From NCBI GenBank assembly GCA_034676385.1, contig JAUCCH010000055.1:1-40298 (forward strand): a stretch of 40,298 bases of DNA, in the 5' to 3' direction. Positions within the stretch are counted from its first letter, which is position 1. Every line of letters begins with the position of its first letter. The stretch comes from Leucobacter sp. Lineage in GTDB: Bacteria; Actinomycetota; Actinomycetes; Actinomycetales; Microbacteriaceae. The notes below the pieces were generated by a model. The model was not told where the DNA came from and searched no databases. It worked only from the letters and a program-made list of their open reading frames with translations. A program made the translations under genes and the position numbers. This document shows, one piece after another, positions 1 through 40,298 of the stretch.

Positions 1-951
1 CGGCGAACGATGCGCCGCCCGGTGACATGTGCCGCTCGGCTTGCGTGACGCGAACGCTGTGTAGGGCACCTCAGCAACCTCAGCCCTGGAGATCAGCCGA
101 CCCGTCACTTCATCACGGGTCGCACCGGGGTACATGATCGGCTGCCACGCGTGATCACTGATGGTCTCGATCGCGCGCTTGATCAATGGATTCATGCGAA
201 CTGTCACCGACAGCGTCAGCGCCCACAGCCAATGCTGCTCGGGCGACGGTGTGAGAGTAGTAGGCGGCGTCTGCTCGTACCAACACCCGCCGATCGGGTG
301 CCCCGCTCATACGACCCAACTGGGCGAGGGCATCACCAACGACTCGTTTCGCGCCACGTGCGGAACTCGTTGCCCCCTTCCCGAAGTCGTTGTGTGAGCA
401 CCACAGGGTGCGGAGTCCTTCATCGAAACCCAACAGCAAGGACAGCGTTGAGCCCCCACACCCCAGAGTAGCCAAACAAGGCCCCCTGCTTCAGGTACCC
501 CTCAACCTCGATAATGGTGTCATCAACATCAACAAAGGTGAACTCGTCTCTCGCCGCAGGCAACAACCCCGGCGTCTCACGGGTGAGGCTGGTGAGGAAC
601 CTCGACGCGACCACGTCAAGCTAGCACGTGCCCAAACTCAAACGCCCGCAAGAACGACCCGAGCGTTGACGGGGCGTACACGCGATCGAAGAGCCGGGTC
701 ATGCCGCCATGACGAAGCAACCGCATATCATCGATCGAGTCGGCGCCAGCGACCATGCCAGCGATCAATGAGGCGACCTTTGCTCCCGCGTTCGCTCCCT
801 TGTCAGAAGGAACGGTGAGGTGCGTGTCAGCGAGATGCGTCAGGCCTGCCCGCTCGGCCAGACGCATCACCGGCACCAAGCCCGAAGCCGACACAAGGTT
901 GATGTCATCGAACTCCGCAGACAGCGCCGCTGACGTGTGATTGAATTGCAT
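1..951 (-). pseudogene. IS1380-family transposase, fragmented into three frames (616..951, 420..614, 155..475); the remainder runs off the window start
   Basis: N-terminal 'FDDINLVSASGLVPVMRLAERAGL' and DDE-region 'VDVDDTIIEVEGYLKQGALFGYSGVWGLNAVLA' match the IS1380 transposase pattern (FDxxxLTSxAGL ... DVDxTxxExxGxxKQGAxxGYxG). The consecutive pieces lie in different frames on the same strand, indicating frameshifts. Confidence 0.5.
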
Positions 952-1374
952 CTTGGAGGTGCTCCCTGAGATGGGTTGGAATGGTCGTGTCGTAACAACT
1001 ATTCTCCCAGATCAGAGGGGCCTTTCCGTTATTTCAGAGCACTCTTTTGAGCCTAGTCATCGGTGAATCCGGGCTTAAGCGCACTAGACTGCCTGGCGCT
1101 TACATGTTCAACCGCGCCCTCGACCGGTCCTTTAAGTTGGTCCGCATCCTCGAGCCGATTCCGCGCTCGGGTGAGTTCTTCAACTCGACTTCGCTGTACC
1201 GCGGTCATTCCAAGAACTGTCTGGAGCGTTCTTGCCGACGGTGCCAATCCATACTCATTCATGAAATGAGACAATCAGAAATTCGAATTCTTACGCAACC
1301 ACAAGTCGCTGAGTCAGCGATTCCAATTGAGGTTCACTGGCGATTCGCTTGCGGTAAGGCTAGACAGCCACGCC

Positions 1375-1791
1375 CTAAGCACTGACAAGAAGCTGGTCAC
1401 GTCGCAGATAAGCATAGCTTTGTGGTGCCGTTGAATTCGGTTCGACCTCTTTGAGCGGAAGCGGCTGCTCAAAAGACATAGCTTCCTCGACAACGATGGC
1501 AAATGCAATCTCTTTGCCCTCGTAGTAACTGAAAAATGCTGCCTGTCCAATTACCCCTGATTCGCCATAGCGAGCCCAGATAGCTTCGGGACTATCTTCA
1601 ACAATCTCATCAATATTGAATGTGCCTAGCACGCGGCTCACGGGCGCAGTCGCGTAAACGATCACAGTTTTTATGTCTGCAGCGAGCCGGCGCTTACGAA
1701 ATTCGACTGTCTTGGCGCCTTGAAAGATCGCTTCAGCGTACTCAGGGTGAATCGACATCAGTGCGACGCGTTCAGTTGCTGCTCGACCCAT
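1375..1791 (-). CDS. ASCH (PUA-like) domain protein
   Basis: 138 aa. 'LMSIHPEYAEAIFQGAKTVEFRKRR ... IAFAIVVEEAMSFEQPLPLKE' fits the ASCH beta-barrel pattern. It overlaps the upstream EVE gene by 34 nt on the same strand, consistent with an operon. Confidence 0.5.
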   Translation of the reverse strand: MGRAATERVALMSIHPEYAEAIFQGAKTVEFRKRRLAADIKTVIVYATAPVSRVLGTFNIDEIVEDSPEAIWARYGESGVIGQAAFFSYYEGKEIAFAIVVEEAMSFEQPLPLKEVEPNSTAPQSYAYLRRDQLLVSA

Positions 1792-2204
1792 GCAATACCC
1801 TCCGTGTTCTTGACTTCGACCACTGACTGAGGAGCAGCCTTGACCACCTTATTCGATATCAGCTCCGAAAGTCCCCAAGTTGGTATCATGAACCGATCAT
1901 GTCTAGACAAAATCGTCAAGACAGATCGCTTCCACCTTCCATGGAGCGCTTCGATCTCCACCGGAGAATATACGGTTCGCTTGAACGAGAGCGCCGCAGT
2001 TGCAGATGGGTCGATACCCTTATGGGATCCTTCAGCGATACCGACCGCGCTTACCGCACCATCACCCTTACGAGTTCCTTGAGAACGGTAGAAGAGAAGG
2101 AGCGCTCCAGGAGGAATGCTCGATTGAGGTGCTCTACACAGGTAAGCCTTTCGTATCGCATTACCGTGCGCACGAGTGTTTGTGTTTAATCCGGGAAGAA
2201 GCAT
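1758..2204 (-). CDS. EVE (PUA-like) domain protein
   Basis: 'NTRAHGNAIRKAYL...PPGALLLFYRSQGTRKGDGAVSAVGIAEG ... ILSRHDRFMIPTWGLSELI' parallels the EVE/THYN1 core (WDGVRNYQARNFLRxM..GDxxFFYHS....IVGIAEIV ... LFTRQRLSIQPLTxEEF). The first beta-strand appears to be missing. Confidence 0.5.
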   Translation of the reverse strand: MLLPGLNTNTRAHGNAIRKAYLCRAPQSSIPPGALLLFYRSQGTRKGDGAVSAVGIAEGSHKGIDPSATAALSFKRTVYSPVEIEALHGRWKRSVLTILSRHDRFMIPTWGLSELISNKVVKAAPQSVVEVKNTEGIAWVEQQLNASH

Positions 2205-2255
2205 GCTCCCTGAAGCACCGGGGACTTCCGCGTCTGGAAAAGTCCGTCATACCAC

Positions 2256-3287
2256 TCAGGGACGATTGGAACTACGAATATTGGTTGCCCGGCTCGAATC
2301 GCAGGAGGCCCATATTTGATATGAAACTATCCAGCCCAGTAGAGCTTTGACCTTCAGCGGGATCAAGGGTCTTGACATAGAAGCTTTCATCGCAGGTCTT
2401 CTTCCAGCGAGTCTGAATCCAAACTCAGGCAGGAACTCGGCCAACCGGTCCTTCTTATCTTTAACCTCAACAAAGATGTCACTCGGTCGTCCTGGCTCAC
2501 GTTCTGCCCAACGAAGAACGGCTTTTAAGAGCAATTCACCAAGACGACGCCCGTTTGCATGGTCGGCAACTTTGAATGTCGAGAGCTTGATCGCGCGTCG
2601 AAGGTTGTCGCTTGGATGTTCATCGGAAATCTTAAGAAGTGCAATGCCGTCGTAGGTTCCATCAGCTTGCCGAATAACCCAGCAGCGACGATTCACAGCG
2701 TCCCTTTTCAGCCGCCCTAGCCATGCGTCAAAATCAGGTGCATAATCTTCTCGCAAGCCGTCAAAGATGGATTGCGATGGATCAAGATTGTACGCAGGAA
2801 AAACCTCTACTTGCGGCGGCGGTAGCGGTGCCTCAGGATGCCAGAGGTTAAGCCGGTGTGCTGCTTCATCCGGACGGAGCACCCTTGGTTCGTGGCCAAG
2901 TTGAATTGCGCGAGAACGTAACTTCCTATCGTTCGTGACAAGAAAGTCCACAGCACCAATATGTAGCGCTGAGAGTATTCGTGCATCCCGTTGGTCGTTA
3001 TCGTTCAGATTTAATGGGTAGCAATCCCAAACCTCATCGGGCACTTGGGTTTCTTCTAGGGCCGCATACTTCCTAAAGGCAGCAAGGTTTTGCCGTCGAT
3101 GGGCCGGATCCCTTGTTTGCGAAAGGTCATCGCTTGATGCAGGGTGAACCCAAACTGTGTGCCCGTGCTTCGTTGCATGACTCAGAAAACGACTGACATG
3201 AGGCTGCACTCGTTCAAGTCCACCAGCGAAAGGCTCAGCTGCAATGATCACATTGGTATCGATCAAGAATGACATCGCTCGCTGCAT
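2256..3287 (-). CDS. PIN-domain nuclease fused to a C-terminal GNAT acetyltransferase domain
   Basis: N-terminus 'MSFLIDTNVIIAAEP ... NDQRDARILSALHIGAVDFLVTNDRKL' carries the PIN acidic-residue layout (D in IDTN, DARIL, VTND). The C-terminus 'CWVIRQADGTYDGIALLKI ... FKVADHANGRRLGELLLKAVLRWAE ... RLAEFLPEFGFRLAG' matches GNAT motifs A/B. A possible alternative start is the Met 4 codons downstream (MSFLID). Confidence 0.6.
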   Translation of the reverse strand: MQRAMSFLIDTNVIIAAEPFAGGLERVQPHVSRFLSHATKHGHTVWVHPASSDDLSQTRDPAHRRQNLAAFRKYAALEETQVPDEVWDCYPLNLNDNDQRDARILSALHIGAVDFLVTNDRKLRSRAIQLGHEPRVLRPDEAAHRLNLWHPEAPLPPPQVEVFPAYNLDPSQSIFDGLREDYAPDFDAWLGRLKRDAVNRRCWVIRQADGTYDGIALLKISDEHPSDNLRRAIKLSTFKVADHANGRRLGELLLKAVLRWAEREPGRPSDIFVEVKDKKDRLAEFLPEFGFRLAGRRPAMKASMSRPLIPLKVKALLGWIVSYQIWASCDSSRATNIRSSNRP

Positions 3288-3463
3288 ATAGCCTCCCTCG
3301 CTGGAGCTCTTCCCCCTAGGCTACCGGGGCCTAGAACTTTATTGAATCGCTCGATCTTCAGAATGCCAGTAGCCCGCCTGAAAGCTCTATGCTCTCGCCG
3401 CGAGCAATGCGCATATCCCTCAAGTCCTGCCGGCTATTTCATAGCCCGCAGCTTTCGGCACAC

Positions 3464-3784
3464 TTAGACAGCTAGTGCGGGTGAAACGCCTAAGTTTTCA
3501 ACAGTGATAAACACGGTGTTGGCGTTCTCTTGATTCGTGTAGTTCCTCTTGGGAACTCGCTCAGACTCAAACTGGGCAAGTACCGTCGGGCGCGAGAGCA
3601 CTCTATTTGACTCGGCGAGTAATTCATTCGAATTGGCAAGCCCTCTATTTGACTCCGCGAGATCCTCCAGCTGTTTCCACGCAAACATGAGTAGCACTAC
3701 AGCGACAATGACAGCTTCAAACGAGCAAACCGCCTGCCATTCGTCGGCAGTCGGGAAACCATCAAATCGCCACCATTCAGACAT
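3464..3784 (-). CDS. small hypothetical protein (one predicted TM helix plus a repeated LAESNR coiled segment); weak call
   Basis: ATG at 3784..3782 lies 6 nt outside the IS3 copy 1 end. The product has 'AVIVAVVLLMFAW' and a duplicated ~20-bp DNA repeat (CTCTATTTGACTCNGCGAG x2). The ORF-track version (3464..3895) starts inside the IS and is probably artefactual there. Confidence 0.2.
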   Translation of the reverse strand: MSEWWRFDGFPTADEWQAVCSFEAVIVAVVLLMFAWKQLEDLAESNRGLANSNELLAESNRVLSRPTVLAQFESERVPKRNYTNQENANTVFITVENLGVSPALAV

Positions 3785-3891
3785 AGATTGTATGGGCTGT
3801 GTCAAGTTTCGTAGACGTGAGAACGCTTGATTATTGATTACGGGCTGAAGATCAGGCCACAGCCCTTTCCGCTGCCTGGAGGTTTGAACGG

Positions 3892-4761
3892 TCAAAGAAC
3901 GCCTGCATCACCGACATCGGGGTGCGATACCCCGAGGGTGGAGTGGCGACGCTTCCGGTTGTAGAACACCTCAATATATTCAGCAACCGCAAGCCTTGCC
4001 CTCGCCCGGGTGGCATAGTGGTGATGATGCCAATGCTCGTTCTTCAGCGAAGCAAACCAGCTTTCGGCGACGGCATTGTCCCAGCACACCCCAGTTCTTC
4101 CCACTGAGAGTCTCAGATCCATCAGCCTGGCCGCGTCAGCGAATTCAGCAGACGTGTATTGGGCACCTTTGTCGCTGTGAAATATTGCGTTCCCGGCGGT
4201 GTAGCCGGCGCGATGCGCCATCGTGAGCGCATCAACCATCAGCGACGTTCTCATATGGGCTGCCGTCTGCCATCCGACCACCATTCTTGTGGTCAGATCA
4301 ATCACCGTCGCAAGATACAGCCAACCTTCGCCAGTTTTGAGGTACGTGATGTCGCCCACGAGGCAGGTTGTTGGAACCGGGGGTGTGAACCGACGCCCGA
4401 TGAAGTCACGCCGGATACCGGCATCGGGCGCGGGGATCGTGGTTCGTTTCGTGGCGCGCGGCTGAATCCCTTGAATCCCGAGCTCTCGCATGAGCTGCCA
4501 CACCAGCCATGGAGACACCGTCATCCCTTGAGCAGCAAGTTCGGCATGAATGCGCCGCACCCCAAGGATTTTGTGGTGATCGATCCAGATCTTCCCGATC
4601 AGATCGGAGAGCTCTTGCCGCCGTATCTTTCGGGCATCAGGTGCTGCATGTCGCCGCTGCTTCCATGCGTAAAAACCCGCACGATGCACTTTCAGCAGTC
4701 GACACATGAACGTGACAGCATGTTGGCCTTCTTCGTGTTCGATCAGCTCGTACTTGCGCAC
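3892..4761 (-). CDS. IS3-family transposase OrfB (rve/DDE integrase core); the C-terminus is altered by a 1-nt insertion relative to copy 2
   Basis: It is identical to copy 2 OrfB apart from one M/V substitution until '...RKRRHSTLG'. Then copy 1 has CCCC (3930-3933) where copy 2 has GGG on the other strand, giving 'VSHPDVGDAGVL*' instead of the consensus-like 'YRTPMSVMQAFF...'. Confidence 0.8.
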   Translation of the reverse strand: MRKYELIEHEEGQHAVTFMCRLLKVHRAGFYAWKQRRHAAPDARKIRRQELSDLIGKIWIDHHKILGVRRIHAELAAQGMTVSPWLVWQLMRELGIQGIQPRATKRTTIPAPDAGIRRDFIGRRFTPPVPTTCLVGDITYLKTGEGWLYLATVIDLTTRMVVGWQTAAHMRTSLMVDALTMAHRAGYTAGNAIFHSDKGAQYTSAEFADAARLMDLRLSVGRTGVCWDNAVAESWFASLKNEHWHHHHYATRARARLAVAEYIEVFYNRKRRHSTLGVSHPDVGDAGVL

Positions 4762-5066
4762 TACCGCTGTTCCTTCGCGAAGAAGGCCGCCGCTTTTTTT
4801 AGGAACGTGTTTTCCTCACGCAACCGGTTGATCTCACGTTGCATCTCGTGCGGGTCTTGCGAGTAAGGGTCAGGGGTTCGGCGGGCTGACCCTGAACCAG
4901 TGCCATGCGTGCCGGTTGCTTTCCCAACCCATTTCCCGAGCGTTGATTCGTTGATTTCTAGGTCGCGGGCGACCTGGGCTCGTGTTTTGCCGAGCTCGGT
5001 TACCATGCGCACAGCGTCGGCTTTGAACTCGTCACTGAACTCTCGACGGGGTCGGAGTGTAGACAT
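4761..5066 (-). CDS. IS3-family transposase OrfA (HTH)
   Basis: The 101-aa product is identical to copy 2 OrfA. An A7G (T7 on this strand, 4794-4800) slippery run lies near the 3' end, where OrfB overlaps in the -1 frame. Confidence 0.85.
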   Translation of the reverse strand: MSTLRPRREFSDEFKADAVRMVTELGKTRAQVARDLEINESTLGKWVGKATGTHGTGSGSARRTPDPYSQDPHEMQREINRLREENTFLKKAAAFFAKEQR

Positions 5067-5243
5067 CTGATGGGATTCCTTCCAATGGAGTTCTCCTGTC
5101 TACAACAAGCATGACACCTCAATTGATGACTGGAGGTAGCAATCATGCCCTGCCTGATTGGCCACCACCCATGCAGTTTCCTACTAGATGGGCTCACGAA
5201 CATGGTAACGGGGGAACTATTCACGAACAGCCCGGCGCGGAAA

Positions 5244-6144
5244 CTAGTAGATGACTCCGTCCGGACCAACCCTAGGCGGCGCAAGCCGCTCTCGAGACGC
5301 AACCAAAGCGGCTGTGGCTGCACCATGAGCAGATAGGTCAAGCAGAGTGTTCTGAAAAGTGGCACCAGTACCTTCACGCTCTATCCGGAAGAGACAGGGA
5401 AGTCCGGAATCGCGCAAGACATTCTTGGCCTCTCGACTGAACAGCTCAAGAGCAGACGTTATCTGCACTTCCAACGCAATATACGCGCGAGCGATCAAGG
5501 TCTTCAACCCTTCAGTTGCCATTCGGATGAAGCTGATGAAGTCAGTCTCAACAGCTTCCCCCCCAGAAGTCGGCGAGCACTTCGCCGACTTTCGGTCCAC
5601 GCGCTTGCAAGAGATCACTGAGTTGCAACTTCAGCGTGGTCTCAGAGCCGTGCTCACCATGTTTGACACGCACGCTGACGAAGTTGAGAATCGTGTGGCC
5701 ATGTTCAGATGCGTTACGTAGTTCCCAGACGGTGCGGTAGTAGCCATCTTTGTCGTACGCATTCTCAAACACGGAACAGACTGCCCTCTTCGCGTCTGCA
5801 CCGAAGTGAACCTCGGCTTCATGCTCAATGCGGCGACGCAGCGCAACGTATTGCGATACCCAGCTCTCCACCAGTCGTCCTACTTCACTCCTGAAGGCAC
5901 CGTCGGATCCCATGCGCTGGGCAGCACCATTCCCAGAGAGAGCAACCAGCAATTCGTTGGCAGAGTCAATCGCGCGGCTGGTCACGGTCTGTCCTGAGAA
6001 AGCGTGAATGGCGAGAACGGCGCTAGTGAGGTCCTCAGCTTCCTGGTCAGAGAGCGGATGATCTTCGACGTAGGTGTAAGAGGCCGGAGCCTCGGGAAGC
6101 GCGACGAGGCGCCCAACGTACCAGACTGACTCAGAGCTGCGCAT
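5244..6144 (-). pseudogene. hypothetical ~313-aa protein with an Rx4H (HEPN-like) motif, frameshifted at a C7/G7 homopolymer
   Basis: Two overlapping ORFs (5548..6144 and 5244..5618) join into one protein if the 7-C run at 5558-5564 is read as 6. The product contains 'WELRNASEHGH' (R-N-x-x-x-H). Confidence 0.5.
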
Positions 6145-7147
6145 TTCTCCATACTGGACGATGCGGAGCTTGAAATGTATTGGGCACTCCGCTCGTCCTC
6201 ATAACCAGTTCCCCGGATGCATCGTCACCGCCTGGAACTCATTACTGCGGTTCAAGTCAGGGCGCCCGCTTGGAGTCCCGAGTAAACCTGGAGTTGACTC
6301 TTGACGGGGTACTTGGGGACTGAATGCATGTATCAACTTACTTTGTCGCATTGCACCCCTGGTCTCACGCGCCTGCGATGTCAAGATGCCGGTTTACCCC
6401 TTGGGCGAGAATACTCCTAGCTCTAGCGTCAACGGCTGGATCGCAGGAGCATCCTATCCCTCAAAATGTGTCGATCGTACCTGTAGCGTGTAGAGACCGT
6501 CAATATTGAGACGCCTTTCGCCGGATAGAGGTTCGCACGAACAAGGCCTGATCGGGCATGATGTCATCATGCTCATTGTCGTACTTGACTCCAATACCCT
6601 TCACTCGGATGCCTGGCTCACAGGACCACATGGTGGGAAGCTGGTCGATCTAGCCGCAGAGGGCCGCGTTCGAGTCGTAGTGCCCGAAGTCGTGCGGGAT
6701 GAAATCCTCCGTCAGCGCCGCGAAGCTGTCAAGAAAGCATGTAAAGAGGCCGACAAGGCATTGACCGCGATGGAGAAAGCCGGTGTCGATGTGAGTGAGT
6801 CGAAAGTCCGCCTGCAGGAGACCTTCGACAGGATAGACAGCGAACTCGATGACGCCTTCACGGAGCTCTTTGAAAGAGTCGGCGTCGTGATGGAGCCCAC
6901 CCCCGGGGTGAACGTCAACAAATATGTGGAACGCGACCTGGCACGTCGGCGTCCGTTTCTCGAAACTGAGCAGGAGCAGAAAAAGAAGAGTTTCGGCTTC
7001 AGAGATGTGGTGATCTGGGAAACAGTTCTCTCGGTTTTCGACGGAGCTGATCCAGGAGATACCATTCTGTTCGTCACCGCTGACAAAGGCTTCCTCGAGC
7101 GCGGTGAGCCCACGGTCCACCGTGACCTCCTCGAGGACCTCGATGAG

Positions 7148-8239
7148 CTAGTGTCCCGCGCCGGTAGTTCGTTGTAATAGTCTTTTGAGGGATTCGAGGA
7201 TCTGTTCGGCGGGCTTGGTCCAAACGAAGGGCTTCGGATTCTCGTTCCATCCTTTAACCCAGGAGCGGATATCGTTCTCCAGCGCCCGGACGCTGCGGTG
7301 ATCGGAGCGTTGGAGTAAGTCGGCAGTGATGTACGCGAAGAACCGCTCGACTTGGTTGATCCAGGACGAGTACGTCGGAGTGAAGTGCAGGTGGAACCGG
7401 GGATGCTTCTCCATCCAGGTGACGATGCTCGGGCTCTTGTGGGTGCTGTAGTTGTCGCAGACCAGATGCACGTCGAGGTGCTGGGGGACTGCGGCGTCGA
7501 TCTTGGCCAGAAACTTCCTGAACTCGATCGCCCGGTGGCGGCGGTGGATGCTGGAGATCACGGTGCCATCGGCGGTGTTGAATGCCGCGAACAGACTGGT
7601 CGTGCCATGCCGGACGTAGTCATGGGTACGTTTTTCGGGCATGCCCGGCATCATCGGGAATGCCGGCTGTGATCTCGCCAGGGCCTGCACCTGCGATTTC
7701 TCGTCGACGCAGTAGACGACGGCCGCTTCGGGCGGGTCAAGGTACAGGCCGACGATGTCGTAGACCTTGTCCACGAATTGTGGGTCGTTGGAGAGTTTGA
7801 ACCCGTCTTCTCGGTGCGGTTTCAGCTCGAACGCTTTCCAGATTCGACCGATCGTGGACTTCGACAATCCGGAGCGTTCGGCCATCTTCGCCCGCGACCA
7901 ATGCGTGGCATTCCTCGGCGTCGACTCCAACGTGGCCACGACCACATCTTCGACCTGTTCGGCCGTGATCGTCGCCGGCCGCCCCGGCCGCGGCTCATCG
8001 ACCAGGCCATCCAGACGAGCCTCCAAGAACCGAGCGCGCCATTTGCTGACCGTGTTCGTCGAGCAGCCCACCTGTGCAGCCACCGTCTTGTTGTCCAGGC
8101 CTCCGCCGCAGCCGAGCACGATCCGGGACCGCAACGCCAACGCTTGTGAGGACTTCGCCCGGCGGGACCAGCGCAGCAGCTGCTCGCGCTCCTCGTTACT
8201 CAGGATCAAGTCGGCTTTCGGGCGTCCTGTTCTCGGCAT
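7148..8239 (-). CDS. IS630-family transposase (HTH + DDE)
   Basis: The 363-aa product has an N-terminal HTH (STNTVSKWRARF), a DDE core (VYCVDEKSQ ... LVCDNYSTHKS ... WINQVERFF) and the typical length. Its stop codon TAG is completed by the host-side C of the CTAG target. Confidence 0.85.
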   Translation of the reverse strand: MPRTGRPKADLILSNEEREQLLRWSRRAKSSQALALRSRIVLGCGGGLDNKTVAAQVGCSTNTVSKWRARFLEARLDGLVDEPRPGRPATITAEQVEDVVVATLESTPRNATHWSRAKMAERSGLSKSTIGRIWKAFELKPHREDGFKLSNDPQFVDKVYDIVGLYLDPPEAAVVYCVDEKSQVQALARSQPAFPMMPGMPEKRTHDYVRHGTTSLFAAFNTADGTVISSIHRRHRAIEFRKFLAKIDAAVPQHLDVHLVCDNYSTHKSPSIVTWMEKHPRFHLHFTPTYSSWINQVERFFAYITADLLQRSDHRSVRALENDIRSWVKGWNENPKPFVWTKPAEQILESLKRLLQRTTGAGH

Positions 8240-8285
8240 ACCCCATTCTACAACTTAACCAGAGGATTTCAGGCGCGCAACACTA
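7149..8285 (-). mobile_element. IS630-family insertion sequence (~1133 bp) flanked by a duplicated TA within CTAG
   Basis: The ends read 'CTAGTGTCCCGCGCC...' on both strands (15-bp terminal IRs, 13/15 identical). TA is at 7149-7150 and 8284-8285. Precise excision restores a continuous ORF. Confidence 0.75.
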
Positions 8286-9019
8286 GGAGTCGAGCGCGGA
8301 CGCATCATAAACGCTAAGGCGCTCAACCATGTCCTGGCCGTCATCACAAGCCTGCAGGAAGCGTCTCGAGCCAATGTCGCGACCGAGGCGGTGTACGCTC
8401 TGGCAGGCGAAGAGGTCGGCATCCAGTTGGTGCACGGTGGGGACTACGGCTATCCTAACTTCGTCAAGTTCACGGTGCCCGGTTTCGAGAGCCCCACCAT
8501 TTCCGAACTAGAACTGACCACAGATTTCAAAATGACTGAGAACGGTTCCACGGTCACCGCAACAGCCGACGTCACTCTCTATCTCGACGGCGCAGTGTTT
8601 AAGGGTGACTGGTACGGCTCAGAGGACGAATTATTCCACGTCGGCTCAGAACTTAATCAGCACTATTTCGAAGCCGATGCTGAGATGACCGTTCGGGCCG
8701 TCGTCGAGCTCGATGTGAGTCGCGGTGATCCTGTCGTGACGAACATTGAGCTCCACGACAAAGAAGATGACTAGATAGCCCCGATTGCTCGACGAGCCCT
8801 AGATACGACATGGCGCCCTCTCTTGAGGTCATCTGCGAGGAATCGAATAATGCCGATTCAATGTGTATGGAAACACAGCTCCTGATCGTCGAACGTACGC
8901 CCGAGCGCAAGCACATCTACTGGTTTCCCACCTACTAAGCATCTTCTGGCTTCGAGAATCCGTGGTGGTTAGAGCGGTGAGAGAGTAAACCACCCGAGGA
9001 GGAGCACTGGATATCGATT

Positions 9020-9211
9020 GTGCTCGGCGACTGGGAGGTCGCGCGGTGCAAGTACGTCCTAGCAGGTCCACGTACGGAACGTGTATTCGGTGAACTTTTG
9101 CACGGACAGCTCGGCATTCTTGCACTAGAGGTCGCTGGCTCGATGCGCCGCAAGGGCCTCGGGCGTGCATCAGTCCAGGTCATCGGAATCCGAATCCCCT
9201 TTCACGATTGA
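9020..9211 (+). pseudogene. GNAT acetyltransferase fragment (motif A region only)
   Basis: 'GQLGILALEVAGSMRRKGLGRASV' resembles GNAT motif A. It is only 63 aa and sits in a non-coding-looking stretch. Confidence 0.25.
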
Positions 9212-9655
9212 CCGCCCTAAATGATGGTGCCGAGCCGAGTCTGCCACTCTGTAAGTAGAATGAAAGATGCTGATCCCGAGAATCCGTTCTCAGAAGTTAT
9301 GAACGTCGGCGGCTATGGAGCTCCCAAGCGCCGCGAGAACGAGCAGTTTTAACATCGGGGCTTCAACAACTAGCGCCAAGCACCTCGGGTGAACTGTTGT
9401 AACGAGCATCCACACAAGGAAATACCAGATCAAGAACCACTAGCTGCGTGATAGTAGTGCAGCGAAGACAACCTGACCGGTGCCCCAATTACCAATGTCA
9501 CGGCAGAGCACGAGCCCCCGCCTGGTTACCAAGAGGGGTCAGATGGAGTCGAGCGTACGGACTAAGGGCGGGCGAAGGTTTACCCCGTGATTGCGGAGGC
9601 AGCAGCCAACTTTTCCCTGCGGGACACCGAGTTACTCACTCACTCGCGCGAGATT

Positions 9656-9848
9656 CTAACCAGACAGGTACATCACCTTTGCTCGGTCTGCCTGGTCGTC
9701 CGCAAAACCGGGCTTCCTCAGCTTGACCCCTGCCGATCTCAGGTGACGCGCCACCGTCTGCCGGTGCACGCTGAATGCCCTGGCTACCTCATTTTGCAGA
9801 CGCGCCTGACTCGTAGAGGGCAACCATGTCGGCGGTCATTTGTGGGGT
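9656..9848 (-). pseudogene. serine recombinase (resolvase/invertase-like) C-terminal HTH remnant with a frameshift
   Basis: 'TPQMTADMVALYESGAS' is followed after a 1-nt frame change by 'VARAFSVHRQTVARHLRSAG', which matches the resolvase C-terminal pattern (LTPEQ..L...G.S...IA..FGVSR.TVYRHL). No catalytic N-terminal domain is present. Confidence 0.35.
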
Positions 9849-10108
9849 GACCGAGTTTCGAACCTTCTCAATCAAAGCTACTACACGACCTCTTTGGTCA
9901 GTAATTTCAGTCGAAGAACCCGGATCACGGTCCAGCTTGATCCCGCTTCTCGCCCGTGAAACCAACGTTTTCAGGGCGCGGGACGAGATTCGAACGTCAT
10001 CCTGCCGGGGGCACTTAACTGAAACGTATCGCGAGACCTTACATCGTTGTGCCACAATAATTCGGAATCGACTGCTTGCCGCGACGGCGTGCCAGTAAGC
10101 TGCGATGC

Positions 10109-10321
10109 ATGACTGAAGTTGAGCCTGGAACCTACGAGCACTTCAAAGGCGCACGCTATGAGGTATTCGGCACGGGGCACCACTCCGAGACGGAAGAACC
10201 CCTCGTGTTTTATCGCAAGCTTTACGATGACTATAGTTTTTGGGCGCGCCCACTCGATATGTTTACGGAACGAGTTGAACGAGACGGTTACAGTGGTCCG
10301 CGGTTTCGCCGCATCTCGTAA
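10109..10321 (+). CDS. DUF1653 family protein
   Basis: 'PGTYEHFKGARYEVFGTGHHSETEEPLVFYRKLYDDYSFWARPLDMFTE' matches the DUF1653 signature (YRHYKGGxYxVLG.ARHSETEExLVVYxxLYGDxxLWVRPLxMF). Confidence 0.7.
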   Translation: MTEVEPGTYEHFKGARYEVFGTGHHSETEEPLVFYRKLYDDYSFWARPLDMFTERVERDGYSGPRFRRIS

Positions 10322-10418
10322 CGAGTGCAATTCAATGGCGCCCGTGTAGAAACTAGGGAGGTGAATATACCCGGCGAAATGCGCGCCGAAGTGCAGCGCG
10401 TTCTGTTTACACTGGAGC

Positions 10419-11522
10419 ATGCGTCAAGCCATCGGTCAGCGCCCCGAGCAGGGGAGTGACGGCGGGTCTGCCTTCAGTGGAGCGATTGCGCACCTCTCAC
10501 CCGGGTACTTTGCCCTCGTCATGGGGACCGGTATCGTGTCGATCGGGTTGCACCTGACCGGCTTTGTTTTATTGTCGATCATTTTGCTCTGGATCGCGGG
10601 AGTCTCGTACGCAGTGCTGTGGGTGCTGTACATCTGGAGAGCGATTACCCACCGTGCTGAGATGCTGCACGACTTGCGCAGCCCCGAGATGGCTTTCGCC
10701 TATTTCACTGTGGTAGCTGGTACTAATGTGCTCGCAGTACGACTGACGCAAGAGGGGCTGGTCAGCATCGCGCTGCCATTGTTTCTCTTCGCTGCGGTGC
10801 TCTGGTTTGTTTTTGGTTACGTGCTGCCCTGGCAGGTGTTCATGACGCGTGACGGCAAGCCGATCCTGGCCCGGACGAACGGCACTTGGTTTATCTGGGC
10901 TGTAGCGAGCCAATCTCTCGCAATCGGTATGGCACAAGTGCAGCCGTACTTCGAAGCGGCTGCGAAGTGGGTCGGTCTCCTCGCTGTTCTTTCCTGGTCG
11001 GTCGGAGTAGCTCTGTACGCGGGTGTCGCGATGCTGGTGTTGCTGCGTATCATCCACTACGGCATTACGCCCAAAGAGTTCGAGCCGCCCTACTGGGTTG
11101 CCATGGGGGCGATGGCGATTGCCGTCGTCGCGGGAACGAACATCATCGATATGCAGTCGACTCCTATGGTTGAGGCAACCCGCGAGCTCATAGCAGGAAC
11201 GGTAGTCGTGTTCTGGAGCTTCTGCGTCTGGCTTATTCCTATGCTCATCGGAGCAGGCGTCTGGCGTCACGTGATTCATAAGATCCCGCTCACTTACGTG
11301 CCGACAATGTGGTCGATAGTCTTCCCAGTCGGAATGTTCGCTGTAGCGTCAATCAACCTCGGCCGCGTGGATGCGCTCCCACTGGTTGAGGTGATCGGAG
11401 ACGGTGCTCTCGTCGTGGCAATTTTGGTGTGGGCGCTCGTGTTTCTTGCGATGATTCGGAGCATGCTTCGAGTGATCGTGAATACATTTCGGTTCATACC
11501 AAAGGTTATGCAACAACCTTAG
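10419..11522 (+). CDS. TDT-family (TehA / C4-dicarboxylate / SLAC1-like) membrane transporter
   Basis: A polytopic membrane protein with the N-terminal 'SPGYFALVMGTGIVSIG' motif typical of TehA/Mae1. Confidence 0.75.
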   Translation: MRQAIGQRPEQGSDGGSAFSGAIAHLSPGYFALVMGTGIVSIGLHLTGFVLLSIILLWIAGVSYAVLWVLYIWRAITHRAEMLHDLRSPEMAFAYFTVVAGTNVLAVRLTQEGLVSIALPLFLFAAVLWFVFGYVLPWQVFMTRDGKPILARTNGTWFIWAVASQSLAIGMAQVQPYFEAAAKWVGLLAVLSWSVGVALYAGVAMLVLLRIIHYGITPKEFEPPYWVAMGAMAIAVVAGTNIIDMQSTPMVEATRELIAGTVVVFWSFCVWLIPMLIGAGVWRHVIHKIPLTYVPTMWSIVFPVGMFAVASINLGRVDALPLVEVIGDGALVVAILVWALVFLAMIRSMLRVIVNTFRFIPKVMQQP

Positions 11523-11529
11523 GTATGGA

Positions 11530-12750
11530 TTACGGCTTGACGCTGATCACATCCCGGTAGAGCGGGCTCTTTTCCTTCATCGCAGCGCGAGCTGAATCAT
11601 CCACGCCACACGGGATCGAAGTCTCCATGCACTCCATGAGGGTGGGTTCGGCGACCGTACCCGCGAGCCTAAACGAATCAATCAAGAATGGAAGCCCGTT
11701 TGAGGCGAGCGGCAGTGGTGAGTCCATCACATGAAAATGCAGGTGCGGTATATCTGTGTTGCCCGAGTTGCCGAGCTGGCCGATCACATCGCCGCGCCTC
11801 AGGTCTTGCCCAACAGTAAGGTCGCGGGGGTTCTTGCCTTGCAGGTGCGCATAGAACGCATAGTGTCCGCCGCCAATATCTTGCACGATATGGTTGCCGC
11901 CATACTGCGAGAGTTCCAGGCCTACGGGGTGTGCGCCCGGTGTTTCTTCGGGCAGATCCCACTCCATCGACACGATTGGGCCATCTGCGACTGCAAGAAT
12001 ATCGGCACCATAGTAAGCGAAACTTGTGATGTCGTCGTTCGCACCGTCGAAGATCCGGCCACTGTCGTCAAGCTGTACGAAATCAATTGCGAAGCGTTCG
12101 GGAGCGTAAAGGGCGCCGTTGATGGGGTTGATCGCGCTCCGGTGCGGAGTCACCTCGCAGCAGCTATTTCCATCGAGCCAGTTGTCTCCGGCCACTGGTG
12201 AAGCGATCACAATTGGTGTATTGCTGTCGACACTAGTGCGAGCGATTGTTTGTGTCATTGATTTCTCGATGAGCGGTGGAATCGCAATCTCGGGTGAGAA
12301 CTCAATGGTGTGGGTCAGCTCTTTCGGGGTTTTTGTTTCCGCTGGCAACGTCACATCTAATGTGATGACCGCCTGCTGGCCGGGCGCCATCATCCGGCCA
12401 GGGGTTGGTCCGCCGGATGGACGCATCCATGGAGTGAGATCATCGTCGCCGAGTTGTAGCAGTTCGATGCCATCAGCTTCTACTGCGACGGACTCCATAG
12501 TGACGGGCACGCCGATCACGTTGGTGAGCACGAGTTCATAAGCGAGGTGGGTCAGCCCATCTGTCGCGGGGACTGCAACAGGTGTTGCGAGCACCGATCC
12601 CACGATTGGCGTAAAGATTTCTTCGGTAGCTACGGGGGAATCACTGGGCGACGCAGAGGCGGATTCCGTTGGCGAAATACTCGATGCCGAACACCCGCAC
12701 AGTACGGCTGCAGTAACGATTCCTATGATGACACTCGCTCGTGTGCGCAT
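11530..12750 (-). CDS. M23 (LytM-type) peptidase lipoprotein
   Basis: Signal peptide with lipobox 'AAVLCGC'. HxxxD 'GNHIVQD' and HxH 'PHLHFHV' zinc-site motifs are present. Confidence 0.8.
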   Translation of the reverse strand: MRTRASVIIGIVTAAVLCGCSASSISPTESASASPSDSPVATEEIFTPIVGSVLATPVAVPATDGLTHLAYELVLTNVIGVPVTMESVAVEADGIELLQLGDDDLTPWMRPSGGPTPGRMMAPGQQAVITLDVTLPAETKTPKELTHTIEFSPEIAIPPLIEKSMTQTIARTSVDSNTPIVIASPVAGDNWLDGNSCCEVTPHRSAINPINGALYAPERFAIDFVQLDDSGRIFDGANDDITSFAYYGADILAVADGPIVSMEWDLPEETPGAHPVGLELSQYGGNHIVQDIGGGHYAFYAHLQGKNPRDLTVGQDLRRGDVIGQLGNSGNTDIPHLHFHVMDSPLPLASNGLPFLIDSFRLAGTVAEPTLMECMETSIPCGVDDSARAAMKEKSPLYRDVISVKP

Positions 12751-12822
12751 GTGCTCAGTATGTCATTTTGAAGTCGTGCAGTCGATCAAAAAGAGTCGAT
12801 TTCAAAGAGGGTAACCGGAATG

Positions 12823-13269
12823 TTACGCCTCGGCGATCTCCGTCAGAACATCGAGAAAGGTCTGCCAGCCAGCGATGGTGGCGTTTTGCTGCTCTAAGGT
12901 GAACCCTGGAGTCTGTTGGGTCATTTGCAGCCTGGTTCCGTTACCATTCGGCAGGAGTTCGAAGTTCAACACAGCTTGCTCCGCGTCTCCCGGCTGATCA
13001 GTAATCGTCATCACCAATTTGGACGGTGGCGACACCTCCAAGAACTCTCCGGTCCATTCGATTGTGTTCTGATCAGGAAGCACCATCTTTGCTGACCAGG
13101 CACGCCCTGCCACTGCGTGGTAGTCAAGTGTGTTTAGAGGAACCTGAACCGCTGCTCCTCCAAACCACCGCGCGAATGACTCTGGCGTGGTCAACGCAGC
13201 AAACACTGAGGCAGGCTCCGCAGCAACTATACGTTCGACCTCAATGCTGTCGTTGGTTGGGCCAGTCAT
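12823..13269 (-). CDS. SRPBCC / AHSA1-like small-molecule-binding domain protein
   Basis: 148 aa with the 'AEPASVFAALTTPESFARWFG' pattern typical of the Bet v1-like SRPBCC fold. Confidence 0.65.
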   Translation of the reverse strand: MTGPTNDSIEVERIVAAEPASVFAALTTPESFARWFGGAAVQVPLNTLDYHAVAGRAWSAKMVLPDQNTIEWTGEFLEVSPPSKLVMTITDQPGDAEQAVLNFELLPNGNGTRLQMTQQTPGFTLEQQNATIAGWQTFLDVLTEIAEA

Positions 13270-13349
13270 TTTGCGTCCTCGTTTCTTGAGTCGGTGTGTA
13301 GGGCTTTGCGTCCTCGTATTTCAGATCCTAATCTCATAGTGTTGAAAAT

Positions 13350-13910
13350 ATGAGCGATCTTGAACTGCGTTTGCGTAAGCTTCCAGCCTTCCCCGAGCCG
13401 CTACCGATTTTGCGCGAAGAGGATCTGCCCACCTCACCCGACCAGCTCTTTCTGGCATGGCTCACCGAGGCGATTGAGTCGGGTTCGAGACAACCTCACG
13501 CCATGACGACGATTACTGTCCGTGCTGATGGCGCTCCAGTCGGGCGTACCTTGATTCTCAAAGATATTGACGAGGAGGGCTACCATTTCTCAACGCACCG
13601 GAGCTCACGAAAGGGACTCGAGATTGAGGCAGACCCGCACGTTTCCATGGTCTTCTTTTGGCGTGAATCAGGTCGTCAGGTCCGGATCACGGGCGAAGTA
13701 GTTGCGCTCAGTGAAGAAGCCTCCCAGTTGGACTGGAGTACTCGACCAAGCTACCGGGGCGTACCGAACCCTGACTGGCAGCGATACGCGCTCAAGCCTT
13801 CCGAGTTCGAGTTTATGCAAGCGCGGCTCGATCGAAACCACACGAGGATCGAGTACCTACGCGGCGGTCAAGGGTGGACGCACGCTCCGGTACTCACTCC
13901 AGCTGGGTAA
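13350..13910 (+). CDS. pdxH: pyridoxamine 5'-phosphate oxidase family protein (PdxH-like, FMN-binding split barrel)
   Basis: 'PHAMTTITVRADGAPVGRTLILKDIDEEGYHFSTHRSSRKGLEIEADPHVSMVFFW...RQVRITGEV' and the C-terminal 'EFMQARLDRNHTRIEYLR' match the PNPOx family. Confidence 0.7.
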   Translation: MSDLELRLRKLPAFPEPLPILREEDLPTSPDQLFLAWLTEAIESGSRQPHAMTTITVRADGAPVGRTLILKDIDEEGYHFSTHRSSRKGLEIEADPHVSMVFFWRESGRQVRITGEVVALSEEASQLDWSTRPSYRGVPNPDWQRYALKPSEFEFMQARLDRNHTRIEYLRGGQGWTHAPVLTPAG

Positions 13911-14024
13911 TCTCAGTTTTCTAGGCCAAATCGCTACACCGCCTTACTGCCTACTGGTAGTAAGTATCACTGAGTAGTTGTCACATCTCAACGGTGCAGC
14001 AACTGCACGGCGCGGAGGCAGGAC

Positions 14025-14309
14025 ATGCTGAAGCAGAGTAAGCAGAGTAAGCAGATGACTGAGATGCTCAACGGTACTCTCGAGGGCATCGTGCTTGCGA
14101 TCCTCGAAAAAGAACCGTGTATGGCTACGAAATCATGGCGAGACTTCGCTGAGTATCAACCGGTGACTTCGATCGTGAATACTGTTCGGGCGCTTTTTGA
14201 AGGCCAGCCGGTCGCCACAGGGATCTGGATTGCCCTGGTGTGGTGCGTCGGAATACCACTAGCCGCCTATTTCGGTTCAGCCGCCGTGTATCGTCGCAAA
14301 ATGAAATGA
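14025..14309 (+). pseudogene. chimeric remnant: the PadR-family regulator 5' end (frameshifted) joined to the last ~50 codons of an ABC-2 type permease
   Basis: 'MTEMLNGTLEGIVLAILEKEP' is a PadR N-terminus. The expected 'YGYEIMARLR' is present only in the +1 frame and then hits a stop. The rest of the ORF, 'NTVRALFEGQPVATGIWIALVWCVGIPLAAYFGSAAVYRRK', is a typical ABC-2 permease C-terminus. Confidence 0.5.
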
Positions 14310-14472
14310 TCTGAGCAATACGAGGACTCAGAGAGAAAGCGATCTGCGGAGCGTTCGCCATTGAACGAACCTCAGATCACTTTCGACGTTACCCCGTTCA
14401 GGTGGGGGAGCCAACCCTTGTGACAGCTTTGTTATCTCTTTGGCTGCCGCGCGTTCGGGTGCAGGTGGAAGT

Positions 14473-14955
14473 TTAGCCGTGGTTACTCTCGTCGAAACTG
14501 TTCACGAGCGATAGCGCCGCGCGCTCGATGTATTCCCTGAATGCTGCATCGTGCATGGGAGGCAGTTCGGCTTTGTCGAGTGCTGCGTGCATGTGCATGA
14601 GCCAGTGCTCCTTGGCCTTTGGCGTGACAGCGTAGGGTACGTGTCGCATGCGCAGGCGTGGGTGGCCTCGCTGCTCTGAGTACGTGGTCGGCCCGCCCCA
14701 GTACTGCTCGAGAAAGGTGCGGAGGCGCCATTCTGAGCCCTCCCAGTCGTCCTGCGGGTACATCGGCGAGAGCAATGGATCGTTCCGCACTCCCGCGTAG
14801 AAGTGGCCTACGATCAGTTCGAAAGTGGGTGTCCCGCCGACCTGCTGCCAGAGGGTGTCACTCATGGCAGCGCCATTCTCCTTGCTTCTGAGCGTGAGGT
14901 TTGGCGTGGGCGTGGTGGTAGGAGTGGGGTTGGCGGGCTGTTGTTCGTTCGTCAT
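14473..14955 (-). CDS. glbO: group II truncated hemoglobin
   Basis: 'FYAGVRNDPLLSPMYP...LRTFLEQYWGGPTTYSEQRGHPRLRMRHVPYAV...HWLMHMHAALD' matches the trHbO consensus. Confidence 0.8.
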   Translation of the reverse strand: MTNEQQPANPTPTTTPTPNLTLRSKENGAAMSDTLWQQVGGTPTFELIVGHFYAGVRNDPLLSPMYPQDDWEGSEWRLRTFLEQYWGGPTTYSEQRGHPRLRMRHVPYAVTPKAKEHWLMHMHAALDKAELPPMHDAAFREYIERAALSLVNSFDESNHG

Positions 14956-15846
14956 AGCGACCCTCCTTGGGGGCGTGGCAGTTCGTTTGCGAGTTTGATG
15001 CCCTGATCCTCGAAGCTTTTCTTGATCAGTGCCCGCAGTTCTCGTTGCACGGAGTACTGTGCCTCGGGGCGGGTGCGCACGGTGAGGCGCAGGGTTGCGC
15101 GATCGCCGAAGACGCTTTCCAGGCCGAGGATCTCGGGCTCGCCGGTGACTCGTCGAGCAAACTGCGCCGACCGCAAGAGCTCTCGTGCGCTCTCAAGAGC
15201 GACGCGCTCGACGAGCTCTAGATCTTCGCTCGCCGACACGGTGATGTCGATGATGGCCCTGCCCCATCCTTGGGAAGCATTGCCAAGCGTCAGCACCTCT
15301 CCATTTCGAATGAACCAAAGTGTGCCGTCGCTTGCGCGAACGCTGGTGATGCGGATTCCGACGTTCTCGACCGTACCGGTGATCGTGCCGACGGTGACCA
15401 GGTCGCCGACACCCATCTGATCCTCGAACACCATGAAGAGGCCGTTCAGAATAATCTTTGACAACATTCTGGGCGCCGAACGCGAGCCCGGCCGCAATGA
15501 AACCTGCAGAGGTGATCACTGCGGCAATGTTCACCTGAAACTGCACCAGAATGAGGAAGAACGCGACGACGACGGTAGCCCAGTTGATGATATTTCGGCC
15601 GAAAGTGCCAAGTGTGCGAGTGCGTTGCACCGCACGTGCATTGAGATACGGGCCCGCGGCGAGTTCCTGGGTCGAATCGACATCTTGCGCTCGCTTGACG
15701 CCACTCACCAGACTGCGCACCGTGCGAGCCAGCATCAGGCGAAGTAGCCAGTTGGCTAGCAGGCAGGCAACAATGACGATTAAGACCCGCCAGAGCACTT
15801 CATACTGGACAAAGAACGCAGTAATGGCACCCCAAATCTCTGCCAT
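14952..15846 (-). pseudogene. mscS: MscS-family mechanosensitive channel, split by a 1-nt deletion near 15465-15475
   Basis: ORF 15193..15846 gives the TM region to 'GLAFGAQNVVKDY'. ORF 14952..15497 resumes with 'SKIILNGLFMVFEDQMGVGDLVTVGTITGTVENVGIRITSVRASDGTLWFIRNGEV'. Together they form the MscS signature once a 1-nt frame change is allowed. Confidence 0.75.
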
Positions 15847-15851
15847 CGTCG

Positions 15852-18434
15852 TTATTCCTTGGCGTCAGCGGCTTGTGCCGCGAGCGCGCGCTCAACACCG
15901 GCAAGGTGCTCAACGATCATGCGGCGAAGTGCCGGGGCTGCCTGTGGATTTGCATCGAGCCAGCCCGCCGTTGCGGCGCGCAGTGCCTCATTTGCGAGGG
16001 GCGATGGGTAGAAACCGTCGACGATCTCTTCGACAATTGCGTGGCTGCGGGTAGTCCACACGTCGGTCAGTGCGTTGAAGAAAGGTTCGACGAAGGGCTC
16101 AAGGAGCGCATTGTCGCGGGTTCGGAGGAAGCCAAGACCGCTCGCTCGGACGATGGCGTTGGGTAGCCCGGCTTCGGTGAATACCGATGCCCATGCTCGT
16201 TCCTTATCAGCCAAGGTTGGTAATGCCGCACGCGCGTGCGCTGCGGATTGCTGCCCGCTTGCGGTGAGGTCACTCTCGAGGGCTGCTTCGATCTCCTCCA
16301 CGCTTGAACGGCCACCGGCAGCGAGCGAGATGAGTAGCTCCCAACCAAGGTCGGTATCAATGTCGAGGCCGGAAAGCACGGAACGTTCCTCAAGGATCTC
16401 CAGTACAGTGTCAAGCTGCGCATCGGTTGCGGCCAGCAGCGCAAAAGCCTTAACAAACTGGAACTGTAGGTCACTGCCGGGAGCAGCATCAACCGCAAGC
16501 TGCCAGAACCCGTCTGCGACCCGTTCAAGGGTGCGTGCCCGACGTTCTGGTGAGACGTAGCTCGATGCCGAAAGAATGAGCTGCTGAATAAGCGTGCGGA
16601 GTACGGTCGAATTTGTTTCCGTAGAGATGTGCTTGAGCACAATATCGACGAACTTGGATGCGGGTAGTTCCGCATCACGAGTCTGATCCCAGAGTGTGCC
16701 CCACACGAGTGAACGAGCGAGTGAGCTCTCAAAGCCGCTGAGGTGGGTTGCAGCAGTCTCAAGCGAACGCGCGTCGAGCCTGATCTTTGCGTAGCTGAGA
16801 TCGTCGTCGTTAAGGAGAAGCAACGCAGGCTGCTTCATGCCGACCAGTTCAGGAACTTCTGTGTGTGCGCCATCGACATCGAGTTCGATGCGGTGAGTGC
16901 GAACTAGGGATTCATTCTGCACCTCATAAAGCCCGACTGCGATGCGGTGTGGGCGCAGCGTGGGGTAGTCGGCGATTGCCGTCTGCCCGATTGAGAAACT
17001 GGAGTAGCTGCCAGAGGCATCGACGTCGAATACGGGACGAAGCGTGTTGACACCAGCAGTTTCAAGCCACTTCTGCGACCAATCGCTTAGGTCGCGCCCA
17101 CTCTGTGCCTCGAGCTCGGTGAGCAGGTCGGTGAGCTCGGTGTTGCCGTACTCATGCTTCACGAAGTAGTCGTGCACACCCTTCATGAAGGGTTCACGGC
17201 CAACCCAAGCTACGAGCTGCTTCAGTACAGATGCGCCCTTTGCATACGTAATTCCATCAAAGTTGACCATCACATCTTCGAGATCGCGGATCTCTGCGAC
17301 GATTGGGTGCGTCGACGGGAGCTGGTCCTGGCGATATGCCCAGGACTTTTCGCTTGCGACGAAGGTGGTCCAGCAATCGGTCCACTCTGTCGCTTCGGCC
17401 ACACCCAGTGTCGACATGTATTCGGCGAACGATTCGTTCAGCCAGAGGTCATTCCACCACCGCATGGTGACGAGGTCACCGAACCACATGTGTGCCAGTT
17501 CGTGCAAGATCGTGATCACGCGGCGCTCGCGCATTGCATCCGTGACCTGGCTGCGGAACACATACGCTTCGGTAAATGTCACCGCGCCGATATTCTCCAT
17601 TGCGCCCATGTTGTACTCGGGTACGAACAGCTGGTCGTACTTTTCGAACGGGTAGGGGTACCCAAACTCACGTTCGAAGAACTCAAAACCCTGCCGAGTC
17701 TTTTCGAAAATGTAGTCGGCATCGAGAAACTCGCCGAGTGATTCGCGGCAGAATACACCGAGCGGGATTGTGCGGCCGGCCGCATTGGTCAATTCGCTGC
17801 GCACGACACGATAGGGGCCTGTGATGAGGGCCGTGATGTAGCTCGACATGACGGGGGTTGGCTCGAACGTCCAGGTGGCAACGGCCTCGGTCACTCCGGT
17901 CCCAAGCGCGTTCTCTACGTTTCCGCTAGATACCGGCTCTGGGGTGGGCTGGTTGCTCACAACATGCCAGCGTGCGGGTGCAGTAACAACGAACTGAAAT
18001 GTTGCCTTGAGATCTGGCTGTTCGAAGACGGGGAACATGCGTCGTGAGTCGGGCACCTCGAACTGAGAGTACAGGTAGACCTCGCCGTCTGCCGGGTCGA
18101 CAAACCGGTGCAGCCCTTCACCAGTATTCATGTAGATCTGATCGCTCACAATGGTGAGTACGTTCTCTGCTTCGAGCCCAGGAAGCGCAATTCGCGAGTC
18201 AGCAAATACTACGGCTGGGTCGAGTTCACGGCCATTGAGAGTCACGCTGTGGACGGTCGCCGCGATGAGGTCGATGAATGTTTCGGAGCTCGGCTTGGCT
18301 GAAAAGCGAACAGTCGTTGTCGACCCGAAGTGTTCGGCGCCTCGCGTGAGATCGAGCGCGATCTCGTAGCTGTGTGTAGTGACGGTGGCCGCACGCTGCT
18401 GTGCTTCGACGCGGGTGAGATTGGTTCCTGGCAC
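15852..18434 (-). CDS. pepN: aminopeptidase N (M1 family)
   Basis: GAMEN exopeptidase motif and 'HELAHMWFGDLVTMRWWNDLWLNESFA' (HEXXH...E zinc site). The start is taken at GTG (VPGTNLTR...), which is typical of actinobacterial PepN. The ORF-track start at 18503 is probably an N-terminal over-extension. Confidence 0.9.
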   Translation of the reverse strand: MPGTNLTRVEAQQRAATVTTHSYEIALDLTRGAEHFGSTTTVRFSAKPSSETFIDLIAATVHSVTLNGRELDPAVVFADSRIALPGLEAENVLTIVSDQIYMNTGEGLHRFVDPADGEVYLYSQFEVPDSRRMFPVFEQPDLKATFQFVVTAPARWHVVSNQPTPEPVSSGNVENALGTGVTEAVATWTFEPTPVMSSYITALITGPYRVVRSELTNAAGRTIPLGVFCRESLGEFLDADYIFEKTRQGFEFFEREFGYPYPFEKYDQLFVPEYNMGAMENIGAVTFTEAYVFRSQVTDAMRERRVITILHELAHMWFGDLVTMRWWNDLWLNESFAEYMSTLGVAEATEWTDCWTTFVASEKSWAYRQDQLPSTHPIVAEIRDLEDVMVNFDGITYAKGASVLKQLVAWVGREPFMKGVHDYFVKHEYGNTELTDLLTELEAQSGRDLSDWSQKWLETAGVNTLRPVFDVDASGSYSSFSIGQTAIADYPTLRPHRIAVGLYEVQNESLVRTHRIELDVDGAHTEVPELVGMKQPALLLLNDDDLSYAKIRLDARSLETAATHLSGFESSLARSLVWGTLWDQTRDAELPASKFVDIVLKHISTETNSTVLRTLIQQLILSASSYVSPERRARTLERVADGFWQLAVDAAPGSDLQFQFVKAFALLAATDAQLDTVLEILEERSVLSGLDIDTDLGWELLISLAAGGRSSVEEIEAALESDLTASGQQSAAHARAALPTLADKERAWASVFTEAGLPNAIVRASGLGFLRTRDNALLEPFVEPFFNALTDVWTTRSHAIVEEIVDGFYPSPLANEALRAATAGWLDANPQAAPALRRMIVEHLAGVERALAAQAADAKE

Positions 18435-18741
18435 TGTTGCTCCATGATCAAGAGTGAGGCGCAATCGACAGCTTCGATGGCGCGAAGAAAACTGATGCTT
18501 CAACCTTATGCCCGACGGCTGACATCAAACAGTACAGGGGTGTTGAAGGGCGAGATTTGTCACGGCTTTAGATTGATCGAGCTACATCGTTTCGAGGATC
18601 TCCCAGTCTTCGAGCAGGATCGCTCCCGCTTTCGAAATAGGATTGATCTCACGGTGAACTTCATGAGTGGTGAAGCAACTTCAATGCGCATGAGATCCAA
18701 CGCACATGAGATCCGCTCACAAAAACTGAGGAAGAGGAAGG

Positions 18742-19353
18742 TTGAACGCGATGAGTTCAATGCCAAGCGTCGAGTTTTGGTTCGACCCGATTTGTCCCTG
18801 GTGCTGGATGACCAGTCGCTGGATCTCGGAAGTTTCGGCAGCGCGTGGGTTTGAGGTTGTCTGGCACCCCGTAAGCCTGGCCATCATTAATGCGGGCAGT
18901 GACGCAGGTAAGTATGCCGAGGGAATGCGACAGGGTCAGCGTATGGGGCGGGTGGTCGTTGCGGCTGAGCAACTCTACGGACCCGAGGTTGCAGGCAAGC
19001 TCTACACAGCTTTCGGCACGCGTATCCACCCAGGCGCGCGCGAGGACTTCGACGCGATCATCACTGAGTCACTCGGTGAAGCAGAGCTTTCAGGCCAGCT
19101 CGACCTGGCTGCGGACGACACCCAGTTCGACGCAGTGCTCCGTGAGAACACCCAGCACGCGCTCGACATTGCGGGCCCGAACGTTGGCGTGCCGGTCATC
19201 TCGATCGACGGTGTGGCGTTCTTTGGGCCTGTTGTGACTCCCGCACCGACGGGTGATCTTGCCCTGCAGTTATTTGACGGCATTCGTGCGGCGGCAAGCG
19301 TGCCGGGGTTCTATGAACTCAAGCGCGGCCGTACCGCCGGCCCGCAGTTTTAG
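18742..19353 (+). CDS. DsbA-family thiol oxidoreductase with a CPWC active site (Rv2466c / mycoredoxin-2-like)
   Basis: 'VEFWFDPICPWCWMTSRWISEV', 'GVAFFGPVVTPAP' and 'FYELKRGRTAGPQF' closely parallel M. tuberculosis Rv2466c. An alternative start is the Met at 18760. Confidence 0.75.
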   Translation: MNAMSSMPSVEFWFDPICPWCWMTSRWISEVSAARGFEVVWHPVSLAIINAGSDAGKYAEGMRQGQRMGRVVVAAEQLYGPEVAGKLYTAFGTRIHPGAREDFDAIITESLGEAELSGQLDLAADDTQFDAVLRENTQHALDIAGPNVGVPVISIDGVAFFGPVVTPAPTGDLALQLFDGIRAAASVPGFYELKRGRTAGPQF

Positions 19354-19371
19354 ATCGCTACACTTGGTTTC

Positions 19372-19863
19372 ATGCGCATTCACGTTGCCACCGATCATGC
19401 CGGTCTCGAGTTCAGCCAGCAGTTGCAGCAGCACCTCAGGGAGCAAGGCCACGAGGTGATCGACCACGGTCCCGAAGAGTATGACGCTCTCGATGACTAC
19501 CCCTCGTTCTGCATCAACGCCGCGCTTGGGGTCGCCCATGATGAACGTGCTGGCGTGGAAGCACTCGGCGTGGTCTTCGGCGGCTCGGGTAACGGTGAGC
19601 AGATGGCCGCAAACAAGGTTGAGGGCATCCGCGCAGCACTCGTGTGGAACGATTCGACCGCAGAACTGGCACGCGAGCACAACAGTGCCAATGTGATCTC
19701 TATTGGTGCGCGGCAGCACACCGTCGACGAAGCAATTCGCTTTATTGATCTGTTCATCTCGACCCCGTTCCCGGGAGACGAGCGCCACGTCCGACGCATC
19801 GCACAGCTCGGAGAGTACGAGCGAACCGGAGCTATCGCCGGCAAGCACGTCGACGAGCTGTAA
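19372..19863 (+). CDS. rpiB: ribose-5-phosphate isomerase B
   Basis: 'MRIHVATDHAGLEF...GVVFGGSGNGEQMAANKVEGIRAALVWNDSTAELAREHNSANVISIGAR' matches the RpiB/LacAB family, including mycobacterial RpiB. Confidence 0.9.
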   Translation: MRIHVATDHAGLEFSQQLQQHLREQGHEVIDHGPEEYDALDDYPSFCINAALGVAHDERAGVEALGVVFGGSGNGEQMAANKVEGIRAALVWNDSTAELAREHNSANVISIGARQHTVDEAIRFIDLFISTPFPGDERHVRRIAQLGEYERTGAIAGKHVDEL

Positions 19864-20937
19864 ATGCCCGAGGGTCACTCCGTCCATCGTATTGGCCGGC
19901 AGTTCAAATCAAATTTTGTAGGTCAGAAAGCCGAAGTTTCAAGCCCGCAGGGTCGATTTGAGCAGGGCGCGGCGATCCTTGACGGTCAAAAAATGACCGA
20001 CGCGCGAGCTGTCGGCAAACAGATGTTTCTTGAGTTCGAGAACCAAGACTGGTTGCGCGTGCATCTGGGCATCTACGGGGCCTGGGACTTTTCAGGCGAT
20101 GTGCGCGTCGATCCTTCGATACAAATTCATGCACCAAGGCGCGTAGAGCGAAGCAAAGCTTCGCGCGCCGTAAGTGCCGAAGCCGCCTCGGCTTCGGTTC
20201 AGAGCGAGAATGGAAGACTGATCCTTGGTCAAACGGGGGAGTACTCTCGCCCGGATGGCGTAGCTCCGGTTGATCGTGACGGTGAAGATTCGGTTGCGTC
20301 GATTGGCGCGCCGCGTCGCACTCGGGTGCGCATGGCTGAACACGATAGTGGTGGCGAGGATCAACGAGCGTTTCCGCCAGAGCCCGTCGGGCAGGTTCGT
20401 GTTCGCCTGCTCACCGAGACGGTGTGTGCTGATCTGCGTGGGCCGACGGCGTGCGAGGTGCTTGATCCTGCAGGTGTGGACAAGGTGCTGCAGCGACTAG
20501 GTCCCGATCCGGCGAACGCAAATACTCGCGTCGAACGCGATCGGTTCATTGAGCGCGCATCAGCCAAGCGTACGGCAATCGGCCTCGTGCTCATGGACCA
20601 GTCGGTGCTTGCCGGAATCGGCAACGTCTATCGTGCGGAGCTGCTCTTTCGGGCGGGCATTGATCCGTACACCCCTGCGAATACTATCGATCGATCTGTG
20701 CTCGAGCTTCTGTGGGAAGACTGGGCGAAGCTGCTCGATATTGGTATCACCGTGGGGCAGATGATTACGATCGATGATCTTGAGGGCCAAGACTACGACC
20801 GAGCGCTTCGCGAGCGCGATGAGCGGCACTGGGTATACAAGCTCGAAGGCACGCCGTGCAAGCGCTGTGGTACTAATATTTCGCTTGAGATCATGGGTAA
20901 TCGCAAGCTCTATTGGTGTGCTGGCTGCCAGTCCTAG
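19864..20937 (+). CDS. nei: Fpg/Nei-family DNA glycosylase (endonuclease VIII-like) with a ~90-aa low-complexity insertion
   Basis: N-terminal 'MPEGHSVHR' (Pro2/Glu3 catalytic), the H2TH motif 'LMDQSVLAGIGNVYRAELLFRAGIDP' and the C-terminal zinc finger 'CKRCGTNI...YWCAGCQ'. The ATG follows the rpiB stop directly. Confidence 0.8.
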   Translation: MPEGHSVHRIGRQFKSNFVGQKAEVSSPQGRFEQGAAILDGQKMTDARAVGKQMFLEFENQDWLRVHLGIYGAWDFSGDVRVDPSIQIHAPRRVERSKASRAVSAEAASASVQSENGRLILGQTGEYSRPDGVAPVDRDGEDSVASIGAPRRTRVRMAEHDSGGEDQRAFPPEPVGQVRVRLLTETVCADLRGPTACEVLDPAGVDKVLQRLGPDPANANTRVERDRFIERASAKRTAIGLVLMDQSVLAGIGNVYRAELLFRAGIDPYTPANTIDRSVLELLWEDWAKLLDIGITVGQMITIDDLEGQDYDRALRERDERHWVYKLEGTPCKRCGTNISLEIMGNRKLYWCAGCQS

Positions 20938-21033
20938 TCGATGGTCCTGGCTGGTAGGCCAACCTGGAGTGTACTTCAGCGTTGAGCGCACCGACCCTCT
21001 ACGCTCGCTGTGTGGTTTTACGAAATAGTTGCG

Positions 21034-21073
21034 GCTTCAACTAAATTTCTGTTACATTGAATTTAGTTGAAGC
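21034..21073. promoter_or_regulatory. 14-bp perfect AT-rich inverted repeat (GCTTCAACTAAATT-N12-AATTTAGTTGAAGC), candidate operator
   Basis: Read directly from the sequence. It sits in an unusually AT-rich intergenic region and overlaps the 5' end of the TTG-start ORF; the likely real ATG is at 21139. Confidence 0.5.
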
Positions 21074-21138
21074 ATCAATTATTTGATTGTTTCGATGGAT
21101 ATCTTGTTCATCATTCACTTAAGAATCACGGAGACACC

Positions 21139-21693
21139 ATGACTATTACCGCTGATCAGATCCCGGGCTACCGCGCAGGCACTTGGGTAATCGACCCCAC
21201 TCATACTGAGGTAGGTTTCTCAGTCCGCCACCTCGCAATCAGCAAGGTTAAGGGCAAATTCGAACGCTTCAATGGCACCTTCGTGACCGCTGAAAACCCG
21301 CTTGACTCCAGCGTTGAGGCGATCGTTGAGGTTGCATCGATCAATACCAACCAGGCTGACCGTGATGGCCACCTGCGTACCGGAGACTTCTTTGCTGCCG
21401 AGGAGTTTCCCGAGTTCACTTTCAAGAGCAACGGGGTACGCCAAAACGGCAGCGACTTTGCCGTTGACGGCGACCTCACCCTCCGTGGTGTGACCAAGCC
21501 GGTCACCTTTGATTTTGAGTTCGGTGGCTTTGGTGCAATGGGCGAAACTTACAAAGCGGGATTCACCGCCAAGACCGTAGTGAAGCGCGAAGACTTTGGC
21601 ATTCAGTGGAACGCTCCGCTCGAGACCGGTGGGCTGTTGCTCGGTAGCGATGTGACTATTACTCTCGATGTACAGGCCGTCCTGCAGAAGTAA
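21139..21693 (+). CDS. YceI-family (polyisoprenoid-binding) protein
   Basis: 'TWVIDPTHTEVGFSVRHLAISKVKGKFERFNGTF ... FKSNGVRQNG...VDGDLTLRGVTKPVTFDFEF' matches the YceI family. Start is taken at the internal Met of ORF 21067..21693. Confidence 0.8.
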   Translation: MTITADQIPGYRAGTWVIDPTHTEVGFSVRHLAISKVKGKFERFNGTFVTAENPLDSSVEAIVEVASINTNQADRDGHLRTGDFFAAEEFPEFTFKSNGVRQNGSDFAVDGDLTLRGVTKPVTFDFEFGGFGAMGETYKAGFTAKTVVKREDFGIQWNAPLETGGLLLGSDVTITLDVQAVLQK

Positions 21694-21734
21694 GACAAAG
21701 AACTGCTCGGCCCGTTTATTTGGGTCGAGGATCA

Positions 21735-21760
21735 GGGGCGGTGGCGACACCGCCCCTTTT
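21735..21760. terminator. bidirectional intrinsic terminator (GGGGCGGTG-GCGA-CACCGCCCC-TTTT) between the convergent yceI and phosphatase genes
   Basis: A 9-bp GC-rich perfect stem, a 4-nt loop and a T4 tail; the complementary strand gives an A-tract for the other direction. Confidence 0.7.
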
Positions 21761-21767
21761 CAATGCC

Positions 21768-22850
21768 CTAAAGTAAGCCGAGTGCGCGGAGCTCGTGCCG
21801 CAGAGTGGCGCCGTCCGGCCCATAGATCCAAGGTACGCCGCTCACGCTGCGCTGGATACGAGCCTTGGACCTGCCGCCTGCGAGCACTGCCTGCCCAGCT
21901 GAAAGCTGGCGAATGAGCACAGCCGCAACATTCTGCGGGTGCGCGGTGGCAAACCGTTGATATAGTTCCTCATCGTGTTGACCGTCGTCGCCAACGAGAA
22001 TCCACTTGATATCGGGAAACTCCCTCGCGAGTCGTGAAAGTTCACGAGTCTTGTGTTCCTTACCGCTGCGGAACCATCGATCAGTAGTTGGGCCCCAGTC
22101 GGTGAGTAGCAGTGGACCCATCGGGTAGAGGTTGCGTTCGAGAAACCTGCTGAGAGCGGGAGCGACGTTCCAGGCCCCAGTCGAGAGGTAGATCACGGGC
22201 GAACCTGGGTGCATACTGAGCAATTGATCGTAGAGTACCGGCATTCCGGGGGTGGATGTGCGGGCATGCTCGTCGAGCACGAAACTGTTCCAGGCAGCAA
22301 CCATAGGTTTCGGCAGTGCCGTGTTCAAGATCGTGTCATCAACGTCGCTCAACAAACCAAAGTGCGCGTCTGGGTCGACGATGTAGACCGGAGCATGCAT
22401 GGCTTCTGAATGTTCAGATCTTGCGCCACTAGCTTGCAGGGTGATCGTGTGCCAGCCGGGAGTGAGCTGCACGGGAACTACGTGATCGATTACCCCGCCT
22501 CGATCAGAAGCCACCTCGGTGACCAGTTGTCCATCAATAAGCACTCGAACCGGGTAGTGCGGCACGTGGACGCTCGTAAAGCTACGCCAACCTCGAACGC
22601 GGGCGACTTGGGACACCACAGGTTTGAGGGAGGTTCCCTCAGTTGGTGCGACTTCTGTAGGGGATCCCGCTGGCATGTAGAGGACTCGACCCAGCACTCG
22701 AACCCACTCGGTTGAACCGTAGCCGATGTACGGAATGATACCCGGAACTCGGCCACGTTTCACCACACGCTTTTCGCGATATCGGTGGAACGAATCATCG
22801 AGTCGCGCCGCAAATTTCGGGCGACTGTCTGGTCGTCTTGCTTCCGTCAC
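21768..22850 (-). CDS. App1-like / DUF2183 phosphatase domain protein (HAD-like DxDxT motif)
   Basis: 'LLSDVDDTILNT' (DxDxT) and 'ILVGDDGQHDEELY' are typical of the App1-family phosphatidate-phosphatase-like domain. Confidence 0.6.
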   Translation of the reverse strand: MTEARRPDSRPKFAARLDDSFHRYREKRVVKRGRVPGIIPYIGYGSTEWVRVLGRVLYMPAGSPTEVAPTEGTSLKPVVSQVARVRGWRSFTSVHVPHYPVRVLIDGQLVTEVASDRGGVIDHVVPVQLTPGWHTITLQASGARSEHSEAMHAPVYIVDPDAHFGLLSDVDDTILNTALPKPMVAAWNSFVLDEHARTSTPGMPVLYDQLLSMHPGSPVIYLSTGAWNVAPALSRFLERNLYPMGPLLLTDWGPTTDRWFRSGKEHKTRELSRLAREFPDIKWILVGDDGQHDEELYQRFATAHPQNVAAVLIRQLSAGQAVLAGGRSKARIQRSVSGVPWIYGPDGATLRHELRALGLL

Positions 22851-22942
22851 CCGACCAGTCTAGGGGAGTCGCTCGTTTGCGCGGGTGATTCACGAGTCTT
22901 AGCGTCGCGACGCGGCTCAATCCCAAGCACTGGGGTGCTGCG

Positions 22943-22981
22943 AATAAGGTTTCACTTCATACCTAATAAGGTTTCACTTCA
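22943..22981 (+). promoter_or_regulatory. two copies of the 17-bp direct repeat AATAAGGTTTCACTTCA (22-bp period) upstream of cydA
   Basis: Read directly. It sits ~150 bp upstream of the cydA GTG start (23134), which has the SD 'GGAGA'. Confidence 0.4.
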
Positions 22982-23133
22982 CGTCAAGACTGATTCGCGC
23001 GGGGCACTTGACTTCAATAAAATTGCTAGTGACCGGCAAGAACCGGTAGATCCGCAAGGCGTGACCAGCCTTTCCCGGAGCTCACTATGGGAGTGCGCCC
23101 CCAAGTGGGCGCGCCCGTCATCTTGGAGAACTC

Positions 23134-24591
23134 GTGAACGAATTCCTAGATGCGTTGACGCTCGCCCGCTGGCAGTTCGGGCTTACAACGCTGTACCACT
23201 TCCTCTTTGTTCCACTAACAATTGGTCTGAGCTTCTTGGTCGCAATCTTGCAGACCGCGTGGGTGCGCACCGGTAAGGTCAAGTACCTTCGGCTTACAAA
23301 GCTCTATGGCAAGGTTTTTCTCATTAACTTCGCTATGGGCGTCGTTACCGGTATCGTGCAGGAGTTCCAGTTCGGCATGAACTGGTCGAACTACTCGCGC
23401 TTCGTCGGTGACATTTTTGGGGCACCGTTGGCGATGGAAGGCCTCATCGCCTTCTTCCTGGAAGCGACATTCATTGGTTTGTGGATTTTCGGCTGGGACA
23501 AGCTGCCGAAAAAGGTTCACTTGGCAACCATCTGGGCGACTTCGATCGCCTCAATGCTGTCCGCGTACTTCATTCTCGCGGCCAATGCATTTATGCAGAA
23601 TCCAGTTGGTTACAAGCTGAATCCCGAGACTCAGCGCGCAGAACTTACCGATATCGTCGCAGTCTTGGCAAACCCTGTCGCGCTGTGGCAATTCCCGCAC
23701 ACGATCTTCGCCTCCATCATGTTTGGTGCGACCGTGATGGTTGCTGTCGCGGCTTGGCACCTCAAGCGCAACCAGTTTGTCGATGAGATGCGGGTGAGCC
23801 TACGGGTTGGTTTGTGGGCGAACATCCTTGCTTTCATGGGCGTCGGTCTCAGCGGGCACACGCTCGGGATGGTCATGACCGAGACGCAGCCAATGAAGAT
23901 GGCCGCGGCCGAGGCGCTCTACGCCAACGCTTCTGGCGCTGATGCCTCATTCTCGATCTTTAGCTTGGGCACTCCAGACGGACTCCACGAGATCTTCTCA
24001 ATCCGAATTCCTTACCTCTTATCGTTCCTGTCTCACGGTGACTTCACGAGTGAGGTTCAGGGCATCAACAATCTGCAGGCCGAGTACACAGAGCTCTACT
24101 GCGGTGCGGGCTCTACCGTACTGACCTGTCCAAGTGACGGATACTTCACGCCCATCATCTGGGTGACCTATTGGGCATTTCGTTGGATGATCGGCCTCGG
24201 CGTTCTGGCAGCCCTCGTCTCAGCGGTGGGTCTGTGGCTGACACGCAAGAACCGCGGAGTACCCGCATGGGCATGGAAGGTCGCAATCTGGACTGCCCCA
24301 ATCCCCATGGTTGCCTCGCTTGTCGGTTGGATCTTTACCGAGATGGGCCGTCAGCCATGGCTGGTGTTTGGTGTGATGACCACGGAGTCGGGTGTTTCGC
24401 CCGGTGTGCCGGGATGGGCTGTACTCGTATCGCTGATCGTGTTCACGCTCGTCTACGGTGCTCTTGCCGTCGTTGAGTTCAAGCTCATCGTGAAGGCTGT
24501 GAAGGCCGGCCCGCCCGAGATCGGTGACCCCGATGACGTTGATGGCGACGGCGGCGACATCGACCACACCAAATTCGCGACGGTCTACTAG
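23134..24591 (+). CDS. cydA: cytochrome bd ubiquinol oxidase subunit I
   Basis: 'LTTLYHFLFVPLTIGLSFLVAILQT ... GMNWSNYSRFVGDIFGAPLAMEGLIAFFLEATFIGLWIFGW' matches the CydA N-terminus and Q-loop region. Confidence 0.92.
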   Translation: MNEFLDALTLARWQFGLTTLYHFLFVPLTIGLSFLVAILQTAWVRTGKVKYLRLTKLYGKVFLINFAMGVVTGIVQEFQFGMNWSNYSRFVGDIFGAPLAMEGLIAFFLEATFIGLWIFGWDKLPKKVHLATIWATSIASMLSAYFILAANAFMQNPVGYKLNPETQRAELTDIVAVLANPVALWQFPHTIFASIMFGATVMVAVAAWHLKRNQFVDEMRVSLRVGLWANILAFMGVGLSGHTLGMVMTETQPMKMAAAEALYANASGADASFSIFSLGTPDGLHEIFSIRIPYLLSFLSHGDFTSEVQGINNLQAEYTELYCGAGSTVLTCPSDGYFTPIIWVTYWAFRWMIGLGVLAALVSAVGLWLTRKNRGVPAWAWKVAIWTAPIPMVASLVGWIFTEMGRQPWLVFGVMTTESGVSPGVPGWAVLVSLIVFTLVYGALAVVEFKLIVKAVKAGPPEIGDPDDVDGDGGDIDHTKFATVY

Positions 24592-24602
24592 GAGGAATCG
24601 AA

Positions 24603-25649
24603 ATGGATCTCACACTTGTTTGGTTTCTCGCTGTCGGGGTGTTCCTCATCGGATACTTCGTTCTAGACGGCTTCGACTTTGGCGTAGGAATGGCACTGCC
24701 GTTCCTGGGCAAAGACAACGTCGATCGTCGACTCATTATCAACACGATTGGTCCTGTCTGGGACCTGAATGAGACTTGGCTCATCGTTGCCGGGGCATGC
24801 TTGTTTGCGGCGTTCCCCGAGTGGTATGCCACCATGTTCTCGGGCTTCTATCTCGCTCTGTTGTTGATCCTCGTCGCCCTAATTTTGCGCGGAGTCTCGT
24901 TCGAGTTTCGGCACCAGGGAAAGGGCCCTCGCTGGACGGGCTGGTTTGACGGCTTCATCTTCTGGGGTTCGCTCGTGCCACCGCTGCTCTGGGGCACCGC
25001 GTTCGCAAACTTGGTGCAGGGACTTCCAATAGTGCCGATGGAGACGGGTGGTTGGTTGTACGAGGGCACGTTGCTCACGCTTCTTAACCCTTACGGTCTA
25101 CTCGGTGGTATCACAGTGACCTTGCTTTGCTTCACCCACGGTCTTGTATTCATTGCGCTGAAGACCTCAGGTGACATGCGCGACCGGGCACGAGCGCTTG
25201 CAACGAAAGTCGGGATCGTGACGATCGTGGTAGCCGCAGGATTCCTTGCCTGGACGGTGCTCATGCGGGTCGGTGATCCGAACTTCTTCGCGGTTGCACT
25301 GATATCAGCGCTTGCAGCGATTTCTCTGGTCGCCGGGCTGGTCTACAACCTGATGGGCCGAGAAGGTTGGGCGTTCACATTCAACGCGTTGACAATTGCA
25401 TTCGCGCTGCTGGCGATCTTCATGGCGCTCTACCCATATGTGATGATCTCGAACATCGACCCTGCCTACTCAATGAGTATTCAGGGCGCGGCCAGCTCGC
25501 AGATGACTCTCGAGCTCATGACCTGGGTTGCGGTATTCACGTTACCGCTCGTGCTCGCGTACCAGGCTTGGACCTACTGGATCTTCCGTAAGCGGCTCTC
25601 GCGTGCACACATTCCCGCGGATGAGCCAGTCATAGTTAACTCACCCTAA
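24603..25649 (+). CDS. cydB: cytochrome bd ubiquinol oxidase subunit II
   Basis: 'MDLTLVWFLAVGVFLIGYFVLDGFDFGVGM' matches the CydB N-terminus. It lies immediately downstream of cydA. Confidence 0.9.
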   Translation: MDLTLVWFLAVGVFLIGYFVLDGFDFGVGMALPFLGKDNVDRRLIINTIGPVWDLNETWLIVAGACLFAAFPEWYATMFSGFYLALLLILVALILRGVSFEFRHQGKGPRWTGWFDGFIFWGSLVPPLLWGTAFANLVQGLPIVPMETGGWLYEGTLLTLLNPYGLLGGITVTLLCFTHGLVFIALKTSGDMRDRARALATKVGIVTIVVAAGFLAWTVLMRVGDPNFFAVALISALAAISLVAGLVYNLMGREGWAFTFNALTIAFALLAIFMALYPYVMISNIDPAYSMSIQGAASSQMTLELMTWVAVFTLPLVLAYQAWTYWIFRKRLSRAHIPADEPVIVNSP

Positions 25650-25659
25650 GATAGATCTG

Positions 25660-27294
25660 ATGAAGCCCCTCGACCCGAGACTCCTGCGCTATGCCAGCGG
25701 TGCCCGCACCGTCCTCGGTGTCGGGGGGCTACTCGGAGTAGTTCGCACGCTTGCGGTCATCACTTGGTGCTGGTGCATCGCTCAATCGCTCGCCCTCCTA
25801 GTGCTACCGGTGCTTGGTGGCATGGGCGGTGCCGCTGGCCGAGTAGCAGAAGGCGCGTATTCCGCGAGCACGCTTCCGTGGCTTGTCACCGTGGCATTGG
25901 TGGCGATCCTCGTACGCTCGGCCGCAAGCTGGGGAATGGATGCACTTGCGGCGCGAGGCGCGGTGCGCGTGAAATCGCAACTGCGTGAAGCGGCACTCAA
26001 CGCAATTGATTCTCGTTCACCAGAGGCCCTGAATTCGCGGTCTGATGCGAGCGGGGCAACCGCACTCGGTCGCGGTCTTGACGCTCTTGATGGATATTTC
26101 TCCGGCTACCTGCCTCAGTTGATCCTTACGATCTGCGCGACGCCATTACTGGTGCTTGCAGTGCTCCTCGCTGATCCATTGAGCGGGCTGGTGGTGGTGA
26201 TCGTCTTTCCGGTGATCCCGGTGTTTATGATCCTCATAGGCCTAGCGACTCAGGGCGTGCAGAAGAAGCAGTGGGAGCAGCTGCAGCACCTTTCTGGATC
26301 CTTCCTTGATGTAGTTGAAGGCCTCACGACGCTGAAGATCTTTCGCCGAGAAGCTCGGCAAGTCCAGCGGATTACTCGTGAAACAGGGGAATATCGCAGT
26401 CGAACCATGCAGGTGCTTCGCGTCACATTCCTTTCCGGGTTCGTGCTTGATCTCGCGGGCACGTTCTCGATCGCACTCGTAGCAGTGACGGTCGGTACAA
26501 GGCTAGTTTCAGGTGAATTTCCCCTTGCGCTTGGCCTTTTCGTGCTGCTCCTGCTGCCCGAAGCGTTCATACCGATTCGTGCGGTTGGTACGGCCTTCCA
26601 CGCGTCAACCGAAGGGTTGGCAGCGGCAGAGCAGGTATTTGAAATTATCGAGGATCAGGGCGCAGACGATTCTCGTCCTCTCAATCTCGTGACAAGCAAC
26701 TCAATTTCCTTTGACCGAGTGAGCATTGAGCGAGGCGCGCACACGGTTGGGCCGGTCTCGCTTCAGGTTCAGCCCGGTGAAATTGTGGCTCTCGTGGGCC
26801 CTTCCGGAACGGGAAAGAGCACCCTGGTGTCTGCGTTGCTCGGTTTTGCGTTGCCATCAAGCGGAGTGCTGGCTCGCCCCGAAACGCTCGCCTGGGTTGG
26901 GCAGCGGCCGGGTCTCCTACATGGGACTATCGCCGAAAATGTGGCGCTGGGTGATGAGCTGGCTGATCCTCGAATGGTGCAACGAGCGCTCGAATCCGTG
27001 GGCCTCGCTGAAATCTCTCAAGACCGCGAACTCGGAGCTTAAGGGCTCGGTCTTTCAGGAGGCCAAGCGCAGCGCGTCGCGATTGCACGAGCGCTGTATC
27101 GTGCTTGGCGACTTGATGCCGCGGCGCTGGTACTTGATGAGCCGAGCTCCGCGCTGGACGCCGAAAGTGAGGCGCGAATTGCAGGTGTGCTGCGTGCGGA
27201 GGCTGCGGCTGGGCGGGCTGTGTTGCTCATCAGCCACCGAACCGCGTTGATAGAAAGTGCGGATCGCGTGGTGCGCATGGGGGAGCTTTCGTGA
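25660..27294 (+). pseudogene. cydD: ABC transporter CydD (thiol reductant exporter needed for bd oxidase assembly) with an in-frame TAA at 27040-27042
   Basis: A TM domain is followed by Walker A 'VALVGPSGTGKST'. The ORF stops at '...RELGA*' but continues in the same frame with 'GLGLSGGQAQRVAIARAL ... LVLDEPSSALD ... LLISHR' (signature, Walker B, H-loop) to a TGA overlapping the cydC GTG start (GTGA). Confidence 0.75.
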
Positions 27295-28964
27295 CGACTC
27301 AACAGGTCAATTCGGTACTGCGCCGGGCGCTACCGCCACGTACGCGTTTCGCTGGTGGCGTTGCGCTGGGCCTGCTCGCCGACCTCTGTGTGGTGGGCCT
27401 ATTGGGGCTCAGCATGTGGCTTATCGTGCGGGCAGGGGAGCAGCCCCCGATCCTGCATCTCACATTCGCAATTGTTGGGGTTCGTGCGTTCGCGATCGGT
27501 CGCGCCGCCTTTCGATATGCAGAGCGGCTTGCAAGCCATGACGCAGCGCTTGCCCAGCTCGCGGTACTCCGTGCCACGACGTTCGAAGCGCTCGTGCCCC
27601 GCGTTCCCGGCGCTGTCGATTCTCACCGACGAGGCGATGTCCTTGCCACCTTCGTCGACGATGTAGATCAGCTGCAAGATGAACCGTTGCGGGTTCGTCA
27701 GCCTTTTGTTGTGAGCATGATTGTCGTGCTCCTGAGCATTGTACTTCTCGCACTTATCTCACCTATTGCGGCACTGATTCTTGTCTTGATGCTTCTTGCC
27801 TCTGGCGGCCTCGCGGTCTGGCTTTCCGCGCGAATCTCCGCGGCAAGCGATCTGGAGCTAGCTGCGGCCCGCGCCGACCTCTCAGATGCGCTGCTCGAAC
27901 GATATTCTGCGGCTGAGGTGCTGAGTGCCTTTGGTGCGATGGGTGCACAGCGTCAGCGAATTTCGGCAGCAGAAGATCGCCTGGCGCGTGCCCAGTCGAC
28001 GCGAGTGCGCTCCGCCGGCCTCACAGCCGCGGTGCTCTCGCTTGCAGCGGGTCTTTCTTCGGTGCTGGTGCTTCTGCTCTTGTCTCCATCTATGCAGATG
28101 GAGAATGCGGCCATCTCTGCTCCACTCTTTGCCGCCGCCGTGATCGTGCCGGCCGCGGTATTCGAAGTGTTTGCGCAGGTGCCCGCGACGCTGGTCGCCA
28201 GGAGAACAGTCAAGGCGAGCGCGCGCCGTATCGCCAAGCTGACCGAGACTGCTTTGCCGCCAGAGCTCCCGCGGCAGCTGAGCTTTCACAAGGATCACCA
28301 GCCCTTCGCACACCGAGCCGATCTGGGTGCCCCTATGCTTGAAGTGCGCGAACTGTCAGTGCGTCACCCGGGCGCTGTGTCGCCGGCGATTGCGGACGTC
28401 TCTTTTGCTCTCGGTGCGGGGGAGACCCTTGTGGTTACGGGCGAGAGCGGGGCTGGAAAGTCAACGCTTGCGCTCGCGCTTGTTCGGATGCTTGAGTACA
28501 CGGGCTCTTACCGAATTCAGGGCGTCGAAGCCCGAAGCATGTCAGAAGAAGAAGTGCGCGAGATCGTGGGGCTGATTGAGCAGCAGCCGCATCTCTTCGA
28601 TGCTGATTTGCGTCAGAACTTGAAGTTTGCGCGAGACACCGCGAGCGACGATGAGCTGCTCGGTGTGCTCGAGCGGGTCGGGCTGGGCGAATGGGTACGG
28701 GAGCGCGGTGGCCTTGACTCTCGTGTGGGTGAGCGGGGAGCGCTGGTCTCAGGCGGCCAAGCGCAGCGCATTGCTCTCGCTCGCGCGATCCTCGCTGATT
28801 TTCCTGTAGTGATTCTCGACGAGCCCACCGCCGGTGTTGATCGTGAGCTTGCGGATCGCTTGCTGACCGACTTGCTTGGTGCATTGCCAAATGATCGCGC
28901 GGTGGTGCTCATCACGCATACGGAACTGCCGGAGGAGATCTCGGTGTCCCGGTTGGCTCTCTGA
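27291..28964 (+). CDS. cydC: ABC transporter CydC
   Basis: Six-TM domain plus an NBD with 'VVTGESGAGKSTL', 'VSGGQAQRIALARAI' and 'VILDEPTAGVD'. Its GTG start overlaps the cydD stop. Confidence 0.88.
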   Translation: MTTQQVNSVLRRALPPRTRFAGGVALGLLADLCVVGLLGLSMWLIVRAGEQPPILHLTFAIVGVRAFAIGRAAFRYAERLASHDAALAQLAVLRATTFEALVPRVPGAVDSHRRGDVLATFVDDVDQLQDEPLRVRQPFVVSMIVVLLSIVLLALISPIAALILVLMLLASGGLAVWLSARISAASDLELAAARADLSDALLERYSAAEVLSAFGAMGAQRQRISAAEDRLARAQSTRVRSAGLTAAVLSLAAGLSSVLVLLLLSPSMQMENAAISAPLFAAAVIVPAAVFEVFAQVPATLVARRTVKASARRIAKLTETALPPELPRQLSFHKDHQPFAHRADLGAPMLEVRELSVRHPGAVSPAIADVSFALGAGETLVVTGESGAGKSTLALALVRMLEYTGSYRIQGVEARSMSEEEVREIVGLIEQQPHLFDADLRQNLKFARDTASDDELLGVLERVGLGEWVRERGGLDSRVGERGALVSGGQAQRIALARAILADFPVVILDEPTAGVDRELADRLLTDLLGALPNDRAVVLITHTELPEEISVSRLAL

Positions 28965-28992
28965 TTGGGCCCGATATCGGGGGGCCTTGTCT

Positions 28993-29229
28993 CTAAGATT
29001 CGCGCGGTGGTCGCCCGCGCCCACGCATTGGCTTCGGTCTCGGGTCTCGACCCGCGTCGATAAGTGCCTTGCGCAGGATGACTTCGATCTGGGCGTTCAC
29101 TGAGCGCAAATCGTCAGCGGCCCACTGAGCGACCGCAGCGTGCACGGTCGGGTCGAGCCGCAGTAGGAGCTGTTTCCTGCTGCGGCTCTCAGCCGGTTGC
29201 GATTCCGGCGCGGAATCAGTCGTAGTCAA
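28993..29229 (-). CDS. ribbon-helix-helix (Arc/CopG-type) DNA-binding protein
   Basis: 'LLLRLDPTVHAAVAQWAADDLRSVNAQIEVILRKAL' fits the beta-alpha-alpha RHH pattern. It lies immediately downstream of the SPFH gene on the same strand. Confidence 0.5.
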   Translation of the reverse strand: MTTTDSAPESQPAESRSRKQLLLRLDPTVHAAVAQWAADDLRSVNAQIEVILRKALIDAGRDPRPKPMRGRGRPPRES

Positions 29230-29241
29230 CTGCGCATCCGA

Positions 29242-30294
29242 CTATGAGTAGAGCGATCCCGCATTGATGACGGGAGTGGCTCGTTGCTCGCTCGTGAGCA
29301 CGAGCAAAAGGTTCGACACCATTTGGGCGCGACGCTCGTCGTCGAGCGCGACAATGCCCTCGTTCTCGAGCCGCTCTAGCGCCTGCTGCACCATGGTGAC
29401 GGCGCCCTCGACGATCTTTTCTCGTGCCGCGATGATGGCGCTGGCCTGCTGGCGCTGGAGCATGGCCTGTGCGATCTCGGGAGCGTAAGCGAGGGATGAA
29501 ATGCGAACCTCAAGTACTTCGAGGCCGGCAATCGCTACGCGAGCCGCAACCTCGTCAGCGAGTTCAGCTGAGACGAGGTCGGTGCTGCCGCGCAGCGACT
29601 GCTCGCCGGGGCCAGGCTCGTCGTATGGGTGCGTCGTCGCGACGTGGCGCAGGGCAGACTCGGCCTGGGTTTGAATGAACTCGTTGTAGGCCTCGACCGC
29701 GAACATCGCCTTGGCTGTATCGGCAACCTGCCACACGACGATGGCGGCGATATTGACGGGGTTGCCGTCAGAGTCGTTTACCTTGAGCTCGTGAGTCTCG
29801 AAGTTGTGCACACGCACGGAGACCTTTTTGCCCGTAGTAAAGGGAGCGACCAGGCTGATGCCATCGCGCCGTACGGTGCCAATGTATCGGCCAAAGAACT
29901 GGCGTACCGAGGTCTGACCCGGAGGCACGATGGTGAGCATTCCCCAGCAGAGCGCAGAAAAGATGGTGATCAAGATGCCGAGGATCAGGATGAATGCGCC
30001 GGCCCCGCCATAGCCGTCGTCGATCATGCCGCCGCCTCCGATGGCAAGGAAGATGCCAAAGAGGAAGCCGATGATGCTCAGCAAGAAGACGGTGATCGCA
30101 AGACCTGAGCCAAGGTGCCACGCTTTGCGCTCGCTGATGTTGACGCGGATGCCATCGTGGCCGACGGGCTCGCGGATGACGGGCGGAGGGGCGGGAGCAT
30201 ATGCAGGTTGGTGAGGAGTTGCTGCATAGACGGGCTGTTGTTGGTGCTGCTGTGGATGTTGGGGCGGCTGTTGTGGCGGTTGGTGCATGGTCAT
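29242..30294 (-). CDS. SPFH/Band-7 (stomatin-prohibitin-like) membrane protein with a Q/P-rich N-terminus
   Basis: A TM segment is followed by an SPFH core '[26 protein letters not shown]...[35 protein letters not shown]'. Confidence 0.75.
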
Positions 30295-30312
30295 CGAAGG
30301 CTCCTCGGATTG

Positions 30313-30333
30313 GTGATATTAAAATGATATCAC
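30313..30333. promoter_or_regulatory. AT-rich inverted repeat GTGATAT-N7-ATATCAC in the divergent SPFH/kynU promoter region
   Basis: Read directly. It may simply be -10-like AT-rich promoter DNA. Confidence 0.3.
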
Positions 30334-30415
30334 TTTAAGTGTCCGTAGCTTGAAGCCAGAAAATCTTTGAGTAAGGGTCTGACGAAGAGTCACCCTTCTC
30401 CCATAACATGACTGA

Positions 30416-31714
30416 ATGAGCAATGACGACGTACGCGCACTGTCCAGCCGCGAAGCATGTGAGGCGGAAGACCTGAAAGATCCACTCGCTTGCTTTCGCG
30501 ACGAGTTCGCACTGCCGGACGGGATGATCTACCTCGACGGCAACTCGCTCGGTGCGCGCCCGGTAGCCGCAGCTGACCGTGCACGCGACGTACTTGAGAG
30601 TGAATGGGGTCAAGACCTCATCGGAAGCTGGAACAAGAATCACTGGTTTGAATTGCCGCAAAGGATTGGCAAGAAGATTGGCGCACTCATCGGTGGGGGC
30701 GACGGGGGCTGTGTGGCGACCGACACTACCTCGGTGAACGTGTTTAAGGCCCTCGCAGCAGCACTGCGCATTCAACAGCAGGATGCGCCGGCGCGACGGG
30801 TAATCATTTCCGAGCGCGAGAACTTTCCGACCGACCTTTACATGGTTGAGGGGCTCATCGACTTTCTTGGTGAGATCGATGGAACACGGTACGAGTTGCG
30901 CCTCATCGATGATCAGGCCTCACTTGAGGAGGCCATGTCCGGCGATGCGGGTGCGGCGGTTGCAGCGGTCATGCTCACCCACGTGAACTACCGCAGCGGA
31001 GAAATGTGGGGTATGAAGCAGGTCACGTCGCTCGTGCACGAGGCTGGTGCACTTATGGTTTGGGATCTTTGCCACTCAGCAGGTGCGGTGCCGGTGGACT
31101 TGAGCGGTGCCGGGGCTGACTTCGCGGTTGGATGCACCTATAAGTACCTCAATGGTGGCCCGGGATCACCAGCGTTCATCTGGGCTTCAGCAAAGCACCT
31201 CGACCGGGTTGAGCAACCGCTCTCAGGCTGGTGGGGCCACCGCAAGCCGTTTGATATGGCAGTTGGTTTTGAACCGGCAGACGGAGCGAGTCGCTTACTC
31301 GTAGGCACACAGCCGATTCTCTCGATGGCGACTATGGAGGTAGGTATCGACCTCGCCTTGCGCGTCGACCAGCAGCAATTACGTACGAAGTCGCTCGCCC
31401 TCACCTCATTATTCATTGCATTGGTCGAGGATCGCCTGAGCTCGCACCCGCTTACTCTCATTACGCCTCGGGAGACAGAGCTCCGCGGAAGTCACGTGAG
31501 CTTCCGGCACCCCGATGGATTCGCAGTGATGAAGGCGCTCATTGCTGAGGGTGTGGTGGGTGACTACCGCGAGCCTGAAGTACTGCGTTTTGGCTTCGCC
31601 CCGCTGTACAACGGATATGCCGACGTGTGGGATGCGGTTGAAACCCTGCGCCGAGTACTCGATGATAAAGTTTGGCTCGCGCCAGAGTTCCAGGAGCGTG
31701 GGGCGGTTACATAA
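30416..31714 (+). CDS. kynU: kynureninase (PLP-dependent)
   Basis: '[13 protein letters not shown] ... [19 protein letters not shown] ... [22 protein letters not shown]' matches bacterial KynU. Confidence 0.85.
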
Positions 31715-31728
31715 TCGGAGGGTCAGCG

Positions 31729-32922
31729 TTGCAACTTGAGGTTCCAGAGTTTGATACCGCTGCCCTCACTGAGAAGCCTGATTTCAGAACTGCGAGTGAA
31801 TTTGAGAGTGTTGCAACCGTAAAGTTTGCGCGTCGGCCCACACCGGTGGTCCGCACGGTGGCTTCAGTGATCCTCGATACCGTTGCGTTTTTCCTGTGGA
31901 TATTGCTCTGCATTCTGACCATGCTTTGGCCGTTCACACTTGAGACTGAGAATCGGGCATTTGATGAGCCGGTCGAGAAATTTGCTCTTGGACTGATATT
32001 GGTGATTCCGGTCAGCATTGCCTATTTTGCGATAGGAGGGCTAGTGATCTGGTTGCTTCAGCGGGGTAAGTCCGAGAACTTTCCCCGTCATCGGCTGAAC
32101 CAGTTTGCAGGCGCGAACGGCATGACGTACACACCGAAAGTGAAGCTCGCTGATGGTTCAGCGGCCTTCGACGTCATCGCTGGAGGCGAATCAGTACGGA
32201 TAGAAGTAGGCAACCTGCACCTGCCGGTCCCGGCTACCAAATCGGGAGCCACCGCGTTTGCATACGGGTATGCAGCCGTTCAGTTGCCGAGCCCTCTGCC
32301 CCACATCGTGCTGGATGCCGTTCGAAATGACGGAGTCTTTTCGCTCAGTGCCGGGCTGGATCGGGATCAGCACCTCAGCCTTGAGGGGGACTTTGATCGT
32401 TACTTCAGACTGTTCTGTGCAGACGGTTATGAGCGGGATGCCCTGTACATCTTCACACCGGACGTGATGGACAGCTTTATCAATGGTGCGGATCTGCTCG
32501 AGGCGGAGTTTCGTAACGATGTGCTTTTTCTTTACAGCGCAAGAGAATTGAGCACGACGAACCCGGAAGATTGGGCACTTGTCTCGCGCGCAATCGGAGC
32601 GATTCTGCCTCAGTTCACCTCGTGGGAACGATGGCGCGATACAGCTCGTGATGAATCGATCACGCCGCTCCCAGTGCCTGTCGAATCCTCTCCGATGCTC
32701 ACCGAGCCCCATTCGGTGTCAGCTGAGCTAACACCAGATGGGGCAGGGAATAATGTGGAGAATACTGCCTTGGTTTCAGATGACCTGCTTATCGCCCGAC
32801 GAACTGACGAGTTGGTGACTACACCGATGAAGCGTAGGGCGCCTCTCTGGGTGCGGTTCTTGCAGGTTGCGGTGGCCGTCTACAGTCTGGCGTTGATCAG
32901 CCTGATCTTTATTTTTGATTAG
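31729..32922 (+). CDS. hypothetical membrane protein (two N-terminal TM helices, a large central domain and a C-terminal TM helix); start uncertain
   Basis: A long ORF of 31672..32922 overlaps the kynU 3' end. A TTG at 31729 or a downstream GTG is the likely start. No recognisable catalytic motif was found. Local GC is lower than in neighbouring genes. Confidence 0.45.
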   Translation: MQLEVPEFDTAALTEKPDFRTASEFESVATVKFARRPTPVVRTVASVILDTVAFFLWILLCILTMLWPFTLETENRAFDEPVEKFALGLILVIPVSIAYFAIGGLVIWLLQRGKSENFPRHRLNQFAGANGMTYTPKVKLADGSAAFDVIAGGESVRIEVGNLHLPVPATKSGATAFAYGYAAVQLPSPLPHIVLDAVRNDGVFSLSAGLDRDQHLSLEGDFDRYFRLFCADGYERDALYIFTPDVMDSFINGADLLEAEFRNDVLFLYSARELSTTNPEDWALVSRAIGAILPQFTSWERWRDTARDESITPLPVPVESSPMLTEPHSVSAELTPDGAGNNVENTALVSDDLLIARRTDELVTTPMKRRAPLWVRFLQVAVAVYSLALISLIFIFD

Positions 32923-32942
32923 TTCAGTGTCGGACGCACCGG

Positions 32943-33836
32943 CTACCAAGTAGCATCAAGTGCTGCCTGGAAATTGAGCAGGCGATCCTCGTCGGGAAAA
33001 GGCAACTCGACCCCATCGATGGTCGTCACTGTCCGAATACCGTGCAGCGCGTTCACTGCCCAAACTTCGTGTCTCGCTAGCGTGGTCGGGAACTTGTTCT
33101 CTTGGTGAACCGGGACTCCGCGGCCAACAGCGAAGTTGCGAAGTGCGTACTCGGTGATAGACGGCACACGGCCTCCATCTTGTGAGACGCAGAGGGTACC
33201 GTCTTGCCACCAGAGAAAACTTGTGGTGGCTCCTTCAACAACCTGCCCAAGTTCGTTCGTGAGCAGCGCCTCTGCGCCGAGTTCTTGGTTCAGTTGTGCG
33301 TAACGTGCAATGTTTGGGCCCTTGCGGTCTCGGTGGTCAATCGGCGAGAAATCGGCAGTTCGAGCCTCTATGCTTTGGCCAAGCTCTGGCAAGTGTCTGA
33401 GCGAGAGTCGGAGCTGCTGATCGGTGATTTTCGACTGCTGCGCAGCCGGAACACCCCAGAGTTCAAGCCTGGGCCAACCGACACCAAACGCCGGAAGATG
33501 CTGCCGAACGTCAGCGAGAAACGTTTCAATCAATTCGGATACTTCGCGTTGCGCTGGGGTTCGGGTATCTATGAGCAGGATTGAGCCATCGTCATCTGGC
33601 CAGTTGTCATCCGGCGGTCGCATACCGGTGATTTCGATCGCACTGAGTGCGGCAGCACGGATTTCCTCGGGTAGTTCGGGCACCTGCGTTTCCGTACTCT
33701 GCGAAGCATCAAGGGCGGACACCTTGAACCTTGCGAAATGAGCGTGGAGATTGCGCACCTCAAGCTCACCGCTCTCAGGGTGTGCGCGCACCCGGAACGA
33801 GTCTGCGACCAGTAGTTCCGGTTCTTCGTGCGTCAT
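32943..33836 (-). CDS. pabC: class IV aminotransferase-fold protein, probable aminodeoxychorismate lyase
   Basis: 'ALLTNELGQVVEGATTSFLWWQDGTLCVSQDGGRVPSITEYAL' matches the PabC/BCAT-fold C-terminal motif and a 'RDRKGPNIARY' Lys is present. Start is taken at the internal Met (MTHEE) of ORF 32943..34001. It is divergent from pabB. Confidence 0.6.
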   Translation of the reverse strand: MTHEEPELLVADSFRVRAHPESGELEVRNLHAHFARFKVSALDASQSTETQVPELPEEIRAAALSAIEITGMRPPDDNWPDDDGSILLIDTRTPAQREVSELIETFLADVRQHLPAFGVGWPRLELWGVPAAQQSKITDQQLRLSLRHLPELGQSIEARTADFSPIDHRDRKGPNIARYAQLNQELGAEALLTNELGQVVEGATTSFLWWQDGTLCVSQDGGRVPSITEYALRNFAVGRGVPVHQENKFPTTLARHEVWAVNALHGIRTVTTIDGVELPFPDEDRLLNFQAALDATW

Positions 33837-33909
33837 GGTTCCATCTTTGCAGCCTGGCCGCCGCTTCGCTCGATCACACCTCCGCAGCACGCCGCAGTAA
33901 AGTGGTCGA

Positions 33910-35265
33910 GTGGTCGTGCGTGTAGTGAACTGGCCGCGCGAAACCGCATCGGTCGCGCGCAGTTTGGCGAGGGCTGACGCCTGGTTCTGGCTTGATGGCA
34001 CCGCGGCGGAGCCCGGCGGCTCTGCGGGAGTCAGCTATCTCGGCGAAACGGCCAAGGTTTTGCATTCCTCTAGCGGCAACGAACGCGAGTTTTTGCGAGA
34101 CTTCGCCGTACACTTCGAGACCGAGCTAGACAGCACTGGCTGGGTCGTTGCGCTGGGTTACGAATTTGGTGTGGGGCTCATGGGCGAGGATCCCGCGACC
34201 GATGATGTTCCGCCGGCTTTCGCGCTGCGACCCTCGACCGTGCTCGTGCTTAACCATTCGAATCAGACCGCGGAGCTCCGTGGCGAGAGCGACGCGGCGA
34301 TTGATGCTTGGCTCGGGAAGCATGGCTCCGCCTTCGAGGAGCAACCCATTCGGGACCTGCCGCTAGAGGCCATAGGGGTGTCTGGTTCATTCGTCGGCCC
34401 ACGAGCCGCACCCGTTTCAACCTGGCGCCGCAGCGATGCTCAGTACCTTGAGGATGTTCGGAAATGCAAGCATGCTATTCACGAAGGTGATGCCTACGTG
34501 CTCTGCCTCACCGATACCGCCGAGATTGCCGAACTCGCCGTCGACCCACTGAGCCTGTATCTCGAGATACTTGCGGGTGGGGCTGCGGTTCGCGGGGCAG
34601 TGATCGTGGCCGGTGATCGTGCTCTGGTGAGTACAAGCCCAGAGCGGTTCTTGAGCAAACGGGGCAAGAGCTTAGCGACGCACCCGATCAAGGGCACACG
34701 GGCAAGGGGGGACACACCGGAGGCTGACGCGATCCTCGCCAACGAGCTTGCTGCCGACCCGAAAGAGCGCTCAGAAAACCTGATGATTGTCGACCTCATG
34801 CGCAATGATCTCAGCAGGGTGTGCATTCCCGGCAGCGTGGATATCGAGGGGTTTCTTCGAGTGGAAAGCCACCCTCGCGTGCACCAGCTCGTGAGCTCGG
34901 TGATTGGTCAGATTCGCGACGATGCGGACATGATTGATGCGATCGAGGCGTGTTTTCCGGGAGGATCGATGACCGGCGCACCGAAGCGACGGGCAGTACA
35001 GCTACTTTCGGCACTGGAAAGCGACCCAAGAGGGCTGTATTCGGGCTGCTTCGGGTGGCTCGGCGACGATGGCGACGCTGAGCTCGCCATGAGTATTCGG
35101 TGCGTTGAATTGCGGGGAAAGCCGGGATTCGGGCAGCGGGCGTTCGTGGGTGCTGGTGGGGGAGTTACCTCCGACAGCGTGCCCACCCGGGAGCTGGCGG
35201 AGAAACAGCTAAAGTCCGCTTCTCTGCTCGCTGCTCTGGAGCGGATCGATTCCGAGTATCCTTGA
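33910..35265 (+). CDS. pabB: aminodeoxychorismate synthase component I (chorismate-binding enzyme family)
   Basis: '[20 protein letters not shown] ... [23 protein letters not shown]...[24 protein letters not shown]' matches chorismate-utilising enzyme motifs. At 451 aa it fits PabB better than TrpE. Confidence 0.75.
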
Positions 35266-35317
35266 ACGGTGTGTGCTCGCGTGCAGCGAGCCGGTTTTTC
35301 GATGTTTCGAGGTATGT

Positions 35318-37970
35318 GTGAACGAGCAGCAAGCAAACGCCACGACAGAGGTCGACGCGGAGGCTTATGACTTCCAGGCCATTCAAGACCGGTGGCTACC
35401 GGTCTGGGACGAGCTGAAGCCTTTCGAGGTGGGCAACGATCTTACGGGTGAGAAGCCAAAGAAGTACGTGCTTGATATGTTCCCGTACCCCTCCGGCGAC
35501 CTGCATATGGGTCACGCCGAGGCGTTCTGCTTTGGTGACGTGCTCGCCCGCTACTGGCGTGGGCGCGGCTATGACGTGCTGCACCCGATCGGTTGGGACA
35601 GTTTCGGTCTGCCCGCAGAGAACGCCGCAATCAAGCGAGGCATCGATCCTCGCGAGTGGACGTACGCAAATATCGCGCAGCAAAAGACGAGCTTCCGTGT
35701 GTACGCACCCAGCTTTGACTGGAGTAGGCAGCTGCACACGAGCGACCCCGAGTACTACAAGTGGAACCAGTGGCTGTTCCTCAAAATGTACGAAAAGGGC
35801 CTTGCGTACCGTAAGGCAAGCTGGGTCAACTGGGATCCGGTAGACCAGACGGTGCTTGCAAACGAGCAGGTGCTCGCCGATGGCACCTCGGAGCGCTCGG
35901 GCGCGATGGTGGTTAAGAAGAAGCTGACCCAGTGGTACTTCAGGATCACCGACTACGCGGATCGTCTGCTCGATGACCTGGATGCGCTCGAGGGCCAGTG
36001 GCCCACCAAGGTGCTGAGCATGCAGCGCAACTGGATCGGCAGGTCCGAGGGCGCTGAGGTCGAGTTCGAAATTGAAGGACCCGAGGACCGGGTTCCGGTC
36101 TTTACGACCCGCCCCGATACTCTATTCGGCGCAACATTTATGGTGGTGGCTCCAGACAGCGATCTCGCTTCGGACTCGCCGCAAGTGCGTCCGAAGAAGT
36201 TCAGATGCAGTTTGCGGAATACCTCACTGCGACGCAGAAGCAGAGCGAGATCGATCGCCAGACGGCAGATCGCGACAAGACCGGCGTCTTCCTCGATCAC
36301 TTCGCGATTAACCCCGTTAACGGCGAACGTATTCCCGTGTGGGCATCCGATTACGTGCTCGCCAAGTATGGTCACGGCGCCATCATGGCCGTCCCCGCTC
36401 ACGATCAGCGTGACCTTGATTTTGCACTGAAGTTTGAGCTGCCTGTGCGCGTTGTTGTTGAGGTGCGTGATGAGGACGGCGAAGTACTGCCTAACCCGCA
36501 GACCATGCAGGCATAGCAACGGCCGGCGACGGCCGGATCGTGAACTCCGGTGATCTTGATGGCTTGGGCAAGGTTGAAGCAATCGCCAAGGCGATCGAAC
36601 TGCTCGAAGCGCGCGGCACGGGGCGGGCGACGAAGACCTACCGCCTGCGTGACTGGTTGATCTCGCGCCAGCGTTACTGGGGTACCCCGATTCCGATTCT
36701 TCACGGTGCTGAAGACGGGAATGCGGGCGAGATGCGCCCAGTTGAGCAGAGCAAGCTACCTGTTCGTCTCCCCGCAACTGAGGGACTCGACCTGAAGCCC
36801 AAGGGATCCTCGCCCCTGGGTGCCGCAACCGAGTGGTCGAACGTGACGGACGCAGACGGCCACGCTTGGACCCGAGACCCAGACACGATGGATACTTTCG
36901 TCGATAGTTCCTGGTACTTCCTGCGTTTCCTTTCGGCGACTGACGACACCCAGGCCTTCGACCCTGCGCTCGTCAACGCCTGGGGTCCGATCGACCAGTA
37001 TGCGGGTGGCGTCGAGCACGCAATTCTGCATCTGCTCTACTCACGCTTCATTACGAAGGTGCTGCACGATCTCGGCTATCTCGATTTTGAAGAACCGTTT
37101 ACGGCACTGCTGAACCAGGGCATGGTGCTGCAAGACGGCGCGAAGATGTCGAAGTCGAAGGGCAACCTCGTCGAGTTCGCTTCGGAGCTGCAGGCGCACG
37201 GTGCCGACGCGCTGCGCGTAACTCTCGCGTTTGCTGGCCCTCCCGAGGACGACATTGACTGGGCCGATGTTTCGGTGCAGGGTTCGGCGAAGTTCCTCGC
37301 ACGTGCTTGGCGTGTAGCTGGGGACGTCTCGAGCGACGTGGGTGTCGACTACTTTCGCTGGTGGTGACGCGGGGCTTCGGCGCCACACGCACAAGTTACT
37401 CGCCGATGCGCCCGGCTTGGTCGAACACTACAAGTTCAACGTGCTTGTCGCTCGCCTCATGGATCAGGTCAACGTGACCCGTAAGGCTATCGACTCTGGC
37501 GTGGGCTCGGCTGATCCCGCTGTGCGCGAGTCCGCAGAAGCGATCGCGATGATCCTCTCACTCTTCGCTCCCTACGCTGCTGAAGACATGTGGGCGAAGC
37601 TCGGACATGAGCCAACGGTTGCGCTTCAGGTGTGGCCTTCTGCAGACGAATCGTTGCTCGTGGAGAACGAGGTCACAATGGTCGTGCAGGTTGACGGCAA
37701 GGTGCGCGAGCGCCTCACGCTTCCGCCTCGGTCAGCGAGGCTGAGGCTGAGGCAGCTGCGATGGCATCTGAGTCAGTGAAGCGCGCGATCGGTGACCGCC
37801 AGATTGTGAACCTGATTGTGCGAGTTCCAGAAGATCGTGAGCATCGCGACGAAGCCATAACTTCGATCTGCGATCGTTATGAGCGGCCCGCATCCTCGGA
37901 TTTGAGGGTGCGGGTCGTTCGTTCTGTACGGGAAACTTATCTCCCGCGCTTGGCGACAAAAAGTACGTAA
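35318..37970 (+). pseudogene. leuS: leucyl-tRNA synthetase split into five ORFs by four single-nucleotide deletions (as assembled)
   Basis: The HMGH class-I motif ([15 protein letters not shown]) and KMSKS are present. LeuS-like sequence continues across ORFs 35273..36430, 36205..36516, 36540..37367, 37342..37779 and 37761..37970, with frame changes near 36175, 36508, 37350 and 37725. Each is consistent with one missing base. The 3' tail past ~37850 overlaps holA and is probably a read-through artefact. Confidence 0.85.
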
Positions 37971-38960
37971 CGCTCGAGCGCGTAGACAGGGTCTCTGCTG
38001 CCGCCCTTCAGCGCAAGCTCGGTCTCCGCAGCGAGGTCGATCGCTTTGGCGAGATCTCCCTCGGTCCATCCGCGGGTTTTTCTTCTGCGCACGCTCGACC
38101 ATCCACGGTGCCATGCCGAACGTTGAAGCAAGCTCACCGGAGCTGCCTCGAGCACCGTAGACCCTGGCCATTCCCCGGACTTTCATGTTGAGGGCTGCCA
38201 GCATTGGGATAGGGTAGGTGCCGGTGCTCAAAGCCTGGCGCAATAGTACGAGCGCATCTGCTGCGCCGCCAGCCGTAGCCGCGTCAGCAACCTTGAACGC
38301 ACCTGCCTCGACCCGACCCTCGGTTGAGCGTTCAATGTCCGATTCGGTCAGGCGCTTGCCCACATCAGAACAAGGACCTGTTCAATGGCACCTGCCAGCT
38401 CACCCAGCCCGCCCTGATACGCAGCGACAAGCGCGCGAAGTGCGTTTTGGCGCAATCTGCGCCTCAAGACACCGAAACTCGGACTGTGCAAAGCCGAGCC
38501 TGTCGCTGTCCTTCTTTACCTCGGCGCAGACAATCTCGATGGCACCGATTGAGCCTCCCGCGTCGCCGCGCACGGCATCGAGCAAGGCCTTGCCTCGCTG
38601 ACCGCTCGCATGCCGAAGCACCAGAGTGGTGTCATCTGCGGGCTGCGTGAGGTAGCGTTTCGCATCCTCGAGAAAGGCATCACTCGCCTTTTCGACGCCC
38701 TCAACTCGTATGAGTCTTGGTTCGGCGAAGAGTGACGGGCTCGCGACCGTAAAGAGCTCGCCCTGTCCGTAGCTCGCTGCATCGATGTCGTGAATTTCGA
38801 CTGCCGCGTCGTTTGACCGGAGCATTTCGCGAATCGTTCTTGTCGCGCGATCTGCAAGAAATTGCTCGGGCCCACTGATCAGGACTACGGGCGCAGGACG
38901 CGCCTCGTTATACCCGATCTTGATGATCTTTGCCTTGCTGGTTTTCGTTGCCGCTGCCAC
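37773..38960 (-). pseudogene. holA: DNA polymerase III delta subunit, split into two ORFs by a frameshift near 38365-38400
   Basis: The N-terminal 'VVLISGPEQFLADRATRTIREML' and C-terminal 'GAFKVADAATAGGAADALVLLRQALSTGTYPIPMLAALNMKVRGMARV' match HolA. The GTG start at 38960 has an in-frame TGA just upstream. Confidence 0.7.
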
Positions 38961-39030
38961 GTTTCAAGCCTAGTCTGAGGTGTCATGCTTGTTGTAGACA
39001 GGAGAACTCCATTGGAAGGAATCCCATCAG

Positions 39031-39336
39031 ATGTCTACACTCCGACCCCGTCGAGAGTTCAGTGACGAGTTCAAAGCCGACGCTGTGCGCATGGTAACCG
39101 AGCTCGGCAAAACACGAGCCCAGGTCGCCCGCGACCTAGAAATCAACGAATCAACGCTCGGGAAATGGGTTGGGAAAGCAACCGGCACGCATGGCACTGG
39201 TTCAGGGTCAGCCCGCCGAACCCCTGACCCTTACTCGCAAGACCCGCACGAGATGCAACGTGAGATCAACCGGTTGCGTGAGGAAAACACGTTCCTAAAA
39301 AAAGCGGCGGCCTTCTTCGCGAAGGAACAGCGGTAG
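39031..39336 (+). CDS. IS3-family transposase OrfA (HTH)
   Basis: Identical to copy 1 OrfA. Confidence 0.85.
   Translation: MSTLRPRREFSDEFKADAVRMVTELGKTRAQVARDLEINESTLGKWVGKATGTHGTGSGSARRTPDPYSQDPHEMQREINRLREENTFLKKAAAFFAKEQR
39297..39304 (+). other. A7G slippery run for programmed -1 ribosomal frameshifting (OrfA to OrfAB)
   Basis: 'CTAAAAAAAGCG' lies 30 nt before the orfA stop. The -1 frame is open from here into orfB (KKSGGLLREGTAVV-RKYELIEH...), as in IS3/IS911-type elements. Confidence 0.6.
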
Positions 39337-40244
39337 TGCGCAAGTACGAGCTGATCGAACACGAAGAAGGCCAACATGCTGTCACGTTCATGTGTCGACT
39401 GCTGAAAGTGCATCGTGCGGGTTTTTACGCATGGAAGCAGCGGCGACATGCAGCACCTGATGCCCGAAAGATACGGCGGCAAGAGCTCTCCGATCTGATC
39501 GGGAAGATCTGGATCGATCACCACAAAATCCTTGGGGTGCGGCGCATTCATGCCGAACTTGCTGCTCAAGGGATGACGGTGTCTCCATGGCTGGTGTGGC
39601 AGCTCATGCGAGAGCTCGGGATTCAAGGGATTCAGCCGCGCGCCACGAAACGAACCACGATCCCCGCGCCCGATGCCGGTATCCGGCGTGACTTCATCGG
39701 GCGTCGGTTCACACCCCCGGTTCCAACAACCTGCCTCGTGGGCGACATCACGTACCTCAAAACTGGCGAAGGTTGGCTGTATCTTGCGACGGTGATTGAT
39801 CTGACCACAAGAATGGTGGTCGGATGGCAGACGGCAGCCCATATGAGAACGTCGCTGGTGGTTGATGCGCTCACGATGGCGCATCGCGCCGGCTACACCG
39901 CCGGGAACGCAATATTTCACAGCGACAAAGGTGCCCAATACACGTCTGCTGAATTCGCTGACGCGGCCAGGCTGATGGATCTGAGACTCTCAGTGGGAAG
40001 AACTGGGGTGTGCTGGGACAATGCCGTCGCCGAAAGCTGGTTTGCTTCGCTGAAGAACGAGCATTGGCATCATCACCACTATGCCACCCGGGCGAGGGCA
40101 AGGCTTGCGGTTGCTGAATATATTGAGGTGTTCTACAACCGGAAGCGTCGCCACTCCACCCTCGGGTATCGCACCCCGATGTCGGTGATGCAGGCGTTCT
40201 TTGACCGTTCAAACCTCCAGGCAGCGGAAAGGGCTGTGGCCTGA
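39336..40244 (+). CDS. IS3-family transposase OrfB (rve integrase core, DDE), intact copy
   Basis: The 302-aa product ends with the family-typical '...RKRRHSTLGYRTPMSVMQAFF'. The GTG start overlaps the orfA stop. Confidence 0.85.
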   Translation: MRKYELIEHEEGQHAVTFMCRLLKVHRAGFYAWKQRRHAAPDARKIRRQELSDLIGKIWIDHHKILGVRRIHAELAAQGMTVSPWLVWQLMRELGIQGIQPRATKRTTIPAPDAGIRRDFIGRRFTPPVPTTCLVGDITYLKTGEGWLYLATVIDLTTRMVVGWQTAAHMRTSLVVDALTMAHRAGYTAGNAIFHSDKGAQYTSAEFADAARLMDLRLSVGRTGVCWDNAVAESWFASLKNEHWHHHHYATRARARLAVAEYIEVFYNRKRRHSTLGYRTPMSVMQAFFDRSNLQAAERAVA

Positions 40245-40298
40245 TCTTCAGCCCGTAATCAATAATCAAGCGTTCTCACGTCTACGAAACTTGACACA

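Follow-up and report, generated by a model that had tools for sequence, protein, structure and literature searches.

Judged by its sequence, the minus-strand locus described here is an ordinary copy of an already described two-gene PIN-GNAT-EVE / ASCH module, a candidate toxin-antitoxin or anti-phage system. It lies in a 40,298-nucleotide stretch of a Leucobacter sp. contig (JAUCCH010000055.1), hereafter the window. Both profiles of PADLOC PDC-M11, a candidate phage defense system, are matched by adjacent genes of one strand, first A (PDC-M11A, the PIN-GNAT-EVE fusion) and then B (PDC-M11B, the ASCH protein). The same domain architecture with an ASCH partner was described as a ‘(PIN)-GNAT-EVE + ASCH’ operon, an in silico prediction, by Bell, Wolf and Koonin 2020 (BMC Biol 18:159; PMC7641849), who point to Iyer et al. 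2013 as having described it before. Every feature of that operon is found here: a PIN domain with its acidic residues, a GNAT domain, a C-terminal EVE domain and an ASCH gene. The statement in the initial annotation that no described system has this composition is overturned by these two precedents; its general idea of a horizontally acquired toxin or defense module acting on nucleic acids agrees with PMC7641849, with PDC-M11 and with the annotation of a phage homolog as GevT/GevA. The features of the locus and of its surroundings are collected in Table 1.

Table 1. Features of the module and its flanks, in coordinates of the window
Feature	Position	Strand	Basis or remark
Possible IS1380-type transposase remnant, three frames, contig start	155–951	−	Weak match: DDE_Tnp_1_4, E 0.017 for 616–951
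Gene B (ORF3), ZmASCH-type ASCH protein (PADLOC PDC-M11B), 138 aa, intact	1375–1791	−	
Gene A, PIN-GNAT-EVE fusion (PADLOC PDC-M11A)	1758–3287	−	Broken by three indels as sequenced
A 3′ end / B start overlap, 34 nt	1758–1791	−	Read from sequence
ORF2, 148 aa	1758–2204	−	
EVE-type PUA-like domain, C-terminal ~190 aa of A	1761–2330	−	
GGAGG, Shine-Dalgarno sequence near B start	1799–1803	−	Read from sequence
Frame-shifted segment, GNAT-EVE linker and first EVE strand	2238–2404	−	DNA alignments with L082 and L083
ORF1, PIN + GNAT, 343 aa	2256–3287	−	Out-of-frame nonsense at its end
GNAT acetyltransferase domain, residues 177–291	2415–2759	−	Pfam Acetyltransf_1, E 4e-4
PIN nuclease domain, residues 7–122	2922–3269	−	Pfam PIN_3, E 1.3e-5
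GGGAGG, Shine-Dalgarno-like, 5 nt upstream of A ATG	3292–3297	−	Read from sequence
IS3-family element, flanks module upstream	3798–5121	−	Pfam rve, HTH_21, HTH_Tnp_1
IS3 orfB	3892–4761	−	
IS3 orfA	4761–5066	−	
Second IS3 copy, inverted, at contig end	38976–40298		Self-blastn, 99.85% over 1324 bp

As sequenced, three ORFs lie in a row on the minus strand, with a gap of 51 nt between ORF1 and ORF2 and an overlap of 34 nt between ORF2 and ORF3. The initial annotation read them as three consecutive genes; the ORFs and their close spacing are as it gave them, but ORF1 and ORF2 belong to one gene, so that the module has two. Both match the PADLOC profile PDC-M11A (PDLC04421), ORF1 over positions 1–288 (E 4.9e-92) and ORF2 over positions 353–485 (E 2.5e-43), and, read against their homologs, they are fragments of a single ~510-aa PIN-GNAT-EVE gene (native length ~509–510 aa). 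Full-length proteins among the 533 homologs found measure ~505–515 aa, and in 76 of 80 related loci the whole profile is covered by a single ORF. The supposed separate EVE gene encodes the C-terminal domain of the PIN-GNAT protein, which the indels have severed from the rest. A three-frame reconstruction of A aligns with P0001, a homolog of 508 aa, at 88–89% identity and 100% coverage. Placed by tblastn and DNA alignments, the frame-breaking indels relative to the closest intact relative are a −1 at 2404, a +2 at 2329–2330 and a −1 at 2238, all within ~170 bp. Read in its ancestral frames, the shifted segment encodes the conserved ‘KTCDESFYVKTLDP...YGPPAIRAGQPIFVVPIVPEWYDGLFPD’, and its differences from the closest relative, L082, number 2/7/18 per codon position, a third-position bias that keeps the coding pattern. 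Of the EVE-type domain, ORF2 retains the distal ~145 aa, without the barrel's first strand and helix. On these alignments, it is the small indels breaking A that give the locus its three-gene look. A naturally split variant, in which separate PIN-GNAT, EVE and ASCH proteins would act together, is highly improbable: ORF2 does have an ATG, and the three ORFs are collinear and closely spaced, but besides the single ORF of the relatives and the incomplete barrel, the last ~47 residues of ORF1 are nonsense where the other frames encode conserved family sequence, and no good ribosome-binding site lies at the proper distance from the ORF2 start.

The indels in A are most likely assembly errors, since essential genes on the same contig are broken alike: leuS, at 36.0–37.4 kb, is spread over at least three frames, and a holA-like gene is frameshifted, with paired stops. 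cydD on the same contig carries an in-frame TAA. An alternative genetic code behind the in-frame stops was considered and rejected, because both TAA and TGA occur among the stops and most disruptions change the frame. Gene calls across the contig are accordingly to be treated with caution. Real inactivation of A is possible, as none of the indels lies in a long homopolymer and one of them adds two nucleotides (+2), which is less typical of sequencing error. A would then be a genuine pseudogene in this strain, with the toxin inactivated, the antitoxin-like B intact and the module non-functional, a reading that we consider rather unlikely. Loss of the toxin with retention of the antitoxin is a common path of decay in toxin-antitoxin modules; in keeping with it, B is undamaged, with 96% identity to its closest homolog, the three indels are confined to 170 bp of A, the patch is rich in IS elements, and decayed relatives occur (L012, a truncated A without B, and P0063, a deletion fusion). 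Against it stand the similarly clustered frame breaks of leuS and holA, which as essential genes could be truly broken only if duplicated, a 1-nt gap by which the two IS3 copies differ, and the shifted segment itself, in which no extra decay has accumulated. Assembly error is the preferred reading; as sequenced, only B of the two PDC-M11 genes is intact, A being interrupted by three indels, possibly as an assembly artefact.

Structurally, A combines an N-terminal PIN, a central GNAT and a C-terminal EVE-type PUA-like domain, and these calls, like that of the ASCH domain, had been made in the initial annotation and are borne out by Pfam, PDB and family profiles. The PIN domain is recovered by profile search, and its acidic residues D10, E18, D101 and D120 are all present in A; across the family there is no variation at D10, R103 or D120, and at least 90% of members share E18 and D101. 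PIN_3 matches 16 of 23 family members and Acetyltransf_1 matches 19 of 23 (best E 4e-8), while positions 233–311 of the family profile match Naa50 and other GNAT structures in the PDB (E 9e-4). The GNAT domain carries the conserved beta4-alpha3 segment ‘GRRLGELLLK’ and an ‘FGF’ motif, and its residues G250, E251, L252, L253, F289 and G290 are invariant in the family. The GNAT motifs are confirmed only in part: the Acetyltransf_1 match stands, but motif A departs in part from the canonical form (R-x-x-G-x-L instead of ...G/A). Given this motif and a Leu in place of the Tyr that is common as the GNAT general acid, the acetyltransferase activity of A is not assured. The C-terminal domain, of which ORF2 encodes the larger part, has among its structural neighbors THYN1 with 5mC DNA, the McrB N-terminal domains, VcaM4I and PD-T4-3. 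An NCBIfam search with A gave no useful match.

Gene B encodes a full-length homolog of the Zymomonas mobilis protein ZmASCH. It matches Pfam ASCH with an E-value of 2.8e-4 and PDC-M11B with 1.9e-46, and its profile match to ZmASCH (PDB 5GUQ/5GUS, E 6e-29) extends over the full length; a structure model of B (pLDDT 93) aligns with ZmASCH in Foldseek at E 6e-14, with a TM-score of 0.83 and 34% identity. ZmASCH itself matches PDC-M11B (E 3e-29) and shares with B the Glu-type GxKxxExR motif, present in B as ‘GAKTVEFR’, as well as the equivalents of its Tyr47 and Ser128. The conserved residues of B are G25, K27, E30, R32, Y46 and S125. The two proteins differ at ZmASCH Lys53, whose equivalent in B is a Ser with an Arg at the next position, and in their setting, as no GNAT-EVE gene adjoins ZmASCH in Zymomonas, unlike B. 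A GNAT-EVE operon around ZmASCH was considered and rejected, the upstream 375-aa gene being without similarity to A and without a Pfam or PADLOC match. The sole NCBIfam match of B is the C-terminal domain of an L22 fusion protein.

The suggestion that the ASCH partner resembles YqfB does not survive this comparison. YqfB-type ac4C amidohydrolases have ~103 aa and a GK[T/S]R motif, whereas B has 138 aa and the Glu-type motif, and Foldseek from B reaches YqfB at E ~2e-3, so that B is far closer to ZmASCH, its closest characterized homolog. ZmASCH is reported to be a Mg-dependent ssRNA ribonuclease that cleaves no DNA and is inactive on the ac4C nucleoside (PMC5615036). In a 2026 preprint, every ASCH protein tested, ZmASCH included, removed ac4C from tRNA in vitro. 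A deacetylase role of B is possible, although the YqfB analogy does not back it. Since the closest characterized relative of B is reported to be an RNase and not a deacetylase, a role of B as a second effector fits equally well as a role as antitoxin.

Genomic neighborhood analysis shows that A and B are strictly kept together in many phyla: in 77 of 80 loci the fusion gene is followed by an ASCH gene that overlaps its 3′ end, and in nearly all of these 77 related loci the start codon of B lies 28–34 nt inside the 3′ end of A. The expected linkage of PIN-GNAT homologs to EVE and ASCH genes therefore holds for ASCH as a neighboring gene, the EVE domain being part of the same ORF in the 76 loci noted above. 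The overlap of A and B in Leucobacter suggests translational coupling; around the operon, predicted promoters and terminators were no more frequent than in shuffled sequence. When the neighbors within 6 kb were clustered for the 77 loci, no conserved third gene emerged, whether the AAA_17 ATPase that Bell et al. (PMC7641849) mention or another. The spread of the family is sparse and patchy, with 157 relatives among 185,579 species genomes; homologs are found on 26 plasmids and also in phages. The defense neighborhood that had been anticipated is present: L082 adjoins GajA/GajB (E 6e-175 and 1e-107), and type I R-M genes occur near the module (HsdM in 7, HsdR in 6 and HsdS in 5 of 77 loci), an association with type I R-M and defense genes shared with the operon of Bell et al.

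The base composition of the patch is that of foreign DNA. Its GC content is 0.52 against 0.58 for the window, as the initial annotation had noted in calling it a lower-GC patch, and GC3 is 0.46–0.48 for A and B against 0.65–0.71 for the host genes pepN and cydA. Of the two IS elements named as flanks, the IS3 copy upstream of the module stands, and a second, inverted copy lies at the contig end; the IS1380 remnant comes down to one weak DDE_Tnp_1_4 match, its two other pieces having no Pfam match. No tRNA gene marking an integration site was found in the window. Low GC3, the flanking IS elements and the defense-gene neighbors of the relatives together support the view that the module is horizontally acquired toxin-antitoxin or defense cargo. 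These features also bear on a housekeeping role, in which a writer enzyme that acetylates tRNA or rRNA and carries a reader domain would be paired with an ASCH eraser, outside conflict systems. ASCH proteins do strip ac4C from tRNA in vitro (the preprint above), and PUA-like domains are common in RNA-modification enzymes (PMC7641849), but the sparse and patchy spread, the foreign GC3 and IS flanks, the presence on plasmids and phages, the defense-gene neighbors and the fusion of a PIN nuclease to the writer make such a role very unlikely.

A named counterpart of the module is found in Escherichia phage PhiR47_2 (GenBank PV340567.1), where the homologs are annotated as GevT toxin and GevA antitoxin. 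GevT matches PDC-M11A (E 2e-133) and GevA matches PDC-M11B (E 7e-52); GevA is 40% identical to B (hhalign 99.9%), and the gene order is that of A and B, with an overlapping junction. GevT has 357 aa, lacks the PIN domain and shares ~25% identity with A over the GNAT-EVE region (tblastn E 5e-12, to residues 167–463 of P0001). The pair sits in a lambdoid immunity region, not on a chromosome, and its roles are those written in the record, so the labels toxin and antitoxin, as applied to A and B, derive from the GenBank annotation of a PIN-less homolog only ~25% identical. Literature searches found no report of a defense phenotype for PDC-M11, a candidate system, and no experimental study of PDC-M11, GNAT-EVE, GevT/GevA/GevAT, PhiR47 or ASCH with antitoxin.

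Our explanation as a whole, that the locus is a copy of this two-gene module with a toxin-antitoxin role acting through abortive infection, is given a probability of roughly 55%. Such a role, or a defense role more generally, is suggested by the GevT/GevA annotation, the GajA/GajB and type I R-M neighbors, the occurrence on plasmids, the GC3 values and the prediction of Bell et al. A would be the toxic effector: its EVE-type domain would dock the protein on nucleic acid, probably with a modified base, its GNAT domain would acetylate the target, either an aminoacyl-tRNA or a base in RNA or DNA, and its PIN domain would cleave RNA. B would restrain A in the manner of an antitoxin: it would bind A or the nucleic acid on which A docks, or hydrolyze the acetyl mark. 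Phage infection would upset the balance between A and B, leading to growth arrest.

This arrangement has partial parallels among known systems. Acetylation of charged tRNA by GNAT toxins provides precedent chemistry, and the module resembles AtaT/AtaR, TacT/TacA, KacT/KacA and ItaT/ItaR in that a GNAT, as putative toxic enzyme, is encoded with a neutralizing partner. Toxins of the AtaT/TacT type are small single-domain GNATs preceded by an RHH or DUF1778 DNA-binding antitoxin; A, by contrast, is a 510-aa protein in which the GNAT lies between a PIN and an EVE domain, and its partner, an ASCH protein, is encoded downstream. VapBC-type modules pair a ~130-aa PIN toxin with a small upstream antitoxin, whereas the PIN domain here is the N-terminal part of a fusion. 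No small antitoxin gene was found upstream of A, where the region runs into IS3. If B reverses the modification made by A, the module would be analogous to DarT/DarG, a nucleic-acid-modifying toxin with an enzymatic eraser antitoxin; the likeness is one of analogy only, with no kinship of sequence or fold, with ADP-ribosylation in one case and presumed acetylation in the other, and with a putative eraser activity of B. A more specific version of the mechanism follows this logic: the GNAT would acetylate a target selected by the EVE-type domain, B would hydrolyze the mark, and the PIN domain would cleave RNA once the balance is lost, making the module a writer-reader-eraser conflict system. We regard this version as tentative, possible but doubtful.

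A different logic, without toxin and antitoxin, would be that of modification-dependent restriction (type IV-like) or DNA-base acetylation, in which the EVE-type and ASCH domains read modified invading DNA, and the GNAT acetylates a DNA base, leaving the PIN domain or a partner nuclease to destroy the target. The structural neighbors of the C-terminal domain of A include readers of modified DNA bases fused to restriction enzymes, type I R-M genes recur beside the module, and TRIP4 ASCH, among the PDB matches, binds dsDNA. Bell et al. (PMC7641849) report ASCH fusions to HsdS and HTH domains and argue for DNA binding by this ASCH, and they credit the proposal of a GNAT acetylating a DNA base to Iyer et al. 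2013. On the other hand, PIN domains are typically RNases, the close homolog ZmASCH cuts ssRNA and not DNA (PMC5615036), and the phage homolog is annotated as a toxin-antitoxin pair; on balance, we hold restriction of this kind to be unlikely and retain the toxin-antitoxin explanation.

The present copy adds little in itself: it is a further instance of the module in a patch rich in mobile elements, with its large gene interrupted, probably by assembly errors. The family occurs as a tightly coupled pair of genes in many bacterial phyla, on archaeal plasmids and in phages. It joins four domains directed at nucleic acids: the PIN domain as nuclease, the GNAT as writer, the EVE-type domain as reader and the ASCH domain as a possible eraser or RNase. 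If the writer-reader-eraser version is true, B would be the first deacetylase antitoxin of the ASCH fold, and proteins of the ZmASCH type would gain a physiological role. For research on toxin-antitoxin and anti-phage systems, the target of the module and the possible reversal of an acetyl mark by its ASCH partner hold real interest.

The three minus-strand frames that the initial annotation read as a three-gene PIN-GNAT, EVE and ASCH operon represent a two-gene module, with a probability of about 0.95: a PIN-GNAT-EVE fusion (gene A, broken into ORF1 and ORF2) followed by an ASCH gene (gene B, ORF3), the PDC-M11-type pair. The domain calls were essentially right, as Pfam detects PIN_3 (residues 7-122, E 1.3e-5) and Acetyltransf_1 (GNAT; residues 177-291, E 4e-4) in ORF1 and a weak ASCH match in ORF3 (E 2.8e-4); ORF2 has no Pfam match. 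The layout did not hold. In PADLOC, ORF1 and ORF2 match positions 1-288 (E 4.9e-92) and 353-485 (E 2.5e-43) of the same 486-position profile, PDC-M11A, and ORF3 matches PDC-M11B (E 1.9e-46). ORF1 and ORF2 lie 51 nt apart in one frame, separated by two stops ('NRP*VV*RTF'), and the other two frames carry 'KTCDESFYVKTLDPAEGQSSTGLDSF' and 'FHIKYGPPAIRAGQPIFVVPIVPEWYDGLF' there. Stitched together from the three frames, the protein shares 88-89% identity with an intact 508-aa homologue (100% coverage), and as a query it retrieves 533 homologues, the full-length ones being ~505-515 aa. As sequenced, ORF1 ends in ~47 out-of-frame nonsense residues, and the domain in ORF2 is missing its first strand and helix. 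A single ORF spans at least 470 of 508 profile positions in 76 of 80 related genomic loci, the other four being three genes cut at contig ends and one truncated copy. A genuine split into three genes, as the frames stand in the window, is therefore very improbable.

Features of the window and of related loci
Feature	Position	Strand	Length	Remark
ORF3 (gene B)	1375-1791	minus	138 aa	
ORF2 (gene A fragment)	1758-2204	minus	148 aa	
ORF1 (gene A fragment)	2256-3287	minus	343 aa	
IS1380-like remnant	contig start			weakly supported
ORF upstream of A	3464-3895	minus	143 aa	no family match
IS3-family element	3798-5121			confirmed
Gene adjoining PIN_12 gene	5548-6144		198 aa	no family match
PIN_12-domain gene	6506-7177			E 8e-25, plus weak PtuB match
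IS630-type transposase	7148-8239			
cydD-like ABC transporter gene	25636-27291	plus		in-frame TAA at 27040-27042
leuS, broken	35213-36427, 36495-37364, 37318-37776	plus		at least three frames
holA-like gene	37773-38960	minus		two in-frame stops 20 nt apart
Second IS3 copy	38976-40298			inverted; runs to contig end
Gabija pair, closest intact relative locus	L082:5538-8227			GajA E 6e-175, GajB E 1e-107
Gene upstream of ZmASCH, Zymomonas mobilis	L084:4825-5952		375 aa	
psiM100 ORFD homologue	AF301375.1 / NC_002628.3, 8233-9534			27% identity over 87% of query

Aligned at the DNA level to its closest intact relatives, gene A carries three indels (-1 at 2404, +2 at 2329-2330 and -1 at 2238), which sum to zero and so return ORF2 to the frame of ORF1. 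Differences from the closest intact locus fall mostly on the third codon position (positions 1/2/3: 22/10/95 before the shifted segment, 2/7/18 inside it in the ancestral frame, 11/12/47 after it). This bias indicates that A was under purifying selection and that the indels are very recent or artefactual. A true pseudogene in this strain is a minority possibility: the indels lie outside long homopolymers and one is a +2, but the essential leuS (leucyl-tRNA synthetase) is likewise frame-broken on the same contig, its conserved motifs lying in different frames and its tRNA-synt_1 N-part, tRNA-synt_1 C-part and Anticodon_1 matches in separate ORFs. The split leuS speaks for indel errors in this assembly; since leuS cannot be a real pseudogene unless duplicated, the contig must hold patchy errors. 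The holA-like gene (a weak match to the DNA polymerase III delta C-terminal domain) shows the same paired-indel signature as A ('RAG*AGRCH*TG'), and the cydD-like gene is interrupted directly before its 'GLGLSGGQ' motif, beside an intact cydC-like gene. Other long genes, pepN (883 aa), cydA and cydB, are unbroken, and the two IS3 copies (99.85% identity over 1324 bp) differ by a single 1-nt gap. Artefact is thus the likely origin of the indels in A, by roughly 3:1.

The claim that no such system had been described does not stand. Beyond its PADLOC entry as candidate PDC-M11, the pair appears among the '(PIN)-GNAT-EVE + ASCH' operons of Bell, Wolf and Koonin 2020 (PMC7641849), who predicted a toxin-antitoxin or defence role, noted links to defence systems, type I R-M among them, and stated that none of these modules had been experimentally characterised; a passage of that paper credits an earlier description to Iyer et al. 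2013. The locus is a new instance of this computationally described, biochemically uncharacterised module. In a tblastn search of phage genomes, a PIN-less homologue was found between cI and kil in Escherichia phage PhiR47_2 (PV340567.1), annotated as 'GevT toxin' (357 aa; PDC-M11A, E 2e-133); the next gene, which overlaps it, is annotated 'GevA antitoxin' (125 aa; PDC-M11B, E 7e-52; 40% identity to B, hhalign probability 99.9%). A literature search found no paper behind these names. Homologues also occur on 26 plasmids, one of them archaeal. ORFD of 'inserted fragment IFa' in Methanothermobacter phage psiM100 and a gene on a Halalkaliarchaeum plasmid are PIN-GNAT-EVE homologues, so the family reaches archaeal mobile elements.

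Gene A combines apparently intact PIN catalytic residues with a GNAT fold and a PUA-like reader. In a 23-sequence alignment, three PIN residues (D10, R103, D120) never vary and two others (E18, D101) are at least 90% conserved, and the GNAT segment 'G-x-[RK]-x-GELLLK' and an 'FGF' motif are invariant or nearly so; Pfam detects GNAT in 19 and PIN_3 in 16 of the 23. The family profile matches Naa50 and other GNAT structures (best E 9e-4). Catalytic competence of the GNAT domain is not certain, because Leu stands both at the end of motif A, in place of Gly/Ala, and at the usual general-acid Tyr position.

Gene B is clearly homologous to ZmASCH over its full length (profile E 6e-29), and its predicted model (pLDDT 93) matches that structure in Foldseek (E 6e-14, TM 0.83, 34% identity). 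The residues with which ZmASCH binds nucleic acid and performs catalysis are retained: B has the GxKxxExR motif, an invariant Tyr46 that corresponds to ZmASCH Tyr47, and a 'PQS' serine equivalent to ZmASCH Ser128. ZmASCH is reported to bind ssDNA and ssRNA and to cleave ssRNA (assayed with 10 mM MgCl2), and Y47F to impair both binding and cleavage (PMC5615036). According to a 2026 preprint, ZmASCH shows no activity on the ac4C nucleoside or in vivo, and in vitro every ASCH protein tested removed ac4C34 from E. coli tRNA. ZmASCH also matches PDC-M11B (E 3e-29) but, unlike B, is unpaired with a GNAT-EVE gene. In Zymomonas, a 375-aa gene that matches nothing in Pfam or PADLOC and has no PIN-GNAT-EVE similarity lies 48 nt upstream of the crystallised ZmASCH gene on the same strand. 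All three Zymomonas loci examined share this layout, and the gene is a possible unrecognised partner of ZmASCH.

The A-B pair is inherited strictly together, is mobile and associates with defence genes. A housekeeping RNA-modification pair is a very unlikely reading. Sampling one genome per species gave 157 relatives; the 80 best loci are spread over Actinomycetota, Myxococcota, Chloroflexota, Spirochaetota (including Leptospira noguchii), Planctomycetota, Verrucomicrobiota, Acidobacteriota and Armatimonadota, every match covering the whole three-domain length. An HMM of B homologues finds a same-strand B gene immediately after A in 77 of these 80, the remainder being two contig ends and a truncated copy. 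B starts inside the end of A by ~28-34 nt almost everywhere (34 nt in the window, with GGAGG just upstream), which suggests translational coupling. No conserved third gene was found among the neighbours in the 77 loci. One 539-aa homologue (P0063) is a deletion fusion in which the EVE-type domain, after 'AVGVA', joins the 'G.K.VEFRKRRLA...' of B, giving one PIN-GNAT-(EVE/ASCH chimera) protein.

The base composition of the module is foreign (GC3 0.46-0.48, vs 0.65 for pepN and 0.71 for cydA). Its surroundings, an 8-kb stretch that opens the contig, are rich in IS elements and give way to ordinary chromosomal genes. Of the proposed IS flanks, the IS3 element is firm and the IS1380 remnant is weakly supported. 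The PIN_12 and 198-aa genes (5548-7177), between IS3 and the IS630-type transposase, may add another small toxin or defence gene to the same mobile patch. The 143-aa ORF is not conserved upstream of A in two aligned loci (L082, L083) and may be an IS-truncated gene fragment, because its 5' portion lies within the end of IS3 (3798-3895). In the closest intact relative locus the module directly adjoins a complete Gabija pair. Farther upstream are a PIN gene of the VapC type and two genes for ATPases (partial, C-terminal-only matches to the PADLOC mad3 and AriA profiles), so that the region resembles a defence island. Genes for type I R-M subunits are found repeatedly close to the module, in 5-7 of 77 loci. 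These neighbours support the proposed toxin or defence role.

A toxin-antitoxin or abortive-infection model is somewhat favoured. A would be the toxic effector: its EVE-type domain would target it to nucleic acid, possibly with a modified base, its GNAT domain would acetylate that target and its PIN domain would cleave RNA, and B would neutralise A until the balance is upset by infection. Conservation in B of the cleft residues, and not only of a binding surface, suggests action on nucleic acid, and thereby a putative eraser of the acetyl mark or an RNase rather than a purely steric inhibitor; the eraser version specifically is less likely than not. A modification-dependent restriction or DNA-acetylation system, built on the same reader and GNAT domains, is rather unlikely. 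The window copy adds little, its frameshifts being likely assembly errors; it is the PIN-GNAT-EVE/ASCH family that merits experiments.

Follow-up and report, generated by a model that had tools for sequence, protein, structure and literature searches.

IS3-family elements, transposases made by frameshifting and inverted element copies as substrates for recombination are textbook subjects. The transposition mechanism of the family and the promoter formed at the circle junction are established knowledge (PMC3299598, PMC11708052), and the mobilome of Brevibacterium aurantiacum, with ISBli elements deposited in ISfinder, has been described (PMC6579920). The window analyzed here, 40,298 nt long, is the whole of one NCBI contig from the metagenome-assembled genome of a Microbacteriaceae-like actinobacterium. 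It starts in the remnant of a transposase of the IS1380 family, which reads in three frames, and ends in the second of two IS3-family copies. With four IS-related elements in the 40-kb contig and both contig ends inside IS sequences, the original prediction of an IS-rich replicon was sound. No tRNA or Rfam matches were found in the window. We conclude, with a probability of about 0.82, that the contig bears two copies of a catalogued 1328-bp IS3 element, that copy 2 sits in place, and that the differences seen in copy 1 are most likely consensus error. Judged by its proteins, the element is already known: public databases hold matches at 95-100% protein identity, and a near-identical form occurs in genomes of B. 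aurantiacum as well as in many metagenome contigs, from sewage and other sources.

The two copies are inverted with respect to each other (Table 1), the matching arms of the repeat being 3931-5121/38976-40166 and 3798-3932/40164-40298. These arms, and the match of orfB to the IS3 family model NF033516 (295.8 bits against a cutoff of 160), confirm that two near-identical IS3-family copies lie in opposite orientations. The orfA product aligns with the 88 N-terminal positions of that model, and the domains recorded for identical proteins are rve, HTH_21 and HTH_Tnp_1. Thirteen independent full copies, together with a related IS from a complete genome, served to define the IS ends. The full element measures 1328 bp, within the IS3 length of about 1.2-1.55 kb, and copy 1 is 1329 nt as assembled. 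Its terminal inverted repeats are imperfect and of the TG...CA type (TGAGGTGTCA...TGACACAGCCCA). All other full copies end in ...CAGCCCA; the true end of copy 1 is therefore 3793, and the start at 3791 given earlier had taken in TA (3791-3792), which is not IS sequence. A search with IRL and IRR patterns detected no solo or partial ends of the element elsewhere in the window.

Table 1. Coordinates of features in the window
Feature	Position	Strand	Details
106-aa orphan gene	3464-3784	-	ATG 8 nt from IS end of copy 1
IRR-side flank, copy 1	3785..3792	+	AGATTGTA; contains ATTG offset by TA from true IS end
IS3-family copy 1	3793..5121	-	ends TGAGGTG...CAGCCCA common to 13 other full copies with unrelated flanks
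Terminal-repeat pattern matches, copy 1	IRL 5098-5121; IRR 3793-3816		pattern search
orfB, copy 1, as assembled	3892..4761	-	289 aa; DDE region present; C-terminus frameshifted before HSTLGYRTP
C4 run, copy 1	3930-3933		G4 in IS orientation; G3 at 40164-40166 in copy 2 and in all other copies
Substitution at IS position 883	4239 (copy 1) vs 39858 (copy 2)		A vs G; Met vs Val
orfA, copy 1	4761..5066	-	101 aa, HTH_Tnp_1 type
Slippery run, copy 1	4794-4800	-	T7 on + strand, A7 on coding strand
IRL-side flank, copy 1	5122..5125		ATTG
Intervening DNA	5122..38975		33,854 bp; about 5.3 kb accessory, then about 28.5 kb chromosomal genes
Copy 2 insertion site	38958..38975	-	last comEC codon GAC 38973-38975; stop TAG 38970-38972; 9-nt gap; holA start GTG 38958-38960
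IS3-family copy 2	38976..40298	+	IS positions 1-1323 of 1328; contig end removes GCCCA (5 nt)
orfA, copy 2	39031..39336	+	identical protein on 72 other contigs of the protein collection
Slippery heptamer A_AAA_AAA, copy 2	39297-39303	+	orfA frame, then G
Predicted stem-loop, candidate frameshift stimulator	39304..39382	+	begins directly after slippery run
orfB, copy 2	39336..40244	+	302-aa ORF; identical protein on 10 contigs

Both copies carry the A7G site for -1 frameshifting that had been claimed for them. The element thus combines a DDE transposase, by the family model, with a -1 overlap of orfA and orfB at a predicted slippery heptamer and with TG...CA ends, as expected of the IS3 family. 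A predicted -1 shift at A7 would give a 404-aa OrfAB with 95% identity, along its entire length, to the RefSeq IS3 family transposase WP_113717718.1. The core of the predicted stem-loop, the 11-bp GGCCUUCUUCG/CGAAGAAGGCC, lies 5 nt 3' of the slippery run; the fold has an energy of -38.2 kcal/mol (z = -3.3), and none of 200 shuffled sequences folded equally well. A perfect TTGACA stands 7 nt from the IRR tip and, with a 3-bp spacer, a -10-like CATGCT in IRL would come to stand 18 nt downstream of it. By analogy with the family, OrfAB would be produced through programmed -1 frameshifting and the element would move by a copy-out/paste-in route via a circle intermediate, whose junction would couple the IRR -35 box TTGACA to the CATGCT of IRL; each insertion would duplicate 3 bp of target.

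What lies between the copies? The original prediction named core genes, and pepN, rpiB, nei, cydA/B/D/C, leuS and holA are indeed present, in a chromosomal stretch that also holds glbO, an mscS-like gene, a Rv2466c-like gene, yceI and pabB. However, the first 5.3 kb is accessory, and leuS, holA, cydD and the mscS-like gene are broken as assembled. The accessory part comprises a 299-aa gene that recurs in an ICE-like region elsewhere, PIN genes including a PIN_12 gene, and an IS630-family transposase. We rejected an ICE as the source of the left part, since only the 299-aa gene is common to the ICE-like locus (L111).

Copy 2 precedes the comEC stop codon by 3 nt and the start of holA by 15 nt. 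A relative with a matching layout (L103) reads ...CAG TAG GCTTGTGAC GTG at this point, and the order comEA>comEC>holA><leuS recurs in L103, L104 and L108, with the junction of comEC stop and holA start intact and without this IS. Because copy 2 splits this junction within a gene order shared with relatives, we conclude that, as read from gene order, it is inserted in place between the last comEC codon and holA, a position that speaks against a composite transposon. The proposal that the two copies inserted independently stands on this ground, but the ATTG argument once offered for it rests on a misplaced IS end. No sigma-70-like promoter reading into holA was detected near copy 2. If the separation of holA from comEC is real, holA would have to be expressed from transcripts that pass through the IS or start within it. 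More distant relatives (L092, L102, L107 and L109) have the order leuS>comEA>comEC>holA>. We considered the leuS>/<holA order as an IS-linked rearrangement and rejected this, since the closest relatives share it (L103, L104 and L108, and for holA/leuS also L105 and L106). By this comparison, the order reflects an old inversion at the level of the clade and has nothing to do with the IS3-family element.

Copy 1 lies in an accessory stretch rich in ISs, and its flanks are of another kind. Read in IS orientation, its immediate flanks are AAT and TAC, which do not match and give no canonical duplication; the 4-bp ATTG duplication proposed earlier exists only if the two non-IS bases TA are counted as IS. 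The related IS of the complete Brevibacterium sp. LE-L genome has perfect 3-bp duplications in 3/3 copies (AAT, GAG and AGA), and among metagenome copies of the present element a perfect 3-bp duplication was seen in 2 of 11 fully flanked cases (CAC and GAC). What brought the flanks of copy 1 together may have been recombination with a third copy, a deletion next to the element, an atypical junction or a join made in assembly over a multicopy repeat. No empty site was found in JGI metagenome contigs with a pattern that joined both flanks across a gap of 0-12 nt. Nor did the neighboring genes supply one: the 106-aa left-flank gene has no homologue except itself, and similarity of the 299-aa right-flank gene to its homologues (L111 and L112) ends at the stop codon, with different DNA downstream. 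A continuous ORF does run over the site once the IS is removed; we rejected it as evidence, since its upstream part is not coding-like.

One indel and one substitution distinguish the two copies. The indel is the C4-versus-G3 difference already reported, and it does shift the copy 1 orfB frame just ahead of the conserved HSTLGYRTP motif; the substitution, at IS position 883, had been overlooked. At both places all other copies agree with copy 2 (G3 and G883), so the two changes are private to copy 1. Perhaps copy 1 is simply truncated and copy 2 the active one? The case for this is weak. Apart from the copy 1 indel, reading frames on the contig are broken in at least 12 more places, by 11 frameshifts and one in-frame stop, and eight of these lesions lie in essential genes: compared with L103, leuS has five frame-breaking indels and holA has three. 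Other lesions include a frameshift in the C7 run at 5558-5564 and one at about 15455 in a two-base T run of the mscS-like gene. A LeuS that is 98% identical, encoded on another NCBI contig (P0001), reads through the first two leuS frameshifts of the window and has a different one of its own. Since the extra base of copy 1 falls in a homopolymer on a contig with at least 12 other lesions, eight of them in leuS and holA, we conclude that the indel is probably an assembly error; the private differences of copy 1 most likely reflect an indel-prone long-read consensus and not a dead copy. The lesions are clustered, with eight within the final 3.6 kb of unique sequence and pepN, cydA and cydB intact, and hence a uniform error rate is not an explanation; low read support near the contig end may be. 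The cydD lesion, an in-frame TAA at 27040-27042, is a substitution to stop and not a typical homopolymer indel, which speaks against pure homopolymer error.

Could the lesions nevertheless be real? The organism might be IS expanded and forming pseudogenes, or the leuS-holA stretch might be a redundant, decaying duplicate, and copy 1 would then be truly defective, its transposase lacking the normal C-terminus. The four IS-related elements in 40 kb, the uneven concentration of damage in leuS and holA, the nonsense substitution and the polarity that copy 2 should exert on holA, if holA and comEC are cotranscribed, would all fit. But leuS and holA are single-copy essential genes that are intact in relatives L103-L108, the nearly identical LeuS of the other assembly lacks the first two of the leuS frameshifts, and similar split genes appear on long-read contigs of related organisms (L102 and L092). 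Homopolymers or stretches close to them hold at least two of the indels (C7 at 5558-5564 and the T-rich site at 38083), and that of the mscS-like gene falls in its two-base T run. We therefore regard genuine decay as improbable and keep to consensus error. A separate question is whether copy 1 may be a simple insertion whose junction is atypical, given that CAAT reappears 2 nt outside its IRR end. It would then be an independent insertion with either a 3-bp AAT duplication (ATT on the + strand) and TAC kept at IRR or a 4-bp CAAT duplication and two extra bases. The sequence does read ...tcAAT|IS|TAC AATcta; the chance of a match at such an offset is roughly 2-8%, depending on the offsets allowed; and the circle-junction spacer of the IS3 family equals the duplication in length, at 2-4 bp (PMC3299598). 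The retained TAC could in that case be the 3-bp circle-junction spacer carried from the donor site. Yet the 11 other copies with both flanks present, like the three closed-genome copies of the related IS, show no extra bases, and we found no direct literature statement that integrated IS3-group copies retain a spacer, which also counts against it. We consider a simple insertion unlikely. Quite improbable, in our estimate, is a combination of these ideas, in which a Microbacteriaceae lineage expanded in IS elements is decaying, or holds a duplicated segment, with leuS and holA being lost and copy 1 naturally inactive and carrying a 3-nt donor spacer at its right end. If this were true, the copy 1 spacer would be a rare trace left by the IS3 circle intermediate.

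Two further readings concern the pair as a whole. Inverted ISs around cargo are the layout of Tn5- and Tn10-type composites, so might both copies and the DNA between them be one transposon? The cargo would be 28 kb of chromosomal genes with pabB-leuS-holA in the order of relatives that lack the IS; copy 2 interrupts the native boundary between comEC and holA, so that the comEC stop falls inside the supposed cargo; and IS3-family elements travel as single-element circles. A composite is thus barely tenable, and the original prediction was right to set it aside. Recombination between the copies through RecA could in principle invert the 34 kb, a generic possibility. Is the present arrangement already the product of such an event between copy 1 and copy 2? 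Copy 1 does lack a canonical duplication, and the GC skew, negative over 1-6 kb, is positive from 6 to 38 kb. However, the left flanks are GTA at copy 1 (3790-3792) and GTC at copy 2 (38973-38975), where reciprocal exchange predicts TAC at copy 2; the testable half of the flank-exchange test was accordingly negative. Reversing the segment would place holA beside the accessory left flank, away from comEC, and the convergent leuS/holA order is native to the clade. The skew left of copy 1 depends on 3.8 kb of low-GC accessory DNA; given this short flank, we rejected GC skew as uninformative. We see no sign of a past inversion in the sequence and consider one very improbable. The reading we retain is that of two copies of a known element, copy 2 being in place.

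The biological weight of these results is small, and the outcome is chiefly cautionary. IS ends read from a single copy by way of a flanking direct repeat can err by a few bases and so produce a false target duplication. Likewise, single-base differences between repeat copies on a lesion-rich long-read metagenome contig are not to be taken as biology.

The design of the element is that of the experimentally studied IS911, IS3, IS150 and IS2, which have a like orfA/orfB arrangement with -1 frameshifting on an A-rich heptamer followed by a downstream structure, as well as like ends of the TG...CA type, a -35 box in the tip of IRR suited to a circle-junction promoter, and a 3-bp duplication, such as two of the 11 metagenome copies of the present element show (PMC3299598, PMC11708052). 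Their usual heptamer is A_AAA_AAG, whereas the predicted one here is A_AAA_AAA. Among elements with an IS name in annotated collections, the nearest is ISGmo1, on a Gulosibacter molinativorax plasmid (NZ_CP028427.1), which is also of the IS3 family and from a Microbacteriaceae host. Its OrfB aligned over 98% of the length at 57.5% amino acid identity, but DNA similarity is limited to about 100 nt. The 1331-bp IS of Brevibacterium sp. LE-L (NZ_CP189759.1; copies L001, L002 and L009) has nearly equal length, 3-bp duplications and very similar ends (TGGGGTGTCATG...TTGACACAGTCCA, with TTGACA in IRR), yet its OrfB is only 65% identical. Closest of all by protein is the IS3 element of B. aurantiacum (WP_113717718.1/AOP52481.1), probably one of the ISBli elements of ISfinder. 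It shares the orfA/orfB layout and the frameshift position, its OrfB falls in the same 90% cluster, and its 404-aa OrfAB is 95% identical over the full length. This likeness, assessed on the proteins, leaves a 5% amino acid divergence between that element and the one carried here by a Microbacteriaceae-like metagenome genome.

Two near-identical copies of one IS3-family element lie in inverted orientation on the contig, as the original prediction had held. A repeat search recovered a long inverted repeat, which an offset of one base divides into arms 3931-5121/38976-40166 and 3798-3932/40164-40298, with an arm-to-arm spacing of 33,854 nt. Such a match cannot be due to chance. By direct comparison, the copies differ at exactly two of their 1323 common positions. 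One difference, the single-base indel that gives copy 1 a C4 run (3930-3933) where copy 2 has G3 (40164-40166), had been recognized. The other had been overlooked: a substitution at IS position 883, which is window position 4239 in copy 1 (Met) and 39858 in copy 2 (Val).

The family assignment and the proposed A7G slippery site in both copies are likewise borne out. The orfB of copy 2 scores 295.8 bits on the NCBIfam IS3 family model (cutoff 160), and a predicted -1 shift at A7 yields a 404-aa protein with 95% identity over its full length to WP_113717718.1, the RefSeq fused "IS3 family transposase" of Brevibacterium aurantiacum. Immediately after the slippery run, a stem-loop is predicted, whose perfect 11-bp core lies 5 nt beyond the run (folding energy, -38.2 kcal/mol; z = -3.3; 0/200 shuffles fold as well). 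By analogy with the family, OrfAB would be produced by programmed -1 frameshifting, transposition would proceed copy-out/paste-in via a figure-of-eight and then a circle, and a TTGACA in the right inverted repeat (IRR) would pair with a CATGCT in the left one (IRL) as a circle-junction promoter (PMC3299598, PMC11708052). The IRR does have a perfect TTGACA, 7 nt from its tip, and with a 3-bp spacer the CATGCT in IRL would stand 18 nt away. At the sequence level, the evidence comprises the IS3 layout, the slippery site, the stem-loop, the TG...CA ends, and a 3-bp duplication in relatives.

Where does the element end? Proteins identical to those of orfA and orfB are encoded on many metagenome contigs, several of them of sewage origin, and 13 of these contigs, on which the element is complete and lies between unrelated flanks, served to set its ends. 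In 13/13 copies, similarity begins with TGAGGTG and ends with ...CAGCCCA, for a length of 1328 bp; TG...CA ends are a signature of the IS3 family. Hence, copy 1 occupies 3793..5121 and not 3791..5121, and the 4-bp ATTG target duplication claimed for it is lost, as it requires the non-IS bases TA (3791-3792) to be counted as IS. Read in IS orientation, copy 1 is immediately preceded by AAT (IRL side) and followed by TAC (IRR side), a mismatch. A related IS in the closed Brevibacterium sp. LE-L genome, with 65% OrfB identity and very similar ends, has perfect 3-bp duplications at all three of its copies (AAT, GAG, and AGA). Of the 11 metagenome copies of the element that are fully flanked, two have a 3-bp duplication (CAC and GAC) and the remaining nine have none, as is to be expected when arbitrary flanks are joined across a multicopy repeat by short-read assemblers. 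The duplications in LE-L and in the two metagenome copies therefore point to a 3-bp rule for this element, with copy 1 apparently lacking one.

A duplication is known to go missing when copies recombine, through an adjacent deletion, or by decay (PMC11708052), and for a metagenome contig a further possible cause is chimeric joining across the repeat. The site reads AAT, the IS, and then TAC-AAT, which would also be consistent with a canonical AAT duplication if three bases had been retained. Three bases is the size of the circle-junction spacer in the family (PMC3299598), and the probability that the offset AAT matches by chance is only about 2-8%. However, none of the other copies has extra bases at an IS end, and a search for an empty site for copy 1 found none.

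At copy 2, the neighboring genes are informative. The 18 nt adjoining its IRL read, on the minus strand, GAC TAG GCTTGAAAC GTG: the final sense codon and a stop, then, after a gap of 9 nt, the start of holA. The comEC/holA junction of L103, one of the closest relatives (HolA identity, 85%), reads ...CAG TAG GCTTGTGAC GTG. L103 and two other close relatives (L104 and L108) share the order comEA>comEC>holA><leuS<pabB, with leuS and holA convergent as in the window; L105 and L106 have the holA/leuS/pabB part in common, with no comEA/comEC upstream of holA. From this layout and the relatives' gene order, we infer that copy 2 was inserted where it now lies, 3 nt ahead of the comEC stop codon; just past the contig end, comEC is expected, with a GTC repeat in front of it. 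The pair is thus not a composite transposon, as had been proposed, but the reason is the in-place insertion at comEC/holA and not a duplication at copy 1. If holA is cotranscribed with comEC, 1.3 kb of IS now parts it from its promoter; a promoter search near copy 2 detected no outward sigma-70-like promoter. In more distant Microbacteriaceae-like relatives (L092, L102, L107, and L109), the order is leuS>comEA>comEC>holA>, all four co-directional, so that the comEA-comEC-holA block is inverted relative to leuS at the clade level between these and the closest relatives plus the window.

Perhaps the present arrangement arose by inversion between the two copies? Reciprocal exchange of flanks would make the 3 nt left of copy 2 the reverse complement of those left of copy 1. 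With GTA to the left of copy 1, TAC is expected at copy 2; in this, the half of the test that the contig covers, we observed GTC. Moreover, undoing such an inversion would place holA beside the accessory left flank, away from comEC. We conclude that there is no sign of a past inversion between the two copies. In principle, RecA could use the pair, as it could any such pair, to invert the 34 kb. GC skew changes sign near copy 1 (1-6000 versus 6000-38000) and GC content falls to 52% over 1-4 kb; this shift is consistent with foreign accessory DNA to the left of copy 1 and does not argue for inversion.

The quality of the sequence bears on how the copies compare. The window, at 40,298 nt, is exactly as long as the contig on record (source, NCBI) for its proteins and is therefore a complete contig. 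It begins in one IS and breaks off inside another, with the last 5 nt of the latter missing; ends within repeats are the usual signature of assembly breaks. Apart from the copy 1 indel, its reading frames are disrupted by at least 11 frameshifts and one in-frame stop, for a total of 12 or more lesions. The remainder of the IS1380-family transposase gene runs off the contig start, and the mscS-like gene has its transmembrane domain in one ORF and its beta and C-terminal domains in the next. The cydD stop lies where ABC transporters normally carry Glu (GAA). The essential genes leuS and holA are intact in relatives L103-L108. P0001, a 98%-identical LeuS from another NCBI contig, reads through the first two leuS frameshifts and carries another of its own, and split genes of the same kind occur on other long-read contigs of related organisms. 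An indel-prone long-read consensus is the most economical explanation for the lesions. Those in leuS and holA, which include compensating pairs (37725/37829 and 38370/38444), are probably consensus errors, strikingly clustered beside copy 2: eight lesions fall within the last 3.6 kb of unique sequence. Our guess is that read support was weak beside the terminal repeat.

The G4 and A883 of copy 1 are absent from copy 2 and from all other copies readable at those positions. Because the contig carries so many other lesions, they could equally well be consensus errors or mutations, and the proposal that copy 1 is truncated and copy 2 active is unsafe. Reads from every copy would have contributed to the polishing of copy 2, which encodes the widespread, presumably functional, proteins.

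Features of the contig and lesions in its reading frames
Feature	Position	Strand	Remarks
IS1380-family transposase	1-951	-	profile positions 2-228 in three frames (619-951, 423-620, 158-418); at least 2 shifts
343-aa ORF	2256-3287	-	
106-aa gene	3464-3784	-	
IS copy 1	3793-5121	-	orfA, 101 aa; orfB in -1 frame
Slippery site, copy 1	4794-4800		T7
299-aa orphan gene	5244-6144	-	frameshifted by +1 in C7 run, 5558-5564
PIN_12 gene	6506-7177		
IS630-family transposase	7148-8239	-	NF033545, 263.8 bits; overlaps 3' end of PIN_12 gene
mscS-like channel gene	14952-15846	-	split by +1 T at about 15455
pepN	15852-18503		
Rv2466c-like gene	between copies		
rpiB	19372-19863		TIGR02133, 188.6 bits
nei/fpg-like gene	19864-20937	+	
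cydA, cydB, cydD, cydC	between copies		
cydD in-frame TAA	27040-27042		just before LSGGQ signature; substitution, not indel
leuS and holA	35273-38960		
leuS frame-breaking indels	36172, 36508, 37349, 37725, 37829		five, against intact L103 orthologue
holA frame-breaking indels	38083, 38370, 38444		three, against intact L103 orthologue
IS copy 2	38976-40298	+	orfA, 101 aa; orfB in -1 frame
Slippery site, copy 2	39297-39303		A_AAA_AAA then G, orfA frame, in orfA/orfB overlap

The housekeeping genes named in the original prediction (pepN, rpiB, nei, cydABDC, leuS, and holA) do lie between the copies, but the segment is not wholly core: its first 5.3 kb, from 5122 to about 10400, is accessory and holds the 299-aa gene, the PIN_12 gene, and the IS630-family transposase gene, for which we found no clear terminal inverted repeats. 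The sole homologues of the 299-aa gene, at loci L111 and L112, are 78-86% identical and have different surroundings; one is part of an actinobacterial ICE-like region that also encodes TrbL, ParB, Prim-Pol, and ArdC. The similarity stops exactly at the stop codon. The nei/fpg-like product has an unusually long insert of ~130 residues between its N-terminal glycosylase domain (residues 1-76) and its H2TH domain (residues 212-302). Also accessory are the 3.8 kb left of copy 1, which begin inside the IS1380-family transposase and carry an ASCH-domain gene and a PIN-GNAT gene. The latter, a single 343-aa ORF, joins an N-terminal PIN_3 domain to a C-terminal GNAT acetyltransferase domain, with weak matches near the Pfam thresholds, and could be a fused toxin-type module. 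The 106-aa gene starts 8 nt from the copy 1 IRR tip, and IS copy 1 has replaced its original upstream DNA; among 5.8 billion protein clusters, we found no homologue other than itself.

We conclude that the element is an ordinary, already catalogued member of the IS3 family, present twice on a noisy metagenome contig. Of the elements that bear an IS name in the annotated plasmid set, ISGmo1 comes closest to it (57.5% identity), and the IS elements of B. aurantiacum are catalogued as ISBli1-35 (PMC6579920).

Follow-up and report, generated by a model that had tools for sequence, protein, structure and literature searches.

Two described groups of nucleases come closest to the genes analyzed here. 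According to the HEPN survey, an invariant arginine and histidine four residues apart, with an asparagine after the arginine and located at the end of a helix, are regarded as the mark of the RNase active site (PMC3710099). A polar residue (N, D, or H) right after the conserved arginine serves as a criterion, and non-catalytic HEPN domains have typically lost the motif (PMC3710099). In general, the HEPN motif is of the form Rx4-6H and is expected to lie at the C-terminal end of a core helix, where the next loop begins, and to face the solvent. The second group, the DUF4935 proteins, consists of proteins of about 350 aa. Their N-terminal PIN domain has a conserved acidic tetrad, includes a long helical insert, and precedes an alpha/beta C-terminal region, and their genes are usually monocistronic (PMC5499597). 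In 2017, this C-terminal region was described as lacking a homologue of known structure (PMC5499597).

We analyzed a window of 40,298 nucleotides (i.e., the whole stretch of Leucobacter sp. DNA under study) in which two genes, hereafter genes A and B, lie head to head, 424 bp apart. A sequence-only reading had presented them as a divergent pair of predicted RNases, both inactivated, in a pattern to be expected of a toxic or defence locus undergoing silencing. We think it probable that they are instead two independent single-gene nuclease modules, placed head to head by chance in a variable, IS-rich, and defence-island-like part of an actinobacterial chromosome, and not a two-gene system: gene A would likely encode a HEPN-type RNase, gene B an ordinary PIN_12 protein split by an IS630 element, and their lesions would give no evidence of selective silencing. 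The features concerned are the following.

3798..5121, minus strand: IS3-family element, copy 1, with orfA at 5066..4761, orfB at 4761..3892, and an A7 slippery site at 4794-4800
5244..6144, minus strand: gene A, HEPN-like, from an undescribed family of about 300 aa; 299 aa once one G is deleted
5558..5564: C7 run (G7 on the coding strand), +1 frameshift site of gene A
5701..5724, minus strand: codons E141-LRNASE-H148, Rx4H motif of gene A
6145..6275, minus strand: non-coding leader of gene A, about 130 nt, conserved and common to four homologous loci
6569..7150, plus strand: 5' part of gene B, codons 1-194, complete PIN_12 domain with D7, E45, D146, and D172
7151..8283, minus strand: IS630-family element; target CTAG, duplicated TA at 7149-7150 and 8284-8285
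8286..8774, plus strand: 3' part of gene B, codons 195-356 and stop, linker helix and NTF2/VirB8-like alpha+beta domain

As written, gene A is made of two open reading frames (6144..5548, 198 aa, and 5618..5244). The homopolymer frameshift seen in the first reading was located: the frame is lost in the C7/G7 run, which is one base too long. Indeed, four intact 299-aa homologues read TTC TGG GGA GAA here, with GGGGAG at the site itself, where the window has TTCTGGGGGGGAA, with one additional base. This run is the only homopolymer of at least 7 bases apart from the IS3 slippery site. The protein had been estimated at about 313 aa, a length that we correct to 299 aa. A 33-codon N-terminal extension was considered and rejected, since a TGA closes its frame in the window and the homologous locus L001 has this frame shifted. 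Between gene A and its homologues, DNA similarity begins about 130 nt upstream of the ATG and ends at the stop codon; being limited to the leader and the gene, it indicates that gene A moves as a single-gene unit. The leader contains a possible 8-bp stem immediately before the GGAG ribosome-binding site. Its predicted structure showed no convincing covariation among five sequences, and an Rfam search of positions 5000-9000 gave no match.

The motif ELRNASEH is present as announced, at residues 141-148 of the gene A product. Its value as a HEPN mark has to be qualified: the bare Rx4H pattern appears in 52% of shuffles of the gene A protein, hence not above chance, and it is its invariance across the family, not its mere presence, that makes it meaningful. 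We collected 57 relatives at E <= 1e-3 and aligned 55 sequences, with a mean column identity of 20%. Of its columns, none is invariant except those of R143 and H148, R137 and N144 being at least 90% conserved, and the motif is likewise invariant in alignments of 5 and 16 sequences. N144 is precisely the polar residue expected after the arginine. A second Rx4H, at R103, is unconserved. In the AlphaFold2 model (pLDDT 95.6), a helix spans residues 134-147 and is followed by a loop starting at H148; three beta-hairpins and extra helices surround the helical bundle. Family conservation and model together make it very probable that this Rx4H has a function.

Profile searches left the family apart from known ones. 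Gene A had no match in Pfam, NCBIfam, or PADLOC, and a Pfam scan of the 55 family members and of low-GC relatives revealed no recurrent family; a single member of the 55 showed a HepT-like match (E = 0.04), and the low-GC relatives none. PDB sequence searches with the 5- and 55-sequence profiles returned only noise, and a Foldseek comparison with the viral structures of BFVD gave nothing (best TM 0.27). In PHROGs, only the distant members P0079 and P0095 matched a family, the uncharacterized phrog_30874. Hence, the family is absent from Pfam, NCBIfam, and PADLOC and is missed by current annotation and defence-finder pipelines. Gene A most likely encodes a HEPN-type RNase that acts on its own and needs no metal, of the kind involved in abortive infection or mobile-element conflict, with predicted nuclease activity, dimerization, toxicity, and a defence role. 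By analogy with other HEPN enzymes, two subunits would join their Rx4H motifs to cut RNA once triggered, and the beta-hairpins and flanking helices, perhaps with the conserved 5' leader, may hold the nuclease in check.

The loci of gene A relatives, for which metagenomes were also scanned with a degenerate DNA motif, present several genomic contexts. One relative lies on a conjugative element (TrbL, DUF6112, M23 peptidase, ParB, Prim-Pol, and ArdC) and one on an element carrying KilB, DUF87, and a D12 methylase; others are found near a methylase, Prim-Pol, and DUF2637, near an integrase, an HTH, and an SNF2 protein, or with an SLFN/AlbA_2 neighbour. One follows hsdR-hsdM directly and one has a reverse transcriptase on one side and a STAND-Mrr protein on the other. 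Scanning genome contigs yielded one locus of the family, in Agreia pratensis, where the gene stands solo among MerR, MFS, and TetR genes, and scanning viral contigs yielded none. We tentatively propose that these proteins form a hitherto undescribed family of HEPN-type RNases that act alone in defence or abortive infection, with an alpha/beta architecture of its own (the bundle and three beta-hairpins), which would extend from Actinobacteria to low-GC bacteria, with distant phage-associated relatives, and be carried on conjugative or integrative elements, at least once directly after hsdR-hsdM; the leader, which travels with the gene, could act as a regulator in cis or as an antitoxin-like RNA silencing the nuclease.

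For gene B, the proposed PIN-like, DUF4935-type domain was recovered as PIN_12 (PF16289) at residues 4-175 (E = 2.6e-24; 87 bits for a cut-off of 32), with the profile covered fully, from 1 to 172. Across 40 sequences, the acidic residues of the PIN active site, D14, E52, D153, and D179 (numbered on P0006; D7, E45, D146, and D172 in the window protein), show no variation, and the domain has a PIN fold. The predicted size of about 356 aa also held, since excising the IS restores an open reading frame of 356 aa that matches intact homologues over its whole length (76% identity), the joined halves giving a gap-free alignment. The C-terminal region, a helix and a six-stranded sheet, models as an NTF2/VirB8-like fold. 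Gene B is an ordinary monocistronic member of the PIN_12/DUF4935 family. In its product, a linker connects the PIN domain, which retains the four acidic residues and is predicted to be a Mg-dependent nuclease, to the NTF2/VirB8-like domain, which probably binds a partner or ligand. The neighbours of its relatives differ across four distinct contexts, among them GmrSD/DUF5677/YobI, SIR2_2 with a second PIN_12, and type I restriction-modification with IS21 and an integrase. In PADLOC-DB v2, the sole match of gene B is the PtuB coiled-coil (E = 0.0017). In both families, that of gene A and that of gene B, the gene occurs singly, as cargo of conjugative or integrative elements and of defence islands.

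The IS630 insertion had been correctly recognized: the element, at 7151-8283, splits gene B after codon 194. CTAG stands on both of its sides, and its terminal inverted repeats are imperfect (7148-7162 and 8272-8286, 15 nt including the flanking CTA/TAG, 87% complementary). Its transposase (8239..7148, 363 aa) ends in a TAG formed with the duplicated TA; it scores 263.8 bits on NF033545 (cut-off 100) and also contains DDE_3. The truncated gene B frame runs into the element and stops at 7177, giving 202 aa. Gene B is truly and recently split, at a CTAG in the inter-domain linker, and the open reading frame of its PIN domain is intact. On the other side, gene A indeed adjoins IS3 copy 1, whose end at 5121 lies 122 bp from the gene A stop codon; the left end of this copy was sought and not located. 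Copy 1 and the second copy, at 38976-40298, differ only by a single C in the C-run at 3933 (C4 vs. C3). The genes at 1375-3287 strongly match PADLOC PDC-M11A/B, and the data support placing genes A and B in a defence-island-like, IS-rich stretch beside this candidate pair. No tRNA gene was found at an island border. The lower GC content attributed to the region proved marginal (0.567 for gene A and 0.56-0.567 for gene B, with the window at 0.578 and the core at 0.584).

Could the two genes nevertheless form one toxin or defence locus, for instance a toxin with its partner, or a pair of effectors sharing one divergent promoter, both genes silenced because the locus is costly? Their head-to-head arrangement over 424 bp, the prediction of a nuclease for each, the disruption of both, and the IS-rich region beside PDC-M11 all speak in its favor. 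However, neighbourhood data largely refute it and we hold it to be very improbable. In tblastn and family-profile hmmsearch of all fetched loci, the two families were together only in the window; no co-occurrence was observed at 26 loci with gene A relatives and 7 with gene B relatives, a sample of tens of loci mostly on short metagenomic contigs, in which a functional coupling peculiar to one lineage may have escaped notice. The sequence-only reading had itself named homologues that are never adjacent as grounds for its own rejection, and this is what we found at these loci. A 426-aa gene divergent to the closest gene B homologue was considered as a counterpart of gene A and ruled out, being unrelated to it. 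Moreover, the limits of DNA similarity make gene A a single-gene unit, DUF4935 genes are described as monocistronic (PMC5499597), and the PIN domain frame outlives the IS630 insertion. The lesions do not single out these genes either: housekeeping genes of the same contig are at least equally damaged. The leucyl-tRNA synthetase gene leuS is spread over four frames, with at least four frameshifts within 2.6 kb (junctions at about 36180, 36500, 37350, and 37730), and is colinear with residues 2-847 of the Thermus enzyme; the MscS gene is split by one frameshift, cydD carries a substitution-type TAA stop (27040-27042), and PDC-M11A is split. The core proteins of this genome have no close relatives in the database: of those checked, most are singletons at 90% identity, and a globin alone clusters with a Leucobacter sp. 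protein. Of the claim that both genes are inactivated, the split of gene B and the broken frame of gene A as written stand, but the gene A indel is of doubtful reality and the PIN domain of gene B is whole in its 202-aa frame. Given the broken leuS, MscS, and cydD genes and the IS3 C-run difference, this indel may come from assembly error or general decay. The gene A defect, a one-base expansion of a G run, is either an assembly error or one of many recent lesions. That it is real, gene A being a recent true pseudogene, one among many and not specifically silenced, in a genome with ongoing IS expansion and general pseudogenization, is quite possible. The cydD stop, a substitution, argues for real decay and not for pure indel error; two IS families are present, with IS3 copies identical outside the C-run; and lesions affect island and core genes alike. 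On the contrary, at least four frameshifts in the essential leuS would be hard for a living cell to bear unless it had a second copy, the two 1.3-kb IS3 copies differ solely in homopolymer length, the gene A indel sits in the sole run of at least 7 bases besides the IS3 slippery site, and dN/dS downstream of the lesions (0.11-0.15 for gene A and 0.135 for gene B) equals upstream and intact-versus-intact values, so that there is no relaxation downstream of either lesion. Such a combination is typical of assembly indel errors.

The other question is whether gene A is a nuclease at all. Its R-N-x3-H could be non-catalytic and bind a nucleotide, a ligand, or DNA, in the way of HEPN domains fused to nucleotidyltransferases; the protein, of a generic helical-bundle fold, would then take part in the maintenance, regulation, or exclusion of mobile elements. 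This would agree with the lack of any profile link to a HEPN family and with several close homologues lying within conjugation or replication gene sets, not defence islands. We regard it as rather unlikely, because an R-N-x3-H at a helix end counts as an RNase site in the HEPN survey (PMC3710099) and distant relatives occupy classic defence contexts (after hsdR-hsdM; beside a reverse transcriptase and a STAND-Mrr protein).

Should the members of the gene A family be confirmed as RNases, the known nucleases of mobile elements and defence would gain a further single-gene HEPN effector. The NTF2/VirB8-like assignment closes a gap for the C-terminal region of DUF4935. Since leuS itself is broken on this contig, single-base frameshifts cannot be read here as biology, and a story of a silenced toxic locus that rests on such lesions is unsafe. 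These findings have no bearing on any long-standing open question.

PrrC is encoded inside a type I restriction-modification cassette, and the gene A relative directly after hsdR-hsdM recalls this placement. More generally, gene A resembles the standalone HEPN RNases (AbiD/AbiF Abi_2, AbiJ, AbiU2, AbiV, PrrC/RloC, and RnlA/LsoA; PMC3710099) in its R-[N]-x3-H with a polar residue after the arginine at a helix end, in its largely helical fold, and in being a single gene with no fixed partner on mobile elements or in defence islands. It differs from them in that three beta-hairpins and additional helices surround its bundle and in having no recognized NTPase, CARF, or other fused sensor domain, and none of their Pfam, NCBIfam, or PADLOC models matches gene A or its relatives. 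The HepT/MNT toxins (PDB 7ae2, 5yep; HI0074, 1jog) are the best solved-structure HEPN matches, with 105-116 residues aligned, i.e., 79-83% of those chains, and they also carry Rx4H. On the other hand, gene A is twice as long, its sequence similarity to them is undetectable, and neither an MNT nucleotidyltransferase nor any other conserved neighbour was found at the loci of its family.

Compared with VapBC, gene B has no upstream VapB-type antitoxin gene, its neighbours vary between loci, and its product, with an additional C-terminal domain, exceeds VapC in length about 2.5 times. Within the PIN_12/DUF4935 family (PF16289), which belongs to the VapC-like group of the PIN superfamily (Matelska et al. 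2017, PMC5499597), gene B shows every feature described and differs in nothing essential, the window copy being simply interrupted by IS630.

Gene A (5244..6144, minus strand, HEPN-like) and gene B (6569-8774, plus strand, PIN_12/DUF4935) lie divergently in the following setting.

1375-3287, minus strand: PDC-M11, a candidate defence pair (PADLOC), adjoining the locus
3464-3895, minus strand: 143-aa ORF, predicted to contain a membrane helix, starting within sequence common to both IS3 copies
3798-5121 and 38976-40298: inverted IS3 copies of 1.3 kb, differing only by a single C in the C-run at 3933 (C4 vs C3)
5618..5244, minus strand: downstream ORF of gene A, in another frame, overlapping ORF 6144..5548
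5558-5564: homopolymer with the gene A frameshift, C7 on the plus strand, G7 on the coding strand
6144..5548, minus strand: upstream ORF of gene A, 198 aa, carrying WELRNASEH
6145-6275, minus strand: non-coding gene A leader, ~130 nt, conserved in five loci (the window and the fetched loci L016, L017, L019 and L001)
7151-8283: IS630-family element, 1133 bp, with imperfect terminal inverted repeats, CTAG on both sides and a duplicated TA

The deletion of one G from the G7 run yields a gene A protein of 299 aa, not the ~313 aa first estimated. Database searches returned intact homologues of the same length (85% and 77% identical, with 100% coverage). Aligned as DNA, the homologues have TTC TGG GGA GAA GCC where the window has TTCTGGGGGGGAAGC, one base longer, so the homopolymer frameshift announced by the sequence-only reading is truly present in the sequence as given. 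This run and the A7 slippery site of IS3 are the sole homopolymers of at least 7 bases in the window.

Gene A has no match in Pfam, PADLOC, NCBIfam or the PDB sequences. Only four relatives turned up among 5.8 billion proteins in a word-indexed search; an exhaustive profile search against 1.84 billion representatives gave 57 (E <= 1e-3), nearly all of ~300 aa. No recurrent Pfam family was found among 55 members. The ELRNASEH (Rx4H) motif, seen in the 198-aa ORF, had been taken as the mark of a HEPN RNase. The bare motif says little, since Rx4H is present by chance in 52% of shuffles of the protein, and a second copy, at R103, is unconserved. Its family-wide invariance gives it weight: across the 55 aligned sequences, whose mean column identity is 20%, R143 and H148 are the sole invariant columns, R137 and N144 are conserved at 90% or more, and the consensus is YRxxWELRNxxQH. 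The 85%-identical homologue was modelled with AlphaFold very confidently (pLDDT 95.6, pTM 0.90); the model is mainly helical with three beta-hairpins, and its helix 134-147 stops exactly at the motif, followed by a loop. The conserved motif and its predicted helix-end position agree with the HEPN motif rules.

Close homologues of gene A occur in a conjugative element (TrbL, two DUF6112 genes, M23 peptidase, ParB, Prim-Pol, ArdC), in a KilB/DUF87/methylase element, next to a methylase, Prim-Pol and DUF2637, flanked by an SNF2 helicase and an integrase module, and beside an SLFN/AlbA_2 gene; in Agreia pratensis the homologue stands alone. A degenerate-motif scan added relatives from metagenomes, several of them in DNA of 25-33% GC; one low-GC relative lies directly 3' of the type I R-M genes hsdR-hsdM (L037 7587-11956), and a second has a reverse transcriptase on one side and a STAND-NTPase-Mrr protein on the other (L043 310-3341). 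DNA similarity to the homologues runs from ~130 nt upstream of the ATG to the stop codon, which indicates that gene A is transferred as a single gene plus leader. The leader, which has no Rfam match, contains a possible stem (CGAGCGG...CCGCTTCG) immediately 5' of the ribosome-binding site. We thus demonstrated, for gene A, motif invariance, a helix-end position in the model and single-gene mobile and defence contexts. Its product may be a dimeric, metal-independent RNase that would act only once triggered, for example by phage infection or by loss of the element; control would lie with the additional helices and beta-hairpins and perhaps with the leader.

Gene B starts at ATG 6569 and is interrupted after codon 194 by IS630, as had been proposed. 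Joining 6569-7150 to 8286-8774 restores the expected 356 aa, which align end to end with intact homologues (closest, 76% identity). Residues 4-175 are Pfam PIN_12 (PF16289, formerly DUF4935; E = 2.6e-24), and all four PIN acidic residues are invariant in 40 homologues, mostly from Micrococcales (Arthrobacter, Microbacterium, Curtobacterium, Brachybacterium, Clavibacter). With this PIN fold and acidic tetrad comes a C-terminal domain, previously called unannotatable, which is modelled as NTF2-like. Gene B could be a Mg-dependent endonuclease whose NTF2-like domain would bind a partner or ligand, and both genes may serve defence or conflict between mobile elements.

The IS630 insertion is clean and falls in the inter-domain linker. 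The transposase (363 aa, 263.8 bits with the IS630 model of NCBIfam) has no stop inside the element; its ORF ends at 7148-7150 on a TAG completed by the TA duplication at the CTAG target. The surviving gene B ORF of 202 aa (194 native residues and 8 IS-encoded) keeps the entire PIN domain, so inactivation of gene B is not established and the loss is that of the C-terminal domain.

The sequence-only reading had seen in these genes a divergent RNase pair, both inactivated, as would be expected if a toxic or defence locus were being silenced. Both frames are indeed disrupted. Coupling is not supported: by tblastn and profile hmmsearch of every fetched locus, the two families occur together only in the window. 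The divergent neighbour of the closest gene B homologue, a 426-aa gene, is unrelated to gene A. Gene B homologues adjoin GmrSD/DUF5677/YobI in one context, a second PIN_12 plus SIR2_2 in another, and in a further one have a type I R-M system, IS21 and an integrase in their vicinity. In L010, a Microbacterium-like contig, a second, divergent PIN_12 follows the PIN_12 homologue (1222-3825 and 6849-8291), with SIR2_2 nearby.

Many other genes are broken in the same 40-kb contig:

14952-15846, minus strand: frameshifted MscS-type mechanosensitive channel gene (MS_channel_1st in 15846..15193; MS_channel_2nd and 3rd in 15497..14952)
27040-27042, plus strand: in-frame TAA of cydD, first cydDC-type ABC transporter gene (25660..27290), just before the LSGGQ signature; the frame carries on normally past it
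35273-37776, plus strand: leuS (leucyl-tRNA synthetase, essential), over four reading frames

The leuS pieces align in order with residues 2-272, 273-372, 380-697 and 713-847 of Thermus LeuRS, with a further shift near 37730, which suggests either indel errors in the assembly or a decayed copy. PDC-M11A (PIN_3 and GNAT, E = 5e-92) is split into 3287..2256 and 2204..1758, profile positions 288-353 being unreadable; its partner PDC-M11B is an ASCH-domain protein (1791..1375, E = 2e-46). The IS3 C-run difference alters the orfB C-terminus (289 vs 302 aa). The dN/dS of gene A against intact homologues (0.11-0.15) is the same downstream and upstream of the frameshift, and that of gene B is likewise the same on both sides of the IS. 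Both lesions are hence very recent, or that of gene A is possibly not real. Be the cause an error-prone contig or a decaying genome, damage is not concentrated on the locus, so the argument for silencing fails.

The IS3-family element ends 122 bp past the gene A stop, at 5121, as the proposed proximity implied; the lower GC is marginal (0.56-0.567 vs 0.578 for the window), and the lowest, 0.517, belongs to the PDC-M11 stretch. The contig end falls inside IS3 copy 2, and the 143-aa ORF has no family match. Most of the window core proteins checked are singletons at 90% identity; only a globin falls in one cluster with a protein of Leucobacter sp.

The initial observation was largely right; its interpretation, a deliberately silenced coupled RNase pair, is not supported. 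What keeps its interest is the gene A family, rare, unannotated and HEPN-like, and the C-terminus of gene B. DUF4935 proteins are described as ~350 aa long and mostly monocistronic, with a C-terminal region that had no known structure (2017 PIN classification, PMC5499597); gene B is thus an ordinary member of this family, for whose C-terminus the model now suggests a fold.

Follow-up and report, generated by a model that had tools for sequence, protein, structure and literature searches.

Results

The locus

The window, the whole 40,298-nucleotide stretch of a Leucobacter sp. contig (JAUCCH010000055.1) that was analysed, carries an IS630-family element lying inside a gene for a PIN_12-domain protein (Table 1). 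This gene sits in an accessory, defence-like island that spans 1 to about 10.4 kb and is in decay. Near the insertion PDC-M11A is broken into two ORFs, and an IS3 element is found 2 kb away. In the closest intact locus (L001) a small GNAT-like gene comes next after the PIN_12 gene; its counterpart in the window is a pseudogene that matches the L001 product with 58% identity over 99 residues and shows '*' at two positions in tblastn. The GC3 of the element is 0.80, against about 0.45-0.66 in the neighbouring ORFs.

Table 1. Coordinates of the features at the insertion, with the evidence for each
Feature	Position	Strand	Evidence
PIN_12 gene, 5' part, residues 1-194	6569..7150	+	Pfam PIN_12 2.6e-24; ATG 6569 start as in homologues
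Left copy of the target CTAG, probably duplicated whole	7148..7151		Sequence; 7150-7148 on the minus strand is the transposase stop TAG
Transposase ORF, 363 aa	7148..8239	-	N-terminal HTH domains, DDE_3 catalytic domain
Element-encoded tail VSRAGSSL (8 residues) and TAA stop	7151..7177	+	Translation
IS630-family mobile unit, TGTC...GACA, 1131 bp (most likely extent)	7152..8282	-	Homology break against L001; conserved ends in relatives
Terminal inverted repeat TGTCCCGCGCCGGTAGTTCGTTG, 3' end of transposase gene	7152..7174		Alignment of both ends
Candidate promoter-like site (CTGAAA, 16 nt spacer, TAGAAT)	8245..8272	-	Consensus scan only, 9/12 matches
Terminal inverted repeat, 5' end of transposase gene; reverse complement TGTTGCGCGCCTGAAATCCTCTG	8260..8282		Alignment of ends
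Right copy of the target CTAG, probably duplicated whole	8283..8286		Sequence; CTAG ends in related copies
PIN_12 gene, 3' part, residues 195-356, beta-rich C-terminal domain	8286..8774	+	In-frame join, gap-free alignments, structure model
GNAT-like pseudogene, two in-frame stops, truncated	8906..9202	+	tblastn of L001 142-aa product

Ends of the element

CTAG flanks the element on both sides, with TA at 7149-7150 and 8284-8285. Counting CTAG, the two ends are CTAGTGTCCCGCGCC and CTAGTGTTGCGCGCC and are identical at 13 of 15 positions, and the element proper without CTAG ends in TGTCCCGCGCC and TGTTGCGCGCC, with 9 of 11 positions matching. The terminal inverted repeats are imperfect, with a fainter repeat that extends to about 23 bp, and the one at the 3' end of the transposase gene doubles as coding sequence for the transposase C-terminus. 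Related copies yield the family end consensus TGTC(C/G)(T/C)GCGCC. The transposase-proximal repeat of the window copy reads TGTT, where nearly all relatives have C (TGTC). With up to 2 mismatches allowed, the end motif occurs at only 2 sites in the 40-kb window, both of them element ends, against 0.38 expected.

By blastn, window positions 6553-7148 align to L001 10006-10604 and positions 8286-9168 to 10607-11486; DNA homology with this closest intact locus stops exactly at 7148 and restarts at 8286. Chance is far exceeded: the flanks have their matches in a single unbroken gene elsewhere, with a base-exact break. The boundaries are thereby established, and the coordinates given for CTAG, TA and both ends in the earlier note, which was made from the sequence, all hold on re-reading. 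Its proposal to delete 7151..8285 plus one TA double-counts, since the 1135 bp of 7151..8285 already include one TA.

The transposase and its relatives

The transposase scores 263.8 bits against the NCBIfam equivalog model transpos_IS630 (NF033545, cutoff 100) and covers 296 of its 299 profile positions. Pfam identifies DDE_3 (6e-22) and an N-terminal HTH region with HTH_29 (1.3e-12, residues 39-95), HTH_32 (1.2e-18, residues 63-134), HTH_23 and HTH_28. The catalytic triad, assigned by motif and conservation, is intact (D179 in CVDEKS, D262 in CDNYSTH and E298 in NQVERFF), and the spacing of D262 and E298 is 35 residues (DD35E). This triad is kept in 96-99% of 136 aligned related transposases, and a length of exactly 363 aa is shared by 132 related ORFs. 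The proposed membership in the IS630 family is thus confirmed by the score above the NCBIfam cutoff, the DDE_3 and HTH domains and the DD35E spacing, and the format of 1131 bp, inside the 1.0-1.4 kb range of the family, with short terminal inverted repeats and a single transposase gene fits this family as well. Three other families, whose DDE domains are rve-type or related, were rejected on their curated models: IS481 (58.7 bits, cutoff 224), IS21 (33.7 bits, cutoff 160) and IS3 (27.4 bits, cutoff 160). A search of PDB with the transposase sequence gave nothing meaningful. The candidate promoter-like site is located 5' of the transposase ATG and overlaps the inverted repeat in part.

Two scans found roughly 1,000 related copies, and we examined 160 of them, including 139 in which both ends can be read. 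CTAG-TGTC...GACA-CTAG is present at both ends in 128 of these 139 copies, which agrees with the CTAG target proposed for the window, and TA is kept at both ends in 133; in 21 further copies CTAG stands at the sole readable end. Across the 121 insertions with unique flank pairs, each target position has an information content of 1.7-1.9 bits and the flanks have about 0. The nearest copy, in Agromyces bauzanensis, has 94% protein and 89% DNA identity. Megablast against plasmids returned partial matches only, at 72-76% identity, and a scan of viral contigs returned no relatives.

A stop codon taken from the target

The last sense codon of the transposase occupies 7151-7153 and its stop 7148-7150. 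Read on the opposite strand, 7148-7150 gives this TAG, which therefore lies outside the conserved TGTC...GACA core. In 136 related copies TAG likewise follows directly after ...GACA-C, so the earlier observation that the junction creates the transposase stop extends to the relatives. In CTAC-flanked copies the transposase ORF reads through by 31 and 152 codons. As the element has no stop of its own, the duplicated target decides whether termination is correct, which would tie the integrity of the transposase to the choice of target.

A target-supplied stop has already been described for IS870 (Agrobacterium vitis) and ISMt1 (Mycobacterium tuberculosis). PMC13630536 (citing Fournier et al. 1993, Mariani et al. 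1993) describes them as lacking an internal stop, with the TAG of CTAG terminating the ORF, so that correct termination of the transposase depends on target choice; the element studied here shares this feature.

The interrupted PIN_12 gene

Taking out 1135 bp joins the two host parts into one 356-aa PIN_12 protein. The join of 6506..7150 to 8286..8774 is 1134 nt long, has no stop and reads ...LEDLDEL-GVERGRIINAK..., and a precise empty-site junction would read ...GAGCTAGGAGTC... in the DNA. The match to PIN_12 (PF16289) reaches 87 bits (cutoff 32) and spans residues 4-175 and profile positions 1-172 of 172. Homologues start with MLxVVLD, which supports ATG 6569. The 3' part has no start of its own, and the ORF listed as 8391..8774 covers no more than its distal portion. 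The upstream ORF had been said to owe its last 9 codons to the junction; this stands if the stop is counted, as the sense codons number 8. A database protein of 202 aa (P0002) equals exactly the truncated PIN fragment with its tail.

The rejoined protein has 45 homologues, and about 40 of these are full length, with 96-100% coverage. The absence of any uninterrupted homologue had been named beforehand as grounds for abandoning the single-gene reading; the search returned these roughly 40, the best at 76% identity. They align without a gap across L194 and G195, all 65 of the 65 invariant columns are kept, and the DNA alignment with L001 runs through the empty site without interruption. The two ORFs are therefore halves of one gene, as the earlier note had proposed. 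Among 5.8 billion proteins we found no intact allele above 76% identity and no empty-site allele of the same lineage, and for this reason the pre-insertion sequence is taken from the 76%-identical homologue. At the site equivalent to the insertion, L001 reads GCGCGG, not GCTAGG.

The rejoined gene encodes a PIN_12-domain protein whose nuclease activity is putative. The structure model has a PIN-like alpha/beta N-domain, and Foldseek against PDB gave weak matches to VapC PIN domains and NTF2-like folds, none at E ≤ 0.001. PADLOC found no credible defence system for the rejoined protein, its sole match being PtuB at E = 0.0017. We also considered a conserved two-gene module of the toxin-antitoxin type and dropped it, as there is no fixed partner gene around four intact homologues.

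Length of the target duplication

A 2-bp TA duplication is regarded as a hallmark of the IS630/Tc1/mariner superfamily. If TA alone is counted as the duplication, the element is 7151..8283 (1133 bp) with G...C ends, and the window copy fits duplications of 2 bp and 4 bp alike, because CTAG stands at both of its ends. We therefore turn to the relatives, where five copies point to 4 bp and one (L143) fits 2 bp. In each of the five non-canonical copies one tetranucleotide stands at either end (TTAG in L004, GTAG in L026 and L085, CTAC in L060 and L078), and their outer flanks are unrelated. The cores of three of them are nearly or fully identical to those of CTAG-flanked siblings: L026 (GTAG) to L023 at 100%, L078 (CTAC) to L081 at 99.9% and L060 (CTAC) to L075 at 98.9%. 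Since variants repeat the whole tetranucleotide around cores that are 98.9-100% identical to those of their CTAG siblings, this IS630 clade most likely duplicates all four target bases, which would make 7152..8282 the mobile unit. The TA duplication assumed in the earlier note is probably wrong for this clade.

The canonical IS630 geometry, with duplication of the central TA alone, is an unlikely reading of the clade, and yet it has published precedent. A table in PMC2577343 (citing Tenzen & Ohtsubo 1991) lists IS630 as duplicating 2 bp within CTAG. For ISY100, TA is duplicated in vitro, and the authors of that work see no fundamental difference within the superfamily (PMC2170065). Among the relatives, L143 reads ATAG/CTAG, as a 2-bp duplication would allow; however, its contig has 2.85x coverage and its ORF is decayed, so that a change after insertion is plausible, and changes within TA occur too (CTGG in L100 and L127). 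The TA-only geometry has most difficulty with the five independent copies, in which an outer base differs at one end and the base assigned to the element shows the identical change at the other: it requires that a terminal-base mutation matched the opposite flank by chance five times. Further literature on IS630 and CTAG that we consulted does not address the duplication length. Whichever length applies, family membership is not affected, because it rests on transposase homology.

The wider claim, that this actinobacterial clade integrates with a 4-nt stagger that duplicates CTAG (occasionally CTAC/GTAG or TTAG) and that this is not already on record, is one that we put forward tentatively and would sooner doubt than assert.

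Discussion

Comparison with known elements

IS630 of Shigella sonnei, the type element of the family, is similar to the element studied here in having one DDE transposase gene with an N-terminal HTH, short terminal inverted repeats, a length of about 1.1 kb and a strong preference for the palindrome 5'-CTAG-3' with its central TA. It differs in the TA-only duplication reported for it in PMC2577343, where the variants of our clade indicate four bases, and it is distant in sequence, as the tblastn matches on enterobacterial plasmids (Salmonella, Klebsiella, Shigella) are all below 60% identity. ISY100 of Synechocystis, the member of IS630/Tc1/mariner that has been characterised biochemically, shares the superfamily architecture, but it uses nearly any TA and duplicates TA, whereas 96% of the sites in the studied clade are CTAG and apparently four bases are copied. 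Closer in sequence are plasmid elements of Rhodococcus, Corynebacterium and Streptomyces annotated as 'IS630 family transposase' (including the ISRjo2 family), with 66-78% amino acid identity over the full length. The best plasmid match, in Rhodococcus pyridinivorans, has the same CTAG-TGTC...GACA-CTAG ends. These plasmid elements are nonetheless distinct by sequence, and the copies annotated as ISRjo2 have 72% DNA identity over 40% of the element.

Origin of the interruption

We are highly confident that an IS630-family element inserted into a CTAG inside a PIN_12 gene of about 356 codons, an explanation that takes in the boundaries, the stop supplied by the target and the inactivation of the gene. 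An element of the IS630/Tc1/mariner type entered the CTAG of this chromosomal gene after codon 194. By analogy with ISY100 and IS630 it probably moved by cut-and-paste, and the natural variants suggest that a 4-bp stagger at integration copied the whole tetranucleotide. The outcome is a 202-aa fragment, made up of the PIN domain and an 8-residue tail from the element, and an orphaned 3' part of 162 codons; with the gene divided in this way, PIN_12 function is expected to be lost. The event may best be seen as a loss-of-function mutation in an accessory island that was already decaying, and not as a regulated switch.

A reversible switch, in which precise excision at a useful frequency restores the PIN_12 gene and creates on/off variation, would account for the intact transposase ORF and DDE triad and for the fact that removal of the element and one target copy reopens a 356-codon frame with all conserved residues in place. 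The earlier note had stressed that excision restores the frame, and this arithmetic holds; yet the same would be true of any clean insertion, and it is no proof of excision. In this superfamily the transposase makes its 5'-strand cut two nucleotides within the element, and a double-strand break is left behind; for ISY100, where 3' cleavage is at the element end, the transposase alone suffices (PMC2170065). Because of this internal 5' cut, precise resealing of the donor without other repair would not be expected. The failure to find a closer intact allele also speaks against a switch, and the GNAT-like partner downstream, already a pseudogene among broken neighbours, favours decay. We consider a switch very improbable.

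Even less credible is an assembly artefact, in which a repeat contig made up of the element was misplaced between two stretches that do not belong together, or the flanks come from two distinct genes whose join is only apparent. In draft genomes, members of this family frequently come out as lone 1139-bp contigs (L002, L007, L035, L038, L045, L047 and L048), and for this reason they are known to cause ambiguous assemblies. Here, however, the flanks are collinear with one L001 gene and its downstream neighbour, the break is base-exact with one target copy on each side, and about 40 homologues are single proteins. A chimera would not yield a perfect in-frame target duplication.

Implications

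An insertion into the PIN_12 gene thus remains the preferred reading, and it is an ordinary gene-disrupting insertion: the element is new, and its family and the target-stop feature are already known. The ORFs 6569..7177 ('PIN domain') and 8391..8774 ('hypothetical') should be merged in the annotation into a single pseudogene that an IS630-family element interrupts. The finding has no bearing on any long-standing open question. As a modest result, the natural variants among the 160 copies provide a clean and cheap argument for a four-base duplication in one IS630 clade. If this is true, the strand-transfer stagger would not be fixed across the superfamily, and the clade would offer a simple system for asking how CTAG target recognition and stagger are set.

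The element and its family

The insertion is bounded by copies of CTAG at 7148-7151 and 8283-8286, and its ends read CTAGTGTCCCGCGCC (plus strand, from 7148) and CTAGTGTTGCGCGCC (minus strand, from 8286), identical at 13 of 15 positions. The window sequence thus bears out the CTAG and inverted-repeat positions of the earlier note, and alignment of the two ends extends the terminal repeat, more weakly, to about 23 bp. The end motif has no further site in the 40,298-bp window (0.38 expected at two or fewer mismatches), and CTAG is scarce there: it occurs 56 times, whereas base composition predicts 149.

The transposase matches the NCBIfam equivalog transpos_IS630 with 263.8 bits (cutoff 100) over 296 of 299 model positions, and scores far under each cutoff for the IS481, IS21 and IS3 models. 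Pfam finds DDE_3 together with N-terminal HTH_32, HTH_29, HTH_23 and HTH_28. The residues D179, D262 and E298 are kept in 96-99% of 136 aligned related transposases, with the 35-residue spacing from D262 to E298 giving a DD35E arrangement, and actinobacterial plasmid relatives at 66-78% identity are annotated 'IS630 family transposase'. Judged by homology, the element belongs to the IS630 family, to which it had been assigned at first sight, and by analogy it would work like IS630 and ISY100.

Related copies were sought in a set of one genome per species, which gave 484 relatives, and in metagenomes, which gave 557; 160 of these copies were read. The closest, from Agromyces bauzanensis, shows 94% protein and 89% DNA identity; the window element differs from all 160, yet lies within the known family. 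The GC3 of its transposase ORF (0.80, against about 0.45-0.66 in neighbouring ORFs) suggests that it came from a donor of higher GC. No identical 363-aa transposase occurs in a collection of 15 billion proteins that does hold the window's truncated 202-aa host product (P0002) and cydA of the same contig; the source annotation probably used another transposase start or marked the gene as a pseudogene.

Features of the window
Feature	Position	Strand	Remarks
PADLOC candidate defence system PDC-M11	1375-3287	minus	
PDC-M11B	1375-1791	minus	intact; PADLOC E 1.9e-46
PDC-M11A piece	1758-2204	minus	profile positions 353-485 of 486
PDC-M11A piece (N-terminal)	2256-3287	minus	profile positions 1-288 of 486; Pfam PIN_3 and GNAT domain
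IS3-family element, two inverted copies	3798-5121 and 38976-40298		second copy reaches contig end
IS3-family orfB (rve), first copy	3892-4761		
IS3-family orfA (HTH_Tnp_1), first copy	4761-5066		
Transposase ORF, 363 codons	8239 to 7151	minus	stop TAG is reverse complement of 7148-7150
GNAT-like pseudogene (motif RRKGxGRA)	8906-9202	plus	two in-frame stops, truncated
AT-rich 25-nt inverted repeat	21023-21084		88% complementary, 12-nt loop

The interrupted PIN_12 gene

When 6506..7150 is joined to 8286..8774, the resulting 1134 nt are free of stops and read ...LEDLDEL/GVERGRIINAK...; from the ATG at 6569, the same start as in homologues, they encode a protein of 356 aa that matches PIN_12 along the whole domain at residues 4-175 (87 bits, cutoff 32). 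The earlier note had proposed to delete 7151..8285 plus one TA, which counts the TA twice; the tail of the upstream ORF, derived from the element, consists of eight sense codons and a stop, and makes nine codons only with the stop included.

A search of 5.8 billion proteins with the rejoined sequence returned 45 relatives, about 40 of them single proteins of 352-473 aa with 96-100% query coverage. The best of these has 76% identity, no intact allele above that level was found among the 5.8 billion proteins, and the sole match at 100% identity is the truncated product of the window itself. In a 15-sequence alignment the junction L194/G195 lies within a gap-free block (DLLxDLDxRGIDRxR), and all 65 invariant columns are present in the rejoined protein. 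The 73-kb contig with the closest uninterrupted homologue (L001) carries the two host flanks side by side, since by blastn 6553-7148 corresponds to 10006-10604 and 8286-9168 to 10607-11486, with a base-exact break. The one-gene reading of the earlier note had been made to depend on an uninterrupted homologue; such homologues exist, and together with the gap-free junction they show that one gene has been split into the two ORFs. The L001 homologue has GCGCGG at the orthologous site where the window has GCTAGG, which implies that the CTAG is peculiar to the window's lineage.

An AlphaFold model of the rejoined protein (mean pLDDT 81.6) places the insertion point directly past helix 185-193, where a PIN-like alpha/beta domain gives way to a long helix that is followed by a beta-rich C-terminal domain. 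Fold comparison of the model gave weak matches at best, to VapC PIN domains and NTF2-like folds. Elsewhere, two adjacent PIN_12 paralogues of 380 and 333 aa occur on a Microbacterium-like contig (L162 1222-3825), and PIN_12 genes adjoin transposases, an integrase, GmrSD and other island-type genes (L001, L166).

State of the locus

Restoration of the frame by excision had been given as a property of this insertion. The joined frame is indeed open, but this is the necessary outcome of any clean insertion and is not evidence for reversibility. In this superfamily the transposase cleaves the 3' strand at the end of the element and the 5' strand two nucleotides further in, leaving a double-strand break (PMC2170065); by analogy, precise resealing would not be the expected chemical outcome.

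The L001 orthologue of the GNAT-like pseudogene lies directly 3' of the intact PIN_12 gene. A small acetyltransferase occupies this position also in two other PIN_12 loci (L164, L165), not in the other homologous loci. Further signs of degradation surround the gene: PDC-M11A, split into two ORFs, is probably a frameshifted pseudogene, an IS3-family element occupies 3798-5121, and GC3 across roughly the first 10 kb is below that found further right, where housekeeping genes (cydAB, pepN, fpg and others) lie. The simplest reading is that the insertion is a loss-of-function hit within a decaying accessory island; because the host ORF is undamaged internally over 356 codons, the insertion is probably younger than the decay of the neighbouring gene.

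The IS3-family copies enclose about 34 kb and could allow inversion of that chromosome segment; a 1-bp indel within a run of C near 3929 sets them apart and alters the C-terminus of orfB (289 vs 302 aa). The AT-rich inverted repeat is intergenic, between fpg-like and yceI-like genes, in a window of 58% GC.

Insertion sites and the transposase stop codon

Both ends read CTAG-TGTC...GACA-CTAG in 128 of the 160 related copies, and CTAG stands at the sole readable end in 21 more. For 121 insertions the flank pairs are unique, and the target carries 1.7-1.9 bits at each of its four positions, with flanks near zero. At these 121 sites (L002-L161, L167) a weak palindromic extension, C at -3 (0.48 bit) and G at +3 (0.27 bit), points to an extended target preference CNNCTAGNNG.

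Several draft Actinomycetota genomes contain a separate CTAG-to-CTAG contig of exactly 1139 bp (L002, L007, L035, L038, L045, L047, L048), a collapsed repeat of the window element's clade. Among these contigs, one bears the label of a betaproteobacterium, Advenella sp. FME57, which suggests contamination or cross-phylum transfer.

The junction makes the transposase stop, as had been noted for the window: TAG follows ...GACA-C immediately in 136 related copies, and 132 related ORFs have exactly 363 codons. Copies flanked by CTAC read through for 31 (L078) and 152 codons (L060), and a flank mutated to CTGG gives a readthrough of 26. A target-supplied stop is real, though already known, and is shared with IS870 and ISMt1, whose CTAG target provides the stop codon according to PMC13630536 (citing Fournier, Paulus & Otten 1993; Mariani et al. 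1993).

Length of the target duplication

The earlier note described a TA duplication, as is given for IS630 in PMC2577343 and for ISY100 in PMC2170065. With a CTAG target and G...C element ends, duplication of two bases and of four would look alike, and the window copy cannot tell them apart. Five independent related insertions carry the same non-canonical tetranucleotide at both ends within unrelated outer flanks: TTAG/TTAG (L004), GTAG/GTAG (L026, L085) and CTAC/CTAC (L060, L078). These repeats are direct (CTAC/CTAC, not CTAC/GTAG), which argues that they are target duplications and not part of the inverted repeat.

If TA alone were duplicated, each of the five would require a terminal base of the element to have mutated, by chance, to the base that flanks the opposite side. 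Near-identical siblings flanked by CTAG speak against such mutated ends: the L026 core is 100% identical to L023 over 1132 bp, L078 matches L081 of the same genome at 99.9% identity, and L060 matches both L075 and L079 of its own genome at 98.9%. Copies with unequal ends (CTAG/CTGG in L100 and L127/L129, ATAG/CTAG in L143; also L011 and L146) are best read as changes after insertion. Only L143 matches the pattern expected from TA alone, but it comes from a contig at 2.85x coverage and its ORF is broken. From these comparisons, the window element's clade most probably duplicates four bases, with a mobile unit of 7152..8282, while the IS630/Tc1/mariner superfamily is defined by TA duplication. 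The evidence for a 4-bp duplication is the one mildly unexpected point, and the rest of the insertion is ordinary.

Follow-up and report, generated by a model that had tools for sequence, protein, structure and literature searches.

Clustered frame breaks in leuS and holA of a Leucobacter contig probably reflect consensus errors in a draft assembly

The frame breaks in leuS and holA of the Leucobacter (Microbacteriaceae) contig analysed here are probably, at roughly four chances in five, consensus errors left uncorrected where a draft assembly had poor support. Both genes are essential and normally single-copy. The window under study is an entire NCBI contig of 40,298 nt. Its first-pass annotation had offered assembly indels or genuine decay as explanations; the former is favoured now, since each of the five lesions open to comparison with a sister contig is private to the window, the damage forms a positional block and repair restores both genes cleanly.

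Frame breaks in leuS, holA and other genes of the contig

The gene for leucine-tRNA ligase, leuS, lies on the forward strand at positions 35318 to 37860 and conceptually encodes 846 aa. With a full-length Leucobacter LeuS as tblastn query, the match runs through window frames 2, 1, 3 and 1 in this order. Lesions were placed by DNA alignments of the window to L001-L004, L082 and L100, of which L082 (85.5%) and L100 (86.9%) are the closest DNA references to the locus. Five frame-breaking lesions were found, in the order -1, net +2, +1, -1 and +1, and the resulting frame segments are 35318-36174, 36175-36504, 36507-37355, 37357-37724, 37725-37828 and 37830-37860. The first-pass annotation had recognised the multi-frame gene but had counted four single-nucleotide deletions, whereas deletions, insertions and compound changes all occur among the five.

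Lesion 1 is a 1-nt deletion at 36174-36175 (TCGGA-CTCGCC). It had been described as GGACCTC shortened to GGACTC; relatives read GAG/GAA CTC at this site, and the base lost is the third of a Glu codon (GA-CTC). Lesion 2 (36503-36512) is compound with a net gain of two bases at 36505-36508, reads ACCATGCAGGCATAGCA against ACCA--G[CT]GG[CT]GT[CT]GCA in relatives, and leads into a TAG at 36514-36516. At lesion 3 (37349-37356) four bases are gained, an in-frame +3 plus a +1, as GTCGAC[TACT]TTCGCTGG or alternatively as +3 ACT plus +1 C, and a TGA follows at 37365-37367. Lesion 4 is a 1-nt deletion at 37724-37725 (CTTCC-GCCTCGG; CC[NC]GCC in relatives), and lesion 5 is a 1-nt insertion at 37829 (GTTCC[A]GAAGATC) which affects the last 11 codons alone.

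Instead of one uninterrupted reading frame, the unrepaired gene thus presents a first ORF of 370 aa that stops at 36430. After repair, the 846-aa translation contains no in-frame stop, keeps both HMGH and KMSKS and aligns end to end with the LeuS of L082 (845 aa) at 95% identity. The fragments in the window match PF00133, PF09334 and PF08264, and LeuS relatives carry the Pfam domains tRNA-synt_1, 1g, 1_2 and Anticodon_1. Judged from its sequence, the locus would encode a bacterial LeuRS with colinear catalytic, CP1 editing and anticodon-binding domains.

Convergent to leuS, holA for the DNA polymerase III delta subunit occupies positions 37937 to 38960 on the reverse strand, with a conceptual length of 339-340 aa. 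One lesion had been noted; the gene is indeed broken, but three times (+1, net +2 and +1 in order). Lesion 8 at 38445 is a 1-nt homopolymer insertion, on the coding strand CCAAA[A]CGC (A3 to A4). The compound lesion 7 (38363-38375, about 38369) has a net gain of two bases, CAG[GTC]CTTGTT-CTGATG on the coding strand, in which three bases are added and one is missing within a T run. Lesion 6 (38078-38084, placed at 38082) combines a 1-nt insertion in an A-rich run with an adjacent substitution, the coding strand reading AAGAAAAACCC against AAG GAA ACC C. The N-terminal HolA fragment falls into the same 90% cluster as the intact 339-aa proteins P0122-P0125, DNA_pol3_delta_C (PF21694) is found on HolA relatives, and the repaired protein of 339/340 aa is free of in-frame stops. 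On sequence grounds this appears to be a colinear holA of about 340 aa, though not as a single uninterrupted ORF.

An IS3-family element, copy 2, occupies positions 38976 to 40298 on the forward strand (orfA 39031-39336, orfB 39336-40244; the contig end cuts the last 5 nt) and begins 15 nt upstream of the holA start codon. In L081, L096 and L100, holA stands in a comEA-comEC context, which is replaced by the IS3 in the window. This neighbourhood is a real rearrangement, and it could silence holA. Copy 2 does not differ from the consensus of nine external copies, and such an error-free terminal copy is expected if the reads of all multicopy IS3 elements support the consensus. Copy 1 (3793-5121, reverse strand) served as an internal control and was judged against copy 2 and the nine external copies. 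The 1-nt insertion reported for it was confirmed as a homopolymer change (G3 to G4 at about 3933), accompanied by a substitution, G to A at 4239; both are private.

Among the other disrupted genes, mscS is split as annotated earlier, on the reverse strand at about 15488 (15486-15490). A 1-nt insertion is probable here, GATTAT[T]CTGAACGGC, where KDYLNGLF is expected, and the channel domains are divided between an upstream ORF with MS_channel_1st and a downstream ORF with MS_channel_2nd and 3rd. The in-frame TAA of cydD was likewise found, at 27040-27042 on the forward strand. It replaces a Gln of L001 directly before the LSGGQ motif (LGA*GLGLSGGQ in the window vs LGAQGAGLSGGQ in L001). The contig start cuts a partial IS1380-family transposase gene (1-950, reverse strand), for which two lesions had been claimed; we count three net +1 shifts and one in-frame stop. 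Its stitched protein matches profile positions 2-287 of 419 of NF033539 with E = 3.5e-51 and 174.1 bits (curated cutoff 180), and IS1380 had no match in the plasmid search. For the supposedly disrupted padR, a remnant at about 13974-14200 is what could be traced, with weak support (E = 0.0025 over 32 aa). This remnant and an HTH remnant with stops resemble real pseudogenes. Neither the Rfam scan nor the tRNA scan of the window gave a hit, and at 58% GC a GC3 frame plot carried too much noise for frame mapping.

Clustering of the lesions and comparison with the sister contig

The lesions are far from evenly spread. One lesion per 3 kb had been estimated for the contig; instead, a stretch of 2.27 kb contains 8 of the 11 lesions that affect ordinary chromosomal genes. 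In a scan-statistic simulation, this clustering had p = 1.75e-5 for 11 lesions in 28.6 kb and p = 3e-4 for 18 lesions in the whole contig. About 20 other genes were checked and are uninterrupted, including cydB, cydC and the long genes pepN (860 aa), cydA and pabB, whose intactness had already been stated. All lesions measure 1-4 nt. Insertions dominate, net gains of one base are more frequent than net losses of one base, about half of the eight lesions touch a homopolymer, and four of the eight are compound, combining at least two changes in a span of about 10 nt. A sequence motif shared by the eight lesions, methylation-site-like or other, was not found. In this small sample, about 10 indel events stand against about 12-16 substitutions (roughly 1:1.5). 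Natural indels in bacterial pseudogenes have a long size tail, with 396 deletions removing 7,421 nt in all, and slightly favour deletions (PMC6054270), and assembly errors are indels in about 91% of cases (PMC8442456).

As sister we used another NCBI contig, of 36,293 nt, which was compared at the protein level through P0001 (LeuS) and P0123 (HolA) and is 97-98% identical to the window across the protein stretches compared. It has no member in the protein clusters of pabB, aminotransferase IV, kynU, cydA, cydB, cydC, band-7, pepN, nei and rpiB, and therefore shows no visible overlap with the left flank of the window. The sister LeuS fragment (464 aa) has no break at lesions 1 and 2, and reads QTSGVATAG across the latter. 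It ends at a private +1 insertion of its own at about 36670 (TACT[C]GGGG), and its 11-residue out-of-frame tail is exactly what the window DNA encodes once a single base is added. HolA of the sister is an intact protein of 339 aa, without lesion 8 and with EQLVSDVG and QKETRGW at lesions 7 and 6, respectively. All five comparable lesions (1, 2, 6, 7 and 8) thus appear private to the window contig, while lesions 3-5 lie outside the comparison. A C-terminal LeuS of the sister is not among the matches listed, none of which reaches about 1.75 times the query length, so that an intact C-terminal ORF of about 390 aa would escape. This weakly suggests that the sister is free of lesions 3 and 4, and we do not count it as evidence. 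In the suggested comparison with related genomes, leuS is uninterrupted in more than 35 relatives, and holA is intact in P0122-P0125.

The substitutions follow the same pattern as the indels. LeuS residues 1-224 and HolA residues 1-166 are identical in window and sister. The six LeuS substitutions private to the window all fall within residues 234-399 and the private HolA substitutions all within residues 167-292, in both cases interspersed with the indels. Conserved sites are affected, as in D350K (D in 35 of 36 relatives) and R255P (R in 31 of 36). Altogether, the private changes form two sub-blocks, one at about 36.02-36.52 kb and one at about 37.35-38.46 kb, the second comprising indels and holA substitutions. 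If changes were uniform along both genes, clean 5′ parts of this extent would arise by chance with a joint probability of about 7e-6. Being confined to a block and sparing the 5′ parts of the genes, the damage appears to track position rather than gene borders or function.

Probable consensus errors and competing explanations

According to the reading we prefer, the locus would hold the ordinary ancestral, convergent leuS and holA of the Leucobacter chromosome, overlaid in the assembly by a stretch of about 2.4 kb (roughly 36.0-38.5 kb) with small insertions, deletions and a few substitutions. The errors may stem from a dip in depth in a long-read assembly or from a bridge that was weakly polished during hybrid assembly, and the organism itself would carry intact copies of both genes. 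We infer the cause, low read support, as well as the sequencing technology. Random error alone does not account for a clean majority of genes next to two damaged neighbours, so support must be assumed to have dropped locally. A contig that spans one 1.3-kb IS3 copy and ends inside a second IS3 and inside IS1380 fits a low-depth long-read or hybrid draft.

Comparable errors are known from long-read and hybrid assemblies (Flye, Unicycler, PMC8442456; Kastor, PMC12007338). There, too, small indels exceed substitutions, conserved genes look frameshifted, errors are private to one assembly and repair yields the full-length orthologue. Error clusters in non-repeat sequence and local spikes have been described for both assembly types (PMC8442456), as have pseudogenes created by assembly errors (PMC12007338). 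The present case differs in that homopolymers are involved in only about half of the lesions and in that the contig is comparatively clean elsewhere, for which a local cause must be assumed. Several lesions outside homopolymers are unlike the most typical nanopore or CCS error and speak against an artefact. So do the IS-rich contig with its pseudogene-like remnants, by which some real decay in the genome is indicated, and the break in the sister leuS, which could indicate a leuS dispensable in the lineage instead of errors in both assemblies.

Genuine recent pseudogenisation is the strongest competitor, but we regard it as unlikely. It would require functional copies of leuS and holA elsewhere in an IS-rich lineage, with the ancestral copies decaying; for example, the leuS-holA segment would have been duplicated via an IS3 rearrangement, or a copy would reside on another replicon. 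The plasmid search yielded no leuS other than a distant one of Microbacterium (75.7%), on a chromosome-like 465-kb 'plasmid'. Several observations point towards decay: the lesions are gathered in certain genes while the majority is intact, the IS3 element took away the operon context of holA, further remnants and the cydD nonsense codon lie on the same contig, and the sister leuS is frameshifted as well, at a different site. In addition, amino-acid changes on the window branch are in excess, with a ratio of 37:19 in leuS/holA versus 44:66 in control genes (Fisher p = 0.0018). However, the sister, whose holA is intact, has none of the five lesions that could be tested in it, and neutral decay would not spare the first 700 nt of leuS and the first 500 nt of holA. 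The indel-to-substitution ratio, the absence of large deletions and the lack of stops after repair also argue against decay when set beside natural pseudogenes (PMC6054270), although this is suggestive only. Moreover, paralogues would be required simultaneously for two unrelated essential genes, and with leuS broken in both window and sister, a third copy or an error would have to be invoked in any case.

IS-expanded, pseudogene-rich genomes are well known among actinobacteria, for example in Leifsonia xyli subsp. xyli, Renibacterium salmoninarum and Mycobacterium leprae. The contig resembles these in its dense IS elements, in several disrupted genes per 40 kb, in multi-lesion pseudogenes beside intact genes and in an IS adjoining a disrupted gene. 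To our knowledge, essential single-copy genes such as leuS and holA remain intact in all three. In such genomes, lesions are common to close strains, deletions are larger and whole genes decay, unlike the positional block of the window. It seems doubtful to us that an IS-rich, low-GC strain carries young multi-lesion pseudogenes of leuS and holA at the native locus, beside the IS3 that took away the operon context of holA, and lives on second copies, such as an IS-mediated duplicate of the leuS-holA segment.

Still less probable is a consensus from a mixed population, in which reads of a metagenome or mixed culture were merged into a mosaic with spurious indels. Related Leucobacter sequences (85-87% DNA identity over the locus) and the same IS3 do occur in public metagenomes, leuS is conserved highly enough for reads of relatives to cross-map, and the compound lesions are messy. 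Nevertheless, P255, K350, C167, Y231 and other private residues match no allele among the related sequences seen, so that the block is not pieced together from known relatives; the identity to L082 within the block is not unusual, and cydA is as conserved as leuS, yet clean. Metagenomes scanned with degenerate patterns of LeuS peptides specific to the window or to the sister gave no match. An import of the block by recombination was considered and rejected, as identity to L082 is unremarkable there.

Recoding, whether through programmed ribosomal frameshifting or slippage in transcription, and a naturally split LeuRS of the Aquifex type appear effectively refuted by the intact orthologues, despite the weak points that lesion 3 lies at TTT C, where a +1 slip could occur in principle, and that the contig's own IS3 elements join orfA and orfB by programmed -1 frameshifting. 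The two genes would require eight separate events in both directions, a net +2 included; no break is conserved in the sister or in more than 35 relatives, all with uninterrupted genes; and the pieces lack starts of their own, with breaks inside the catalytic and CP1 regions. Known cases such as prfB (+1), dnaX (-1) and IS3 orfAB (-1) likewise show an apparent frame break within a needed gene, but at one conserved slippery site in all orthologues, whereas the window has eight unconserved breaks with no common motif. A programmed frameshift was rejected for lack of a single conserved slippery site, L082, L100 and more than 35 Microbacteriaceae orthologues being uninterrupted. The first-pass annotation had seen no recoding signal, which still holds, and five independent recoding events in leuS, absent from relatives, are not credible.

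Consequences for annotation and genome evolution

Should the favoured explanation of uncorrected consensus errors be correct, false pseudogenes would be annotated in essential genes, in this contig and probably throughout the assembly as well as in its sister. As residual errors can cluster strongly, a clean pepN or cydA is no guarantee for an adjacent gene. If, instead, the lesions were real, they would point to a rare case in which two essential housekeeping genes were replaced and decayed at their native locus, with paralogues taking over in an IS-rich actinobacterium. As consensus errors, they would inflate pseudogene counts, and the decay of a Leucobacter lineage could be wrongly suggested.

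Frame breaks in leuS and holA

The reading frames of leuS (35318-37860, forward strand) and holA (38960-37937, reverse strand) are broken in the given sequence, as the first-pass annotation had claimed, but the breaks are more numerous and of more kinds than stated there. Four single-nucleotide deletions had been listed for leuS and one lesion for holA. DNA alignments of leuS to six relatives (L001-L004, L082 and L100) reveal five frame-breaking lesions, including an insertion and compound changes, and three were found in holA. The full-length LeuS of Leucobacter sp. UT-8R-CII-1-4 (L001) matches the window across frames 2, 1, 3 and 1. The leuS lesions, all on the forward strand, are a 1-nt deletion within a Glu codon at 36174 (#1), a compound change of net +2 at 36503-36512 (#2), a net +4 at 37349-37356, GTCGAC[TACT]TTCGCTGG (#3), a 1-nt deletion at 37724 (#4) and a 1-nt insertion at 37829, which alters the last 11 codons and no others (#5). 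On the reverse strand, holA carries a +1 change at 38445 (A3>A4 on the coding strand, #8), a compound net +2 at about 38369, made up of +3 (GTC) and -1 in a T run (#7), and, at 38082, a +1 next to a G>A substitution within an A-rich run (#6). Repair of these eight sites, and of nothing else, restores an 846-aa LeuS with HMGH and KMSKS motifs and a HolA of 339/340 aa, both without in-frame stops.

The window spans one entire NCBI contig of 40,298 nt. Its N-terminal LeuS segment is 92% identical to L001, 91% to a Leucobacter soli MAG (L002) and 88% to L. chromiiresistens (L003), which places the organism in Leucobacter (Microbacteriaceae); GC content is about 58% in the window, 59% in L001 and about 61% in the metagenomic relatives L081-L084. 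The order cydABDC, class-IV aminotransferase, pabB, leuS and holA is the same in L001 except for a 2.7-kb insert, thus the leuS-holA pair is the ancestral syntenic copy. The insert (30300-32930) lies between a band-7 gene and the aminotransferase/pabB pair and contains a kynureninase gene and a 397-aa membrane-protein ORF without Pfam match. In Microbacterium sp. NIBRBAC000506063 (L099; NZ_CP072877.1, 249570-262522), leuS is followed by comEA- and comEC-like genes. This 465-kb record is labelled 'plasmid', yet leuS-comEA-comEC is a core chromosomal neighbourhood, and the record may represent a chromid or a chromosomal segment under the wrong label.

Distribution of the damage

Comparison with close relatives had been proposed as a check, and a sister NCBI contig of 36,293 nt proved to be free of all five lesions that can be compared. 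It encodes a LeuS fragment of 464 aa (P0001) and an intact HolA of 339 aa (P0123). P0001 equals the window LeuS at residues 2-224, residue 1 differing only through the GTG start (V vs M), and reads through lesions #1 and #2 without interruption; P0123 equals the window HolA at residues 1-166 and lacks #6, #7 and #8. Hence none of the five is common to both, and each sequence carries private damage. P0001 terminates at a frameshift of its own, and its out-of-frame tail is exactly regenerated by adding one C to the window at TACTGGGG, around 36670; given this exact match, the sister DNA could be identical to the window along the 39 nt concerned, synonymous positions included. This private +1 insertion reads TACT[C]GGGG. 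The sister LeuS has one private change, E225K; 35 of 36 relatives conserve this site. The sister assembly probably contains consensus errors as well.

In a comparison that took in 36 other LeuS sequences, window and sister disagree at six sites (S234, P255, D320, K350, A397 and I399 in the window), and at each of them the sister has the residue of the relatives (e.g. D350 in 35/36, R255 in 31/36). In HolA, the private changes C167, a QLVSD stretch, G213, Y231 and K292 affect sites that are invariant among the intact HolA proteins P0122-P0125, the sister's included. Every private substitution is interspersed with indels (LeuS aa 234-399, HolA aa 167-292), and neither the opening 700 nt of leuS nor the opening 500 nt of holA has a private change. 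Under neutral decay with changes distributed evenly along both genes, 5' parts as clean as these would have a joint probability of about 7e-6. The damage tracks position, not genes. Private events amount to about 2% inside the sub-blocks, a density near that of poorly supported consensus. Import of foreign DNA was rejected as an explanation of the block, in which divergence from L082 shows nothing unusual.

Ordinary chromosomal genes contain 11 lesions, and eight of these fall inside 2.27 kb. By scan-statistic simulation, the clustering has p = 1.75e-5 for these 11 across 28.6 kb; with all 18 lesions and the contig as a whole, p = 3e-4. This rules out uniform random error and disposes of the earlier estimate of one lesion per 3 kb. 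The uneven spread leaves two possibilities, consensus quality that dropped locally or genuine decay confined to leuS and holA.

Origin of the lesions

The best explanation (probability about 0.78), in our view, is that consensus errors were left uncorrected along about 2.4 kb of a draft Leucobacter assembly where the sequence had poor support. Both assembly indels and genuine decay had been put forward in the first-pass annotation; the former is best supported, the latter less so in view of the private lesions and clean 5' parts. The mutation spectrum also favours assembly error, as supportive rather than decisive evidence from a small sample. All events are 1-4 nt, and nine net +1 changes stand against two pure deletions, besides two net +2 (IS and mscS lesions included); of the eight lesions in leuS and holA, half are compound, combining two to four changes inside about 10 nt. 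Natural bacterial pseudogenes show indels with a long tail of sizes: across 151 of them, 396 deletions removed 7,421 nt, single-nucleotide events made up only about a third of the deletions, and the ratio of insertions to deletions was 0.76 (PMC6054270). Among residual assembly errors, insertions make up about 44%, deletions 47% and substitutions 9%, and both error clusters outside repeats and local spikes of error are on record for hybrid and long-read assemblies (PMC8442456). Such errors pseudogenise genes, also through insertions outside homopolymers (PMC12007338). The contig starts inside an IS1380 element, spans one complete 1.3-kb IS3 copy and stops 5 nt before the end of a second, as would suit a long-read or hybrid assembly of modest depth. 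At the contig end, the IS3 copy is identical to the external consensus, as expected if reads from all genomic copies back it, next to noisy unique sequence.

Genuine decay of leuS and holA, with paralogues elsewhere, seems improbable. In its favour, the contig is truly IS-rich and contains further remnants with stops, and the sister leuS is broken too. IS3 (38961-40298 interval) starts 15 nt upstream of the holA start codon, in place of the comEA-comEC genes that run straight into holA in L081, L096 and L100; the native operon context of holA is lost. The window branch also shows an excess of amino-acid changes (37:19 for leuS and holA vs 44:66 for control genes, Fisher p = 0.0018), and LeuS changes are 10:2 relative to L082. 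However, local error predicts each rate excess equally well, decay leaves the clean 5' portions unexplained, and functional paralogues would be required for two unrelated essential genes. As no lesion is shared, these would have had to arise just before the sister split. A consensus drawn from a mixed population is less probable still. Intact orthologues, together with how many breaks there are and which way they shift the frame, exclude both recoding and a split LeuRS, in line with the doubt already expressed about ribosomal frameshifting.

Other lesions and mobile elements

About 20 further genes that were checked are uninterrupted. The reported single split of mscS was borne out as a probable 1-nt insertion at about 15488, and the in-frame TAA of cydD lies at 27040-27042, where L001 has Gln, directly before the ABC signature LSGGQ. 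It is a single CAA>TAA-type change in an otherwise intact and conserved gene, and cydA, cydB and cydC are likewise unbroken and conserved; the stop codon is either a very recent mutation or a substitution error. Two weakly supported remnants, an HTH-type one (9300-9700, reverse strand) with a frameshift and two in-frame stops and a PadR-like one (13974-14200, forward strand), look like real decay in an accessory, mobile-element-rich part of the contig. For padR, whose disruption had been noted, we see an N-terminus of about 30 aa and a frame change, after which similarity is lost. The stretch 1000-4000, between IS1380 and IS3 copy 1, has about 52% GC vs 58-60%, contains an ASCH-domain ORF and a fused PIN-GNAT ORF, and is probably a horizontally acquired island.

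The partial IS1380 transposase (1-950, reverse strand) is disrupted by three net +1 shifts and also by an in-frame stop, against the two lesions counted before. It covers profile positions 2-287 of 419 at 174.1 bits, just below the curated cutoff of 180; either the copy is degenerate, or the sequence at this contig end is weakly supported. Compared with copy 2 and nine external copies, IS3 copy 1 (3793-5121) has one substitution and one G3>G4 insertion, the latter as previously described. Its flanks (GTA at 3790-3792 vs ATT at 5122-5124) show no obvious 3-bp target-site duplication, and it may have arisen by recombination between IS copies rather than simple insertion. Other contigs from NCBI, Logan and ENA, several of them from sewage and other metagenomes, encode the IS3 OrfB (39336-40244; 3895-4815) residue for residue, and its 90% cluster also includes Brevibacterium aurantiacum IS3 transposases, which suggests that the element recently spread by horizontal transfer among actinobacterial genera.
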